From positions 44,330,001 to 44,394,000 of the forward strand of contig OZ024752.1 of the NCBI GenBank assembly GCA_964016885.1: a DNA stretch of 64,000 nucleotides, read 5' to 3'. Below, piece after piece: positions 1 through 64,000 of the stretch. A model generated the notes under the pieces. The model ran no database searches. It saw only the letters and a list, made by a program, of their open reading frames with translations, and was not told the origin of the DNA. Source of the stretch: Eledone cirrhosa. Lineage: Eukaryota. Made by a program: the position numbers and the translations under genes. Positions within the stretch are counted from its first letter, which is position 1; every line of letters begins with the position of its first letter.

Positions 1-1169
1 GAAATAAGCTGCTAAATAAGCCAGCTGAAATATATTGTTATTACTAAGAGGTTACCTATATATATATTAGCAGTGAAAGAGAGCAAATAGTCTGCTAGTT
101 TGACTGTTAAAGAATAATGGTATCTTGTCTGATTCTTAAACCTTCTACATGAAAAATGCGGCTGTATTGACAATGAAGCCAAACACTTTGCTAGCAGGAT
201 TAAAGTCAATAATACTGAAAGTAATTTTAAATCAAGATAAATCGAGAATTCTGCTCCAAGGTGAAAGTCTTTATGTATGATCTGCAAAGTTTTCATTAAA
301 AAACTGACTGTTACAAGATTAAAAGGAATGATAGATACTCTAAGTTAGCTACTAATTAAAATATATCTTAGCTTCTTTAGTTTTCTGATAAGTTTAGACA
401 TAATTTATTAGAGTTTTATAATACCAGACCTGATGTTTTCTGGAATAGACTTACATAATAGTTATTAATTATAGTTTTGATGTAAAACAATTTATATTTG
501 GTTTTGTATCGTTGAGTTCTACTACTACTAAAGTTCTTTTTCATATTTTCCAATACACAAATATCAGGTCTTGGCATGCTACGGGGACTCATGAAGCCTG
601 TGTTCCCATATCTGTCAGATTATGTACATGAGAGATATATCTCCTCTTTGAAGTTTCCTCTGTTACATGGAACATTCCGTATAAATCAAGTACATATTTT
701 GAGATAAACTGGGGTGTGTAAAATATAGTATCCTCTCTAGAAATACAACAAAATACCATCAGAAAATATGAGCATATTTAGTTATTAGCTCTACAATTTT
801 ACTTCCTTTTAAGGAAGTGACTTTGTTATATTTCAGGAAGATTCTGTCTCACTTGTTTTTATGTCATTAGTAATCTTAAGTTTTAACCCTACATATACTA
901 TTATATTAAATATACTCCAATGGTCTCTCTTTTAATTTAGTTGGTACACTACGTCGAGCTTCTCGTGGTTTATGGGACAGTGTTATGTTTCATACAGTGA
1001 TAAAGAGTCGAGGAAGGATACCAGCCAGTGATGGTTTCATTGCTCGGAGGGTTGCCGGTCCTGGGCTTGCATCCAATTACTTTTTTCAAGTAAGTATTAA
1101 GTTTTATTTTCACTGTCTTACATAGTCTGTTGAGATTGGGATTGTTGTTATTGTTTAGTCTAAGGTCAG

Positions 1170-1285
1170 CTTGGTTGCTACAGCTGGATACCCTTCCTAA
1201 CGCCATCTACATTTACAGGGTGGACTGGGTGCTTCTTATCGTGTCACCAAAACGATCACTTTACAGGGTGGACTGGGTGCTGGTT
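1170..1285 (-). mobile_element. SINE body fragment (family with an (ATG)n/(CAT)n tail)
   Basis: ctacagctggatacccttcctaacgcca...tttacagggtggactgggtgct is the reverse complement of the core seen at 34560-34620 and 40740-40795. The internal unit is duplicated. Confidence 0.7.
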
Positions 1286-1459
1286 CAGACGTTTACTTTC
1301 TATCAATGAGGTTCAGTGTTCAATCCCACTATTCCACAATGTGCCACCTTCAGTAAATATATTCCACCTTAACCGAGGTTTCATAAATTCCTTCTCTGTG
1401 AAAGATAGACCGATGTCTTGTGATGTTTGTTGTCGTGTCTTGATATATATTGACATTAC

Positions 1460-1961
1460 ATTGACCGCCTGGAAACTGTTCAGAGACGTGCAACCAAGCG
1501 AATACCCTCCATCAGGCATCTACCATACTCTGAGCGCCTTGCTTCCCTGGGCATGGATTCATTGAAGCTCCGACGCCTGGCAACTGACTTGGTAAACACC
1601 CACAAAATTGTTAACCATGTTGCCAACAACAACCCTGAGTGCCTTTTCGATTTCCATGTGTCTAACACACGTGGACATGCCCACAAAGTAAGAAAACAGC
1701 ACAGTTCCCATGACTTTCGGAAACATTTTTTCACGCTCAGAGTTGCTGAAGCATGGAACAAACTACCTGCATCAGTTGTTAGCTGTCGAGACACTGCATC
1801 CTTTAAGGCCTCCATGCTTCCCGAGATCCGCTAACACTACAGCTAACACATACAAATATGTACTTCCCTGGCATTTGTGTATTATTCTATGTACTATATT
1901 GACGAGTTGTAGTGCACCTGAGCACTTTACACAATAATTTCATTATTATTATTATTATTAT
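1460..1961 (+). mobile_element. 5'-truncated CR1/L2-type LINE: ORF2 C-terminus, 3' UTR and (ATT)n tail
   Basis: Uninterrupted frame 1460-1834 reads IDRLETVQRRATKRIPSIRHLPYSERLASLGMDSLKLRRLATDLVNTHKI...TRGHAHK...RKHFFTLRVAEAWNKLP...FK. This matches the post-RT motifs of CR1/L2-clade ORF2 (LExVQRRATK, YxERL, RRxxxDL, TRGH, FFxxRVxxxWNxLP). About 105 bp of UTR and an (ATT)n tail at 1942-1961 follow. Confidence 0.9.
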
Positions 1962-1985
1962 AGAGTGAATCAGTGTTGTTCACAA

Positions 1986-2147
1986 GATGATGGTGATAAT
2001 GATGATGATGGCGATGTTAATGTTAATGTTGATGATGGTGATGTTAATGTTGATAATGGTGATGATGTTAATGTTGATAATGGTGATAATGATGGTGATG
2101 TTAATGTTGATAATGATGATAGTAATGATGATGATGATGGTGATGAT
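1986..2147. repeat. (GAT/AAT/GTT) trinucleotide microsatellite
   Basis: Directly visible gatgatggtgataat/gttaat repeats. Confidence 0.9.
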
Positions 2148-2169
2148 TTTTTTTTCAATTTTTACCTAG

Positions 2170-2282
2170 ATTAAACCTGAACAGTCTTTGGCTGCCATTG
2201 AAGCCAAACTGGAATTTGATGAGCTAGAAGCTTGGAAGAATAATGTTTTAAAAGTAATCGAATACCCTGAAGAAGAATACAG
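2170..2282 (+). CDS. Probable internal coding exon of an unidentified plus-strand gene (IKPEQSLAAIEAKLEFDELEAWKNNVLKVIEYPEEEY)
   Basis: Pyrimidine-rich acceptor ttttttttcaatttttacctag|, a 113-nt open frame with protein-like composition, and donor cag|gtatgt. Phase 0 in, phase 2 out. Protein family not recognised. Confidence 0.7.
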
Positions 2283-3714
2283 GTATGTTAGTTTAAATAT
2301 CATCATTACTGAGACATGATATATCTCAGATCAACTCTAGTAGACCAGTGATGATATTCCAACTGTGAACAGAGTCGATCTGAGACATGATATATCTCAG
2401 ATCATATTATTTTATGTATTGTTCCGTTTTAAAGATGGTTGAGTATGATTTTGATTGAGATAAGACTATTATTTTTAGCATCTACATAACACCTTCCTTT
2501 GTTGATTTGACTATATTGAAGTTAAGTGTAATGATGTTGAAGTACCAGTCAAGTACTGGGGGTCAATTCTTCCTCTATATCTCTTTCTCACTTCCTTTCT
2601 ATCACTCTCACTATCCTTCCAAATTGAAGCTAACTCAATATTATAAAGGGATGACACTCTTTTTATTACCTCTGTCTCTTATATTAACAGTTTACATGAA
2701 GTTACCTGCATATTCTCTTTAAAGTTATCTTAAGAAAGATCTGTTATTTTTATTATTAGTTGATGAAATATGTTTGTAGTTGAAGAAAGGTGACCTTCTT
2801 GTTGAAATACATTGATTTCCTTTACAGCTTAGTTGGAGTTTGATTAAGAATTGGAAAATGTCACTTTTTTCCTGACTTTCTCTTTTAAATGAAAGAGACA
2901 TGATAGATCGATGGACAGTAAAAACAAAATAATGTTCTATAATTTAGCCATAGCTGAAGTTTCTTTTAACTGTTCTTTGTTATTCTGCTGTTAGATTATT
3001 TCTGTTCTTCACTGTAAGAGGTTAATTTCCTGTCATAGGAGAAATCTTAACATATTTTTATATTTTTCCTCATCTTAATTGAGAGGGAAACTCAGTATTT
3101 TTAAACTGAGTTTCTCCAGCATCAGATTCTTGACAATGCCTAAGGGTGTTGGCAGATTTGGAAAACTAATGTAAAATAAGTTTGGAAAAGGTTAAACTAT
3201 AAATTAGGAAAATCCTTCTAAAGTTCTGCAGAGGATTTTTTTATACTTCTTCTTCTTCTTGAGTCAGCCTCCATCAAAGATGTGGTTGTTTTTTTTTTTT
3301 CCACTTTATCTAATGGCTAGAATATATGTGGTTTACCACACCTGCATATTCATAGATTTCTCTGTTAATTGGAGCAGTTGTGTCAACCCATTGTTAAATT
3401 AATAGTCGATCATCTTCTAAGCCACTGGTATACATTAGATAACGAGTTGGTTGCCATGACAGTTGAAGTACCTTGGTAATTAAATCACTGTAACATATCC
3501 TACGGTATATAATGTTACATAACTGATCAGCAATGAAAAGGTGTAAAGAAAATATTATTATAAGGTTGGAGGATCTGAGAGGAGAAGTTGTGACTGAAGG
3601 AAAGTAAACAGTAAAAATAACTGAAAAGATAGCTGCTAGTCTATTAACTGACAGCTACATGTCTTGCTGGTGCTCTCAACATAGCCATGATGTGTTGTCA
3701 TTATAGATTTTACC

Positions 3715-3950
3715 GCCATCACCATCACCACCACCGTCATTACCTCCATCATCATCATTGGTTAACATCCATCTTCTATGCTAGCATAGGTTGGATGGGA
3801 CATCACAAACCAAATCAGCACTCAGTGAGCTGGGCCCCGGGGTTGCATCTTTCTTACATACATGCCTATATTCTACTGAGTGTACAGGATGTATTTTATT
3901 GTGGCACCACCACTAGGGAAGTTGTTGTTTCTTTGACACAACAGTCCTCT
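3715..3950 (-). mobile_element. Diverged SINE copy, (CAT)n-tail family
   Basis: catcatcattggttaacatccatcttctatgctagcataggttggatggg matches the family tail at 40860-40908 in reverse and the copies at 21720, 36630 and 58280. Confidence 0.55.
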
Positions 3951-5479
3951 GAACCCTATGTTAGGCCATTTTTCTTGTTACCAACCTCTTTTACAGACTC
4001 TACTTCCTGTATTTTATCATGGCACTGTTAACCATTCAGTTATTTGTAATAGTTATTTGTAATAGTTTCATCTCATTTTCTTTATACACTCACATGTCAC
4101 TGACATAGGAGAGTATATATTCAGCTTCTGTAGAATAAAAATGTTATTTTGATAGACCTCTTTATAAAATAAGGTCTAATGTTGTGTTGGTGAACAAGCT
4201 AATTAATGACATTGTGTAAAAATTGGAGTAAAAAAACAAGATTAATCATAATTTATTGACCACTTTCTATAGATAATTGCCAGTATTTTGTGAAAAGATT
4301 GTTCAGCTTGTATTATACAAAAGACTATACAGTAAATTCACACAATAACATCAATTTTGTTATAATCTGTATATTGTTAAATATTCTTTCAGTAAAATAG
4401 TGTCAAGTTGTTAGATAAAATGAAATCCTAATACCATTGAGAACCCTCAGAGGGAAATTCTAATTTCTTGACAATGTTCTTTCACATGTGTCTTTTAATA
4501 AATTCCCAGACTTGTTTTAAATAATGAAGAAACTCCAATTTCAATGAGTAATCAATGTATTGTTATATTTGCCTGAAAGCCTCTTCTAAATAAACATACC
4601 TATAATAATTTTTGTGAAATAAACCATATGCTCTATTTTAGAAATTGTCACATATTGAAAATATCTTCATTACAGCCAATTCTGGCTATTGTCCTTTAAA
4701 AATATTATATTAACCCTTTATTTTATTAGTTTTCTCCTTAGACAGGGGCTCAGTTATATAAATATTAGAACAATTTTTTTATCATCTGTCTAATGTATAT
4801 TTAGGGAAGCTTAATGTATATTTAAGGGAGGGCAGATCATGTTTTATTCATGTCTTCTCCCCTTCCCTTATATTTTTATCATATTTTCCCTATCCCCTAA
4901 ATTCCTCTCTGAATGTTTGATGGGTTTTTTTTTTTTGTCCCTGTGTGTTCACAGTTTTCTATTTTATTCCTTATTTTTCTTTTGTCAGTCTCGGTGAAGT
5001 AGGGAGATGGGTAAGGATGGAACAGAGAAAGTAAACATCTAATAATTATTGGAAAAGATTATGATAGACAATAAATAAATTGCTAAATATAAATACCATA
5101 AAATAAACAGAATTATCAAAATATTATTTCAGTTAAGAATAAAATTACTCAATGGGGAATGTGAGTGTAGAAAAACAAAACAAATGTGTATTCTTCCCCT
5201 GGTTAATAAGGTAAATGTTTTAAATATTTTGGTGCTTTATCCTCACCACCACCCCGTGGTAATATTAGGAGCGTGTTGGCTTGCCTCAAAATATTCTGTT
5301 GACCCTTATATGATATGTGACACTTGGTGGTCAATTGATGGTCGTTTTGGGGTTTGGCTTTCTTTCCTCTTTTTTCTTTTTTTTTCTTTCTCTCTGGTCC
5401 TATATTTTGGTGTTTTGTTTGTGAGGTTCCTAGCAATGGTTGGCTGTACTTGTTATATATGTTTTATTTGTAAGGTTCC

Positions 5480-5515
<36 letters not shown>

Positions 5516-5787
5516 GCAGAAGATATATGTTGTATGTATGTATATATGTATATATGTATATATGTATATATGTATATATGTATATATGTATATATGTATA
5601 TATGTATATATGTATATATATGTATATGTGTATATATGTATATATGTATATGTATATATATGTATATGTGTATATATGTATATGTAAATATGTATATGTA
5701 TATATATATATGTATATATATATGTATATATATATATATATGTATATATGTATATATGTATATATGTGTATATGTATATATGTATAT
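5480..5787. repeat. (TA)n/(TATG)n microsatellite
   Basis: Directly visible. Confidence 0.95.
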
Positions 5788-6383
5788 GCTACTGCTACTG
5801 GTAACATGTATCCCAGTACAACCTGTCTCATGGTCGGGTCGTTGGCGACTAAACTGGCAACCCCACCAAGGTTTCTTGGTGAGGAGGGTGACTTTGGACA
5901 TCCTGCAGGACTAAAAACAAAACCTGTCGAAGGGCAAAGGAGCTCTTAAGAGTCAATGGCCATCCAAAATCACTGGGAGAGATGACCCCTTAGCCTTTGT
6001 CAAGGCAGAATTCTAAGAGAAGGAAAACTCTGATATAACACCTGCAACCCTGATGGTATCCAATGATGTTGACTTGTTCTTCTTTTTGGTAAATATCATC
6101 TTGGTTAAGAGAGTGGGACTGGCTTTGTGCAGTGCCTTTGCTCACTATAAAAGCTTCACGGCACAGGCATTGCTTTATATCTGGAGATCTCTCTGAACTT
6201 GTCGTCACATGGTACCATGGGCCCAGCTCTATGTGTCAATAATTGTCACAAGTGTAGTGTTTGTACCAGAGTTTTCAAGTCGCTGGCTGGACTAAAAAGT
6301 CACACTCGTTCAGCGCATCGGTAGGGGTTCTCCTACATGGATATAAAGTAGTGGCCGTACTCGAAAACGAGTTGGCAGCCACC
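5788..6383 (+). mobile_element. Non-autonomous RTE-derived retroelement, copy 1
   Basis: About 595 bp, near-identical to 6520-7126. The 3' part encodes [27 protein letters not shown] (6241-6324), a C2H2 finger of the kind that ends RTE-clade ORF2. The 5' part contains gagaaggaaaactctga, which resembles RTE 5' UTRs. No RT or endonuclease is present. Confidence 0.7.
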
Positions 6384-6481
6384 ATATGTATATATATGTA
6401 TATATATGTATATGTATATATATGTATATGTATGTATATGTGTATATATGTATATGTATATGTATATATGTATATGTATAT

Positions 6482-6515
<34 letters not shown>

Positions 6516-6519
6516 ATAT

Positions 6520-7126
6520 GTCAGGTCACCAGTTGGTGCTACTGGTAACATGTATTCCAGTACAACCTGTCTCATGGTCGGGTCGTTGGCACTAAACTGG
6601 CAACCCCACCAAGGTTTCTTGGTGAGGAGGGTGACTTTGGACATCCTGCAGGACTAAAAACAAAACCTGTCAAAGGGCAAAGGAGCTCTTAAGAGTCAAT
6701 GGCCATCCAAATTCACCAGGAGAGATGACCCCTTAGCCTTTGTCAAGGCAGAATTCTAGGAGAAGGAAAACTCTGATATAACACCTGCAACCCTGATGGT
6801 ATCCAATGATGTTGACTTGTTCTTCTTTTTGGTAAATATCATCTTGGTTAAGAGAGTGGGACTGGCTTTGTGCAGTGCCTTTGCTCACTATAAAAGCTTC
6901 ACAGCACAGGCATTGCTTTATATCTGGAAATCTCTCTGCACTTGTCGTCACATGGTACCAGGGGCCCTGCACTATGTGTCAATAATTGTCACAAGTGTAG
7001 TGTTTGTACCAGAGTTTTCAAGTTGCTGGCTGGACTAAAAAGTCACACTCGTTCAGCGCATCGGTAGGGGTTCTCCTACATGGATACAAAGTAGTGGCCG
7101 TACTCGAAAATGAGTTGGCAGCCACC
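6520..7126 (+). mobile_element. Non-autonomous RTE-derived retroelement, copy 2
   Basis: Direct repeat of 5788-6383 with scattered substitutions and a slightly longer 5' end. The same zinc-finger remnant lies at 6984-7067, and the copy ends gcagccacc directly into (AT)n. Confidence 0.7.
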
Positions 7127-7589
7127 ATATATATATGTATATATATGTATATGTATATATATATGTATATGTATATATGTATATGTGTATATATATGTAT
7201 ATGTATATATATATATGTATATATGTATATGTATATATGTATATATATATGTGTATATGTATATATGTATATATATATGTGTATATATATATGTATATAT
7301 ATATATGTATATGTATATATATATGTATATATATATATATGTATATGTATATATATATGTATATATATGTATATGTATATATATATGTATATATATGTAT
7401 ATGTATATATATATGTATATATATATGTATATATATATGTGTATATATATGTGTATATATATGTGTATATATATGTGTATATATATATATATATGTATAT
7501 ATATATGTATATATATATGTATATATATATATATATGTATATATATATGTATATATATATATATGTATATATATATGTATATATATATG

Positions 7590-7656
<67 letters not shown>

Positions 7657-7843
7657 GTATATATATATGTATATATATATTTATATATATGTATATATAT
7701 GTATATATATGTATATATATATGTATATGTATATATATATATGTATATATATATATGTATATATATATATGTATATATATATATGTATATATATATATGT
7801 ATATATATATATATGTATATATATATATGTATATATATATATG

Positions 7844-7877
<34 letters not shown>

Positions 7878-8271
7878 TATGTATATGTATATATATATAT
7901 GTATATATATATATGTATATATATATATGTATATATATATATGTATATATGTATATGTATATATATATATGTATATGTATATATGTATATGTATATGTAT
8001 ATATGTATATGTATATATATATATGTATATATATATATGTATATATATATATGTATATATATATATGTATATATATATATGTATATGTATATATGTATAT
8101 GTATATATATATATGTATATATATATGTATATGTATATATATATATGTATATATATATGTATATGTATATATGTATATGTATATATATATATATGTATAT
8201 GTATATATGTATATGTATATATGTATATGTATATATATATATGTATATATATATATGTATATATATATATG

Positions 8272-8344
<73 letters not shown>

Positions 8345-8403
8345 GTATATGTATATATATATATGTATATATATATGTATATATATATATGTATATATAT
8401 ATG

Positions 8404-8434
<31 letters not shown>

Positions 8435-8441
8435 GTATATA

Positions 8442-8490
<49 letters not shown>

Positions 8491-8519
8491 GTATATATAT
8501 ATATGTATATATATATATG

Positions 8520-8572
<53 letters not shown>

Positions 8573-9211
8573 GTATATGTATATATGTATATATATATGT
8601 ATATATATATGTATATGTATATATATATATATGTATATATATATGTATATATATATATATGTATATATATATGTATATATGTATATGTATATATATTTGT
8701 ATATGTATATATATTTGTATATGTATATATATATATATATGTATATATGTATATATATATGTATATATATATATGTATATATATATGTATATATATATAT
8801 GTATATATATATGTATATGTATATATATATGTATATATATATATGTATATATATATGTATATATATATATGTATATATGTATATATATATGTATATGTAT
8901 ATATATATGTATATATATATATGTATATATATATGTATATATATATATGTATATATGTATATATATATGTATATATGTATATATATATGTATATATATAT
9001 GTATATATATATGTATATATATATGTATATATGTATATATGTATATGTATATATATATGTATGTGTATATGTATATATATATGTATATGTGTATATGTAT
9101 ATATATATGTATGTGTATATATATATGTATATGTATATATATATGTATATGTATATATATATGTATATGTAGATGTATATGTATATATATATATATATGT
9201 ATATGTAGATG

Positions 9212-9257
<46 letters not shown>

Positions 9258-9270
9258 TATATATATATAT
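7127..9270. repeat. About 2.1-kb (TA)n/(TATG)n microsatellite
   Basis: Directly visible. It is the source of the three 720-732 aa Y/I/M/V/C pseudo-ORFs. Confidence 0.97.
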
Positions 9271-9448
9271 AGGAAAAGTGTCAGGACCCCAACAGCTGAG
9301 CTCCAGCCATTTCAGCAGCTAGATCTGAACTAAGCCACCAGTATGGCTGGAGCTCTGCCGTCGGGGTCCTGTCTCTTTTCCTATTACCCACTCTACTACC
9401 CTAAGTATCGAGTACTCTGGTGCATTATGGTCCACCTAGTTTCTTTGT
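9271..9448 (+). mobile_element. Fold-back plus tail element in (TA)n, family A (candidate Penelope-like pLTR miniature)
   Basis: Imperfect 40-bp inverted arms at 9271-9310 and 9343-9382, then an unpaired tail (attacccactctactaccctaagtatcgagtac...) shared with 34294-34494. (TA)n on both sides. Confidence 0.7.
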
Positions 9449-9481
<33 letters not shown>

Positions 9482-9660
9482 TAAACTTTCAGATGGAAAT
9501 TTTCCTTGACTGTCATATTTAGAGACTCTGTAGGAAGTAAAGTAATTCTGTCTTGATGTTATATTGGACTATTTTATATCTAGATAGAATTATTACTTTG
9601 AACACTTCATACCAGCTTACTGAAAACTCTCATCAATAATAGTCTGAAGTTTTACATCAT

Positions 9661-9716
9661 CTCACTCTCTCTCATTCTCTCTCATTCTCTCACACACACA
9701 CTTTCTCACACACACA

Positions 9717-9781
<65 letters not shown>

Positions 9782-10460
9782 ATTCTCTCTCTCACTCTCT
9801 CTCTTTCATTCTCTCTCTCACTCTCTCTCTCTCACACTCTCTCACACACTCTCTCTCTCTCTCACACTCTCTCACACACTCTCTCTCTCACTCACACTCT
9901 CTCTCACTCTCACACTCTCTCACACACTCTCTCTCTCACTCACACTCTCTCTCATTCTCTCACACTCTCTCTCACACACACTCTCTCTCTCATTCTCTCT
10001 CACTCTCTCTCATTCTCTCTCACTCTCACTCATTCTCTCTCACTCTCTCTCACTCATTCTCTCTCTCTCTCTCTCTCACTCATTATCTCTCTCTCTCGTT
10101 CATTCTCTCTCTCACTCTCTCACACTCTCTCACTCTCACATTCTCTCACACACTCTCTCTCTCACTCACACTCTCTCTCACTCACACTCTCTCTCACTCT
10201 CACACTCTCTCACACACTCTCTCTCTCACTCACACTCTCTCTCATTCTCTCTCACACTCTCTCTCACACACTCTCTCTCATTCTCTCTCACTCTCTCTCA
10301 TTCTCTCTCACTCTCTCTCACTCATTCTCTCTCTCTCTCTCTCTCACTCATTCTCTCTCTCTCTCTCTCATTCTCTCTCTCTCTCTCTCTCATTCTCATT
10401 CTCTCTCTGACACACGCTCTCTCTCTGTCACTCTCTCTCTCTCTCACTCACTCCCTCCCT
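9661..10460. repeat. (CT)n/(CA)n compound microsatellite
   Basis: Directly visible. Confidence 0.95.
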
Positions 10461-10596
10461 ATCCCACTCCCCCTCCTCTATTAATGTCATATATCCAGTC
10501 ACTGATCTTCACATTTGTTCAAAGACATCCAGACATTTACTATTAAATGTCACTTTTACTGAACTGTTTAGCTGAGGACTTCTAAATTACTTCTTT

Positions 10597-10688
10597 ACAC
10601 ACACACGCACACGCACACGCACACGCATATATACACATACATACACACACACACACACATACACACATACATATATATATATACACAC

Positions 10689-10719
<31 letters not shown>

Positions 10720-10875
10720 CACACACATACATATATACACATACACACACACACATACATATATGCACATACACACACACACACACATACATATATACAC
10801 ATACACATACATACATATATACACATACACATATACATATACACATACACATACATATATACATACACACGCATA
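10597..10875. repeat. (CA)n/(TA)n compound microsatellite
   Basis: Directly visible. Confidence 0.95.
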
Positions 10876-11177
10876 CCCCCCTTAAACTACATCCAATCAC
10901 TTAAAAAGAAATCTTTTTGAATTTTCAAATTGAATAATTAATTAAATTTAGTGAAAATGTTGTTTTGTGAAAGTTTTATTGTGATTTTATGTTTGAATGG
11001 TTTCTTAATTTAATTGAAACTCCTGAAAGGGAACAGTTTAAATATCTCCCTGTTAAACCCTGAAAAAAGGGAGCTGGGGATTTAATGAAACTTGTGATGG
11101 AATAACTGGGCATTTAGACCCCTAAATTCACTGATCTCTTTTGTTGTTGTTTTAAGTACGTGTTCGGTAATTACCAA

Positions 11178-11278
11178 ACATACACACACACACACACACA
11201 CATACACACACAATCAACACACACACACCAACACACACATACACACTAACACACACACACCAACACACACATACACAC

Positions 11279-11352
<74 letters not shown>

Positions 11353-11400
11353 ATACTAACACACACACATACACACACCAACACACCAACACACACCCTC
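11178..11400. repeat. (CA)n microsatellite
   Basis: Directly visible. Confidence 0.95.
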
Positions 11401-12363
11401 ACAAACTCTGTTTTCCTTCTGTGCCATCATGTTTTTTCTTGATATAAACCCTTTGTGGTTAATAAAGAAATTATCATCTTCATTGTTGTTGTTGTTTGGT
11501 ATCCATGTTGTTGTTGCTGTTGTTGTTGCTGTTGTTGTTGTAATATAACACCTTAAACTCCTCTAAAATGTTGTTGTTGCTGTTGTTGTTGTAATATAAC
11601 ACCTTAAACTCCTCTAAAATGAGTTCAACTCAATATTTATCTCCTTAAATCAACAAAAACTTTAGATTGTTTTAAGATTCTTTGGTAATTGAAGAATTTA
11701 AATATCTAATTAAATAGAGACAAGTCTGGCTAAACTAGTGGGGCCATGTTTAATTGGTTTCTCAAGGTTTCCTCTGTGTCATTGTTGTCTCACTGTTGTG
11801 ACATTATGTTGTTGTTGGTGCTGGTGTTGTTGTTGTTGTGTATTTAAAAAAAATCTTTGATCATATTTTTATTTGATTTCCTCTACTTGAAAGATGTTAG
11901 GTAAATTAGCTTTGAGATATTCCTCATTATCTTAAACAGAAGACAGTGTATATATTGTAATAGTGTAGGGAATGGAAGGAGGAGAAGGCAGCACTCTCTC
12001 CATTGAAGTTTTAATATAATGCTGGTTAATTAACAGTGGGGTGTCACCACTGTCTCTTGTGAATCAAAACTGATTCATGCTGGGTTGGATTAGAATAGAA
12101 AACATTTTTTAAAGATCTCTATTTTCGAATTGGAATAAATTAGTTTTAATTTCTATCATATATTTTGTTGATTTTGTTTCAGTTTATTATAAGTTTTCAC
12201 TTCTATATCTCACAACCACCATTACGTACTGATGGTTGTAGTATGTAAATTTAGAGCTTATGAAGAGAGAAGATCAAAACATGTTTTTCCATTTGTAACT
12301 AAAAATTATATGCACAAACATGTTGAGGATCTCATCTCGTGTTTTAGAATGTAAATGTTTGTC

Positions 12364-12559
12364 TTAACCCTTTAGCATTTAAACAAGCTGTATCTAACCA
12401 GAATTCTATCACCTCTTTCTGTTCAAACCAGCTGTAACTGGCCACTCATACTGATGTTAAGGTGTTGTTTTCAAAATAAATAATATCAAAACCTCATAGA
12501 TTCAATATTATGTGAGCTACAACAGTATATATAGAGAAATGTAAATGCTAAAGGGTTAA
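12364..12559 (+). mobile_element. piggyBac-type MITE (TTAA target duplication, CCC...GGG termini)
   Basis: TTAA|ccctttagcattta ... taaatgctaaaggg|TTAA gives 14-bp perfect TIRs around a 188-bp body. Homologous to copies at 15445, 32177, 37560, 54657 and 57141. Confidence 0.85.
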
Positions 12560-13041
12560 AGTCACTTTCAACAAAATCATAAATTTATGAGAACTTACCA
12601 TAAATAAGTTTCTGGTATATGTAGACATAATAAGTATTCTCCATTTACCAATACTCATCAAATATTCTACATTTGTGTCTGAGCATATTTTTTCCTCTTT
12701 TACTTTATCATGTGATATAAAATACTCCTAGAACTTTACATTTTAAAACAATTCCTAACACACTCCTAAAATTCTAAAATGTCATATAAACTTTTTTTTT
12801 CTTTCTATTTTATTTCGAAACCTTTCAGTTAAATAAGAGACTTTCCGACACTCTTTCTACATATCTTTTTTTTTTAATTGTGTTGTTTTTTAATTATGTT
12901 TTTTATTATTATTTATTTGCATTCCAACCGAGGCCATGCTGGGGCACCGCCACTGATTATGGCAGGCTTTTGTTTTAATCACACAAAACTGTCTTGGAAA
13001 AATTAATTGCCTTTCATTTTATTTCTTCTTCAACTGGCTCC

Positions 13042-13123
13042 TAACGGTATTTACAGTACACACCACCCTATACATATATATATATATATATATATTGGCT
13101 GATGTGTACTGTAAATACTGTTA
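13042..13123. repeat. Small inverted repeat enclosing a (TA)n tract (possible TA-flanked MITE remnant)
   Basis: taacggtatttacagtacaca / tgtgtactgtaaatactgtta: 21-bp arms with one mismatch. Confidence 0.55.
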
Positions 13124-13456
13124 TATATATATACATACATATATATACATATATATATATATATATATTAAAAACATTCATTTCGTATTGACAAGGGATT
13201 CTTATGTGAAAACAATTATTGTTGTTGCCGCCATTATGTTGTAAATGGCATTGTTATATTGTTAGACAGAAAACCATCCACCTTCCAGTAACACCCATAA
13301 ATCTTATACATTTGACAGCCATTTCTGGAGTTCAATAAATTCTTGCAGTCAATGAGAAATTTCTCCTGTCTTGAGTAGGCTTTTAAGTTTCTGCATTTCA
13401 AGTTGGATTCTTACAGGATATTTTACAGCTTTCCTTTCTGTTTTGTTTATTTCCCC

Positions 13457-13752
13457 CACCACACTACACCACACTACACCACACTACACTACACCACACC
13501 ACACTACACTACACCACACTACACCACACTACACCACACTACACTACACCACACCACACTACACTACACCACACTACACCACACTACACCACACTACACC
13601 ACACCACACCACACCACACTACACTACACTACGCCACGCCACGCCACGCCACACCACACCACACCACACTACACTACACTACACTACACTACACTACACT
13701 ACACTACACTACACTACACTACACCACACTACACTACACTACACCACACCAC
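13457..13752. repeat. (ACACT/ACACC)n pentanucleotide microsatellite
   Basis: Directly visible. Confidence 0.95.
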
Positions 13753-14207
13753 TTCTGGTAATAGTAACTTGGAAATGAATTCAAGAAGTACTTAACTCTA
13801 TGAAATATGTTATTGACATACTAGCTAATAAGCTAGCTGGGCACAACTTGTCATCATTTCAATTTTCCTTACTCTTATATATTGCTGTCACTGAAGAAGG
13901 AATAATTTCTTTTGTACAAATACGAGAGTTAGTCAATTTTATGCAATTCAAGGAAAAAAAAAGAAAACCTGCATCTCCAAACATGAATGTAATGGTGAGA
14001 TTATATCTAGAATATTTAGGAATGGCAAATAGCTAGACTGCTTTCAACATAAATTGGATATCTTACTTCTGTTTGACACAAATGATTCTGTAATATCTTA
14101 CCATTTCTAGTTTCTGGTTTTATTGATCAACTCTCTCTCTCTCTCTGGTTTTTTTCTTTCTTTCTTTTTCTGTTTAATAACCTGTTATTTTCCCCTTTGC
14201 TCGGCAG

Positions 14208-14238
14208 TTTTCAACATGAACCAGCTTCAATCACTTGA
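14208..14238 (+). CDS. Candidate terminal coding exon ((S)FQHEPASIT*) joining exon 2170-2282
   Basis: A long polypyrimidine tract (14132-14200) ends in ctcggcag|. The phase matches the phase-2 end of 2170-2282 (AG+T = Ser), giving ...YPEEEYSFQHEPASIT*. The exon is short, so the phase match could be chance. Confidence 0.4.
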
Positions 14239-14606
14239 CAGATGATCACGTATCGAAGAATATGATATTCATCTATTTTATAATGACTAGCTTATGTAGA
14301 TTCACATCCTTTGTGTGTTGATGTGCATATGTAGAGATCGATGTATATATATATACGTGTTTGTATATATGTACGTATATTATGTGTGTGTATGTATATT
14401 ATATATGTGTTTGTATGTATGTGTATGTATATTCATGAACAATAGCATAAAATAGTTCTTTTGAAAGACTTATATTATGAAAGAAAATTATTAAGCTTTT
14501 AGTTACAAAGGTGTGGGGCTTTAAAAGGTGGTAACTAGGGCAGAAAGCACTTTTACTAAGTATAATGATTCTAGTATCCATAAGTGAGGAATATAGTCAA
14601 ATAGCT

Positions 14607-15335
14607 TTTGTATATTGAAGTTATATTACCTCAACATTTGTATATTGAAGTTATATTACCTCAACATTTGTATATTGAAGCTATATTACCTCAACATTTG
14701 TATATTGAATCTATATTACCTCAATAATATATTTGTATATTGAAGCTATATAACCTCAACATTTGTATATTGAAGTTATATTACCTCAACATTTGTATAT
14801 TGAAGCTATATAACCTCAACATTTGTATATTGAAGTTATATTACCTCAACATTTGTATATTGAAGCTATATTACCTCAACATTTGTATATTGAAGCTATA
14901 TTACCTCAACATTTGTATATTGAATCTATATTACCTCAATAATATATTTGTATATTGAAGCTATATAACCTCAACATTTGTATATTGAAGTTATATTACC
15001 TCAACATTTGTATATTGAAGTTATATTACCTCAATATTTGTATATTGAAGCTATATTACCTCAATATTTGTATATTGAGGCTATATTACCTCAATATTTG
15101 TATATTGAAGCTATACAACTTCAACATTTGTATATTGAATCTATATTACCTCAACATTTGTATATTGAAGTTATATTACCTCAATATTTGTATATTGAAG
15201 TTATATTACCTCAATATTTGTATATTGAAGTTATATTACCTCAATATTTGTATATTGAAGTTATATTACCTCAACATTTGTATATTGAAGCTATATTACC
15301 TCAACATTTGTATATTGAAGCTATATAACCTCAAC
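14607..15335. repeat. 30-bp minisatellite, about 24 copies
   Basis: Unit tttgtatattgaagttatattacctcaaca with few variants. Confidence 0.95.
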
Positions 15336-15444
15336 TTTTCATCAGTATATTATTATTGAGACTGGAGAAATTTATTAATTAAAAGTCGATCAATATGTCT
15401 CTACAACTCTCTTCTGTTTTACTTCTTTAATCTTGTAAGATTCG

Positions 15445-15648
15445 TTATAGCCTTAGACAAACCAGCCGTATCCAGCCAGAATTCTCTCACCTCTTTCTGT
15501 TCAAACTGGCTGTAACCGGCCAGCCACTCATACTGATGTTAAGGTATGGTTCTCAATAAATGTCAAAATCTCATAGATTCAATATTATGTGAGGTAAAGC
15601 CTTTACCATGAAAATACAATAGTAAATATAGAGTAATGTAAAGGGTTA
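15445..15648 (+). mobile_element. piggyBac-type MITE copy with a decayed left end
   Basis: Body matches 12368-12555 and ends gtaaagggtta. Confidence 0.7.
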
Positions 15649-15764
15649 GACTACTTGTGTAGAGAGCTTATATATAATATTTAAGCAAATAGTCAAAAAT
15701 ATGTTCAGAAGATATGTTTGCAGGCTTAAATATATAAAAATGTGTGTTTACATACTGTGCTCTT

Positions 15765-15810
<46 letters not shown>

Positions 15811-15814
<4 letters not shown>

Positions 15815-16135
15815 AAGTAAGTGTACAAACCAATCAAGAAGGAGAGATAAGAGATTAGTTGTGAGAATTATAAGCCAGTAGTGAAGAGGACAGTGTACTC
15901 AATACGTATTAAGTGCAAGACAAGCTAACAGTAAAAGTAAGCAAGAGAATCGTACGTCATGTAAAAGTGTATATGCACATCGTTAACATAAATATTATTG
16001 TTAGAGAATACAGAAACAAATTGTTGAATAAATTATATTTATTGGTTTACAATTGTTTCAGAAGCCAGACCACAATTTATTTTGTAAAAATAAATTCTAT
16101 CAATTATTGATTTGATAAGAACGGATGATATTAAA
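15811..16135 (-). mobile_element. Possible Penelope-like pLTR remnant next to (TA)n
   Basis: The minus strand reads gaaacaattgtaaaccaataaa (about 16038-16059): GAAA, a palindromic ACAATTGT stem III, GUA, then AATAAA. The CUGANGA half is not recognisable. Confidence 0.35.
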
Positions 16136-17502
16136 ACTAAACTATGAACTGATGACGGACGTTAAACGATGATGATGATATATATATGATATAATATATA
16201 TATATATACAAATTCGAGTTATTTTCATTGTTAAATTAATACCTAATATATATATATATCATCATCATCATCATCATCATCATTTAACGTCTATCTTCCA
16301 TGCTAGCATGGGTTATATATATATATATATATGATTTCGGAAGTAGACTTTCCCCAGATTCACATGTCTCATTCTAATGTATGAATTTAATTCTCACGTC
16401 TTAATTTTCTCTTCCATATAATAAAGTTTAACAACTGAATATATTCACAATGATAGACTTCTCTTGCTGGCTGGTTTCCATCAGGTTTTGTTTCGATGGG
16501 AATTTCTACTTCATTTCTTATTTATTTTCTCATATTTGTATTATTTTCTCTAGTTTTATTAATCGACTGTTGTATGACAGTTTCACTGAAGTCAGTAGAG
16601 ATAGAGAACAAGACTTTCGCAATTCTGTGTTGAATATATTACTAATGTTGTAGTAGATATATATATATGTGTGTGTGTGGTAGTGTGTGTGTGTGTGTGT
16701 GAATATATTAGTAATGTTGAAGTAGATATATGTGTGTATGTGTGTTAGTATGTGTTAATGTTAGAGTGTGTGTGTTAGTGTTAGAATGTGTGCAAGATAA
16801 ATAATTTAATGTTGACCAGAGACAGTATATAAGTGGAAATGTGAATAAACTACTGTTTTGCCACAAATATATAATTCCATTTCCAGAATTGTCTCTTTTG
16901 TTTAAAATCTTATTCACATCAGAACATTTATTTTCTGGATATTTCAACTAAAATACACCATTGAAATAGTTTGACTTTTGTGGCTTTAATCAGCTATTTT
17001 CTCCTTCTTTCTATTATTGTCAGCTAATTCTCAGTAGTTTCCCCAAATCATCTATCATTCACCAATATTACATTTTACAGTAATCATTCTTTTTGTTAAG
17101 CTCCATTGTACATCTTTATATTCCTGAAATGTTTTATTATTTGTTGCTTACAGAAGAGAAAGTTTACTGTTGAAGTGTAATGACAACTACACAATCAACT
17201 CGATGTTACTGCCATTGTCTCGTTAGTAATTCTTTCTATTGTAGTTGTAGCTTATTTCAAATTTTGCTTTTCAAAGTTAGATATTGTAAAGATTCTTATT
17301 GTGTAATTCTGATGAAAATATCTGCATCTCTATAAACTTCTCATAATAAATGAGCATAACGAGTGAGACTGAATAGATGGTAGCTAGGGTTGAACTTTGG
17401 GGTCAAAAATATTACCACACAATATCACATATCACTTGAATCTCACAATGTATTTTACTTCTCCTCTTGTAATTGGATAATAGGAACATTGCCTCTCTAA
17501 CT

Positions 17503-17538
<36 letters not shown>

Positions 17539-18249
17539 GTAGGTGTAGTTTAGTCTCTGTAAACAGTTGTTATGGGGTTTTCAAACTCTAAACTCTGTAT
17601 AACTATAACAATGCTAATTCCTCTAACCATAGATATTCTCCCCTCTCAAAAAGGTTAGCTATGTAACCTACGAGACAGAACCTCACAATTAGAACATGGC
17701 CCCTCTCAAGCTATGCAACCTACAAGACAGAATCTCAGTTAGAAAAACATGTGTAATGGATCAACTGGAGTGGTGGTTCTATTCAACTTATCTGTCCAGA
17801 TGAGCAGAAATCCTATAATATACAGACTGGAAACAACACATCTGTTGGTTAACAACTGGGCTTTCTGCTGTGGGAACTTTTACCAATGAGTTGTTTTGTA
17901 CAGTCTCATATGTTTGAGAAGTACTACCAACCTACCTGGCAATACTCTAATATTGGTTGCACTTGAGCTTTCATTTAGCTAGTTTATGCAACAGCATTAT
18001 ATATAGTTGTTTATTTAAACATTTTAGCAGTTATATTAGTTCAAATAAAACAAAAATGAAAATTCTTTAAAGATATTTTAATATTTTCCTTTATTTGCAC
18101 CATTATACTAAAAATAATTAAAAAATTTATTAAATACTTAATATTATTTTGCTCAGAAAGTAAACAGATATTAAATTTTTGTTTAGGCAATTTGTAAAAT
18201 GGTATGATATTAAAAACTGAACAGTTTAATATTCTAACTAATAATTCTT

Positions 18250-18435
18250 AGTAATATTTGGCACAAAACCAGCAATTTGGGGGAGGGGGCAGTCGATTAT
18301 ATCAATCCTTGTATATGACTGGTATTTTATTTTGTCAAGTCTGAAAGGGCGAAAGGTAAAGTTGATCTTGGCAAGTTTTGAGATTAGAACATAAAACAAT
18401 AACTAAATAGTGCAAAGATTTTTGTCCGATGGTCT
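18250..18435 (-). mobile_element. Diverged tRNA-derived SINE
   Basis: Reverse of the 20050 family: tttggcacaaaaccagcaatt...actggtattttattttgtcaa...gaaaggtaaagttgatc. Confidence 0.6.
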
Positions 18436-19196
18436 TAAAAATGTTGGTCTTGGTGGGAAATTGAAACCAGAACTTCCAGTGATTCTTTCCTCAGTCTAAC
18501 TACATAGCAGCTTTGTTCAAAAATGATTCCTAAGATTTGTTTTTATTGGTTCCAACCACTTGTCACACTATTGCATCCTTTATATTCATTTTTAAATCTA
18601 AAAATGTTTTCAAAAGCCTCCACTGGCCCTGCAATGATCTTCTTGTGATCCTGCAGACTCTGGTTCTCCACATTCTTATGAAGACTGTCTACATGTCGAC
18701 ACCTGATAAACTGACTCTAGTAGAACAACACTTGTTCATTCACATACACATTAATGTCTTTTTCTCTATAAAACACTCTGGTTTGACATTACCATTTTTC
18801 TTGTTAGTACTTTGAGGAGTTCTTTATATTTCTCTGCCAGTTCCAGCCATTTTCTCTTCTCTTCTCTTATTGCTTTCACATATCTTCATCTAGTGAAACT
18901 TGTTGGCAGCTGACATCTCTTCCACATCAACTACTTATCCTTGTGTAGTTGCCAACTTGTCAACAATACCATGCTAGATTACAGCCAACTTCTTATTATG
19001 ATTTACATTTTACACTTTTCTTCAAATATTTTCCAAAATAACTCATACTGATGTCTTTATGTAAAGATTTTTCTTGTGTCTGTCTTTTGTAAGCTTAGAA
19101 ATATCGCTGTCTATCCTCAACTTTGAAAATATACTGCTGCTTGAATATCATATATATATATATATCATCATCATCATCATCATATATGTGTGTGTA

Positions 19197-19430
19197 TGCA
19201 AAAAGTAAACAGAAATAACAAAGCAAACAACACAGTAAAATGAAGAAATATATTAGTTTAACGCTTGATTTAGTAGGAAAAGTGTGTTAACGTTTTGGAC
19301 ACTAGTCCTTCATCAGAAGGTAGAGTGAGAAATAATAGATGAAATAGAAAGATAGAAAGAAAAGGAAGGAATGGAAAAAATGTTTTTTCTTTAGAAAAGA
19401 CACGCGCGTATTGAGTCAGTCATTTTGAAT
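19197..19430 (-). mobile_element. Penelope-like pLTR remnant with a decayed hammerhead motif
   Basis: The minus strand at 19285-19320 reads cctt CTGATGA a GGAC tagt GTCC aAAA cg tta, with G12 lost at a CpG. Flanked by (TG)/(TA) tracts. Same layout as 58750-58905. Confidence 0.55.
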
Positions 19431-20049
19431 AAATATATATATATATATATGTACACACACAGATACATATATACATACATACTACACACACACATATATA
19501 TTTTATGCAATCTACTTTCTCCTGAAGATCTGTGATAGTGTTGTTACCCCCCCCATCATGACATCACACGTTTCTTCCTCATGATCTATTTATCTCCCTT
19601 CTTTTTTTCCCCTCTTCTTTCTTATCCTATAAAGTTTCAGAAAGTATCTATTTTAGCCAGATATACAATCATCTTCTGATTTTTCCATTTAAAGAGAAAC
19701 AAAATCCGCAAGCGTCCCATTCACTCCACCCCCCACCTCGTCTGACATGGAAATCAAATGAATGTATTGTCTCGGCTGACCAAAACAGAATTCAGTTATT
19801 TGTCGTTAGTGCAACATTACTCATGCAGTTATTTTATTAGGAATATTGTTAGCCTAGTTTCACAGCATCGGTACTGAGAGACATGCTAACGACCTAGCTA
19901 TCAGGTAACACAGCCATGACCTAGCCTTCTTTCTCTCAACCCCCAACACTTTCTACTGTTACTGTAATTATATTCTTTGCCTATTTAGATCAGACTTCTG
20001 TCACTAACCTTTGTTTGTGCCTTAATCAATAACAAGCTTTGTTCTACTT

Positions 20050-20240
20050 TATGGTGGATTGGCAGTATCGGTAGAGGCTCGGACGCCATGCTTTCCAGCA
20101 AAGAGTTGTGTCCCTTTATGATCTGAGTTCAAATCCCGCTGAGGTTAACTTTGCCTTTCATCCTTACGGGGTCGATAAAATAAAGTACCAGTAATACACT
20201 GGGATAGTTGCTGGCCTTGTGCCAAAAGTAGAAACAATTA
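20050..20240 (+). mobile_element. tRNA-derived SINE with a 12-bp target-site duplication
   Basis: A-box-like tggcagtatcggtag, B-box gagttcaaatccc, core gcctttcatccttacggggtcgataaaataaagtaccag. TSD tttgttctactt at 20038-20049 and 20241-20252. Confidence 0.9.
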
Positions 20241-20413
20241 TTTGTTCTACTTACACCCTCAGCAGATCATTTAAATATATATTCAACGAGGTATCTCTCT
20301 TTATTTCTCAACTTCTATAAATCTCTGTTATGTCATCATCAGGTTAATCTCACTTGTCCATAGTGATATATCCTGCTCCACTGCGTATGTTCTTCTCTCT
20401 CACCAAATGTGCT

Positions 20414-20452
<39 letters not shown>

Positions 20453-21304
20453 CTTCAGTAGTTTCAAGAGGCTCTTCAAAGACAGTACTTAGCTCCAACT
20501 ACATGGTGTTATGGTGTTGAATAGATGAAATATAAATCTCTTGTCTATTCTCAGATTCTATTTTGTTTCAGATAACATTAACAGAAGGTCTGGTAGCTAT
20601 CCCAAACAGTTATATATGACTGGGGCATGTAAAACTGTGCCCAGTTCAAATAAACACATTAGAAAACGTCTACAGCTGATTTCAATTTAATAACCTTATG
20701 ATGAAAGTCCAATACCCACGTAGCTATTTCTAACTTCAACTTACTGAAAATCTGTGTATTTCTATATGTGTTTATATAAATGAGATGATGTATATCTGTT
20801 TGAAGAACCATTAAAACATTAAATACATAAGAGAAATGGTAGTATATGTATGTAAAAATGGCCATATGTGATGTGAGGTGGAACTATCACAGTGTACCAA
20901 TAATACCTACTCCGAGAGAGTGGAGTTGGTAGTGGTTGGATGTTGTAACTAGATAGTGTAAGTAATACAGTCTTCTTTGAACTCCTTTAAACAGGAGGAA
21001 CATTACAATTTATTTTCTCTCAAACACTTCTCCAATTGTTCTGTCTTTTTATGTCTTTTTATTCGTTATTGCAGTACTATTATATATATATAGTATAGAC
21101 TTATCTAAACATGGCAGTTATTTGATAAAACAATGTTTACATTATATATTTTATATATTCTATAAAACAATGTTGATGTCTACCTTATATATTTGTTCAG
21201 TATTTACATAATACAACATCCTTTACAGAATAACCTGAGTTTTATCACTTGTGATTTTATTGAAACTTATTTTACTATTGAATATAACTGTACAAGCATT
21301 TTTG

Positions 21305-21347
<43 letters not shown>

Positions 21348-21614
21348 CCAACAATTTAACAAGGTTCATTGATTAATCAATGAATAAAGTTTTACAATAG
21401 ATTAGAAGCACTCAACAAAGACGTTTTCTGGAGTTATTAATATTACTTCAAAATATTAATAAATATAGACATTCATGTGATCAAATATATTTTATTATAC
21501 ATATTTCAGAGGTACTGAGCTATTTCATCAGTACGTTCTCATCAGATAAAATAAATTGATGTCTGACATACCTCAACTGTGCTGATGTTTCAATTCCAGT
21601 CTTGGCAGTCTTGT

Positions 21615-21674
<60 letters not shown>

Positions 21675-21679
<5 letters not shown>

Positions 21680-22035
21680 TCATCATTGTTTAACGCCCAG
21701 CTTCCTCGCTAGCAATCAATATCGTTATCATCGTTTTAATGTCTACTTTCCCTACTAGCAAGGGTTGGACATGTCTACATAGACCAAGTCAGTACTGAAG
21801 CAGGGCTACTGACCTCCCAGACTGACCAGACAGGGGTTGACTGCATCTGACATATGGTATTACATCCTACCAAGTACATAGAGAGGTTGTCATGACCTTG
21901 ACACAAGTGAAGGGTCCTCCCAACCCTTTGTTTGGTCAGCTTTCTGTGGCTGGATGCTCTTCTTATCACCAACCACTTTACAGCATGTACTGTAGGTCAT
22001 CAACACTAGAGAGGTTGTCACATTGTGACACGACT
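21675..22035 (-). mobile_element. SINE copy, (CAT)n-tail family
   Basis: Homologous to 36610-36995 and 58270-58445 (ctagcaagggttggac...aagtcagtactgaag...gaagggtcctcccaaccctttgtttgg...ggctggatgc). Confidence 0.7.
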
Positions 22036-22842
22036 GATGTAGCAACTTCATATTTTAGAAGAGCCAGGAATGAGGTGGAGCCAGGTCTAAAGTGGAAGGA
22101 GCCCAGAACAAAATGTCTTTCTTTGTCAAGAAATCTTGGACTAGTTACAACAAATGAAACAAATCTTTGTCATGATGTAGCTTCCAGTTTTGTGAGGTCC
22201 ACAGATCAAGTCTGTTGTGTCACCAAGACGTCAGACGACTTCCTGATGGTACACCTGTTTAGTTGTTTGTCTTTCTCAGGTGTGATACATGACATCTCTG
22301 TAGTCAACGTCACCTTTAATTTCAATGAAATCCAATGACATCTGCAGTGTGGTCTCCTCCCTGGGGGGCGCCACTTTGGCTGCTCTTTTATTATCTATAT
22401 CTGATGTCGCTGTTGGGCTGAATGTTGATAATGTATGTGTGTGTGTGGGGTGGTTGTGTGTGTGTGTGTGTGTGTGTAATATTTATATTGAAGTTTATAA
22501 CAATTATCAATAGAAATACTAACACACCTACTTCCTCACTGGCAAATACTTTTTCTTACCTTCTCTCTCTTTCCACAATCATGCAGAGTTATTCTATAAC
22601 CCCCCCCCCCCCCTTTATATCGATGTGACAAAAGCCAACTTTCATGTCTTCCGTTTTGATTAGAATTTCTGATAAAAGAAAAGCAATCTTCGCTGAAAGT
22701 TTAATCTAAAACCTATCCCGTATCATTTTGGATATTTTGAACCAGAGCAGAATATTTTAACACACCAAAGATATTTTATAGAAAGAAAATAAATAAACAG
22801 TACCATTCCTAGATCTACTGTTGCAATAGAAAGAAGCATTAT

Positions 22843-22980
22843 TGTGATGGTGGTGATGATGGTGGTGGTGGCAATGGTGGTGGTGGTGGTGGCAGTGATG
22901 GTGGCGATGGTGGTGGTGGTGGTGGCGATGGTGGCGGTGGTGGTGGTGGTGGTGGTGGCAGTGATGGTGGTGGTGGTGAT
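22843..22980. repeat. (GGT)n microsatellite
   Basis: Directly visible. Confidence 0.9.
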
Positions 22981-23108
22981 AATCATCATCATTGATTTTT
23001 CATCTTTTTCTTGCTTGTATAGAATATAGGAGGCTTTTTGTAGCAGTTTTTTTTTTCTACTGCCAAATACCTTTCCAGAGTAGTATGAACCCATATTATA
23101 ATGTTTAG

Positions 23109-23281
23109 CAGTATCGAGGGTCGGACGCCATGCTTTGTAGCATAGAGTTATGACCCTTTACGTTCTGAGTTCAAATCCCGCTGAGGTTAACTTTGCTTTT
23201 CATCCTTACGGGGTCGATAAAATAAAAAAGTACCAGTAATGCACTGGGATAATTGCTGGCCTTGTGCCAAAAGTAGAAACA
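23109..23281 (+). mobile_element. tRNA-derived SINE with a 14-bp target-site duplication
   Basis: Near-identical to 20050-20240 and slightly 5'-truncated. TSD attataatgtttag at 23095-23108 and 23282-23295. Confidence 0.9.
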
Positions 23282-24125
23282 ATTATAATGTTTAGATATG
23301 GGTGGTGCCCCAGCATGGCCTCAGACAGATAGCTGGAGCAGGTGAAAGAGTACAAGAGTATATGGTGTATACAACCTCCCTATGTCAAACCACAAAGCTG
23401 TGAGACGTATGCAAACATCACTGTCAATATTAAGACAATATCTCTTTCACACACACACATGCACGGTAGGCTTCCTTACAGTTTCTGTCTACCAAATTAT
23501 GTCTCTCTCTCAACTATTCATGGTGTTAAGAAATGTGAAATGGTTACAGCTGGGAATTGAAACCTCAGAAGCTAGATTTGTGTGTATGTGTGTGTATCTG
23601 TGTGTGGCATTACTCTCCTGCACTGTGTGTGTGTGTATCTGTGTGTGACATCACTGTCCTGTGTGTGTGTGTAGCATCACTGTCCTGTGTGTGTGTGTGT
23701 GTGTGTGACATTACTGTCCTGTGTGTGTGTGTATGTGTGTGTATCTGTGTGTGACATCACTGTCCTGTGTGTGTGTGTGTGTGTGTCTGTCCTCCATGGA
23801 CTGTATACAGAAAATATTCACAGAAAACATTTTCTTTTCGTGATGGTAAGAATAATGAACTTGTCCCTTATCTCGCGTCAACCCCCTCCCCACCTTCACT
23901 GACTCTCAAGATAAATTATGGAGATCTAGGAATAAATATACATATATTACACATATTTTCTTTCAAAAAAAATCTTGAGGGAATTTTTGTCTTTGTGTTC
24001 ATTATTCTAATTTGGTTTGTTTTTTTATCCTTTTGAATTTAAAATAATGTTTTTTACTGATTGTCAAGGAAAATATTGTAAAATAATGACTGATTAGTTA
24101 GTTTCTCCTAACAAACCCTGGCAAT

Positions 24126-24428
24126 ACTGTATGTCTACACACTTAACTGTATGTCTAGACACTTAACTGTATGTCTACACACTTAACTGTATGTCTACAC
24201 ACTCTACTGTATATCTACACACTTAACTGTATGTCTACACACTCTACTGTATGTCTACACACTTAACTGTATGTCTACACACTTAACTGTATGTCTACAC
24301 ACTTAACTGTATGTCTACACACTTAACTGTATGTCTACACACTTAACTGTATGTCTACACACTACTGTATGTCTACACACTCTACTGTATGTCTACACAC
24401 TCAACTGTATGTCTACACACTCAACTGT
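24126..24428. repeat. 20-bp minisatellite, about 15 copies
   Basis: Unit actgtatgtctacacactta. Confidence 0.95.
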
Positions 24429-26094
24429 GTGTAAATCCTCGACAAGTTGTTCACTATAGAATGACAGCAACAACTAATATGTACAAGACTTGGTAGTCTT
24501 TCTATCAAGACTTGGTAGTCTTTCTATCAATATACTATAGACAAATGTATTGTATATATTATCTCTGACTATGAAATTATTGTTTATTAGACATTATATT
24601 TTGTATGATTCCCTCCAATATTTAAGGTGTCGGGTAATATAAGGTGTCAGGTAATATAAGGTGTAAGGTAATATATGGTGTCAGGTGATATAAGGCAGCA
24701 AAAATGTCAAGTTTGTTGTATAAAAATAATATAAACAAGAAGAAAAATAAATCTTCATAAATAATAATATTTGTTTTTCTTGAGAAACTATTAACCAAAT
24801 TCCAGGAATGTCATTTTTGGTTTTCTGCTTATATTTGCTATAGAATTATTTCTTCTTCAGTAAAGAGGTTTAGGAAAACAACAGCAACAACAACAAATAA
24901 AAGAAGGATAATAATTGTAAGAGAATAAAATATTCCGTTGATAAGCAGAATGAGTGGAATTTTTGCCATTAGCTACATGCTTAGGAATTTTAGCATTAGA
25001 AATGTCAGTTGTGACAACTTTACTGACTGTAAAACATGTTGATGGCATTAAAAGACATTGGTAAATGTTGAATGCCATGAGGTGACTATCATTGGAAGTG
25101 ATTCTGTTGGGATGAAGGATGTTCCAGCCTTTAATAAACAGTTGATGTTAGAGAAACTTCTTACTTTCTCTCACCAAATATCATGACATTTCATCAACCT
25201 CACATATTGTTAGCACTTCTTTGCTTTCATACAATCTCTCAAATATTAACTTCCTCGTGTAAGTCACTCATGTCAGTCACTCGTGTGAGTCACTCAGTCA
25301 CTCATGTCAGTTACACAGATCAGTTGCTCATGTATGTCACTCGGGTCAGTCACTCATGTCACTCACTCACATCAGTCACTCAGGTTAGTCACCACGGGTT
25401 CGATAAAATAAAGTACCAGTAATGCACTGAGATCTCCCCCCCCCCCCCAAAAAAAAAAAAATTGATAGCTTTGTGACTAAAAATCAGAAACCAATATCAT
25501 TTTATTTGTTGTAAATTTATAAAAGACCCTAGAAATTGTCAACAGCCTGACGGGGTTCTAGGATTTTTTGATTATATTAAAAATATTTATGAAAAAAAGA
25601 ATCTCCAAGTATTAAAAGAGGTTTAGCAAGGAACTCCTTTTAATTGGAAATTAAGAAAGATTCCTAATATAAAGCTTTAAAAGATAAACTTCCAATTGTT
25701 CAAGTCACTTCTTCAATGTATTATACTGGAAAATATGGATATTTCTTAGTTTTATATCCTTCCCAATATTCAGCTGAGAATTAACCCCACAAGAATCCTC
25801 ATTAATGAATTATTCTGGTCATATTCTCCCAAATAATGAAATTCTCTACCCTTTCCACTTATAATTCCCCGTCCCTTTCCTCTCACCTCTTCCTCTCACC
25901 TCTTTCCTCTCACCTCTTTCCTCTTCCTGTCTTTGTCCTTTATCTGCATCTTTTATCTCATTCCTCTAACATACTCTCCTCTTTTTTCTCCTCTCTTTTA
26001 TCTTCCTCTCTTTTTTCTCTTTCTTTTCAATATTTCATATTCTACCCCCCCCTCCTTTTTCAATATTTATCAGCTCTCGACTTTGTCTCACAAC

Positions 26095-26950
26095 TTCACT
26101 CACACATAAACAGATAAACACTCACATACACCTTCACACTCACACATACATACACCATCACACTCACACATACGTCTACACCCTCACATACACCATCACA
26201 CTCTCACATAAACACATACTCATACATAAACACTTACATACACTTACAAACACTTACAACCCCATACACCATCACACTCACACACACACACACACTCACA
26301 TACACCTACACCATCAGACCAACACATACTCACAAAATAAGCACTCACACACATCTACACCCTCACACACACATCTACATCCTCATACACTCTCACACAT
26401 ACACTCTCATACACACATCTACACCCTCATACACACATCTACACCCTCACACACACATCTACATCCTCATACACTCTCATACATACACCCTCATACACAC
26501 ATCTACACCCTCACACACACATCTACATCCTCATACACTCTCACACATACACCCTCATACACACATCTACACCCTCACACACGCATCTACATCTTCATAC
26601 ACTCTCACACATACACCCTCATACACACATCTACACCCTCACACACATCTACATCCTCATACACTCTCACACATACACCCTCATACACACATCTACACCC
26701 TCACACACACATCTACATCCTCATACACTCTCACACATCTACATCCTCATACACTCTCACACATACACCCTCATACACACATCTACACCCTCACACACGC
26801 ATCTACATCTTCATACACTCTTACACATACACCCTCATACACACATCTACACCCTCACACACACATCTACATCCTCATACACTCTCACACATACACCCTC
26901 ATACACACATCTTCACCAACACACCCACCGTCACACCAACACACACACTT
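26095..26950. repeat. CA-rich compound minisatellite
   Basis: Recurrent catctacaccctcacacacacatctacatcctcatacactctc blocks. Confidence 0.9.
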
Positions 26951-27264
26951 TGTTGTCTTTCAGCTGATGCAGACATTTACATTTTTCTATATTTTCCTCC
27001 TCTTATATTCTATTCTCAGGCATATGCCTATTTCCACTATTTCTGCCCTTTTCTACTTTTTTTTGTAGGGTACAATGGCGGTGGGGCCTCTATGCTTAAT
27101 AACCTCCTGTCAGTGTTGGTTTTAAATTTACACCCTCTTTTCTCTTTGTTCTTTTTTCTTTACATTACATAATGGTAATCACAGTGGCTGCCTTTTGAAG
27201 CTGCAAATATGAAGGGTTGTTGTTGTGTGTGTGATAGAAAATGACTTTATCTCTGAATGGACAT

Positions 27265-27360
27265 GTTTGTGCGTGTGCATGTGTGTGTATATATATATAT
27301 ATACATACATATACATATGTATGTATATATATACATACATATATGTACATATATGTATGC

Positions 27361-27408
<48 letters not shown>

Positions 27409-27503
27409 ATGTATATATATATATATATACATGTATGTATGTATATATATATATATATACATGTATGTATGTATGTATATATATATATATACATGTATGT
27501 ATG

Positions 27504-27534
<31 letters not shown>

Positions 27535-27651
27535 ATGTATATATATATATACATACATATATGTATGTATGTATATATTTATATCTATCTATTTATCTAT
27601 ATCTGTATATATATATATATCATCACAGTTTAATGTCCATTTTCCACGCTA

Positions 27652-27692
<41 letters not shown>
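27265..27692. repeat. (TA)n/(TATG)n microsatellite with a short SINE-tail remnant
   Basis: Directly visible. The remnant catcacagtttaatgtccattttccacgctagca lies at about 27620-27655. Confidence 0.9.
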
Positions 27693-27700
<8 letters not shown>

Positions 27701-28107
27701 TAACAGATTAAAGTTTAAGCAAAGAATCGCTGCTTTCACCCTTAACGGGATCTTCTGAAACTAACAAAGTCAATCTGTGAACACAGAAGTGAATATTTCA
27801 AAAAACGTTGCAACCGGAGGAAGACAGGAAGACGATACTTTGGCCCGTGGAAACGTTCCCTGGCAAAGAACGGGAAAAAAACAAATACAATACGTCATTA
27901 TTTGGAGCGGTGAAAAACAATTACACGTTCACAGATTGACTTTGTTAGTTTCAGAAGATCCCGTTAAGGGTGAAAGCAGCGATTCTTTGCTTAAACTTTA
28001 ATCTGTTATTTTAATAAATATTTGCTCTACGGTTCTTATATATTTGATATATATTTATCCTTATCGAGCCCTCTTTGGATTTTAGTCTTCAAATTTATTA
28101 TTATTAC
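27693..28107 (+). mobile_element. Fold-back plus tail element in (TA)n, family B
   Basis: Perfect 90-bp inverted arms at 27693-27782 and 27927-28016, a 144-bp spacer and a tail of about 90 bp (28017-28107). (TA)n on both sides. Confidence 0.8.
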
Positions 28108-28134
28108 TATATATATATATATATATATATATAT

Positions 28135-28428
28135 CATCATTCATCATCATCATTTCATTTTACGTCCACTTTTCCCTGCTTGTAAGGGTGGGACGGGAAC
28201 TGATTAAGGCTTGATTTCTACAGCTGGATGCCCTTCCTAACACCAACCTCATTTACAGTGAGTGCTGGGTGCTTTTTATTGCCGTGGCACCTCCACGACC
28301 ACTTTGCAGTGAAATGATATGGACCCCAGTCCCTATCATCTCATTTCTACAGCTGAGTAAACTGGAGCAATGTGAAATAAAGTGTCTTGCTCAAGGAAAC
28401 AACACATCACCCGGTCTGAGAATTGAAT
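28135..28428 (-). mobile_element. SINE ((CAT)n-tail family body plus tRNA-like head)
   Basis: catcat...tttacgtccacttttcc...tttctacagctggatgcccttcctaacaccaacc...ctggagcaatgtgaaataaagtgtcttgctcaagga. Confidence 0.7.
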
Positions 28429-28607
28429 ATATATATATAAATGCATTCGTCACCACTAGAACAAAAAGATGATAATGGTCATCTAAAATACCCAGAGTAA
28501 TGAAGCTGTTTGCTTGCAAGTGAATTGAATATTATTATTATCTGATATAATACTCACAACTGCATTTACATATCTGTTATATTGGAGGGAAAAACCAAAT
28601 TCTAATT

Positions 28608-28664
<57 letters not shown>

Positions 28665-28750
28665 ATATATTTATACTTATATATATATATATTTATATAG
28701 TTCAAGGAGACAACAAACAGAGGTACATGTATTTATATATATATATATAC

Positions 28751-28817
<67 letters not shown>

Positions 28818-28818
28818 C

Positions 28819-28858
<40 letters not shown>

Positions 28859-28861
28859 GCG

Positions 28862-28904
<43 letters not shown>

Positions 28905-29709
28905 TGTTGACAATGAATATGATATTGCTGAAAACAGAATTTATTTATTTTTTCCATCAATATGTTGTCTATTTAGTATTCTTTTAATTTTTTTCCCAAT
29001 AAAATCATATCTACCAGATATTTCTCAATTCTATTGAAGACAGCCGCAGCTATTAACACTTTCAAAGCACGTATAAATGAGTTTGTGGTGGAATATAAAT
29101 GAGGAATGATTTTTAATAAATTTCTCTCCGAAATGCTGCATCTTAAGATTGCAGTTCTTTAGTAGTTGTCCTGCTATTGCTGCACCCTATTGCCTGAAGA
29201 GATAAGGAACCACCATTCCACCCCACCTTTATTCATGGTCCTCTCTTCCTATTACCACTTCTATCTCTTTAATAACCTCTTCATTGATAATCTCTGCTGC
29301 TTCTCTAGTAGGCCTCTTCAGAAACCATAGAAAATTAGGTTATTCTTTCACAGCAAATAACTTTTCCAACAAACATTGACTTCTTTAAAATTGATTGTTT
29401 AACTTGAACGAATTTTTTTAACCATCATTCTTTTCTTTTTCTATATTCTTTTTATCCTTTATTTATCTGAAAGATTTTTTTTTTTTTTAATTTTATTCTG
29501 GTTATAAAAGTTTGAAACAACAATCCTGCATTTGTCAGATTATTTCACTCAACTTGAGAGAAACTTTATTCTAATAACATAATTTTTACTATAAACATCA
29601 TCATCATATTTATCAAGTTGATATTGTCTAAGATTATTTGGTCACTTCTATCTTCCTCCACCACCCCCACCTCTTCCTCCTCCTCAGTTGAAGTCTTGCT
29701 ACATTATTC

Positions 29710-29862
29710 CAGTGGACTGGCAGTAATCAGTAGAGTGCCATACAACATGCTTTGTGGCATGCAGTTACGTCCCTTTACGTTCTGGGTTCAAATCCCGCTG
29801 AAGTTAACTTTGCCTTTCATCCATACAGGGTGGATAAAATAAAGTACCAGTAATACACTGCG
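29710..29862 (+). mobile_element. tRNA-derived SINE
   Basis: gggttcaaatcccgctgaagttaactttgcctttcatcc...gataaaataaagtaccagtaatacactg, as at 20050. Confidence 0.85.
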
Positions 29863-30448
29863 GTTTCAAAAGGGAGTTTCAAACATCAAAGTTGGGGATT
29901 AAAAATTTATAAAATAAAGTGAAAATTGAATATTTAATGAGATGTCAAAGGTGAGTGTGCCCTGAAATTAATTAAGATGTCAGTTTTGTAATTATATTCC
30001 TGGAATAAAGGGTTTGAAGGAATGATCAGGTTTGCTGAATCAGATATTGTATAGGGAATAGCTTCACTTGCAACTAACACATTTCATTGAACATTGTTTA
30101 AGGGTTGAATATCAAGGATGGCTTCATGACAAACATACATTGTAAGACAGGAAGGGAAGGTTGAAAGGGAAAACATCTTGATTAAAACTTATTTCCTTTC
30201 TTTTAACCCCCCCCCCCCCCCCCAGTACCCCTTAACTCTTTCACTAAACCTTGTCTCTGTTTCTCAGACACCCCCTCTTCTCTCTTTCATCCTACCCCCT
30301 CTCTGTCTCTGACACCCCCCTCTCCCCCAGAATAACAATTAAGAACTTTCCAAACATATTCCATGTCTATAATTACTGTCTATATATACAATTTATATAT
30401 ATAGTAATATATTCTATATATTCTGTCAATATATACAGTCTATATACA

Positions 30449-30489
<41 letters not shown>

Positions 30490-30631
30490 CAAAAGGGATA
30501 TTTAATTTGTTGGTAATTCAACAAATATATATGTATATATGTTTATAACTGATTCGATATAATATTGTATATATATATATACCTTGATTAAATCTTAACC
30601 ATTTAACATCTCAGGGTATGTCATGTATCAT

Positions 30632-30684
30632 ATTTTGTCTGATGAGGACGTACTGTTGTACCTCCGAAATATGTATAATAAAAT
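30632..30684 (+). ncRNA. Minimal type I hammerhead ribozyme with intact core, inside a 150-bp (TA)n-flanked insert (30580-30730)
   Basis: Stem I AUUUUGU (30632-38) pairs with AUAAAAU (30678-84). CUGAUGA at 30639-45. Stem II GGACGUAC-uguu-GUACCUCC (7 of 8 pairs). GAAA at 30666-69. Minimal stem III U-augu-A, then UA. Predicted cleavage after A30677. AATAAA overlaps the 3' strand of stem I. Confidence 0.85.
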
Positions 30685-30724
30685 GTAATTGATCAAAAGA
30701 ACATCTATTTTATTAATACTTATA

Positions 30725-30775
<51 letters not shown>

Positions 30776-31372
30776 CACCCTTGCAAGCGGGGAAAAGCGG
30801 GCGTAAAATGATGATGATGATGACAAAGTATCGATATATTCCATGTCTATATATACAGTTTATATATTCTACATCAATATATTTCTCTCTATACACCAGG
30901 TATACTTTACATATAGTCTTTTCTTTTGTCTCCCTCTCTCTCTCCTCTCTCCCCCCTCTCCCTCCCCCTCTCTCTCCTCTCTCTCCCCCTCCCTCTCCCT
31001 CCCTCTCTCTCCTCTCTCTTTGCTTTATTTAAGTTTTCAAGAGAGATTGAATAAGCCAACAGATTAAGCAGTTGAAGTCAGTCGCCCCAAGGGATAATAT
31101 TTTCCTTAGCTAATCTTGTGTACAGTTAGCAGACATTGACAGTTTGTCAATACAACCGATTGCTGCTTGCTGTGTCATGAAAAGCTGAGTGTTTCTATAA
31201 CTGAGTTAATCATTTGCTCCTATCAAATATGTTATCAGTATTTCACTTGCTGCTATGAAAAGTCATCATTTTCTCCTTCCATCTCACAGATGTCTTTTGA
31301 TGTTGGCCAACTTGGAATATTATTTCCTAAATTTCTCCATATAAATAAACGTCTTACCAAAATTAAACAGAT

Positions 31373-31375
31373 GAT

Positions 31376-31411
<36 letters not shown>

Positions 31412-32157
31412 GCCACCGCCGCCACCACCACCACTGCCATCATCATCATCGTCACCATCACCACCACCACTGTCATCATCTTCGTCGTCACCACCACCAC
31501 CACCACTGTCATCATCATCGTCACCATCACCACCACCACCACTGTCATCATCATCGTCACCATTACCACCACCACCACCATCATCACCACCACCACCACC
31601 ACCACTGTCATCATCATCATCGTCACCATCACCACCACCACCACCACTGTCATCATCATCACCATCGTCACCATCACCACCACCACCACTGTCATCATCA
31701 TCATCGTCACCATCACCACCACCACCACCACCATCATCACCACCACCATCACCACCACCACCACTGTCATCATCATCGTCACCATTACCACCATCATCAC
31801 CACCACCACCACCACCACTGTCATCATCATCATCGTCACCATCGTCACCACCACCACCACTGTCACCATCGTCACCACCACCACCACCACCACCACTGTC
31901 ATCATCATCATCGTCACCATCACCACCACCACCACCACTGTCATCATCATCACCATCGTCACCACCACCACCACCGTCACCATCGTCACCACCACCACCA
32001 CCACCACTGTCACCACCACCACCACCACCACCACTGTCACCATCGTCACCATCACCACCACCACCACCACTGTCATCATCATCACCATCGTCACCATCGT
32101 CACCACCACCACCACTGTCACCATCGTCACCACCACCACCACCATCATCATTGTCAT
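31373..32157. repeat. (CAT/CAC)n trinucleotide compound microsatellite
   Basis: Directly visible. It gives the poly-S/P pseudo-ORF. Confidence 0.95.
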
Positions 32158-32176
32158 CTACAAGAAATTTAATTCA

Positions 32177-32368
32177 TTAACCCTTTACTGTTTATATTCC
32201 TCTATATTTACTGTTGTATTTTCATGATAAAGGCTTTATTTCACAGAATATTGAAGATATTTTGATATTATTTATTTTGTGAACAATACCTTAACATAAG
32301 TATGAGTGGCCGATAAGAGGTGAGAGAATTATGGCCAGATATGGCTGGTTTTAATGCTAAGGGGTTAA
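32177..32368 (-). mobile_element. piggyBac-type MITE
   Basis: TTAA|ccctttac ... aatgctaagggg|TTAA. The body is the reverse complement of the 12368 family. Confidence 0.8.
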
Positions 32369-32645
32369 GCAACAAATCTTACTAAATCTGAACCTAAAAG
32401 GTTGTGAAATAAACTCTTTAACCACATGTCCCTTACCTGTACCTATCGTAACTTCACAGCCTATCTTGCACCTGTATACAGGAACAATATGACATTATAT
32501 ACTAACGTGAGATAAGAACCTACCTTGTATCTTGTCCTGATAGTTGTAGGGGTGCCATATTGACATATCGTGAACAGAGAACAGACATCCAAAATGAATA
32601 TTGCAAAGCATTCTCTTCAACGTTCTAATGACTGCTAATTCGCTG

Positions 32646-32726
<81 letters not shown>

Positions 32727-33600
32727 TCTTCAAACTTGGTAGTACTTATAGTGTCTTCATTTATATTAACATTTTAGTCATCATCATCATCATCATTTTA
32801 ACGGCTGACTTCCATGCCAGCAAGGGTTTTGTCATTAATTTGTAACCACTCACACACACGCACACACACACACTCTCTCTCTCTCTTTTTCTCTCTCTCT
32901 TGGTGAAATTACTTCCTATTTAGTGAAGATAACTTTGATTTCCAAATGACTCTCCTTTCAATTAATAGTTATAAAAACTGGTGAATATTTATAATGTTTC
33001 GAACTGTTCCAGTCATTTATTTCCAATCCATATTTAGATTTATTGAACTCTGAAAATGAAACATTTCAAACATTTCTGCCCATGTTTCTCACCTTAAAAA
33101 AAATTGTTTTTTTCCTTCTTCTTTGAACTGATCTGCAAATAAATCATTTGTTTTCTTCACATGTTTGAAAGATATTGAATGGAGAGAAGGAGATAAAGAA
33201 ATGTCTTCGTCTTCTGTTATATTTAATTAATCAGAAGAACGTTCTATTTACAACTTATTTTCTTGTTCATGTCATTAATATGTTCACCATCACCACCTTC
33301 ATCATCACCATCACCATCACCATCATCACTATTTTCCACCACCACCACCATCACCACCACCACCACCACTACTCTCCTCCTCTCCACCAACACCACCACT
33401 ACCACTCCCCACCACCACCACCACCTCTGACATCTCCAGTAATTATGTGATGTGCCATTTATCTATTAAGTCTCTTACAAGTTTCAATGTTGTAATAACT
33501 GAAGCAACTACAACTTTCACACAAATGAAAACTATGCCAGTTTTTGGGGTTTTTTTTTGTTAAAATTAACGATTTTATTTAACATTTTTTTTCTTTTTTT

Positions 33601-33647
<47 letters not shown>

Positions 33648-33820
33648 GTATATGGCTGTCTTCAGCCTCAGTAATTCTGGAAACATATCTTCACAAATAT
33701 TTCACCCAGTTTTACTAGTTAAATCATCCCCCAATCTTCCCCCTTTGTTCTACAACACAACATTTCAATGTAATTTGTCAATTAAGTGGTTTTCTAAAAA
33801 GCCAGTAACATTTTCTCCTG

Positions 33821-33855
<35 letters not shown>

Positions 33856-34293
33856 CATTTAGCACCATTAAACAGATGCTTAGACATTTTTTCATCTTTG
33901 TATTTTTTCCCTTTACTTATAGAATATTTCTAAAAGCAGCAAAGTGAATATTTTATCATTTGATTAACCTTCAAGCAGTTTTATATCCTCATATATTATT
34001 AAAGTGGTGTCGGTTAAAACATTAGTAATTATAATAGAGAGAGAGAGAGAGAGACTAGACTTTATAATTTACAGTTAATTTACAGTTAATAATTGTAGAA
34101 CTTCTGAAAAAGTTAAGCATTGATATAATTATTTCTATTGTGTGTGTGTGTGTGCGTGCGTGTGCATGTGTGTAACTACAGTTACAGGCGGTGTGTTATT
34201 TGCAGCACTCAAGGCTGTTATGAAGTCCATCTCATGTTGGGTTGTATTCCAGAGTTAAGGCAGCTGTAGTGTGCAATATATATATATATATAT

Positions 34294-34494
34294 GAACAAG
34301 TAAGACCCTGACGGCTGAGCTCAAGCCGTTTCGACGGCTAATTCTGTACTGAATTGCGTACAGAATTAGCCGTCGAAACGGTTTGAGCTCAGCCGTCGGG
34401 GTCTTACTTGTTCCTATTACCCACTCTACTACCCTAAGTATTGAGTACTTTGGTGCGTTATGGTCCACCTGGTTCCTTACCACATTTCCTTCAT
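34294..34494 (+). mobile_element. Fold-back plus tail element in (TA)n, family A
   Basis: 56-bp arms at 34294-34349 and 34358-34413 (2 mismatches), an 8-nt loop and an 81-bp tail homologous to the 9271 copy. (TA)n on both sides. Confidence 0.8.
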
Positions 34495-34519
34495 TATATA
34501 TATATATATATGTGCTTAG

Positions 34520-34684
34520 TCCATTCTGTAAAGTGGTCGTGTATGTGTCACAAACAAAAGCACCCAGTACACACTGTAAATGTGGTTGGCATTAGGAGGG
34601 ACATCCAGCCGTAGAAACCAAACCAAACAGTCATCTGACCTAGATTGCCTCACTCATGTTTTGCAAGGAAAATGGATGTTAAAC
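34520..34684 (+). mobile_element. SINE 3' body, (ATG)n-tail family
   Basis: agcacccagtacacactgtaaa...ggcattaggagggacatccagccgtagaaacc...ggaaaatggatgttaaac. Confidence 0.75.
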
Positions 34685-34804
34685 AGGGGGGGGGGGTGTA
34701 TATAATAATCCTTATTATAAAAGAGAAGCTGTTTCTCTGTCTGTCACAACATATATGTAGGAGGGAGAAAAGAGAGTGTGTGAACGAAGGGTGGATGACA
34801 TATG

Positions 34805-34847
<43 letters not shown>

Positions 34848-35419
34848 CATTCATATATACACATATGTATTTATAAATACATATGTGTGTATGTATATAT
34901 ATATATATATATATAGTTTTCTCCTTTGTGAAAATAATTTCTAGATAAATATATTATGAAAATCCATCTTCTTATTCTCCAGCAAAATTCACTTCATTGA
35001 GTCATTGTATATTTTCCCACATTTTATATTTATTTATTTTACATATGTAATAAGCAGTTTCTCTACTCTAAGCTCTCTGAATGATTGCTGGAAGTGGCAT
35101 AAAAATTCTGTTACTATGGTGACAGAATCCATTCTAAATGAGCAGGGACTGGAATAAATGATAGAATAATTTCTTCATTTCAAGTTGACTAGATATTTCT
35201 TGCAATCTTTAATAGTAATAATTGTTTCTACTTTTGGCACAAGGCCAGCAATCGCCCAGTGTATTACTGGTAGTAATAATAATAATTATTATTGTGTACA
35301 GTGCTTGGGTGCACTACAACTCATCAAAGGTGCTTGTATAGTACATAGAATAATGTACAACTGTCAGGAAAGTGAACAGTCTATAGTATATGGGTGTTCT
35401 CTTTCTCTTAAGACTAACA

Positions 35420-35605
35420 AAGAATAAATAGTAGGGATTTATTAAAATTATTAATTATTTCATTACTAAGATAGTAACTTAATGTAAGGTTTTTATATAA
35501 AATTACGTTGGAAGATTTTAATTTAAATTGGAAAACTTTAAAATGGGTGATTTTATTTCATGGGCCCAGAGCTGGTTTAGGGAGATTTTGTAACTAAAGG
35601 GTTAA
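35420..35605 (+). mobile_element. Second TTAA-type MITE family, right part
   Basis: Homologous to 41852-42110 and ends taactaaaggg|TTAA. Confidence 0.6.
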
Positions 35606-36379
35606 AGTCTTCATAAAAATCTTGTGATATAAATGATAAAATGAAGTTGGTGAAAATTGGCATAATGTACCCCAAAAAATAGAATTTTAAATATTTTTTA
35701 CTGACCCTAACCCTAAAAAATTTTGATTATTTTGAAAATTTATTGACACAAATTAGATTAAACTAACAAACTACCAAGTAGCTTGACAATGTTAGTAGAA
35801 GACTATGTTAGTAGGAGACAACATTAGTAGAAACCCCTGTTTTTCAACTATAGGGCTGCTTAAACCTTTTGATATTAACCTCTCTAAGATTTCCTCTGGT
35901 AATTTAAATTAAAATCTTAATCAAAATCTCATTATAGCAGAACTGATATCACGAGATTTCAGTTTGTCAAGATTAATATAATAGCAGATACTTTACTAAG
36001 TCCTTCAGAATGTTGATTATATTGAACATTAATTGAAAGAGAGAGGCAGGCTACTCATTAGAAATTTAGTTAAAACAGAGTTAAAGTGCCTAGGAGTGGT
36101 GCAGGATTGCCAAATTTACAAGAATCTCTGATCAAATAGAAATTAACTCCTAAAACACGTAAAAGAAAATTAATTCATTCTCAAATTAAAATAAATGATT
36201 TGAGGATATTATTATTTAAAATAGATTTTTCTTTTTAAAAGAATTGTCAGATTTGATTGAAGCTGATAATTTTGTTAATTTCCTGATCATTACCAATTAG
36301 ATTACATATTGCTTAATGGATTTAGTTTTGGAAACATATGGTTGCAGAATATTGGAGAAACTATTTGGTTCCTGTGTTC

Positions 36380-36530
36380 TGTCTTGCCTTACATTGTGTC
36401 TTGCCTTACATTGGGCCTTGCCTTACATTGTGTCTTGCTTTACATTGTGTCTTGCCTTACATTATATCGTGCCTTACATTGGGTCTTGTCTTACATTGTG
36501 TCTTGCCTTACATTGGGTCTTGTCTTACAT
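36380..36530. repeat. 17-bp minisatellite
   Basis: Unit gtcttgccttacattgt/gg. Confidence 0.9.
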
Positions 36531-36609
36531 AAAAATTCAATAGTTGAACAAAAGAAAGAAACCATGTAAGACTATAAGAAGTTGCATAGGAATAACTGAT
36601 GTTATAATA

Positions 36610-36995
36610 TCATCATCATTATCAACACCACCATTTAACATCTGTTTTCCCTACTAGCAAGGGTTGGATGGGTCAATTCAGACAAAGTCAGTACTTAACT
36701 GAAGCTACTTACCTCTTAGATGAACCAGAGTCTCTCACTTACATATATTGTCACACTCCACTGAGCGTTGAGTTGAGCTGGGATCTCACATCTCACTCAC
36801 ATATATTCTCACACCAGAATTAGGGAGGTTGTCCTGGCTTTGATGTAGCTGAAGGGTCCTCCCAACCCTTTGTTTGGCAGGTTTTCTATAACAGTATGCC
36901 CTTCCTATAAGCAATCACTTTACAGAGTGTACTGGGTGGATTTATTACGTATATCACCAACACTAAGGAAGTTGTTGTCTTTGACACAACTGAAG
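36610..36995 (-). mobile_element. SINE copy, (CAT)n-tail family
   Basis: Homologous to 21675-22035. Confidence 0.7.
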
Positions 36996-37559
36996 AGTCC
37001 ATGATTTAAATCTATGAATAATTACTATTGTTTTTATTTCAATAAAAATTACCTTTGCTAATTAACTTATCCTTGTTTCACTTTCACTAAATAGTTAGTC
37101 AGAATTCTTCTTACCTTCCACATTATATCCTCTTCTATTTTATATTTACTATCTAAGCATATCATCTGCTAATTTCTTCCTCTAAAAATTTAATCAAATT
37201 TCTCAAATTAGAAGTAAATTCCACAGTAAATTTTGTGTGAAAAAAGAATTACCATTTTCTAATTTGATTCTTTATTTATCTTATTTTTAGGTAAGTGATA
37301 TCTTGAAAATGTCTTTGGTGAGTCTATACTTATTTTTCTTTGTTTATTTGATCCTCTTGGCAGGGTTTCTATTAAAAAGGATATTGACGGGATAATTAAC
37401 AAAAAAAAAACTTGACAGCTAACAAATATCTTGACAATTCTTAGTTCTAGAGTTTTAAGAGATTTAACATAATTTAGCTTTAGTCACAGTAGGGGAACAA
37501 TAAAGGAATATAATAGAATTTCTAGTAGTGGTAATGTCTACCAACATATCAGACCAATG

Positions 37560-37731
37560 TAAATATTTCAGCTAAACATAAACTGGCTATAACTGGTTGC
37601 TCATACTGATGTTAAATTATTGTTCTCAAAATGAATATCAAAATCTCATAGATTCGATATTATGTGAAGTAAAGCTGTTATCATGAAAATATAATAGTAA
37701 ATATAGAGTAATGTAAATGTTAAAGGGTTAA
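37560..37731 (+). mobile_element. piggyBac-type MITE copy
   Basis: Body matches the 12368 family and ends taaatgttaaaggg|TTAA. Confidence 0.7.
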
Positions 37732-37955
37732 ACCAGTTCTCTGGTCTGAAGAGAACTTCTTTCCTTCCTTTCACCACTATCTGAGCCCCTTAAAAGGGCC
37801 ATGGATGTTGCTCTTTCTCTAATAAATACATAAAATCTTGTGCTTATTTGGCCTATTAAAAAGACATTGTTTGTTTTAAGGCTTCTTTTAACTAGATAGT
37901 AATATTCTGTATCTCTTCCTATGGATGTATTTATATGTATTTGTAAGAAAAACAA

Positions 37956-38115
37956 TACAGGTAAAATTCCGTTATAACGAATTTTTCAGTATAACATTTA
38001 TTCAATTCCTGGCCACACACTCGATGTGTTAGGTCAATCTCATTATAAAGAAGTTTTCGTTACAACAATTATTTTTTATACCCCATGAATTTCGTTAAAA
38101 TGGAATTTTCCTGTA
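37956..38115. mobile_element. Tc1/mariner (pogo/Tigger-like) MITE with TA target duplication
   Basis: TA|caggtaaaattccgttataacgaa ... ttcgttaaaatggaattttcctg|TA: imperfect TIRs of about 24 bp. Confidence 0.75.
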
Positions 38116-38458
38116 TTGAATATTTTAAGCATTTAAACTACTGATAATTTGTTTTCCTTCTATTGTAAATCTTTCATCATCTAAATCTTCTCCTAAAATG
38201 TCTTGGGTTTAGATAACCTCTCCCTTTATCTTCACCTGACTCATTGCTTGTTATTACACCTGTAACCCTATACAGTATAATGAGCTGCATTATAAGGTGT
38301 CCCTTCATACAATAATGTCAAGTATTATTTCTCCGTTGATTATCTTGTTTGTTGTTCGACTTCAAAGGAAAACTAAGAGGATCTAAAGACTATCAGGTTT
38401 CTACGGAAACTCTCAAAATGGAATTGTTAAGTACTGATTGGATTGCAGAATCTGTTTT

Positions 38459-38512
<54 letters not shown>

Positions 38513-38592
38513 TCATATATATATATACACACACACACACACAGACACACTCATATATACATATACACACATATACATATATACTTATGTGG

Positions 38593-38623
<31 letters not shown>

Positions 38624-38626
38624 CAT

Positions 38627-38680
<54 letters not shown>

Positions 38681-38715
38681 CTAGCTTTAAGTGTATATAT
38701 ATATATATATATATA

Positions 38716-38889
38716 TAGTTATGTAATAAACAACATATAATTATTTCATTTACCAGTGGTTTCTTGAAAGCAAAGAAACCACTGGTAAATGAAATAATTA
38801 TCTTATGTTGTTTATTACATAACTAATAAGCTCTGTAACCTACATAGAGCACTCTTTTTTCTGGACCTTTCCGACGGAATTACTTCATT

Positions 38890-38890
<1 letters not shown>
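38716..38890 (+). mobile_element. Fold-back plus tail element in (TA)n, family C
   Basis: Arms of about 50 bp at 38716-38765 and 38773-38825 (one 3-nt indel), a 7-nt loop and a 65-bp tail. (TA)n on both sides. Confidence 0.75.
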
Positions 38891-38927
<37 letters not shown>

Positions 38928-40354
38928 CACACACACATTAACTGTGTAGAATGTTTTCCAATTATGTATGTACTGTTATTTCTGCTCAGTTGTCCAGAAT
39001 TTCTAAACCAGACACAATTTATTTATTTATTCTATCTATGACTCACAGTGAGCTGTTGTTGTGGTTGTACTTCACTGTGAGTTGTTGTTGTGGTTGTACT
39101 TCACTGTGAGATGTTGTTGTGCTGTTGTTGTTGGTTTACTTTAAATAGCAGTCACCTTACAAACAACACTGACTGACTGATAACAGTGGTTGAAAACTTT
39201 CTCTCTACACATCCACCCACCGACACCCCCACCTCTTTTTCCAATTTTTTTTATATATCTAAAATAATACCCCCCCCCCCGCCGCTGCACCCTTCTGTTT
39301 CCTTCCATCAGAGAGACAGAGAGGGGCTGAGAGAAAGAGAGAGAGAGAGTTCTGTTGTAAGGTGGAATTCATGAAATTCCTAGCTAATTATTATTCCTTA
39401 TTGTTGAAAGTGGAATGTAGTTTGAGATTGTTATTACTGTAGTGATCCCTTCAGTGACACCTCCCTCTCTCACACTCCTGTAACTTGGGGGAGGAGAGAC
39501 CCTTCAAGAACTATCATCGTCATCATCGCCATCATGATCATCACAATCATCATCATCGCCACCATTGTTATCATCATCATCATTTTATTTTAAATGGTAG
39601 CATTCCTGCGACAATTAATTTTCTTTAAACATTAAAAAACATTTAACATGACAAAAAAACTACATTACTAGAAATCCCATATGTTATAAAATAGGATGGG
39701 TTGGGGTCTCAATATGTAAACCAACCGACTAATTCTGGTCTGCTTTTTTAATGGAGACAACCTAGAAAAATTACCGATTTTCCACCCTCCTGCTTGTTCC
39801 CCCTTTTTATCCGTGTATATCTAAAGTGCTGACTTATTCCTCCACATGTTAGACTTATCTAAAGTGCTGACTTATTCCTCCACATGTTAGAGACGTTTTT
39901 ATTCAGAGCTGTCTCAACTAATCAATAACAGTAATAAATTCATTCCAACAACTGACTTACTTTTTCAAAGAATTGCTAAACAAACAAACAAAAAGAAAGC
40001 TTTGATGATATTGTTAAGTTGGACATTGAGCGACAGTATTGATATTTCATAACTTTTATTTTCTTGTATTAATATTGACATGAGAACATTGTGTTGACTT
40101 TAGAGTTTTATAGTTGTTATGTTGACAGTTCTAAACAATTGGAAATTGTTCCATAATCTATAGATTGCCAGTAAAAGAAGTACATAGAATGAGGAGAGAA
40201 CTTTCTAATGGATGTCTTGACAAAGGGAAACAAATTATTTCTTTGAATAACAATGATGTTGATTTATTATCAAAGACAACATATATTGCAGACGATATCT
40301 AAATCTTCTACGATGCCATATGTTGGAAGCATTTTTTTCCTGGGATTTCTTTCA

Positions 40355-40908
40355 CACTGTAAAGTGGTTGTGTTGGTGACCTGACAAAGAGCACCCAGTC
40401 TACACTGTAAAGTGGTCGTGTAGGTGTCACAACAAAGAGCACCCAGTCTGCACTGTAAAGTGGTTGTGTTGGTGACCTGACAAAGAGCACCCAGTCTACA
40501 CTGTAAAGTGGTCGTGTAGGTGTCACAACAAAGAGCATCCAGTCTGCACTGTAAAGTGGTCATGTTGGTGTCACAACAAAGAGCACCCAGTCTACACTGT
40601 AAAGTGGTCGTGTAGGTGTCACAACAAAGAGCACCCAGTCTGCACTGTAAAGTGGTCATGTTGGTGTCACAACAAAGAGCACCCAGTCTACACTGTAAAG
40701 TGGTCGTGTAGGTGTCACAACAAAGAGCACCCAGTCTGCACTGTAAAGTGGTCATGTTGGTGTTAGGAAGGGCATCCAGCCATAGAAACCAAGCCAAAAT
40801 CGGTTCTGTATGAGCAAGACACGGTCATCTAACCTCAACTTGCCTTAGATAGGACGACCTGTCTAACCCATGCTAGTGTGGAAAATGGACGTTAAACGGT
40901 GATGATGA
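40355..40908 (+). mobile_element. SINE whose internal 48-bp segment has expanded into a tandem array of about 8.5 units
   Basis: Unit cactgtaaagtggtcgtgtaggtgtcacaacaaagagcacccagtctg repeats from 40355 to 40762. It runs directly into ttaggaagggcatccagccatagaaacc...ggaaaatggacgttaaacggtgatgatg. Confidence 0.85.
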
Positions 40909-41561
40909 GAAACAGAGGTGGGTTTTTTCCAGATTGGTATCAAAAGGGTTAAAGACTGAAATTAATCCAAATAGTCATAATTAAATATTGTCAGACACTG
41001 ATTATAGCCTTTATATATTTGTCACTGTACTACTAAATTGATGATGATGATGATAACTGTGGTTGATACTATTACTAATAGATTTACTACTGTAATTCTA
41101 CTATTTTGTTCTACCAATGAGGATAAACATTTTTTAGAATATTCACATTCCAACATCCTTTCAATTGTTTGTAATTAGAGCTTTTCAATCAGTTCTCTCT
41201 CTCTCTCTCTCTCCAGCATCTAATCCATCTATAAAATGACCCAGATTTATCCACCATTTTCTAACATTGCATCCTTGTTACCAACTTGCTTATCAATCCT
41301 AGTAAATGGCTTGCTTGCAATTTTAGCAGCAGTTCACTTACTGCCAACTTTGACAGTTCAATATCTGCTTCAGATCAACAAGAGAGAGAGTATATCTTCG
41401 AACTTTGCTTCTCATCCACTCATCTTGAAAAGGTTTCAATGGTGGTGGTGGTGGTGATGGTGTTGGTGGTGGTGATGGTGGTGGTGGTGGTGGTGATGGT
41501 GGTGGTGGTGGTGGTGGTGGTGGTGTTGGTGATGATTTCTCTACATTATTGTCACATTTAA

Positions 41562-41757
41562 GGATGGTGGATTGGCAGAATCGGTAGAGTGTTGGATGCC
41601 ATGCTTTGCAACATAGAGTTACAACCCTTTACGGTCTGGCTTCAAATCTTGCTGAGGTTAACTTTGCCTTTCATCCTTCCGGGGTTGATAAAATGAAGTA
41701 CCAGTAATACACTGGGGGTAATTGCTGGCCTTGTGCCAAAAGTAGAAACAATCATTA
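41562..41757 (+). mobile_element. tRNA-derived SINE
   Basis: Full-length homologue of 20050-20240, with the flanking direct repeat tcacatttaa. Confidence 0.88.
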
Positions 41758-41851
41758 TCACATTTAACTTTGCTTTATTTTGTTTTCTCTTTGTTTTTGT
41801 TTTAAATGTTGGCCTAAGTTAGATAAATCTTTAGTAAATCCTTTTTCCATC

Positions 41852-42110
41852 TTAACCCTTTCATGACCACATTTCTAATGAAATACTCTCTAGTTTAATT
41901 AATTAATGAAGAATTTTGAACAATTTACCAAAATTATGAATTATTTCATTACAGTAACCTAATGTAAGGTTCTTGTATATAATTATGTTTTCTTATATAT
42001 AATTATGTTTAATTATGTTGGAAGATTTTGATTTAAATTGAAAACCTTTAAAATGGGTGATTTTATTTCATAGAACCAGGGCTGGTTATGGCTGGGTTGG
42101 TAACTAAACA
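41852..42110 (+). mobile_element. Second TTAA-type MITE family
   Basis: Starts TTAA|ccctttcatgacc. The body aligns with 35420-35605 (gttggaagatttt...aaaatgggtgattttatttca). Confidence 0.6.
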
Positions 42111-43044
42111 TCACTTTATCCATAAAGGAAGTAAATATTTAATGTAAAACCTGTTAGCAATTTTAAATTAAAAGAAAACTTTTCAGACATCACTTCATTA
42201 GCTTTTAATTTTAATTATTTATTTTCAAAAGAATCATTGTAATATTTATTAAATGTATGGGAATAAATGTAACAGAAATGTTATTGAAGAATAAAGGAAA
42301 GAATTCAGCCAAGTCATCATCATCACCACCACCACCATCATCATGACCACCACCACCATGACCACCACCACCACCACCACCACCATCATCATCATCATGA
42401 CCACCACCACCATCATTGCCACTTCCACCACCATCATCACCATCATGATCATGATGATGATCATCATCATCAGATGATGTTGGCCTGTTCCTTTTTTTGG
42501 ATACCTGTCACCTTTGTTCAGAAAAAGGGTTTGGTCCAGTGCAATATATATCATCATCATCATCATCATGTGTCGCTTTTCAAGGTGTGACAGATCCTAT
42601 TCAGCATCTCTCCATTCGTCACAGTCCTTTGTCAATCAATATATATATATATGTGTGTGTATATATATGTGTATATATGTGTGTACACAAACACATGTAT
42701 GAAATGTTTCTATATATAGTTGTACCTGATTTACATATGTAGTTAGATAATGTCTTAATATATGGAAAATAGTTTTTAATTTATTCAAATACTTCAAATT
42801 GATTTTTTCTACCTGGAGAATATAGCATTGTATTAAATACTAATAATGTTATTGATTATATATATTTATTCTAAGCAATATACAGCAAATATTGAATATA
42901 CGAAAGATTTTCATATATTTTCTTGGCTATCAAGTTGATTTTGTCAGATTGTTCATTAAACATAATAGTTAATATTTTCATTAAAAAGTTAATAGAAAAT
43001 AATGTAAATTGCTTTTACATGTGTGTGTGTGTCTACTGATTTTA

Positions 43045-43075
<31 letters not shown>

Positions 43076-44464
43076 CTACTGATTTTATGCATGTGTGTGT
43101 ATACTGATATATGCATGTCTGTGTGTGTGTATACTGATATATGCATGCGTGTATATGCTTGTATGCGTGTGTATGTATATATATGTGTACATACTGATAT
43201 ATAATCAAACCTACACTTGTCTTTATTTCCATTGCTAAGTCTTTCATAGTTTCTCTACTTTCTAAAAATATTCTCTCTTCCACCAAGTGAAATTACTTAG
43301 AAATAGTTACTTTATTATTATTGTTATCTACATGTTATTATTATTATTATTATCTACATGTAGTTTGTGCTTTAAGCACAATATTTAGACGGGTTGCTTC
43401 ATAAATAATCAAATTAAATATTCTTCTGGTTAACAAAAGATAGTCTAGTTATAAAAGCTGACCAACTGAAGATATTTCCATTATGTGGTTTTATATAAAA
43501 GTTGGACAGATGCCCATTCCATTTTCATATGATTCTTCACCTAATTATAAAGAATTCTCTTGTCTTCACCTGCCAATTTTCCCAAATCTATCCTAACCAT
43601 ATGCTACTATGATGAAGTATCATCCCTCTAGCAATATTTCTCTTATCTCCTTAACGATACAGTATTGCTCTGTTACAGTTCCTGGTTCTCGTCTCATCTG
43701 ATAATCTCAGCTGACTCTCCTTTTTCTTACTGTTAATGATATTTCTACCATATCACAGCTACTTGCTAGTTAACGAGAATCAAGGCGCCACCTTGTGCTC
43801 AACTAATGAATTATGTTACATTAAATAATTGCCTGGTGTCAGTCTTCTACGAACATTTCTAGATTATTTATTTATTTATTCATTCTTTTTATTTGTTTAT
43901 TTTATTATTATTATTTTTATTTATTTTTTCCATTTTCCTCTTCAAGACACATGTTTGGTGTTAGGAAGCATGACAGCTGTTGGTGCTGTGCCATATAATT
44001 GAAGCCTGATAACAGAGAATGATATGTCTTTGACACTAGATGAGCTTTCCTTGTCCTTCTCCATTATATATTCCTTCTCAGGAATGTTTGCCATGACAAC
44101 TCATTCTCCGACATCTTAATTTCCTACTTTTGGAATGTGATGTATTCTCAGGAAACATCTTAAACTCTCCACCATCAATTTTTCCTTACTTCACTATTCC
44201 ACGTTGACTTGGATCAACTATTTGCTAGTCTGCAATTTCCATAGAAAATAACCAATTAATGAATACCTTCAAACCGTAAATTTCTTCTAGTCATCTTCTC
44301 GGGTTTAATTAATATAAAGGTTTACTAATTAGATGTGATTCCAGCTGTCAGCAAATATAATTAACTGATTTGAAAGTTACCTTTGAATAGTTACAATGAG
44401 TAAAAGTAGAAATAATGGGTTCGATTCCTGCGTTGTGTTGTGTTCCATACAATCTCCCATAATT

Positions 44465-44815
44465 CTCAGCTTGTTTATGCTCACTTCCCTTCTTTCTAGT
44501 CTTAATGAATCATCTACATTCATAGCCATTATTATACTACTGTATAGTATGGTGCATCATACGATCTAGCCTTCGCTCTAACAGAGAAACCCTTTGTTAC
44601 CGACAGAGGTAATAGCTCCTTAAACATGTACCATTAACTAGCTACTCTGAACCATCACCTCCACTGCTAATAAGGTCACCTAGGTAATAAAAGCTATCAA
44701 CTACTTTGATTCTATCTCATGTACTTTTAGTGTTAACTCCTGTACATCTACTACGTATTAAATCTTTGTTACCCTGCCTCTAATCCTACTACACCTCTCC
44801 TGTGTCCATAATTTA
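44465..44815 (-). mobile_element. Decayed RTE-clade LINE reverse-transcriptase/thumb fragment
   Basis: Minus-strand pieces separated by stops and frameshifts: VVDSFYYLGDLISSGGDGSE*, WYMFKELLPLSVTKGFSVRAKARSYDA and AMNVDDSLRLERREVS. These match the RTE VxxFxYLG...W..F.EL...K..LY pattern. Confidence 0.75.
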
Positions 44816-45341
44816 CACTATTATGCTGAACAAAGTCAGCCTTTATTAGTAAATTCTTCCACATCAGCTAATTTTTACTTAAAGCAACATATTTTCTTTC
44901 TTCTTTGACATTTCTGTCAAAATCAAACCATATTCTTCTGAAATTTAACAGCTTTGGAATATTAAACTACAATATTCTGTTAGAATGGGAGTGTCTGCTG
45001 TAATTAAGCATCATTAAGGAATATTTATTGCCTTATTATTAGTCTCTTGAGTACTGTTAATTAAAATAATGTTTGACAGATATTCCAGCTATGTCAGAAT
45101 ATATACACAAGTCAGAGCTGTGTGGTGAAGATGTTTGTTTAGCAACCATTTGGTGTTGGCTTTCATTCAACTACTTCACACCTGGGAAAGTGTACCTTCT
45201 ACTGTAGCCTAGGGCTCACTGTGTGCTTGTATGCATATGTATGTATATATGCGTCTCTCTATATATATAGATAGATGTAGATATATGCATATGTATATAT
45301 ATCATCATCATTCATCATATATATATATAGTTAATAAATGA

Positions 45342-45412
<71 letters not shown>

Positions 45413-45543
45413 GTGAGGTTTTTTTTACAAAATGAAAAATAACCGAGGTGTCCTACACGAGTGAAAGTATAAAGAAAAAGAGATGAAATCGAAAATGCAA
45501 CTGGAGTCTTATTTTTTTTAAAAATATATATATTTATTTGGTT

Positions 45544-45581
45544 CCTTTACTGGTTTCGCAGTTCTTCTGCTTTTCAAAAGG
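45544..45581 (-). ncRNA. Minimal hammerhead motif (U3-A8 variant), sense copy of element D
   Basis: The minus strand reads CCUU UUGAAAA GCAG-aagaa-CUGC GAAA C-ca-G UA AAGG, followed by aaccAAATAAA. Confidence 0.6.
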
Positions 45582-45653
45582 TGAGTTGAGATGGAGGGTC
45601 TGTGGTTTTTTTCACATCTGTGAGAAAAACCACAGACCCTCCATCTCAACTCA

Positions 45654-45691
45654 CCTTTTGAAAAGCAGAAGAACTGCGAAACCAGTAAAGG
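45654..45691 (+). ncRNA. Minimal hammerhead motif (U3-A8 variant), inverted copy of element D
   Basis: cctt ttgaaaa gcag aagaa ctgc gaaa ccag ta aagg, with AATAAA at 45697-45702. Confidence 0.6.
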
Positions 45692-45767
45692 AACCAAATA
45701 AATATATATATTTAAAAAAAAAATAAGACTCCAGTTGCATTTTCGATTTCATTTCTTCTTCTTTATT

Positions 45768-45823
<56 letters not shown>

Positions 45824-46293
45824 ATATACAGTTATGTGTGTGTGTATCTATGTGTTTGTGAGTGTATCTGCATCCATAAAGCAGTGTTTTATACCACCCT
45901 GCCGTGGGGCTTCACTACCAAATAAGGTGTGGGTTCCCTTACATTTCAAATATTGCCCCCCCCCCCCCCCCCCCCCAACTTCAAGATGTAGGTTTCGCAG
46001 AATTAGAATACTTTGAGTTCTTTTCTCTGCTCTCAGAATGTTCTTCTCGTAGTCTACCAACCTAGAGACATTATCCTTGGGGTTTTAGTCTACCAACCTT
46101 GATAGGTTATGCTCGGGGTTTTATACAAATATTAAAGTGAATAGTCAACAATTAGTCAAAATCTGAATTTACTAAACTGAAACATTTCACAGAAAGAAGA
46201 GAACACAAATGAGAACCAAATACAACTTTAGTATGTTAGAAATTTATTTACAATACTTTAGTTACTAATATATTCACTTTATATACATAATGG

Positions 46294-47295
46294 TCACACT
46301 GATTGTATGTGTGAGTGTGGAACGGAGCCAACAGTTTGTGAACTTGTTGGTAACTGTCCCTTTCTACGTTGGTACTGAACTCCAGTGAACTCATGATGTG
46401 CCTCAGCAAGGTCTTTAAAACACTGGTATTTCACAGCACCATCAACAAGTTCTGCAACATAAGGAAAGTTCTGGAAAGCTCTGTTCTTTAACAGGTGGTA
46501 TAAAACTCGTCTATTTAGCATTGGATATCGAATATTGGCTAAAATGTCCTGAATTTTCGATTTGTCTTGAAGTTTATTGTCTTTCATCCATCCAGTGGCA
46601 GCACTGAGGATGCAGTCCTCGTCTGCATTTATATCATCACTCTGGATCAAGTCCCGAACCATTTCCCATGAACACGAAGACCAAAGCTTACTGCATGACA
46701 ACTGAGTAAAACATACACATAAAACCTGGAATGCTTGGGATCGGATTTGAGCTGGCATAATGTTAGATTCATATAAACTACTGACTATTTCAATACTGAA
46801 GCTGGCTGTGCCATATCCATATTGTATAGTCTTTTCAAGAATCTGCATTATATAATTTTCACAGTGGCTTATAAGAGGCCATACAGAATACTCGACAGCC
46901 AGCCGATATAATGGTACTACATATTCCCGGTGTAACCACACTGCTCCACTATAGAGAAAATATAGAAATCGGCTGAAAATTTGAACACAGTCTGCATCAA
47001 CATGCAGTTTAAGTATTAGGCGAGGGCCGTCATCTACTGCTGTAAGTTGGTTTAATAGCCGAGTAAAAACCTCACTTTTCATGCCAAGGATCATTTTGTG
47101 AGCATTGAAGGTAAGTTCCCCTTCGTTGATATTAAGCAACACATCACTGAGGGCTTCACTATCAAACAACGACTCAAAAGATTGAGTTGTTTTACACTTG
47201 CGAGTACTATCGCCATCTTCATTGACATCAAGTACACCAGCAGATGGAGGTTTGGTGGGATCAGGATACTCCACTTGAGCACTGTATCTTCTCAT
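46294..47295 (-). CDS. BTB/POZ + BACK domain protein (BTBD17-like architecture), 333 aa, single coding exon
   Basis: BTB hallmarks SDVLLNI...FNAHKMILGMKSEVF...IFSRFLYFLYSG. BACK hallmarks LIQSDDINADEDCILSAATGW...ILANIRYPML. ATG context accATG with an in-frame TAG four codons upstream. Acceptor ttttcag| precedes exon start 47370, and minus-strand AATAAA lies at 46243-46248. Confidence 0.93.
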   Translation of the reverse strand: MRRYSAQVEYPDPTKPPSAGVLDVNEDGDSTRKCKTTQSFESLFDSEALSDVLLNINEGELTFNAHKMILGMKSEVFTRLLNQLTAVDDGPRLILKLHVDADCVQIFSRFLYFLYSGAVWLHREYVVPLYRLAVEYSVWPLISHCENYIMQILEKTIQYGYGTASFSIEIVSSLYESNIMPAQIRSQAFQVLCVCFTQLSCSKLWSSCSWEMVRDLIQSDDINADEDCILSAATGWMKDNKLQDKSKIQDILANIRYPMLNRRVLYHLLKNRAFQNFPYVAELVDGAVKYQCFKDLAEAHHEFTGVQYQRRKGQLPTSSQTVGSVPHSHIQSV

Positions 47296-49177
47296 GGTCT
47301 GCCGCTAGTCTCTCCACCATTGTATTCCACTTGAGGGTTTAGGTCATTGTTGGCCCACCACTTTACACAACTGAAAATTTAATTAGAAAAAGAAAAGAAA
47401 AACATCTTTGTAATTAAACAGAAACACATTTGTTTCAAATAGATACAATTAAAGATCCTGTATAAAAACGACCTAAGTTTCATAAGATTTAGAATTTTAG
47501 TCTTCAATTCATAAAAAACAGTTTTACATGAAAACTGTTTTATAAAAGTTATAATTAATTAATTTGTTAATTCTTTCAACCCGTCTTTACAATAATTATT
47601 TAATTTATTCAACGTTTTTATTTAGAAAAGTGAACTGTCTCACCAACTGAAATAGATATTAACAAATAATAAGATTGTTATATTTCTTTCTTAAAAGAAG
47701 TTTTCAGTAATGTTATCACATGCCCTGCTCTGTAGATCGTTAAATTTCATGAAAGTCAATTTCAGAATAAAAGCCATTAACATAACACCAATAAAAACTA
47801 TTATTGTAAGTGGTCCTCCTGTAAGGTGTTACAACCAACTCACACAATTCTGATGTGGACTTCTTCTTCTTCTTCTTCCTCTCGTCCAACCATAAATTCT
47901 TTATCAACAATTAAGAAGCAGTTTTTATTTAAGACCCCCCCCCCCTCTATATATTAACATCTCAGTTGGAAGTATGATAAACATACATATTATTATTATT
48001 ATTATTATTCCCTCAGGTAGGCCTCACACCTACAGAAATAGCCAGGTGTCATACAATATGGTTATATGAAATACCTTATGCAACATTAACTACATAATAA
48101 CAGGTGTATTTACCTAGTTACCTCGTATAGATATAGGTGTAGTTATTAGAATAATATACCTTAACACACACACACCTTAACACACAAACACACACACCCC
48201 TTAACAGAGGCACACACACCTTAACACACACACACCTTAACAGACAGACACACACACACCTTAACAGTAGCACACAGACACACACCTTAACAGAAGCACA
48301 CACACACACACACCTTAACAGAGAAAGACACACACACACACCTTAACAGAAGCACACAGACACACACACCTTAACAGAGACACACACACACATATATGGA
48401 TATTATCAACTCTAATATTACATAATATCTGCTATAGAAACCTCCCATGTAAAGTATATTTAACATTTAAATATTGCGGAAAATTAGACTAAAATTTAAA
48501 TTGAATTTTTCGTTTATAATTCTATAAGTAAAATAATTTTATTGCTTATATATTTAACATTAAATATATATATATATAATAGAAGGAAAAAAATATAATA
48601 TAAATAATATAATATAATATAATATATATATATATAGAATATATAATATCAAATATATAATATAATATCAAATATATAATATAATATATAAAATATATAT
48701 AATATAATATAATATATAAAATAAATATATAATATAAAATATAATATTGAGATTATTTGGGGGTGATTATCAAACACATTTCTTACTGAATGTAAACATT
48801 GTGTGTTTTGTTTTTAGTAAATGAAGTTTATTAATATAACAGCCAGAACACCTAGGCTGTATTTCTCCTCCTATCTCTTTATATCAGCAGTTGGAAGTTG
48901 TCATGGCAACTGTACTAAATTTAAAGGAAATAAATGTGAATATATTTCAGTATTGGAAATGTTGTGAGTGTGGAAACTGTTATAAAAGAAATGTCCCAGA
49001 TATAGATAATGGCATGTTTAAAACAAATAGAAACATGGACAGTTATTCAATTATCTCAACAATAATGTGTAAATCTTTTAAGTGGGTGAAATATACACAT
49101 ATATATGTATACACACACACATATATATATATATGTGCATGTATATATATTTATAATGACAATAGGAAAGACATTAC

Positions 49178-49322
49178 CTTAAGCTGTGTGAAGAAGACAG
49201 TTGTCTCAATCTAATTTTTGTCTCCAATAGAACCACATAGCAGTCTTCTGACTGGCCACTGCCTGATTACTGCTACTGAAGCTACTGCTGCTGCTGTTGT
49301 TACCTTCAACTTAACACTAAAG
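49178..49322 (-). other. Candidate 5' UTR exon of the BTB-BACK gene
   Basis: Minus strand: acceptor ctccttctttatag|, 145 nt, donor aag|gtaatg. Confidence 0.4.
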
Positions 49323-49439
49323 CTATAAAGAAGGAGTTGTACTGGATATGGTGGTGGTGGGGTGGAGTGAAGTGAAAGAGAAGTGTCTTTATTGGTTAAC
49401 TGTGACAAGAAAGCTGCTTGACTCAGACCAGTGGAGCCC

Positions 49440-49934
49440 TGTCTCCTATGTCCCCCAGGTAGATAGCAGCCAACTGGAGCCATGTCTATGTCCCCCCAGG
49501 TAGATAGCAGTCAACTGGAGCCATGTCTATGTCCCCCCAGGTAGATAGCAGTCAACTGGAGCCATGTCTATGTCCCCCCAGGTAGATAGCAGTCAACTGG
49601 AGCCATGTCTATGTCCCCCCAGGTAGATAGCAGTCAACTGGAGCCATGTCTATGTCCCCCCAGGTAGATAGCAGTCAACTGGAGCCATGTCTATGTCCCC
49701 CCAGGTAGATAGCAGTCAACTGGAGCCATGTCTATGTCCCCCCAGGTAGATAGCAGCCAACTGGAGCCACGTCTATGTCCCCCCAGGTAGATAGCAGTCA
49801 ACTGGAGCCACGTCTATGTCCCCCCAGGTAGATAGCAGCCAACTGGAGCCATGTCTATGTCCCCCCAGGTAGATAGCAGCCAACTGGAGCCACGTCTATG
49901 TCCCCCCCAGGTAGATAGCAGCCAACTGGAGCCA
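49440..49934. repeat. 41-bp minisatellite, about 12 copies
   Basis: Unit tgtctatgtccccccaggtagatagcagtcaactggagcca. Confidence 0.95.
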
Positions 49935-50569
49935 GACAGATGTGCTTGACCAGCTCAGTATCTGCAGCTTTGTCCTATGTCAGCTTCATTACTTCAGTAT
50001 GTTGTAGACAAAGATAGAAGTACTGGTAGTTTATATAACAGAATTAAAGGGGTGAGAGTGAGAGGTGATAGAAAGTAGTTCAGTATTGACCACCTTAACA
50101 GAGGAATCTTTGTCTTAGAAGACTACCGGGGTTGGGGGCTGGGGGCAGTAAAACAACTCCTTCTTGTATCTTGTGTGTGTATATATATATATATACACAC
50201 ACAAGATACAAGAACAACTCCTTCTTGTATCTTGTGTGTGTGTGTATATATATATACACACACACACATATATGCATTTATGTGTATACATGTGTGTATG
50301 TATACATATTCTTTCAGAACATCTTGCAGGTGTATTATTTAGCTACCATTATTGTATTGTTCTGTGACTACTCCCATGTATATAGATGTTATATAAAAGC
50401 ATAATTCTCAAACAAATAGGGTCCCGACATTTTGGTGAATAAAATATTCTTTATTAATCAATGAAATAATTTCTGTGGAGAAGATTAATTTACCAACATT
50501 TCTTTTACTGGCCAAACTCCCAGTGGGGCTTATAATTCAGAAATATTTCACACTATAATATATATATGT

Positions 50570-50658
50570 ATATATATATAGAAAGAGAAATATATAAAAT
50601 ATATATAGAAAGAGAAATATATAAAATATGTAGAGGGAGAGACATATAATATATATGT

Positions 50659-50693
<35 letters not shown>

Positions 50694-51363
50694 ATATGTA
50701 GAGAGAGAGAGAGAGACATATATAATATATAATATATATGTAGAGAGAGAGAGAGACATATATAATATATATGTAGAGAGAGAGAGAGACATATATAATA
50801 TATATGTAGAGAGAAAGAGAGACATATATAATATATATGTAGAGAGAAAGAGAGACATATATAATATATATGTAGAGAGAGAGACATATATAATATATAT
50901 GTAGAGAGAGAGAGACATATAATATATATGCAGAGAGAGAGAGAGAGAGAGAAATATATGTAGAGAGATAAATATATAATATATGTAGAGATATATAATA
51001 TATGTAGAGAGAGAAATATATAATATATATGTAGTGGGAGAGACATATATAATATATATGTAGAGAGAGAGACATATATAATATATATGTAGTGGGAGAG
51101 ACATATATAATATATATGTAGAGAGAGAGACATATATAATATGTATGTAGAGAGAGAGAGAGACATATATAATATGTATGTAGAGAGAGAGAGAGACATA
51201 TATAATATATATGTAGAGAGAGAGACATATATAATATATATGTAGAGAGAGAGACATATATAATATATATGTAGTGGGAGAGACATATATAATATATATG
51301 TAGAGAGAGAGAGAGACATATAATATATATGTAGAGAGAGAAATATATAAAATATGTAGAGAC
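50570..51363. repeat. Compound (TA)/(GA) minisatellite
   Basis: Unit approximately catatataatatatatgta(ga)n. Confidence 0.9.
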
Positions 51364-51402
51364 AAAGCAAGCTGCGTTTATGAAACAGTGAGTGAAGTTT
51401 GA

Positions 51403-51840
51403 AAATAAAGTAGAGATGTATGGTTATATTTGACTAAATAAAGTAGAGATGTCTGGTTATATTTGACTAAATAAAGTAGAGATGTCTGGTTATATTTGAC
51501 TAAATAAAGTAGAGATGTCTGGTTATATTTGACTAAATAAAGTAGAGATGTCTGGTTATATTTGACTAAATAAAGTAGAGATGTCTGGTTATATTTGACT
51601 AAATAAAGTAGAGATGTATGGTTATATTTGACTAAATAAAGTAGAGATGTATGGTTATATTTGACTAAATAAAGTAGAGATGTATGGTTATATTTGACTA
51701 AATAAAGTAGAGATGTATGGTTATATTTGACTAAATAAAGTAGAGATGTATGGTTATATTTGACTAAATAAAGTAGAGATGTATGGTTATATTTGACTAA
51801 ATAAAGTAGAGATGTATGGTTATATTTGACTAAATAAAGT
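51403..51840. repeat. 33-bp minisatellite, about 13 copies
   Basis: Unit aaataaagtagagatgt(a/c)tggttatatttgact. Confidence 0.95.
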
Positions 51841-52279
51841 TAGTCTGATAGGGATTTAAAAAAACTCTCTCAATGGTGTCCAATCAATGGAGCAGCCTAC
51901 ACCTGAGATTAATTTGTTAAAGTTGCAGGACACAAACAACACTGGTTGCTAAACGGTGTAGGTGTAAACACACACACACCGCACCGCACCGCACCGCACA
52001 CATATATATAAGTATAAAGTTTTTGTTAATATATGTTTGATGATGTCTGGTAATATTCACCAGAAACTCTAAAAAGTTGTTGAATTGAGAAGAGTTTAAA
52101 CCCCCACAAAACCCACTGAAAAGTTTGCAAATGAGAAGAGAGACAGTAGGACAGGGGGCTAGTGAAGTAGGGGGCTTCTAATGTAAACAAACACAGGGGG
52201 GGGGGGGTAACAAGACAGAACAAACAATGTTGAAATAACTGCTAAGGAGTTGCAGAATAAACAAGTGGTCTATAACTGC

Positions 52280-52428
52280 TAGTAGTAGTAGTGGTGGTTG
52301 TAGTAGTAGTGGTGGTTGTAGTAGTAGTGGTGGTTGTAGTAGTAGTGGTGGTTGTAGTAGTGGTGGTTGTAGTAGTGGTGGTTGTAGTAGTAGTGGTGGT
52401 TGTAGTAGTAGTGGTGGTTGTAGTAGTA
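52280..52428. repeat. (TAG)n(TGG)nTTG compound repeat
   Basis: Directly visible. Confidence 0.9.
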
Positions 52429-53019
52429 CCTTTAAGGTAGGGAATTGGTCAAGTCATTAGAATGTCAGAATACTTTCAAGTATTTCAGTCCAGCTCTCTG
52501 TCTTGAGCTCAACTTTTGTCATTTCTGCTTTCGAGGTCAATAAAGGTATTTGTCCAAGACTGGGGTTAATTCTACCTCCCTCCTCCTCTCTCTCTGGAGA
52601 CAGAATGGGCTCTGCCATGTTTAAAGTGTTCAAGACACACATGTATCACAACGACACTCCTACGATTCTGGGTAGTGGTGGTGGTGGTGGGGGGGTTCTG
52701 GCTTTATACATACAATTACTTCTTCCGACCGTTTAAACTAAAATTACTGGAAGGTGTAGGTGGATTGTTGCTGTTGTGTAGACACAGAGACAGGTAGAGA
52801 TGTTCAATAGGCTGGGGACAATGGAAGTGTAGACTGTCATAAAATGAAGCAATCAGTCAAACAACATTCGATAGAGTGAGGGGACTGGAAGTGTTGATGG
52901 TGACTGTCAGACTAACAAATCAGTGGTGGTAGGTAAATTTGATAATCTTGTCATATTCATGTAAAGCATCATTAAACATATATTGATTGAGCTAGTAAAG
53001 ACTCTTTTCTTCTGGCTAG

Positions 53020-54470
53020 CTACCAGTGTATATATACATCTATCCTCTAGGTACTACCAGTATATAGACAAGTCTATCCTCTATGTACTACCAGTATATA
53101 GACAAGTCTATCCTCTATGTACTACCAGTATATAGACAAGTCTATCCTCTATGTACTACCAGTATATAGACAAGTCTATCCTCTATGTACTACCAGTATA
53201 TAGACAAGTCTATCCTCTATGTACTACCAGTATATAGACAAGTCTATCCTCTATGTACTACCAGTATATAGACAAGTCTATCCTCTATATACTACCAATA
53301 TATAGACAAGTCTATCCTCGATGTACTACCAGTATATAGACAAGTCTATCCTCTATGTACTACCAGTATATAGACAAGTCTATCCTCGATGTACTACCAG
53401 TATATAGACAAGTCTATCCTCTATATACTACCAATATATAGACAAGTCTATCCTCGATGTACTACCAGTATATAGACAAGTCTATCCTCTATGTACTACC
53501 AATATATAGACAAGTCTATCCTCTATGTACTACCAATATATAGACAAGTCTATCCTCTATGTACTACCAGTATATAGACAAGTCTATCCTCTATGTACTA
53601 CCAATATATAGACAAGTCTATCCTCTATGTACTACCAATATATAGACAAGTCTATCCTCTATGTACTACCAGTATATAGACAAGTCTATCCTCTATGTAC
53701 TACCAGTATATAGACAAGTCTATCCTCTATGTACTACCAATATATAGACAAGTCTATCCTCTATGTACTACCAATATATAGACAAGTCTATCCTCTATGT
53801 ACTACCAATATATAGACAAGTCTATCCTCTATGTACTACCAGTATATAGACAAGTCTATCCTCTATGTACTACCAATATATAGACAAGTCTATCCTCTAT
53901 GTACTACCAATATATAGACAAGTCTATCCTCTATGTACTACCAGTATATAGACAAGTCTATCCTCTATGTACTACCAGTATATAGACAAGTCTATCCTCT
54001 ATGTACTACCAATATATAGACAAGTCTATCCTCTATGTACTACCAATATATAGACAAGTCTATCCTCTATGTACTACCAATATATAGACAAGTCTATCCT
54101 CTATGTACTACCAATATATAGACAAGTCTATCCTCTATGTACTACCAATATATAGACAAGTCTATCCTCTATGTACTACCAGTATATAGACAAGTCTATC
54201 CTCTATGTACTACCAATATATAGACAAGTCTATCCTCTATGTACTACCAGTATATAGACAAGTCTATCCTCTATGTACTACCAATATATAGACAAGTCTA
54301 TCCTCTATGTACTACCAGTATATAGACAAGTCTATCCTCTATGTACTACCAATATATAGACAAGTCTATCCTCTATGTACTACCAATATATAGACAAGTC
54401 TATCCTCTATGTACTACCAGTATATAGACAAGTCTATCCTCTATGTACTACCAGTATATAGACATCTATC
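53020..54470. repeat. 34-bp minisatellite, about 42 copies, with an internal palindrome
   Basis: Unit tactacca(g/a)tatatagacaagtctatcctctatg, containing atagac-aa-gtctat. Confidence 0.97.
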
Positions 54471-54656
54471 TTCAATGTGTTGCCAGTCTGTAGAAGTCAT
54501 ATCTTTTAATCTGTGACCCCGCTTGATAATTTTCTTTCCTGTCTTTATCAGTGCTTCAAATCATTGGTGTAAATCTGGCAATACTGTGTTAGTGATATTC
54601 CAGTTAAAACATACGACTATATTATTAGAGAATTGGATTTTTGCTATCAAAATGGT

Positions 54657-54918
54657 TTAACCCTTTACTGTTCACATTACTCTATATATACTATTATGTT
54701 TCCACAGTAAAGGCTTTACCTCACATAACATTTACATTACTCTATATATAGTATTGTATTTTCACAGTAAAGGCATTATTTCACATAATATCGAATCTAT
54801 GAGATTTTGAAGTTATTTACTTTGTGAACAATACCTTAAAATCAGTATGAGTGGCCAGTTACGGCCAGTTTAAAAAGAAAAAGGCTGGATATGGCCGGTT
54901 TAAATGTTAAAGGGTTAA
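54657..54918 (-). mobile_element. piggyBac-type MITE with an internal duplication of about 60 bp
   Basis: TTAA|ccctttactg ... taaatgttaaaggg|TTAA. The segment acattactctatatata...cacagtaaaggc...tcacataa is present twice. Confidence 0.82.
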
Positions 54919-55393
54919 ATATAATGAGGTCTTGAAGAAATGGAACTTTTAAGAAATCTTTGAAACTGCAAGGAATGTCGAACCTCCTGTTAAAAGTTTC
55001 TGCTGTCAGATTAGATAAGAAAGGAGAACCAACAAGTGCCATAACTATATAGTAATACTAATGTCAGATTGTACCTGAATCAGTCAAGGTGTCATATTGC
55101 AGATAAGAGAGTGTTAATGATTTATATTTAATTGGAGAAAACACGCATACATACATGTACCTGAACACGTGTGTATATACACAGTTAATATCTGACACTA
55201 TACATACATGTACCTGAACACATGTATATACACACACAGTTAATATCTGACACTATACTTCATGTTTAATTCTCAGGTAATAATTCTTTCTAAAATTGAC
55301 ATAAGGCCAACTCTTTAGGGGGGAAAGTAAAGTTGATTATATCAACTGCAGTACTTAACTGTTTCTTGATGGGGCCCAGTATTGAGTACCTTA

Positions 55394-55431
<38 letters not shown>

Positions 55432-55435
<4 letters not shown>

Positions 55436-55614
55436 TATTTGGGGAGGGTCATATTGTTATAATATTGCCAGAAATATTTAATAAAACTTACTGTTTTCAC
55501 TTACAGAGTGTTTTATTCTATATTTCTGGCAATATTATAACAATACGACCCTCCCCAAATATAACAATATTTGTTTCAACATATGGTTTCATATCAAAAA
55601 CCTTGCAAAACAAA

Positions 55615-55617
<3 letters not shown>
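55432..55617 (+). mobile_element. Fold-back plus tail element in (TA)n, family E
   Basis: 46-bp arms at 55432-55477 and 55520-55565 (1 mismatch, with imperfect pairing continuing inward) and a 52-bp tail. (TA)n on both sides. Confidence 0.78.
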
Positions 55618-55659
<42 letters not shown>

Positions 55660-57140
55660 AATATTATTGATTTTATTGTGATGTATGTGAAACTGTGACA
55701 TAAAAGTGTTTCTTGTAAACTCTCCTTTACAAACCATTAATTGCCATGTTTAAGCTTCTCAGTAGGAGGTTTGTTGATACTAAGACCTTTTAAAACTGAA
55801 ATATGAGCCTTCCTTCTATTTACTGAAGTTAAACCTGAAATAGCCACACACTCCCAGTGAAGCTAATAAGAAACTTTATTGTTACACAGCTTGACATGTT
55901 AGTTCCTTTGTGTTATGAAATACAAACATAAACACCCTCCTGGTAGTTAAACAAGTTTGTGGAGGAAGAATAAATATATCTGAAGTGTATAATAAAAAAG
56001 CTTTTCTCACCAAAGCACAACAATCACCTTTTTTTCAAACAAATTCTTAATACTTAAAAATATGGATGGTAACATTAGAACTAAAGTATAGGAATGAATA
56101 CAGGAAGATCTTTTACTTCAAAACTAACGGGGAATTTATCACCTTTTTGTCAACACTTCTATACTGGCATGGGCTGGATGAGACTATTTGAGGCAATGTC
56201 TTTCCTAATATCAACCCTTTTAGTTGCTTCTTATGACAGGGATATAGTATATCTATTCTAAAACCCTTAATGCAAGGAGTTCTTAACATAGTTTTTTATT
56301 GACCAAAGAAAAACAAATTTTATATTATGTACTGATAAAGCCTTACACCATTTTTGCTCATTATCTCTCTCTAATTATTGCAGTTTTCTCAGAAATAAAT
56401 TCTTCTTAACATATTTAACACTGTCTAAAGTACAGAAACATTTGTCTTAAATGATTCCTTCCTTTATAATCGCCTGTTGCTGTCTTATAGTTTCTTATCA
56501 CACAACATATATGAAACTATTAGTAACTCTAGTTTTTAATTGTCTCTTTTAAAAAACTTTTTCTTAGCTGTAACTCACCAATAAAATGTAAGGTATATTT
56601 ATTATCAAAGAAAATATCCATCATAAAGAGAGCTCCTTCATATTCCAATAAATGCATATTTCTCTGATATTTGAACAACTACAAACATTTATATATATTT
56701 ATTTAATGGTTATTCCTATTCCAATCCCATTCTTTCAGCAATACTGTGAGAACATTGCTATTGAGGCAAGTTGTAGCAACAGCAATGCCAGTGCTACCAA
56801 TTATTACAGTCTAGAATTGTTGCATTGATTTTTATCTCAAGTCCATCTTACCACCTCCCATCTAGCTGTATCTTTCGTTTTTCTTTAGTTGTGAAGTAAA
56901 TGAAAATTCAGGATAAGCTTATTTAAATAATATCCAATATCCTCAACTAATATAATTCATGTAGGCTTAGCAGATCTTAAGAAAATTCTTAATAAAAACT
57001 GTTTATATTTCTGTCAGTTGATTAATACTCTCTATAAATTAACAGATTGTTTCAAGAAATTCTAGAAATATATCAACAGATGACTTGTTTTATAGAATAA
57101 AGAGAAAATATTCCTATTTCATATTGTAAAATATTACATT

Positions 57141-57298
57141 TTAACCCTTTAGTATTTAAACCCTTTAGTATCTGGCCAGATTTCTCTCACCTCTCTCTGT
57201 TAGAACCGGCTGTAACTGGCCACTCATACTTATAAGGTATTGTTCTCAAAATAAATGATATCAAAATCTCAGACTCAATATTGTGTGAGGTAAAGACA
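57141..57298 (+). mobile_element. piggyBac-type MITE, right end truncated at (TA)n
   Basis: TTAA|ccctttagtattta followed by the family body. Confidence 0.7.
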
Positions 57299-58089
57299 TA
57301 TATATATATATATATGATGATCATAATAATTGTCATTTATCTGTTTTCTCTGCAAGGGTTGTCTATAGTTTGTGGATCTCCTTTAGTACAGCTCCATTTT
57401 ACCTCTGTCAGAACCTCACATACCAACACATCTCCCTGTATTCTCACTGTTTAAGCATGCAATAGAGTGAAGGGAAGTAAGAAATCAATATATTTCATAG
57501 AAACCCTGGGTTTGTTGTGTCCAGGAAGACCTGAAGTAGCAGAGAAGGAATGGTAAGACTGTAATTTAGATAAAAACCCAAAAGTGTGAGCTACAAACTT
57601 GGTTGTAGTAGTTGAAAGCTGGGATATATTTCTACATAGCTACATCTCTAGATTGATAAAAGGGAAAGAGAAGGGCTGTAGTGAAATAGGGGTCAGTTAG
57701 CTGTCTATATAGCCAGGAGACAAAAGTATGCTGAATCATTACTAAGCTCCTTAGGATGGGAGAATTAAACATTATGCCAGCAGAGGAAAGTTTTTTTTTT
57801 TCCTTTTCTGCATCACAGATTGTCTGAGGGGACCAACAAAACCATTAACTCCTACTTTATATAATAACAGACGAAGACAGGATGACTGCCTGCCTGCTAC
57901 TAAATCGATGAGAAAAAGATATTATGTTGCCTTATCAATCCTAATATTTATTCATACTGTGGGAGAGAAGGGGGGGGGGGATACAGGATGCTGGCACTGC
58001 AATATTCCATCTACAACTTTTTTAAAGCTGAAATAAATATATGCAAAAACACAGCCTGTGCCCAGGAGAAATATATATATATATGTATA

Positions 58090-58228
58090 TATCATCATCA
58101 TTTAACGTCTTTCACGCTAGCATGGGTTAGACAGGTTTGTCCCATTTAGAGGCAAGTTGGGTCGGATGACCATGTCTAGCTCATATAGAACTGTTTCTGG
58201 CTGGTTTTCTACGGCGGATGATTATATA

Positions 58229-58272
<44 letters not shown>

Positions 58273-58445
58273 CGTCATTTTAACATTTTAACATCTGCTT
58301 TCACTGCTAGCAAGGTTGGACGGGTCTCAAGTCAGTACTGAAGTAGGGCTACTGACCTCCCAGAAAGGCTAGGAGTCTGTTCATCTCACAGTCTCCTGTT
58401 GTACCAAGTGCACAGGAGAGGTTGTCATGTCTTTGACACAACAAA
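58090..58445 (-). mobile_element. Two SINE fragments, (CAT)n-tail family, separated by (TA)n
   Basis: catcatttaacgtc...gctagcatgggttagacagg...tttctacggcggatg and gctagcaaggttggacggg...aagtcagtactgaagtagggctactgacctccc. Confidence 0.65.
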
Positions 58446-58749
58446 AGTTAGCCCCAGGTAAAAGTAAATTAAGAACATTTTGTGTTTACTTGAGAAATTC
58501 CACAACTCTTATGCCAAAATTCCACTCATCATTACTCATTCTAAGACCTTTTTATTAAACTAGGTTCAATAACGAATGAACAAACTTGGCACATGTCACA
58601 GGTGTTAGAATTTAGCATAGAACACATTGAGACATTAACTTGTATATAATATTTGTTTATAAAGTTTGTGTTCTTTTGTTTGTCTGAGCCATAACAGCTG
58701 TGGCCATACTGGAGCATTATATATATATATATGTGCGTGTGTGTGTGTA

Positions 58750-58905
58750 TAGTTCAAGGAAATGACAACACAGAGGTACAAAGTCTTATTAGTTTCACTC
58801 TTTATATAACAAAGGGGAAAGAAAGTTTGACGTGTCGGGTTTTAGTCCTTCGTCAGAAGTACAAAATAGAGACAGGATGACAAAGGATAGAGAAAATAAA
58901 AGGTA
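58750..58905 (-). mobile_element. Penelope-like pLTR remnant with a decayed hammerhead motif
   Basis: The minus strand at 58825-58860 reads actt CTGACGA a ggactaaaaccc GAcA cg TC aaac. The terminus atagttcaagga...cagaggtaca abuts a (TG)/(TA) tract and recurs alone at about 28697-28728. Confidence 0.55.
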
Positions 58906-60260
58906 GTCAGTAGTAAAACAATACTATTACACAGACCACCAGTGGTCCAGCAAGTTCATTAGTCTCACACCACAAGTGGTCAACAGGAATATTTGATATA
59001 CTAGAACACAGGCATTTATAAATGACCCCACCTGTAAGGTGGTAGTACTGGTGCCAGGACGGTACCCAGTACATGGTGTAAGGTGGTAGTACTGGTGCCA
59101 TGATGGTACCCAGTACATGGTGTAAGGTGGGGCCTGGGCCAATTTAACCGCCATTAAATCCAGCCCTGGGTGCAGTCATATTGCTTGTTTAAAGAGTTCC
59201 TTCCTACATCATTAGTACAGGACGTTAAGAAAGTTCTTTAGTAACAAATGGTTTAACAAATAAATAAATAAAAGATCGATTTCCATCTCCAATTTATTCT
59301 GATCTGTTTATCTTGAAGTCCGATAGTAATTTGCTAGGAAACTAATTCCAATTATACAAGAAATATATTAAAATATATTATAAATGATCTCTCTCTCCCT
59401 CTCTCTCCTATCAGTGACCAAAAATATATTAAAAATGATATCTATCTTTCTGTCCTATCTATACAAGAAATATATTATAAACGCTCTCTCTATCTATCTA
59501 TATATATCTCTGTCAGTGACAAAACTTGGTGAGAGGTCCAACAGCAAGGTTGTTACCAAACCTCTGGTGTATCTGAAACCTTTAAGAGACATTGTTGGCT
59601 GTGTACAACATTAAGTTCGCTGTGGGCGGCCAATAAAAGCCATTTCCTCAGCCAGGATAGCTTCACTGACACTAGCAATATAGTTTGACTGTATTAAGTT
59701 ACATCTAAAGTAAAACTCTGACCAGATATAACAAACAGTATTTGATGAAATTGGACTTCCAATTGGAATGTACTAGATTCCGATGTTGCCGGTACTAGGT
59801 TGATTATTGGCATGGATCAATATAATAAAAATAAAAAAACTATTTATATACCATATATGCCCCCAGACATGATTACATTATCATTAATCGAATTACGTTT
59901 ATTCATTGATTGGAAAATATCATAGAAAGACGATTGGTATTGAAAATATTCAACATTGGATTCAAGAAACACAATATTATTATTATTATTATATTTAATC
60001 CTTCGGGAAAGGAGAAACACGGTCGAAATTAAATTGTTCCGCCTTTTACACACATTAGCTGTTGTTAGAGCAGGTCTTCACTAAACAATGTCATTGATAA
60101 ATATTATGTCTTTGTTAGGTTAGCGGGAGGGGACACCTGTCTCACACGGTTGACCGCATTTTAAATATTTGAGGTCTCTCAATAACTTCTGGGATGATGA
60201 TATTAAAAAATCTAAATAAATAATTATGTGCACCAGAACAACCCAATGACGGTTTGTTGT

Positions 60261-61088
60261 TGTTTTGTCAACGGAGAGTACCTTACAGGGGCAGGGTGAG
60301 GATGTTTTGTCAACGGAGAGTACCTTACAGGGGCAGGGTGAGGATGCTTTGTCAACGGAGAGTACCTTACAGGGGCAGGGTGAGGATGTTTTGTCAACGG
60401 AGAGTACCTTACAGGGACAGGGTGAGGATGTTTTGTCAACGGAGAGTACCTTACAGGGGCAGGGTTAGGATGCTTTGTCAACGGAGAGTACCTTACAGGG
60501 ACAAGGTGAGGATGTTTTGTCAACGGAGAGTACCTTACAGGGGCAGGGTGAGGATGTTTTGTCAACGGAGAGTACCTTGCAGGGTGAGGATGTTTTGTCA
60601 ACGGAGAGTACCTTACTGGGGCAGGGTGAGGATGTTTTGTCAACGGAGAGTACCTTACAGGGACAAGGTGAGGATGTTTTGTCAACGGAGAGTACCTTAC
60701 AGGGGCAGGGTGAGGATGTTTTGTCAACGGAGAGTACCTTGCAGGGTGAGGATGTTTTGTCAATGGAGAGTACCTTACTGGGGCAGGGTGAGGATGTTTT
60801 GTCAACGGAGAGTACCTTACTGGGGCAGGGTGAGGATGTTTTGTCAACGGAGAGTACCTTACAGGGACAAGGTGAGGATGTTTTGTCAACGGAGAGTACC
60901 TTACAGGGGCAGGGTGAGGATGTTTTGTCAACGGAGAGTACCTTGCAGGGTGAGGATGTTTTGTCAACGGAGAGTACCTTACTGGGGCAGGGTGAGGATG
61001 TTTTGTCAACGGAGAGTACCTTACAGGGGCAGGGTGAGGATGTTTTGTCAACGGAGAGTACCTTACAGGGGCAGGGTGAGGATGTTTT
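60261..61088. repeat. 42-bp minisatellite, about 20 copies, with a 36-bp deletion variant
   Basis: Unit tgttttgtcaacggagagtaccttacaggggcagggtgagga. Confidence 0.97.
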
Positions 61089-61512
61089 GATATTTTAGTT
61101 ATTATAGGATTTTTAATAAACTTCTTAAACTGGGAAATTATTTGAGAGATTTTTTACGAACAGCGACAAAACAGGTAGAAAAGTTTCTAAAGTATAAAAA
61201 ATATGTATCGGTAGGTTATAGGAGACTAAGGGTCTTATATAAACACCCTGGTCAACTGATCAAGGGTCAAATATAAACTCCCTGGTCAAAAGGTGTCAAC
61301 AGTGTAGCAGTAGTCTTATATACAAATATTACCTATTATTGTTGACATATATTTTAATGTTCCAAACACATTAACTCAGTGAGGCTGTCTGTAGAGTTTC
61401 TATACATACACTCACACACACACACATACATTGACACTCACACACACTGACACGCATACATACACACTCATACACATACATACTCACATACAGACTCTCA
61501 CACACTCACAGG

Positions 61513-61611
61513 CAGAGGATGTCCCCCAAAAATATATAAAGACTTTGAATACCTGTACAGGCAATATTTATTAGAATGCTGTTGAAGTGTGTATACATAT
61601 TTGGGGACACC

Positions 61612-61614
<3 letters not shown>
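61513..61614. mobile_element. Possible mariner-type MITE remnant
   Basis: Inverted termini ggatgtcccccaaaaatat ... atatttggggacaccc resemble CAGGGTGTCCCAAAA-type mariner ends. Confidence 0.45.
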
Positions 61615-61679
<65 letters not shown>

Positions 61680-61807
61680 ATGTGTGTGTGTAAAGTGTGT
61701 ACAGTTATTTAAACCTTTATCTTTTGGTTGTCGTTAGATCCTTAACTCCATAGCGAGGAGACTGCTGAGCTTTCAAACGGCTTACATGTACAATTCCAAT
61801 ACTATAC

Positions 61808-61878
<71 letters not shown>

Positions 61879-62838
61879 CATATATATATATATATATGTG
61901 TGTAGATATCGATAAATATATCGATACACATACAAACTATTTAAGTATGTGCATATCTGTATATGTACATGCACGTATGCACAAATAGACATGCACATGC
62001 AGTTATGTATATGCACTTATAGATATGTACGTGCAGATATGCACCTATAAGTATGTACATGTAGATATGTACATGCACGTATGTACATGTAGATATGTAC
62101 ATGTAGATATGTACATGTAGATATGTACATGTAGATAGGCCAACATTGCTGTATCTAAAGCAATGTATCTGAGATCAAACAATTGAAATATTGGTTTCTG
62201 AAATAAAAATTCATAGCAACATTCGATATTTTCCGATAATTTCCTCAAATCCACATGAAAACTAAGGATTGGATTTAATATTAAAGATTTTTCTAAAACA
62301 ATTCAATTTCTTTCTTCTTCTCTATTTCTATTTCGGGATCTTTTCTCATAAAAGGAAAGACCAGTTGCAGGAATCGATTATATATAAATGTAGATAACTG
62401 GAAAATATCAATAATGTGATTTCCTCTGAGTAGATAGCTGTCAGAACCGATCTTAGGATCCAACACATGTTTACTTTCTATCGAATATTAAACCATTTTA
62501 AAAATTGATCTGTCCTGATGATGTTCCATTAAAAACATTTAAAAAAAATTATTTGATTATATATACCATAAATAAGTGTGTATATATATATATATATATC
62601 AAATAATGAAAAAAGTAGGCGTGGGAAAGAGTGTATATATATATATATATATAATTTGCACTATATATATATATATATATATTGTTTTCTAACATAAACG
62701 AGCTAAATAGATCATAGCGTTAGGAATGGGTTGATTTAAAGAACTGGACTAGAAATAAAGTGGTTAAAAATGTATACACACTTCAACAATAAGGAATGTG
62801 ACATAATGAAGGAATTATTAAGAGAAAACTCCAGTTAC

Positions 62839-63024
62839 CTGCATAACACCTGAATCCAAAACACTATAAACCTTGTACAAGTATTTGTAATTTTATAAGA
62901 ATTCCTTTTCTTCGTTTGAAAATAATTAAAGAAAGTAAAAAGAAACCAGGACGGATATTATTTGTGTTGTTAAAAGTCCAGGTGAGAAGTGGATTTATTC
63001 GTCGAAAGATTTGGTGAATTTCTT
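62839..63024 (-). other. Candidate non-coding exon on the minus strand
   Basis: Acceptor atttacag| and donor cag|gtaact bracket 186 nt of non-repetitive sequence. Confidence 0.3.
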
Positions 63025-63181
63025 CTGTAAATCATATATTTACATGTTAACAACACATGTACAGACTACGGTATAGCAACTGGGTATGTGGTCCTATATA
63101 TATATATATATATATGCGTGTGCGTATTTGGTCCTGTGTATATATATATGTGTGTGTGTGTGTGTGTATTTGATCCTGTGT

Positions 63182-63219
<38 letters not shown>

Positions 63220-63270
63220 ATTTGGTCCTGTATATATATATATATGTATTTGATCGTGTATATGTGTATG

Positions 63271-63339
<69 letters not shown>

Positions 63340-63352
63340 AAATGTGTATGTT

Positions 63353-63385
<33 letters not shown>

Positions 63386-63414
63386 TTATATATATATATG
63401 TATGTGTGTATATA

Positions 63415-63690
63415 GATAGAACGGTGTGGCCTGGTAGTAGTTTCTACTGGTCAGAGAAGACGAAGGAAAGAGAGAGAAACTGTGAGACTAGAACAACATT
63501 GTTGTAAATAGTGGCTGAATATTCCGTATAGAAGTTATGTTGTTTTACGTGAGAGAAGAGAGAAACTGTTTTGTTCTCCTCAACTCGGCCGATTCCAGTG
63601 AACGACGTTTCTCCTTCCTCAATACTGGGGAGGACAGCGAGGGGATGAGTTGTATAGAGGAGGAGGAGAACTAGAAAGTGCGCGCAAGTA
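63415..63690 (-). promoter_or_regulatory. Possible promoter or first-exon region
   Basis: Locally GC- and CpG-enriched unique sequence (ctcggccgattcc, gtgcgcgc) between microsatellites, upstream of the minus-strand exon candidates. Composition is the only evidence. Confidence 0.25.
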
Positions 63691-63693
63691 AAA

Positions 63694-63724
<31 letters not shown>

Positions 63725-64000
63725 CAGGAGGAGGAAGAGAGGGAGGAAGAGTGTGTGAGAGAGGATAGGAGGCGGAAGAGTGTGTGTGTGTGTGAGAGAG
63801 AGAGATAGGAGGCGGAAGAGTGTGTGTGTGAGAGAGAGAGATAGGAGGAGGAAGAGAGTGTGTGTGTGTGTGTGAGAGAGAGATAGGAGGAGGAAGAGAG
63901 TGTGTGTGTGTGAGAAAGAGAGAGATAGGAGGAAAGAGTAAAGAACGTTAGAGAGAGAGGAAGAGAGTGTGTGTGAGAGAAAGAGAGAGAGAGGGATAGG
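63694..64000. repeat. (GT)n(GA)n-GGA compound repeat
   Basis: Directly visible. Confidence 0.9.

Follow-up and report, generated by a model that had tools for sequence, protein, structure and literature searches.

The window, a single strand of 64,000 nt from Eledone cirrhosa (GCA_964016885.1 OZ024752.1:44330001-44394000), contains six inserts, named here by their start positions (9271, 27693, 34294, 38716, 45407 and 55432), each lying between two (TA)n runs and each carrying at its 5' end an inverted, 5'-truncated, tail-less partner copy. All six had been placed within TA microsatellites by the original prediction, and all were recovered there. With simple repeats masked (30% of the window), self-BLAST returned 25 inverted matches, and the six with arms less than 1 kb apart were exactly these inserts; a lower-stringency search gave 21 short-range inverted matches, among which the inserts scored 72.5-401 bits and the remaining 15 no more than 41 bits, the best inverted-repeat score in 20 dinucleotide shuffles being 50.9 bits. 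The inserts are the top-scoring short-range inverted repeats of the window outside simple repeats, and short segments between two (TA)7+ runs make up 11% of unmasked bases, yet hold 6/6 of the hairpins. Sequence similarity among the six is confined to 9271 and 34294, whose local score is 137 while no other pair exceeds 25, and the six therefore represent five families, as had been proposed; the shared one is referred to as family A.

The common layout is an asymmetric hairpin, in which one arm is flush with a (TA)n run and an unpaired tail of 52-91 nt lies beyond the other; this description had been given before and was borne out, with corrections in detail, as 45407 stands in the opposite orientation, its tail lying to the left, the loop of 27693 measures 144 nt, and that of 9271 belongs to the inverted copy. 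In 9271 the inverted tail-less copy (9269-9344, minus strand), flush with the left (TA)n, extends ~30 nt further upstream than the direct copy (9345-9448, plus strand, with a 64-nt tail at 9385-9448), and the arms pair over 43 nt with 6 mismatches. The inverted copy of 27693 (27693-27782, minus) is identical at 90 of 90 positions to the direct arm at 27927-28016, which lies between the loop, A-rich on the plus strand but possibly of either orientation, and a 91-nt tail (28017-28107), the part from loop to tail spanning 27783-28107 as read on the plus strand. The second family A insert comprises an inverted copy at 34294-34349 (minus) and a direct copy at 34358-34494 (plus) with a 77-nt tail (34418-34494) and its tail-less end at 34414-34417; its arms differ by 2 mismatches in 56 nt. 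Insert 38716 (38717-38890, plus) has an inverted arm at 38717-38763, a direct arm at 38774-38824 and a 65-nt tail, with no substitutions over ~50 nt and one 3-nt indel; 45407 has a direct copy on the minus strand (45407-45613, 62-nt tail at 45407-45468) and an inverted copy on the plus strand (45621-45765) that abuts the right (TA)n directly, the arm alignment of 146 columns containing 5 mismatches and 2 gap columns; and 55432 (55432-55617, plus) has arms at 55432-55476 and 55521-55565, 45 nt with 1 mismatch, and a 52-nt tail. Loops of 7-10 nt give near-symmetric centres in 34294, 38716 and 45407, and a TA-like word of 2-4 nt adjoins the inner end, 52-91 nt upstream of the tail end, in 6/6 inserts.

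Two known classes were rejected on this layout. An origin as MITEs (Tc1/mariner type, TA target, uniform in size), which the original prediction had also dismissed, is at odds with inverted repeats that do not lie at both termini, 52-91 nt being left unpaired beyond one arm, and with centres that differ between copies of one family; non-LTR retrozymes are tandem arrays of units that run head to tail and carry one type I hammerhead apiece, and the copies here are head to head or solo.

Complete minimal hammerheads of the PLE (Penelope-like element) type occur on the tail-bearing strand of two of the six inserts, 115 nt and 141 nt from the tail end, self-cleavage being predicted only. That of 27693 is a type I motif (27947-27997, plus) with a 5-bp stem I and a predicted cut after 27992; it has one core change, U4 to A, in both arms, and its stem II is flanked left and right by an unpaired base, which is the Hydra-clade PLE layout (PMC8557442 File S2). 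The motif in 45407 (minus strand, core from 45577, predicted cut at 45548) fits the U3-A8 variant described in PMC4209133. Three further (TA)n-flanked inserts without a hairpin bear a hammerhead, intact or decayed. A solo insert without inversion at 30582-30729 (plus), between (TA)n runs, holds an exact-core minimal hammerhead at 30639-30677, and another at 19186-19432 (minus) a decayed one with one core change and no clear stem I. A relative of 30582 at 21345-21620 (minus) has its longer, tailed 3' end flush with (TA)n, 30582 ending ~100-110 nt short of it, and the pair constitutes a second family with two 3' ends inside the window; a search for an inverted tail partner of 30582 found none.

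A hammerhead descriptor, composed after the motifs had been seen, gave 9 matches on both strands, 5 of them in 27693 and 45407 (both arms of each) and in solo 30582, with an exact core in 3; six shuffles gave 0-2 matches each and none with an exact core. The window shows no enrichment of the plain core pattern, which has 5 matches there against a shuffle mean of 2.19, with 9 of 100 shuffles reaching 5. Half motifs are common by chance (114 matches in 89,268 strand-nt, or 0.077 per 60 nt), so that 34294 and 38716 gain little support from their 3' halves at 34375-34397 and 38775-38787. The hammerhead of 9271 is decayed, the tail-bearing strand of 55432 has neither a complete nor a half motif, and a half on the opposite strand of its tail is within chance expectation. 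No hammerhead was reported by Rfam among the best 150 of 299 matches listed, or on 27690-28110. The 5' core of the family A hammerhead was not seen in upstream read or contig sequence, and one contig with another species label carries a 6-bp complement to the 3' strand of stem II, at the limit of the 30 letters given.

Read evidence covers one of the five families, family A, for which the 34294 copy was compared with X10 (raw reads, another sample and study) and with X1 and X4 (contigs). The family is abundant in reads and has two fixed (TA)n-joined ends 77 nt apart, with loose ends at 34417 and at the tail end, respectively, in 2224 and 3438 raw reads of X10, 80 and 100 contigs of X1, and 8 and 14 contigs of X4; minor ends may be hidden, the listed joints being 15 of 145 and the listed loose ends 20 of 594. 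In nine of those 15 joints the inverted arm is followed by a direct copy that picks up at 34383-34451 (34383-34456 across family A copies); eight of the nine resume at 34411 or beyond, five within the tail and with almost all of the inverted arm retained, and seven have 2-3 nt fitting either side. Native family A sequence continues upstream (median loose end 80 nt, 1340 reads), and by eye the minus strand of 9322-9344 in insert 9271 lines up in register with the final 23 letters of the loose-end consensus before 34367 and agrees at 21. Minority variants at 34341/34366 and at 34347/34360 are common to both arms of 34294, and 9271 and 34294 differ at the centre, a variable 5' truncation. A fixed inversion start with a variable inner junction, which had been predicted, holds in these reads. 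The accompanying proposal was one of miniature insertions; family A sequence extends upstream, and in some copies the arms do not overlap, a picture that fits severe 5' truncation and gives no demonstration of miniature elements mobile as units.

The six inserts are best read, with a probability of roughly four in five, as 3' stumps of endonuclease-bearing PLEs, each a single (TA)n insertion of two short head-to-head cDNAs. The hairpin-tail layout, the (TA)n flanks and the family A junctions reproduce the published PLE pattern and so support this identity, as the original prediction had proposed, and the complete hammerheads in two inserts add to it; the assignment of 55432 and 38716 rests mainly on architecture. 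The flanks, present in 6/6, fit both targeting and later repeat expansion. No RT/GIY-YIG ORF of a parent was found, so we infer the PLE membership of the six: the 27693 loop had no protein match (no candidate for its 43-aa frame against longer proteins; 0 matches for its 73-aa frame among 1.84 billion representatives), a six-frame motif scan of the window returned only tandem-repeat or chance matches and no convincing PLE remnant, five 13-nt motifs had 0 exact matches in the Craig 2021 supplement, where line breaks can hide one, the octopus Naiad and Hydra 3' ends compared from that supplement show no resemblance to the inserts, and a 24-nt family A motif had 0 matches in each of the metagenome, viral and prokaryote collections. 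Inserts this short need not extend to an ORF.

In PMC8557442, the inverted truncated partner, the tail and the (TA)n target are described for Naiad and Hydra PLEs, octopus families included; the architecture and target preference are already published, and the inserts are likely further examples of a known insertion form. EN+ PLEs (PMC8557442, PMC3846280) share the head-to-head tail-less inverted partner, the one-sided tail and heavy 5' truncation, with the difference that both copies here are shorter than 330 nt and retain no ORF; their tails are given as 30-40 nt, a descriptive literature range and not a strict criterion, against 52-91 nt here and ~100-110 nt in the solo family. Partial tandem (direct pLTR) copies are absent among the six. 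Hydra-clade PLEs, including Hydra-1_Obim, have the (TA)n target (PMC8557442, Files S1, S2, S7) and, close to the 3' end, a minimal type I hammerhead whose stem II has flanking bases as in 27693, and the annotation of one member includes a truncated copy in inverted orientation as well as hammerheads on the two strands; the 3' end of Hydra-1_Obim given there has no sequence match to the inserts. Cephalopod Naiad PLEs, in the same paper, share target, inverted copy and tail, and are presented as without a canonical hammerhead, which would fit 55432, and as long inactive, in contrast to the identical arms of 27693; the 3' ends compared likewise show no match. Metazoan PLE hammerheads (PMC4209133) share the minimal core, the U3-A8 variant and the extra base after A9, with dual motifs on opposite strands 100-700 bp apart in Schistosoma, and differ from 27693 in its U4 to A change.

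Under the PLE reading, the GIY-YIG/RT protein would nick both strands of self-complementary (TA)n, one nick priming reverse transcription at an outer start site, the tail end, and the other at an inner start site 52-91 nt upstream, beside the TA-like word. Both cDNAs, derived from the same source template, would each terminate prematurely and independently of the other, in many cases close to the hammerhead, and joining of the free ends would follow, often at 2-3 nt microhomology; overlapping cDNAs would give a hairpin plus tail, non-overlapping cDNAs an inversion without a hairpin, and a single cDNA a solo insert. The inserts would then be by-products with no shown function, their parents autonomous or short non-autonomous RNAs. 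In L1 twin priming the second target strand likewise primes internally, giving a 5' inversion; in L1 inversions, by contrast, the same stretch is not normally duplicated and the inner start is not known to be fixed. Poseidon of Anolis (PAc) nicks and extends both strands of AT-rich DNA in vitro, with RT starts at two sites bounding the tail (PMC11167929); in the text examined, an origin of the inverted copy from two cDNAs is not put forward. No special AC-rich stem-loop emerged in the tails here, a special structure being unsupported by folding against shuffles (z +0.43 to -1.88, tail-bearing strand).

The best-placed competitor, itself unlikely, shares the PLE identity and concerns the mechanism step only, where it takes a clear minority of the PLE case: the inverted arm would arise by cDNA fold-back self-priming or by self-priming on an antisense template (PMC3846280), followed by asymmetric deletions at the centre. 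Source-specific variants shared by the arms in family A reads, the three near-symmetric centres, and an arm that always ends by a TA-like word able to anneal to the target all accord with it. Central revision of palindromes occurs and would serve this explanation. The greater length of the inverted copy in 9271, however, favours two separately primed cDNAs over simple fold-back, and the five joints, among the 15 of 145 listed, that resume in the tail beside a nearly whole inverted arm point the same way, as do solo 30582, which uses the short end without an inverted partner, and the two RT starts on both strands shown in vitro (PMC11167929).

It is improbable that the inserts, 55432 and 38716 being the most plausible cases, are non-autonomous Helentrons (HINE/DINE-1-like) with asymmetric repeats that lie in, or have expanded into, TA repeats. 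The asymmetry that had been used as an excluding argument holds against MITEs and fails here, since of the two HINE repeats one lies 2-4 nt from the 5' end and the other (the 3' subTIR) 38-60 bp from the 3' end, and HINEs also contain a small 3' palindrome (PMC4067079); the tail of 55432 folds better than shuffles (z -1.9 on the plus strand, -3.2 on the minus), 55432 is without a hammerhead, and the half motif of 38716 is obtainable by chance. A check for 5-10 bp palindromes 8-35 bp from the 3' end found that several tails form small stems, with z never below -2 on the tail-bearing strand. HINE subTIRs are, however, short and fixed (12-15 nt), whereas the arms here measure 43-146 nt; the flanks are (TA)n on both sides rather than T-runs or a TT target, the junction and centre vary within family A in place of a fixed internal region, and hammerheads, lacking in HINEs, occur in two inserts.

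Equally improbable are miniature non-autonomous elements, MITE-like or retrozyme-like, with the hairpin-tail unit itself mobile. Non-autonomous PLE derivatives exist, and some junctions reach a summed contig depth of 55-256, against 7-15 in long single pieces, so that one junction may be common to several loci. As measures of copy number, both RAD reads and summed contig depth are biased. Shared junctions can, however, recur at microhomologies in a large family, and one family contains many different junctions, the two window copies are unlike at the centre, and native sequence goes on upstream. A fold-back sequencing or assembly artefact is very remote, despite the 100% identical arms of 27693 and a 34294 locus spanned by no read or contig among those examined, because substitutions or indels separate the two arms in 5/6 inserts, the position of the arm end is constant across the family, and family A arm-to-direct junctions are present both in contigs obtained independently and in the raw reads from a different sample, in which artefactual hairpins had been expected to be absent.

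The two-cDNA PLE reading extends, tentatively and at somewhat less than even odds, to the whole genome as a very large library of PLE integrations produced by priming of both target strands at two fixed starts on the same element RNA, a long-tailed (52-110 nt) 'twin-start' mode giving hairpins, non-overlapping inversions and solos as a continuum in at least five families. If true, this would explain the inverted PLE pseudo-LTR in vivo and argue against the published self-priming model; it would also place long perfect hairpins at a density of ~1 per 10 kb, 3' UTRs among their locations, as a source of dsRNA in a lineage known for heavy RNA editing, and an effect of such hairpins on editing and genome stability is a matter of speculation. 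The building of tandem and inverted PLE insertions is still called undefined in PMC8557442, and the later insertion steps are left open by the in vitro work (PMC11167929). Numerous short stumps whose outer ends are fixed and whose junctions vary make the models testable by counts of junction types in one assembly, and many copies likely record the insertion route of a poorly understood PLE class. Annotation can readily mistake such units for MITEs, Helitrons or microRNA hairpins. The centre of 45407 has sub-threshold microRNA matches in Rfam, and this insert is located 527 nt behind a BTB-BACK gene.

Six inserts, named by their start in the window (9271, 27693, 34294, 38716, 45407 and 55432), lie where the original prediction placed them, each with a (TA)n run on both sides (6/6), and the recurring asymmetric pattern it described is real and well spotted, with arms of 43–146 nt and an unpaired tail of 52–91 nt. 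Self-BLAST with simple or tandem repeats masked (30% of the window) returned 25 inverted matches, of which only six, the six inserts, have arms less than 1 kb apart; at low stringency these scored 72.5–401 bits, against at most 41 for the remaining 15 short-range matches and a maximum of 50.9 over 20 shuffles. Short inter-(TA)n segments, defined as ≤500 nt bounded by two (TA)7+ runs, constitute 11% of unmasked sequence, yet contain all six hairpins. The arms differ by mismatches or indels in 5/6 inserts, 45407 is oriented opposite to the others, and sequence kinship is confined, as claimed, to 9271 and 34294 (family A). A 2.1-kb (TA)/(TATG) array (7127–9271) abuts 9271 on the left, far exceeding in length the flanks seen at the remaining five inserts.

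The inserts are best read as Penelope-like element (PLE) type by architecture, ends and ribozyme motif, and not by protein, because no parent RT/GIY-YIG ORF was found in protein searches of the 27693 loop or a motif scan of the window. Five 13-nt motifs from the inserts had no exact match in the Craig 2021 supplement, nor a 24-nt family A motif in metagenome, viral and prokaryote collections. PLE insertions are 5′-truncated and frequently carry a truncated copy in inverse orientation plus a tail, 30–40 nt long in published cases, at one end; Naiad and Hydra PLEs, including octopus families, favour (TA)n (PMC8557442).

A minimal type I hammerhead descriptor (one core mismatch, U3–A8 variant and unpaired bases allowed), drawn up after motifs had been noticed, gave nine matches over both strands of the window; five fall in (TA)n-flanked inserts, with two each in the arms of 27693 and 45407 and one in the insert at 30582, and four are weak and unrelated. 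The core is exact in three matches, compared with none in six shuffles yielding 0–2 matches each. In 27693 and 45407 the sense-strand motif lies in the tail-bearing direct copy, at a distance of 115 and 141 nt, respectively, from where the tail ends. In the former it is arranged as in Hydra-clade PLE hammerheads (File S2, PMC8557442), apart from a single core change that the two arms share, and in the latter it is the U3–A8 variant reported in PMC4209133, where dual motifs on opposite strands, 100–700 bp apart, are already described. Only a 3′ half motif (chance rate 0.077 per 60 nt) occurs in 34294 and 38716, and descriptor and half-motif scans found no hammerhead motif in the tail-bearing strand of 55432. 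The half-motif scan also picked up, on both strands, a small perfect hairpin at 3087–3114 with 7-bp arms within GAA...TTC. Rfam returned no hammerhead among the 150 of 299 window rows listed, nor among the 5/5 rows for the 27693 insert region. At least one insert copy is cut within ~40 nt of a whole or half motif in each of five motif-bearing inserts, five cases that give only a hint of truncation near the hammerhead.

Three solo inserts, lacking an inverted partner, are likewise flanked by (TA)n on both sides: 30582–30729 and 21345–21620, each with a minimal hammerhead core, and 19186–19432, with a decayed one. The first two are relatives with different 3′ ends, 30582 ending ~100–110 nt short of 21345, and thus form a second family with two ends within the window. 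Together with the six hairpin-tails, the solos bring the short inter-(TA)n segments showing a hairpin-tail or core to 9 of the 17 with at least 100 unmasked bases. A 20-bp palindrome (21365–21384) lies near the tail end of 21345.

Family A was compared with four data sets by matching 34120–34540 at 80% likeness, yielding 20,745 of 16.5 million contigs in X1 (which may come from the same sample as the window), 590 of 762,587 contigs in X4, 26,044 of 12.5 million raw reads in X10 (different sample and study, same species label), and 3 of 3.3 million contigs in X5 (different species label), where the family is present at low level, on 34314–34446. The family is abundant, match counts not being equal to copy numbers. 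Among the loose ends listed, 20 of 594 rows, (TA)n is joined at 34417 in 2224 X10 reads, 80 X1 contigs and 8 X4 contigs, and at the tail end in 3438, 100 and 14, respectively; with two (TA)n-joined ends, the inversion start is fixed, as predicted, 77 nt inside the tail end. The inner junction varies, also as anticipated: in 9 of 15 listed joints (of 145), an inverted arm reaching 34337–34354 is linked to a direct copy resuming at differing points within 34383–34451, the listing covering forward-skipping joints only, so that junction-type proportions are not readable from it. Resumption is at or beyond 34411 in 8/9 joints and inside the tail in 5/9, and these copies are therefore inverted with little or no hairpin. 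Microhomology of 2–3 letters fits both sides in 7/9 joints, the letters between arm and direct copy being known for 2/9; two of the nine junctions have 2 raw reads each, and one further junction has 43. Native upstream sequence is given by the loose end preceding 34367, carried by 1340 reads with a median of 80 nt and an agreement of 0.74. Its consensus is matched by 9322–9344 (minus strand) at 21 of the last 23 letters, in register by eye, so the 'loop' of 9271 belongs to the inverted copy, whose length exceeds that of the direct one by ~30 nt. Minority variants common to both 34294 arms at two mirrored position pairs indicate one source or homogenisation; no read or contig among the four data sets spans the 34294 locus.

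Given the PLE reading, a two-primer step is favoured at a probability of roughly 0.65: each insert would comprise two cDNAs joined head to head, one per RT start site, with each of the two strands of the (TA)n, which is complementary to itself, giving rise to one of them. In work with a purified PLE, the two strands of AT-rich DNA were both nicked and extended, and RT began at a pair of internal sites flanking the tail, independently of hammerhead cleavage (PMC11167929). Fold-back of one self-primed cDNA, on the same premise a rather doubtful alternative, would always leave the inverted arm a subset of the direct copy, which is contradicted by 9271 and the tail-resuming joints. Palindrome centres can undergo asymmetric deletion as a later event, and such deletion could rescue fold-back, hence the restrained figure for the two-primer step. 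Self-priming on an antisense template is preferred in PMC3846280. The short TA-like word adjoining the inner end of all six inserts fits two-primer and fold-back synthesis alike. Helentron-derived HINEs likewise have asymmetric repeats (PMC4067079), but the inserts do not fit them in the length of the arms, in the target or in having a fixed structure; for 55432 and 38716 they are an unlikely but possible source.

The inserts are most plausibly further examples of a kind already known, and their modest interest lies in how long the tails are, how densely the inserts occur and what the junctions say in favour of two primed cDNAs. PLEs account for 6.83% of an Octopus vulgaris assembly (190 families), with hairpins, palindromes and hammerheads unmentioned in the main text (PMC13282606); a literature search covering few subscription papers turned up none that describes such hairpin-tail PLE stumps from cephalopods.

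Insert 45407 sits 527 nt past the stop, and in the sense, of a single-exon BTB-BACK ORF (46294–47295, minus strand; 333 aa; 53% to scallop BTBD17-like), with named relatives confined to bivalves and gastropods, at 40–53% identity, and two unnamed ones at 77 and 95%. These relatives point to a mollusc as the host, and the character of its short interspersed repeats might suit an octopus. With AATAAA words downstream at 46248, 45767 and 45538, the 3′ UTR could either include the 146-bp hairpin or stop short of it. Elsewhere, a 591-nt head-to-tail pair (5793–6383 and 6537–7126; 97% identical), flanked by TA/TATG arrays, perhaps represents a LINE 3′ end, its 3′ part translating to a C2H2-like zinc-finger remnant. 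An open frame of 126 aa at 1454–1834 (plus strand) presumably resembles the C terminus of ORF2 from a LINE of CR1/L2 type, and a tandem array of ~34-bp period at ~53500–54400 is one among many minisatellites.

Follow-up and report, generated by a model that had tools for sequence, protein, structure and literature searches.

The window, that is, the whole stretch of 64,000 nucleotides of Eledone cirrhosa DNA analysed here, carries a hairpin whose two arms (45469-45616 and 45619-45766) are each 148 nt long, 97% complementary and separated by a 2-nt spacer, with differences at 5/148 positions. The left arm extends ~62 nt beyond the right arm (45467-45406) and then passes into (TA)n; the outer ends of the hairpin are unequal and its flanks are unique. 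The (TA)n target covers 45348..45405 on the left side and 45768..45787 on the right side, where it is followed by (GA)n. Each arm contains the motif CCUU-UUGAAAA-GCAG(AAGAA)CUGC-GAAA-CCAGU-A-AAGG with an AATAAA 5 nt downstream, in line with the earlier note, which had placed this hexamer within 6 nt of the motif. In the right, shorter arm this minimal type I hammerhead-like motif lies at 45654..45691 on the forward strand, with U3 at 45658, A8 at 45663, A17 at 45687 and the predicted cut between 45687 and 45688, and its stem III reads ACCAGU where the family has ACCGGU. In the left, longer arm the motif lies at 45544..45581 on the reverse strand, with U3 at 45577 and A8 at 45572. Throughout, window position 45619 is taken as +1 of the element, by which U3 becomes position 40, A8 position 45 and A17 position 69, and the predicted cut falls between 69 and 70. 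We have found the junction pattern of the window at no fewer than 1,565 loci genome-wide (control 0), which, together with the complementarity of the arms, shows that the 148-bp hairpin with two mirrored motifs described in the earlier note is real.

Besides the two arms, the window contains no further copy of the family and no RT piece. An Rfam scan of the hairpin matched no hammerhead family. Hits to miRNA precursors reached at best 60.5 bits against a gathering threshold of 90, and we have rejected them as generic hairpin matches. In the neighbourhood there is a single-exon-like BTB-BACK ORF of 336 codons (46294-47304, reverse strand; BTB E=2e-14, BACK E=6e-12). It ends ~530 nt short of the hairpin, and given an AATAAA at 46248 in between, the hairpin probably lies beyond the poly(A) site of this ORF. 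A 36-nt unit is present in two copies directly downstream of the ORF (46050-46123).

The arms belong to a very large family. The 35-nt hammerhead core has 6,205 exact copies in the 3.0-Gb genome (0 for the reversed pattern used as control), and a 31-mer downstream of the core has 8,779. We have sampled the flanks of the first 100 core sites and of 98 of the first 100 31-mer sites, all of them from the initial 54 Mb of contig C1 and biased to young copies; this yielded 128 merged stretches with 230 matches, of which 225 reach at least 80% identity. One natural full-length copy (L065) has a unit of 4,915 nt, composed of 5' pLTR, ORF1, RT frame, 3' UTR and 3' pLTR. That is, direct pLTRs flank its coding region, as is characteristic of Penelope-like elements (PLEs). 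ORF1 comprises ~320 aa when counted from the ATG at position 239. In another copy (L066) the RT frame is intact and matches RVT_1 (E=5e-7) and GIY-YIG (E=7.6e-5), both above the Pfam cut-off, and a C-x4-C-x2-C linker stands ahead of the GIY-YIG motif in L031, L066 and L067. According to the available part of PMC8557442, a CX2-5CxxC linker between RT and EN is the mark of Neptune and Nematis PLEs. The tail extension, the inverted 5'-truncated copies and the (TA)n target, all of them PLE features, are present as well, and the best named relative is an Octopus bimaculoides protein (74% identical). Judged by these sequence features, the family (F1) is an EN+ PLE of the Neptune/Nematis type, the linker being common to both clades.

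With 97-99% identity, the arms of the window hairpin match the L065 pLTR, in agreement with the link to Penelope-like pLTRs drawn in the earlier note. The long arm (45400..45620, reverse strand) is a pLTR copy that runs from element position -3/-2, the inferred 5' end of the RNA, to a distal 3' site (211 plus a TATATA shared with the target), with 98.6% identity to the 5' pLTR of L065. The short arm (45619..45767, forward strand) runs from +1/+2 to a proximal 3' site (149) with 97.3% identity. Their head-to-head junction (45617..45620) lies at the inferred start site and shows 1-2 nt of microhomology. The sequence between both 3' end sites, which we call the tail, is found in the long arm only (45406..45467, reverse strand); in the full element it is placed shortly before the ATG of ORF1.

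For comparison we have used a sister family (F2) with an RT of ~55% identity and a tail of ~41 nt. The AATAAA of the short arm, at 45697..45702 on the forward strand, and its mirror copy in the long arm, at 45533-45538 on the reverse strand, are probably no poly(A) signals, since the hexamer lies ~80 nt past the inferred start and upstream of ORF1, and is absent from this place in F2. L065 has a GT at +2 and an AG near +166, which might delimit a 5' intron; the GT is not kept in F2. At the overlap of ORF1 and RT (-1), a U-UUU-UUA slippery heptamer occurs in L065 and L067 (F1) as well as in L331 and L334 (F2), which suggests programmed frameshifting. The tails of F1, F2, F4 and F6 (e.g., 45440-45460) show, by eye, a short GUGU..CAC motif between the end sites; it forms a full hairpin in F1 and F2 and resembles the AC-rich stem-loop at the start sites of the anole element.

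The 3' ends of the family fall mostly at two sites. Of the 225 sampled copies, 124 end at ~217 (long), 86 at ~149 (short) and 15 elsewhere. The element has a TA motif at each of the two sites, and among the 210 copies ending there, 188 continue into TA repeats. A longer internal TA run (85-92) is the end point of only 2/225 copies, which indicates that the start is set by more than homology. In short-read contigs obtained in four runs of three studies, with run X1 possibly being the assembly's own sample, (TA)n loose ends occur at both 3' sites.

The two kinds of ends are coupled in a nearly strict way. Head-to-head pairing is found for 157 of the 225 copies, and the other 68 (49 long, 13 short, 6 other) stand alone within the flank retrieved. 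From 80 adjacent divergent pairs we have dropped 10 with an end at neither site. Among the 70 classifiable pairs, 68 consist of one long and one short arm, with one long-long and one short-short pair, while 48% mixed pairs would be expected (p=2e-19). F2 follows the same rule in 15/16 pairs, counted by eye. In addition, partner arms tend to share the subfamily: they agree in 44/45 pairs at site 35/36, in 61/62 at site 113 and in 35/42 at site 136, while the shuffled-pair means are 28.9, 32.4 and 13.7, respectively.

These numbers bear on the idea that the two arms entered the same (TA)n independently, or were brought together there by later rearrangement. The idea has some background, as PLEs tend to land beside earlier copies (as stated in the available part of the review PMC6765202), and the one long-long pair, whose members are 3.3 kb apart, is probably such a case. 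As a general account, however, it predicts ~48% mixed pairs with random haplotypes instead of the observed 68/70 and of the agreement at sites 35/36 and 113, and the arms meet flush at the junctions, leaving no target DNA in between. For flush pairs it is refuted, and overall we regard it as extremely improbable.

Long near-perfect palindromes are also a known type of chimera, and hence one may ask whether sequencing or assembly has produced these hairpins as fold-back artefacts, or whether they represent a MITE-like DNA transposon. Against an artefact, the arms of the window hairpin differ at 5 sites, the outer ends are unequal but fixed, and the flanks are unique; moreover, an opposite-strand joint appears in short-read run X1, and a loose end at an inverted junction appears in X4, a run of another study. 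A MITE or foldback DNA transposon has been rejected, as the outer ends are unequal and the arms are pLTR pieces of an RT-coding element. We find this reading scarcely conceivable. As a separate observation, a ~9.6-kb tandem segmental duplication (L250-L254, G000:C1:348.86-348.91 Mb) carries the same hairpin insertion in each unit.

The 5' ends of the copies also show a preferred point. Of 225 copies, 84 begin at -3..+1 and 23 more at +2..+9. This cluster lies 30 nt downstream of a TATA-like box, on an initiator-like CAGAT, which is kept in F2, where 12/69 copies begin within 5 nt of the CAGAT point. From the motif spacing, we infer that the -3..+1 point may be the transcription start and hence the RNA 5' end. 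The junctions between arms are equally stereotyped: by hand count, 40 of the first 50 junction loci fall into four types (18, 10, 6 and 6), the window representing the second (10), and each type could result from two cDNA 3' ends that pair over 1-2 nt. Beside unrelated repeats, further short palindromic junctions are seen in the flanks of L028, L030, L012 and L318; they are probably inverted insertions of other PLE families.

Overall, we consider it likely that the hairpin is one insertion of two truncated pLTRs, placed head-to-head in (TA)n, which would have come from two target-primed cDNAs joined at their tips. The mechanism, which is read from finished insertions, would be as follows. The endonuclease would nick both strands of the (TA)n target, and each nicked 3' end would prime a cDNA, one at site 149 and the other at site 217, both 3' sites thus being start sites of reverse transcription. 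The template could be one RNA, on which the second cDNA displaces the first, or two RNAs from one source. Both cDNAs would halt at the RNA 5' end or earlier, and their tips would pair over 1-2 nt, after which each cDNA would be copied on the other to supply the second strand. A short RNA begun in the pLTR would give a 150-bp hairpin, longer RNAs would give inverted repeats up to ~4 kb apart, and the hammerhead-like motif would be duplicated passively. In vitro, the anole element uses two start sites and both strands are extended (available text of PMC11167929), which is a precedent for this course. Against it, the strands in that system did not differ in their start site and the start was free of homology, whereas both putative start sites of our family carry TA microhomology with the target; in addition, outcomes other than pairs are common, as is seen from the 68/225 copies that stand without a partner.

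Another way to obtain one long and one short arm is a single cDNA. A cDNA begun at the long site could reach the RNA 5' end, fold back, copy itself and anneal at the internal TA, or an antisense RNA could prime itself, as has been proposed for the rotifer Penelope (in the available part of PMC3846280). Such a course explains the unequal arms, their common haplotype and the palindromic junctions, and both window arms carry the same rare change in stem III. The 5' reach of the arms is, however, informative. In the 68 mixed pairs, the two arms extend equally far in 37, and the long arm reaches >10 nt further in 14, both in keeping with a single cDNA, but the short arm reaches >10 nt further in 17, that is, it holds upstream sequence missing from the long arm. 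Since a fold-back cDNA must start as the long arm, it cannot make those 17 pairs and is excluded as the general route. It also leaves aside the 13 solo copies that end exactly at the short site.

A further point against the single cDNA comes from a run of T followed by a run of A at 93-105 (window 45711-45723 and its mirror). The boundary between the runs varies from T3A10 to T10A3 at a total of ~13 (exactly 13 in 97/178). The variation is independent between partner arms and is visible in short-read contigs too, and the run is possibly a hot spot of RT misalignment. Partner arms agree at this boundary in 5/46 pairs, with 3.9 for shuffled pairs; the arms thus differ here as often as random pairs do. 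This discordance could postdate the insertion, but five tandem duplicates, which retain the same boundary, weigh against such an origin. Taken together, a single fold-back or self-primed strand is unlikely as the source of the hairpin, and two target-primed cDNAs remain our preferred reading.

If this reading is extended to PLEs at large, they may rely on obligate twin priming, in which an RT-EN dimer would use one start site per strand and the two cDNAs would be mutual templates for the second strand, while the hammerhead fold of the pLTR in this lineage would be kept, in a non-catalytic or protein-switched role, as its core drifts through changes such as U3-A8 with A17, A13C, and an inserted base beside position 3 with a series of C-G, U-G and U-A. 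We put this forward tentatively, at somewhat less than an even chance. If true, obligate twin priming would account in a single model for the tail, for the inverted pLTRs and for the missing second-strand primer. A literature search, with subscription papers mostly outside its scope, has returned neither an earlier twin-priming model for PLEs nor an account of this family.

As to the motif itself, U3-A8 is fixed in the family: 16 copies have a base other than U at position 3 (all of them with A8), and 10 have a base other than A at position 8. The covariation of U3-A8 with C3-G8, which the earlier note had raised for the family consensus, was looked for and not found, as no copy of the family combines C3 with G8. 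On the other point, that CUGA-based descriptors miss this core, the same note has been borne out on a large scale. With an ACCGGU stem III, the genome contains 32,610 U3-A8 motifs (control 32), as compared with 230 C3-R8 (37) and 160 Y3-G8 motifs (20), and the C3-R8 and Y3-G8 motifs among the matches listed mostly resemble point mutants of U3-A8 families.

The derivation of stem III from the palindrome ACCGGU, and with it the need for a dimer, has likewise been confirmed. ACCGGU is present in 190/196 sampled copies and ACCAGU in 6/196, so that the family has the palindromic stem III and both window arms, with ACCAGU, lack it. Stem I measures 3-4 bp; an older subfamily (61/189 copies, 92.8% mean identity) is without the fourth pair. 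Stems I and II covary across sister families, as would be expected for a conserved structure: 85.5% of cells are paired and 9 pairs show changes on both sides, while slid controls give 35-41%. The alignment behind these figures comprises 10 natural copies, picked by hand in five families; six candidate rows, mostly with shorter stems, have been left out. Six of the kept rows come from searches requiring C3 or G8, by which the 3-8 column is biased. The hammerhead-like fold is conserved in these alignments, and the 3-8 pair is plausibly kept.

Two sister families deserve a description. F2 (L331, L333, L334) is abundant and young, makes up about 1/3 of the first 100 U3-A8 matches, and combines A13C with a 3-bp stem I of U-A pairs only and a compensated stem II; A13C occurs in 45 of 273 collected U3-A8 motifs and is borne by F2. 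F6 (L354-L374, L315-L317) is older; read by eye, its stem I is extended, with a bulge that separates 3 bp from 5 bp. A purine stands between U4 and what looks like position 3, and two 3' ends are present here too. F6 has been rejected as a C3-G8 sister, as an unselected search shows mostly A/G at position 3 and the pair holds only in a shifted register. In that register, the base one upstream of position 3 and position 8 give C-G 32, U-G 31, U-A 32, C-A 2 and other 3, counted by hand in the first 100 of 121 matches from only about four subfamilies and with a one-base insert needed (Fisher p=4e-6). Near 21 F6 loci we have found no RT or ORF, and no autonomous partner could be linked to the family.

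The conserved fold raises the question whether the mirrored U3-A8 motifs of the window act as ribozymes and whether the hairpin functions as a self-cleaving or regulatory RNA. Besides the covariation of stems I and II, 5' ends just before the cut exceed those of a control window ~1.5-fold after normalisation (~298 vs 203; raw counts 196 and 151), which would fit with cleavage. Genome-wide, there is however no sharp peak of 5' ends at the cut site, 5' ends at 66-74 make up 7/225 in the sample, and among 30 near-cut loci inspected many are microhomology junctions, small duplications or deletions. Whichever strand of the window hairpin is transcribed, one of its two arms will be in antisense orientation, and the hairpin is predicted to reach ~-240 kcal/mol and to outcompete the motif at ~-5 to -6.5. 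The mirrored motifs, which the earlier note had taken for two hammerheads, thus probably do not form a functional pair, as the hairpin would bury them. In addition, an ACCAGU duplex is predicted at +1.4 kcal/mol, as compared with -8.3 for ACCGGU.

The core points in the same direction. The NUH rule has its basis in a position 17 unable to pair with position 3; here 268/273 collected U3-A8 motifs have A17, and U3-A17 pairing is predicted to be favoured by 1.7 kcal/mol, with a pairing probability of 0.47 and with presence in the predicted dimer. By analogy, we infer that the U3-A17 pair, which the earlier note had overlooked, may correspond to the inhibitory C3-G17 pair. The sister family F2 carries A13C, and this is a damaging change of the hammerhead core. 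C3-G17 is presumed to impair minimal hammerheads, while tertiary-stabilised ones tolerate it (PMC3884650). Minimal PLE hammerheads cleave poorly in vitro (available text of PMC4209133), and cleavage is dispensable for insertion (available text of PMC11167929). An active ribozyme at this locus is therefore very unlikely in our estimate. For the family as a whole, the motif is predicted to be a weak ribozyme at best, dependent on a dimer or a protein, and both copies in the window are probably inactive. Lunse et al. are said to have reported in 2017 that small PLE hammerhead variants cleave as dimers, and that work may already cover the U3-A8/A17 variant.

The recognition of U3-A8 in a PLE hammerhead is correct but already published, and what the present analysis adds is the scale and the regularity of the arms. 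The near-strict rule of one long and one short arm, seen in two families, is a sharp prediction for the existing in vitro PLE system. The arm asymmetry also provides a testable clue to PLE integration; the way in which PLEs come by their tandem and inverted structures and their tails is named as an open matter in the available part of PMC8557442. In addition, the core variants of the hammerhead seen in mobile families of this genome form a natural series that is relevant to the importance of cleavage, and its near-perfect hairpins of ~150 bp, at least 1,565 in number, could form double-stranded RNA if transcribed.

We have finally compared the locus with known systems, using the available parts of the texts cited. 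In mammalian L1 twin priming, reportedly described by Ostertag and Kazazian in 2001, both target ends are said to prime, and joining by microhomology to result in an inversion. The cDNAs of L1 cover different parts of the RNA, whereas here they would cover the same part, which gives a palindrome.

Among hammerhead-bearing elements, U3-A8 cores and opposite-strand motif pairs in PLEs were published in 2014 by Cervera and de la Pena (PMC4209133), whose available text gives ~1,300 U3-A8 hits for Schistosoma mansoni, with opposite-strand pairs 100-700 bp apart and low activity. Our family shares with these Cercyon-type PLE hammerheads the position in the pLTR, the short stem I, the palindromic stem III, the U3-A8 core and the opposite-strand pairs. 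As far as that text goes, it differs in the dominance of U3-A8 in several families, in a shorter stem II (4-6 bp, as compared with 7-8), in an A17 capable of pairing with U3 and in the A13C found in a sister family. Non-LTR retrozymes, as described in the available part of bioRxiv 10.64898/2026.07.22.740005, are likewise non-coding and pLTR-related with a type I hammerhead; they are, however, head-to-tail tandem arrays, and the head-to-head pair from an autonomous family found here stands outside that class.

Within PLEs, the Adineta vaga Penelope shows head-to-head pLTRs, palindromic junctions and a tail on one arm (available part of PMC3846280), and in the available part of PMC8557442 a tail is often seen at one of the ends, while the way in which tandem and inverted structures arise is given as open. 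The head-to-head pLTRs, the palindrome, the one-arm tail and the microsatellite target are thus common to the Adineta vaga element, the Naiad/PLE scheme and our family. In the accessible portions of these two sources, the tail is optional and 30-40 bp long, and antisense self-priming or EN-mediated resolution is proposed; in the family described here, by comparison, the tail measures ~62-68 nt and is near-obligatory on exactly one arm, and the junction is fixed at the inferred start. A parallel to the two 3' end sites is provided by the in vitro work on Anolis Poseidon PAc (Frangieh et al. 2024, PMC11167929), where, in the available text, two internal RT starts delimit the tail and the target is AT-rich. 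Our family belongs to a different clade (CxxC linker, separate ORF1), and its putative start sites, which share TA microhomology with the target, are located ahead of ORF1. To that system the genomic data presented here add the coupling of one site per strand, which the available text of PMC11167929 does not state.
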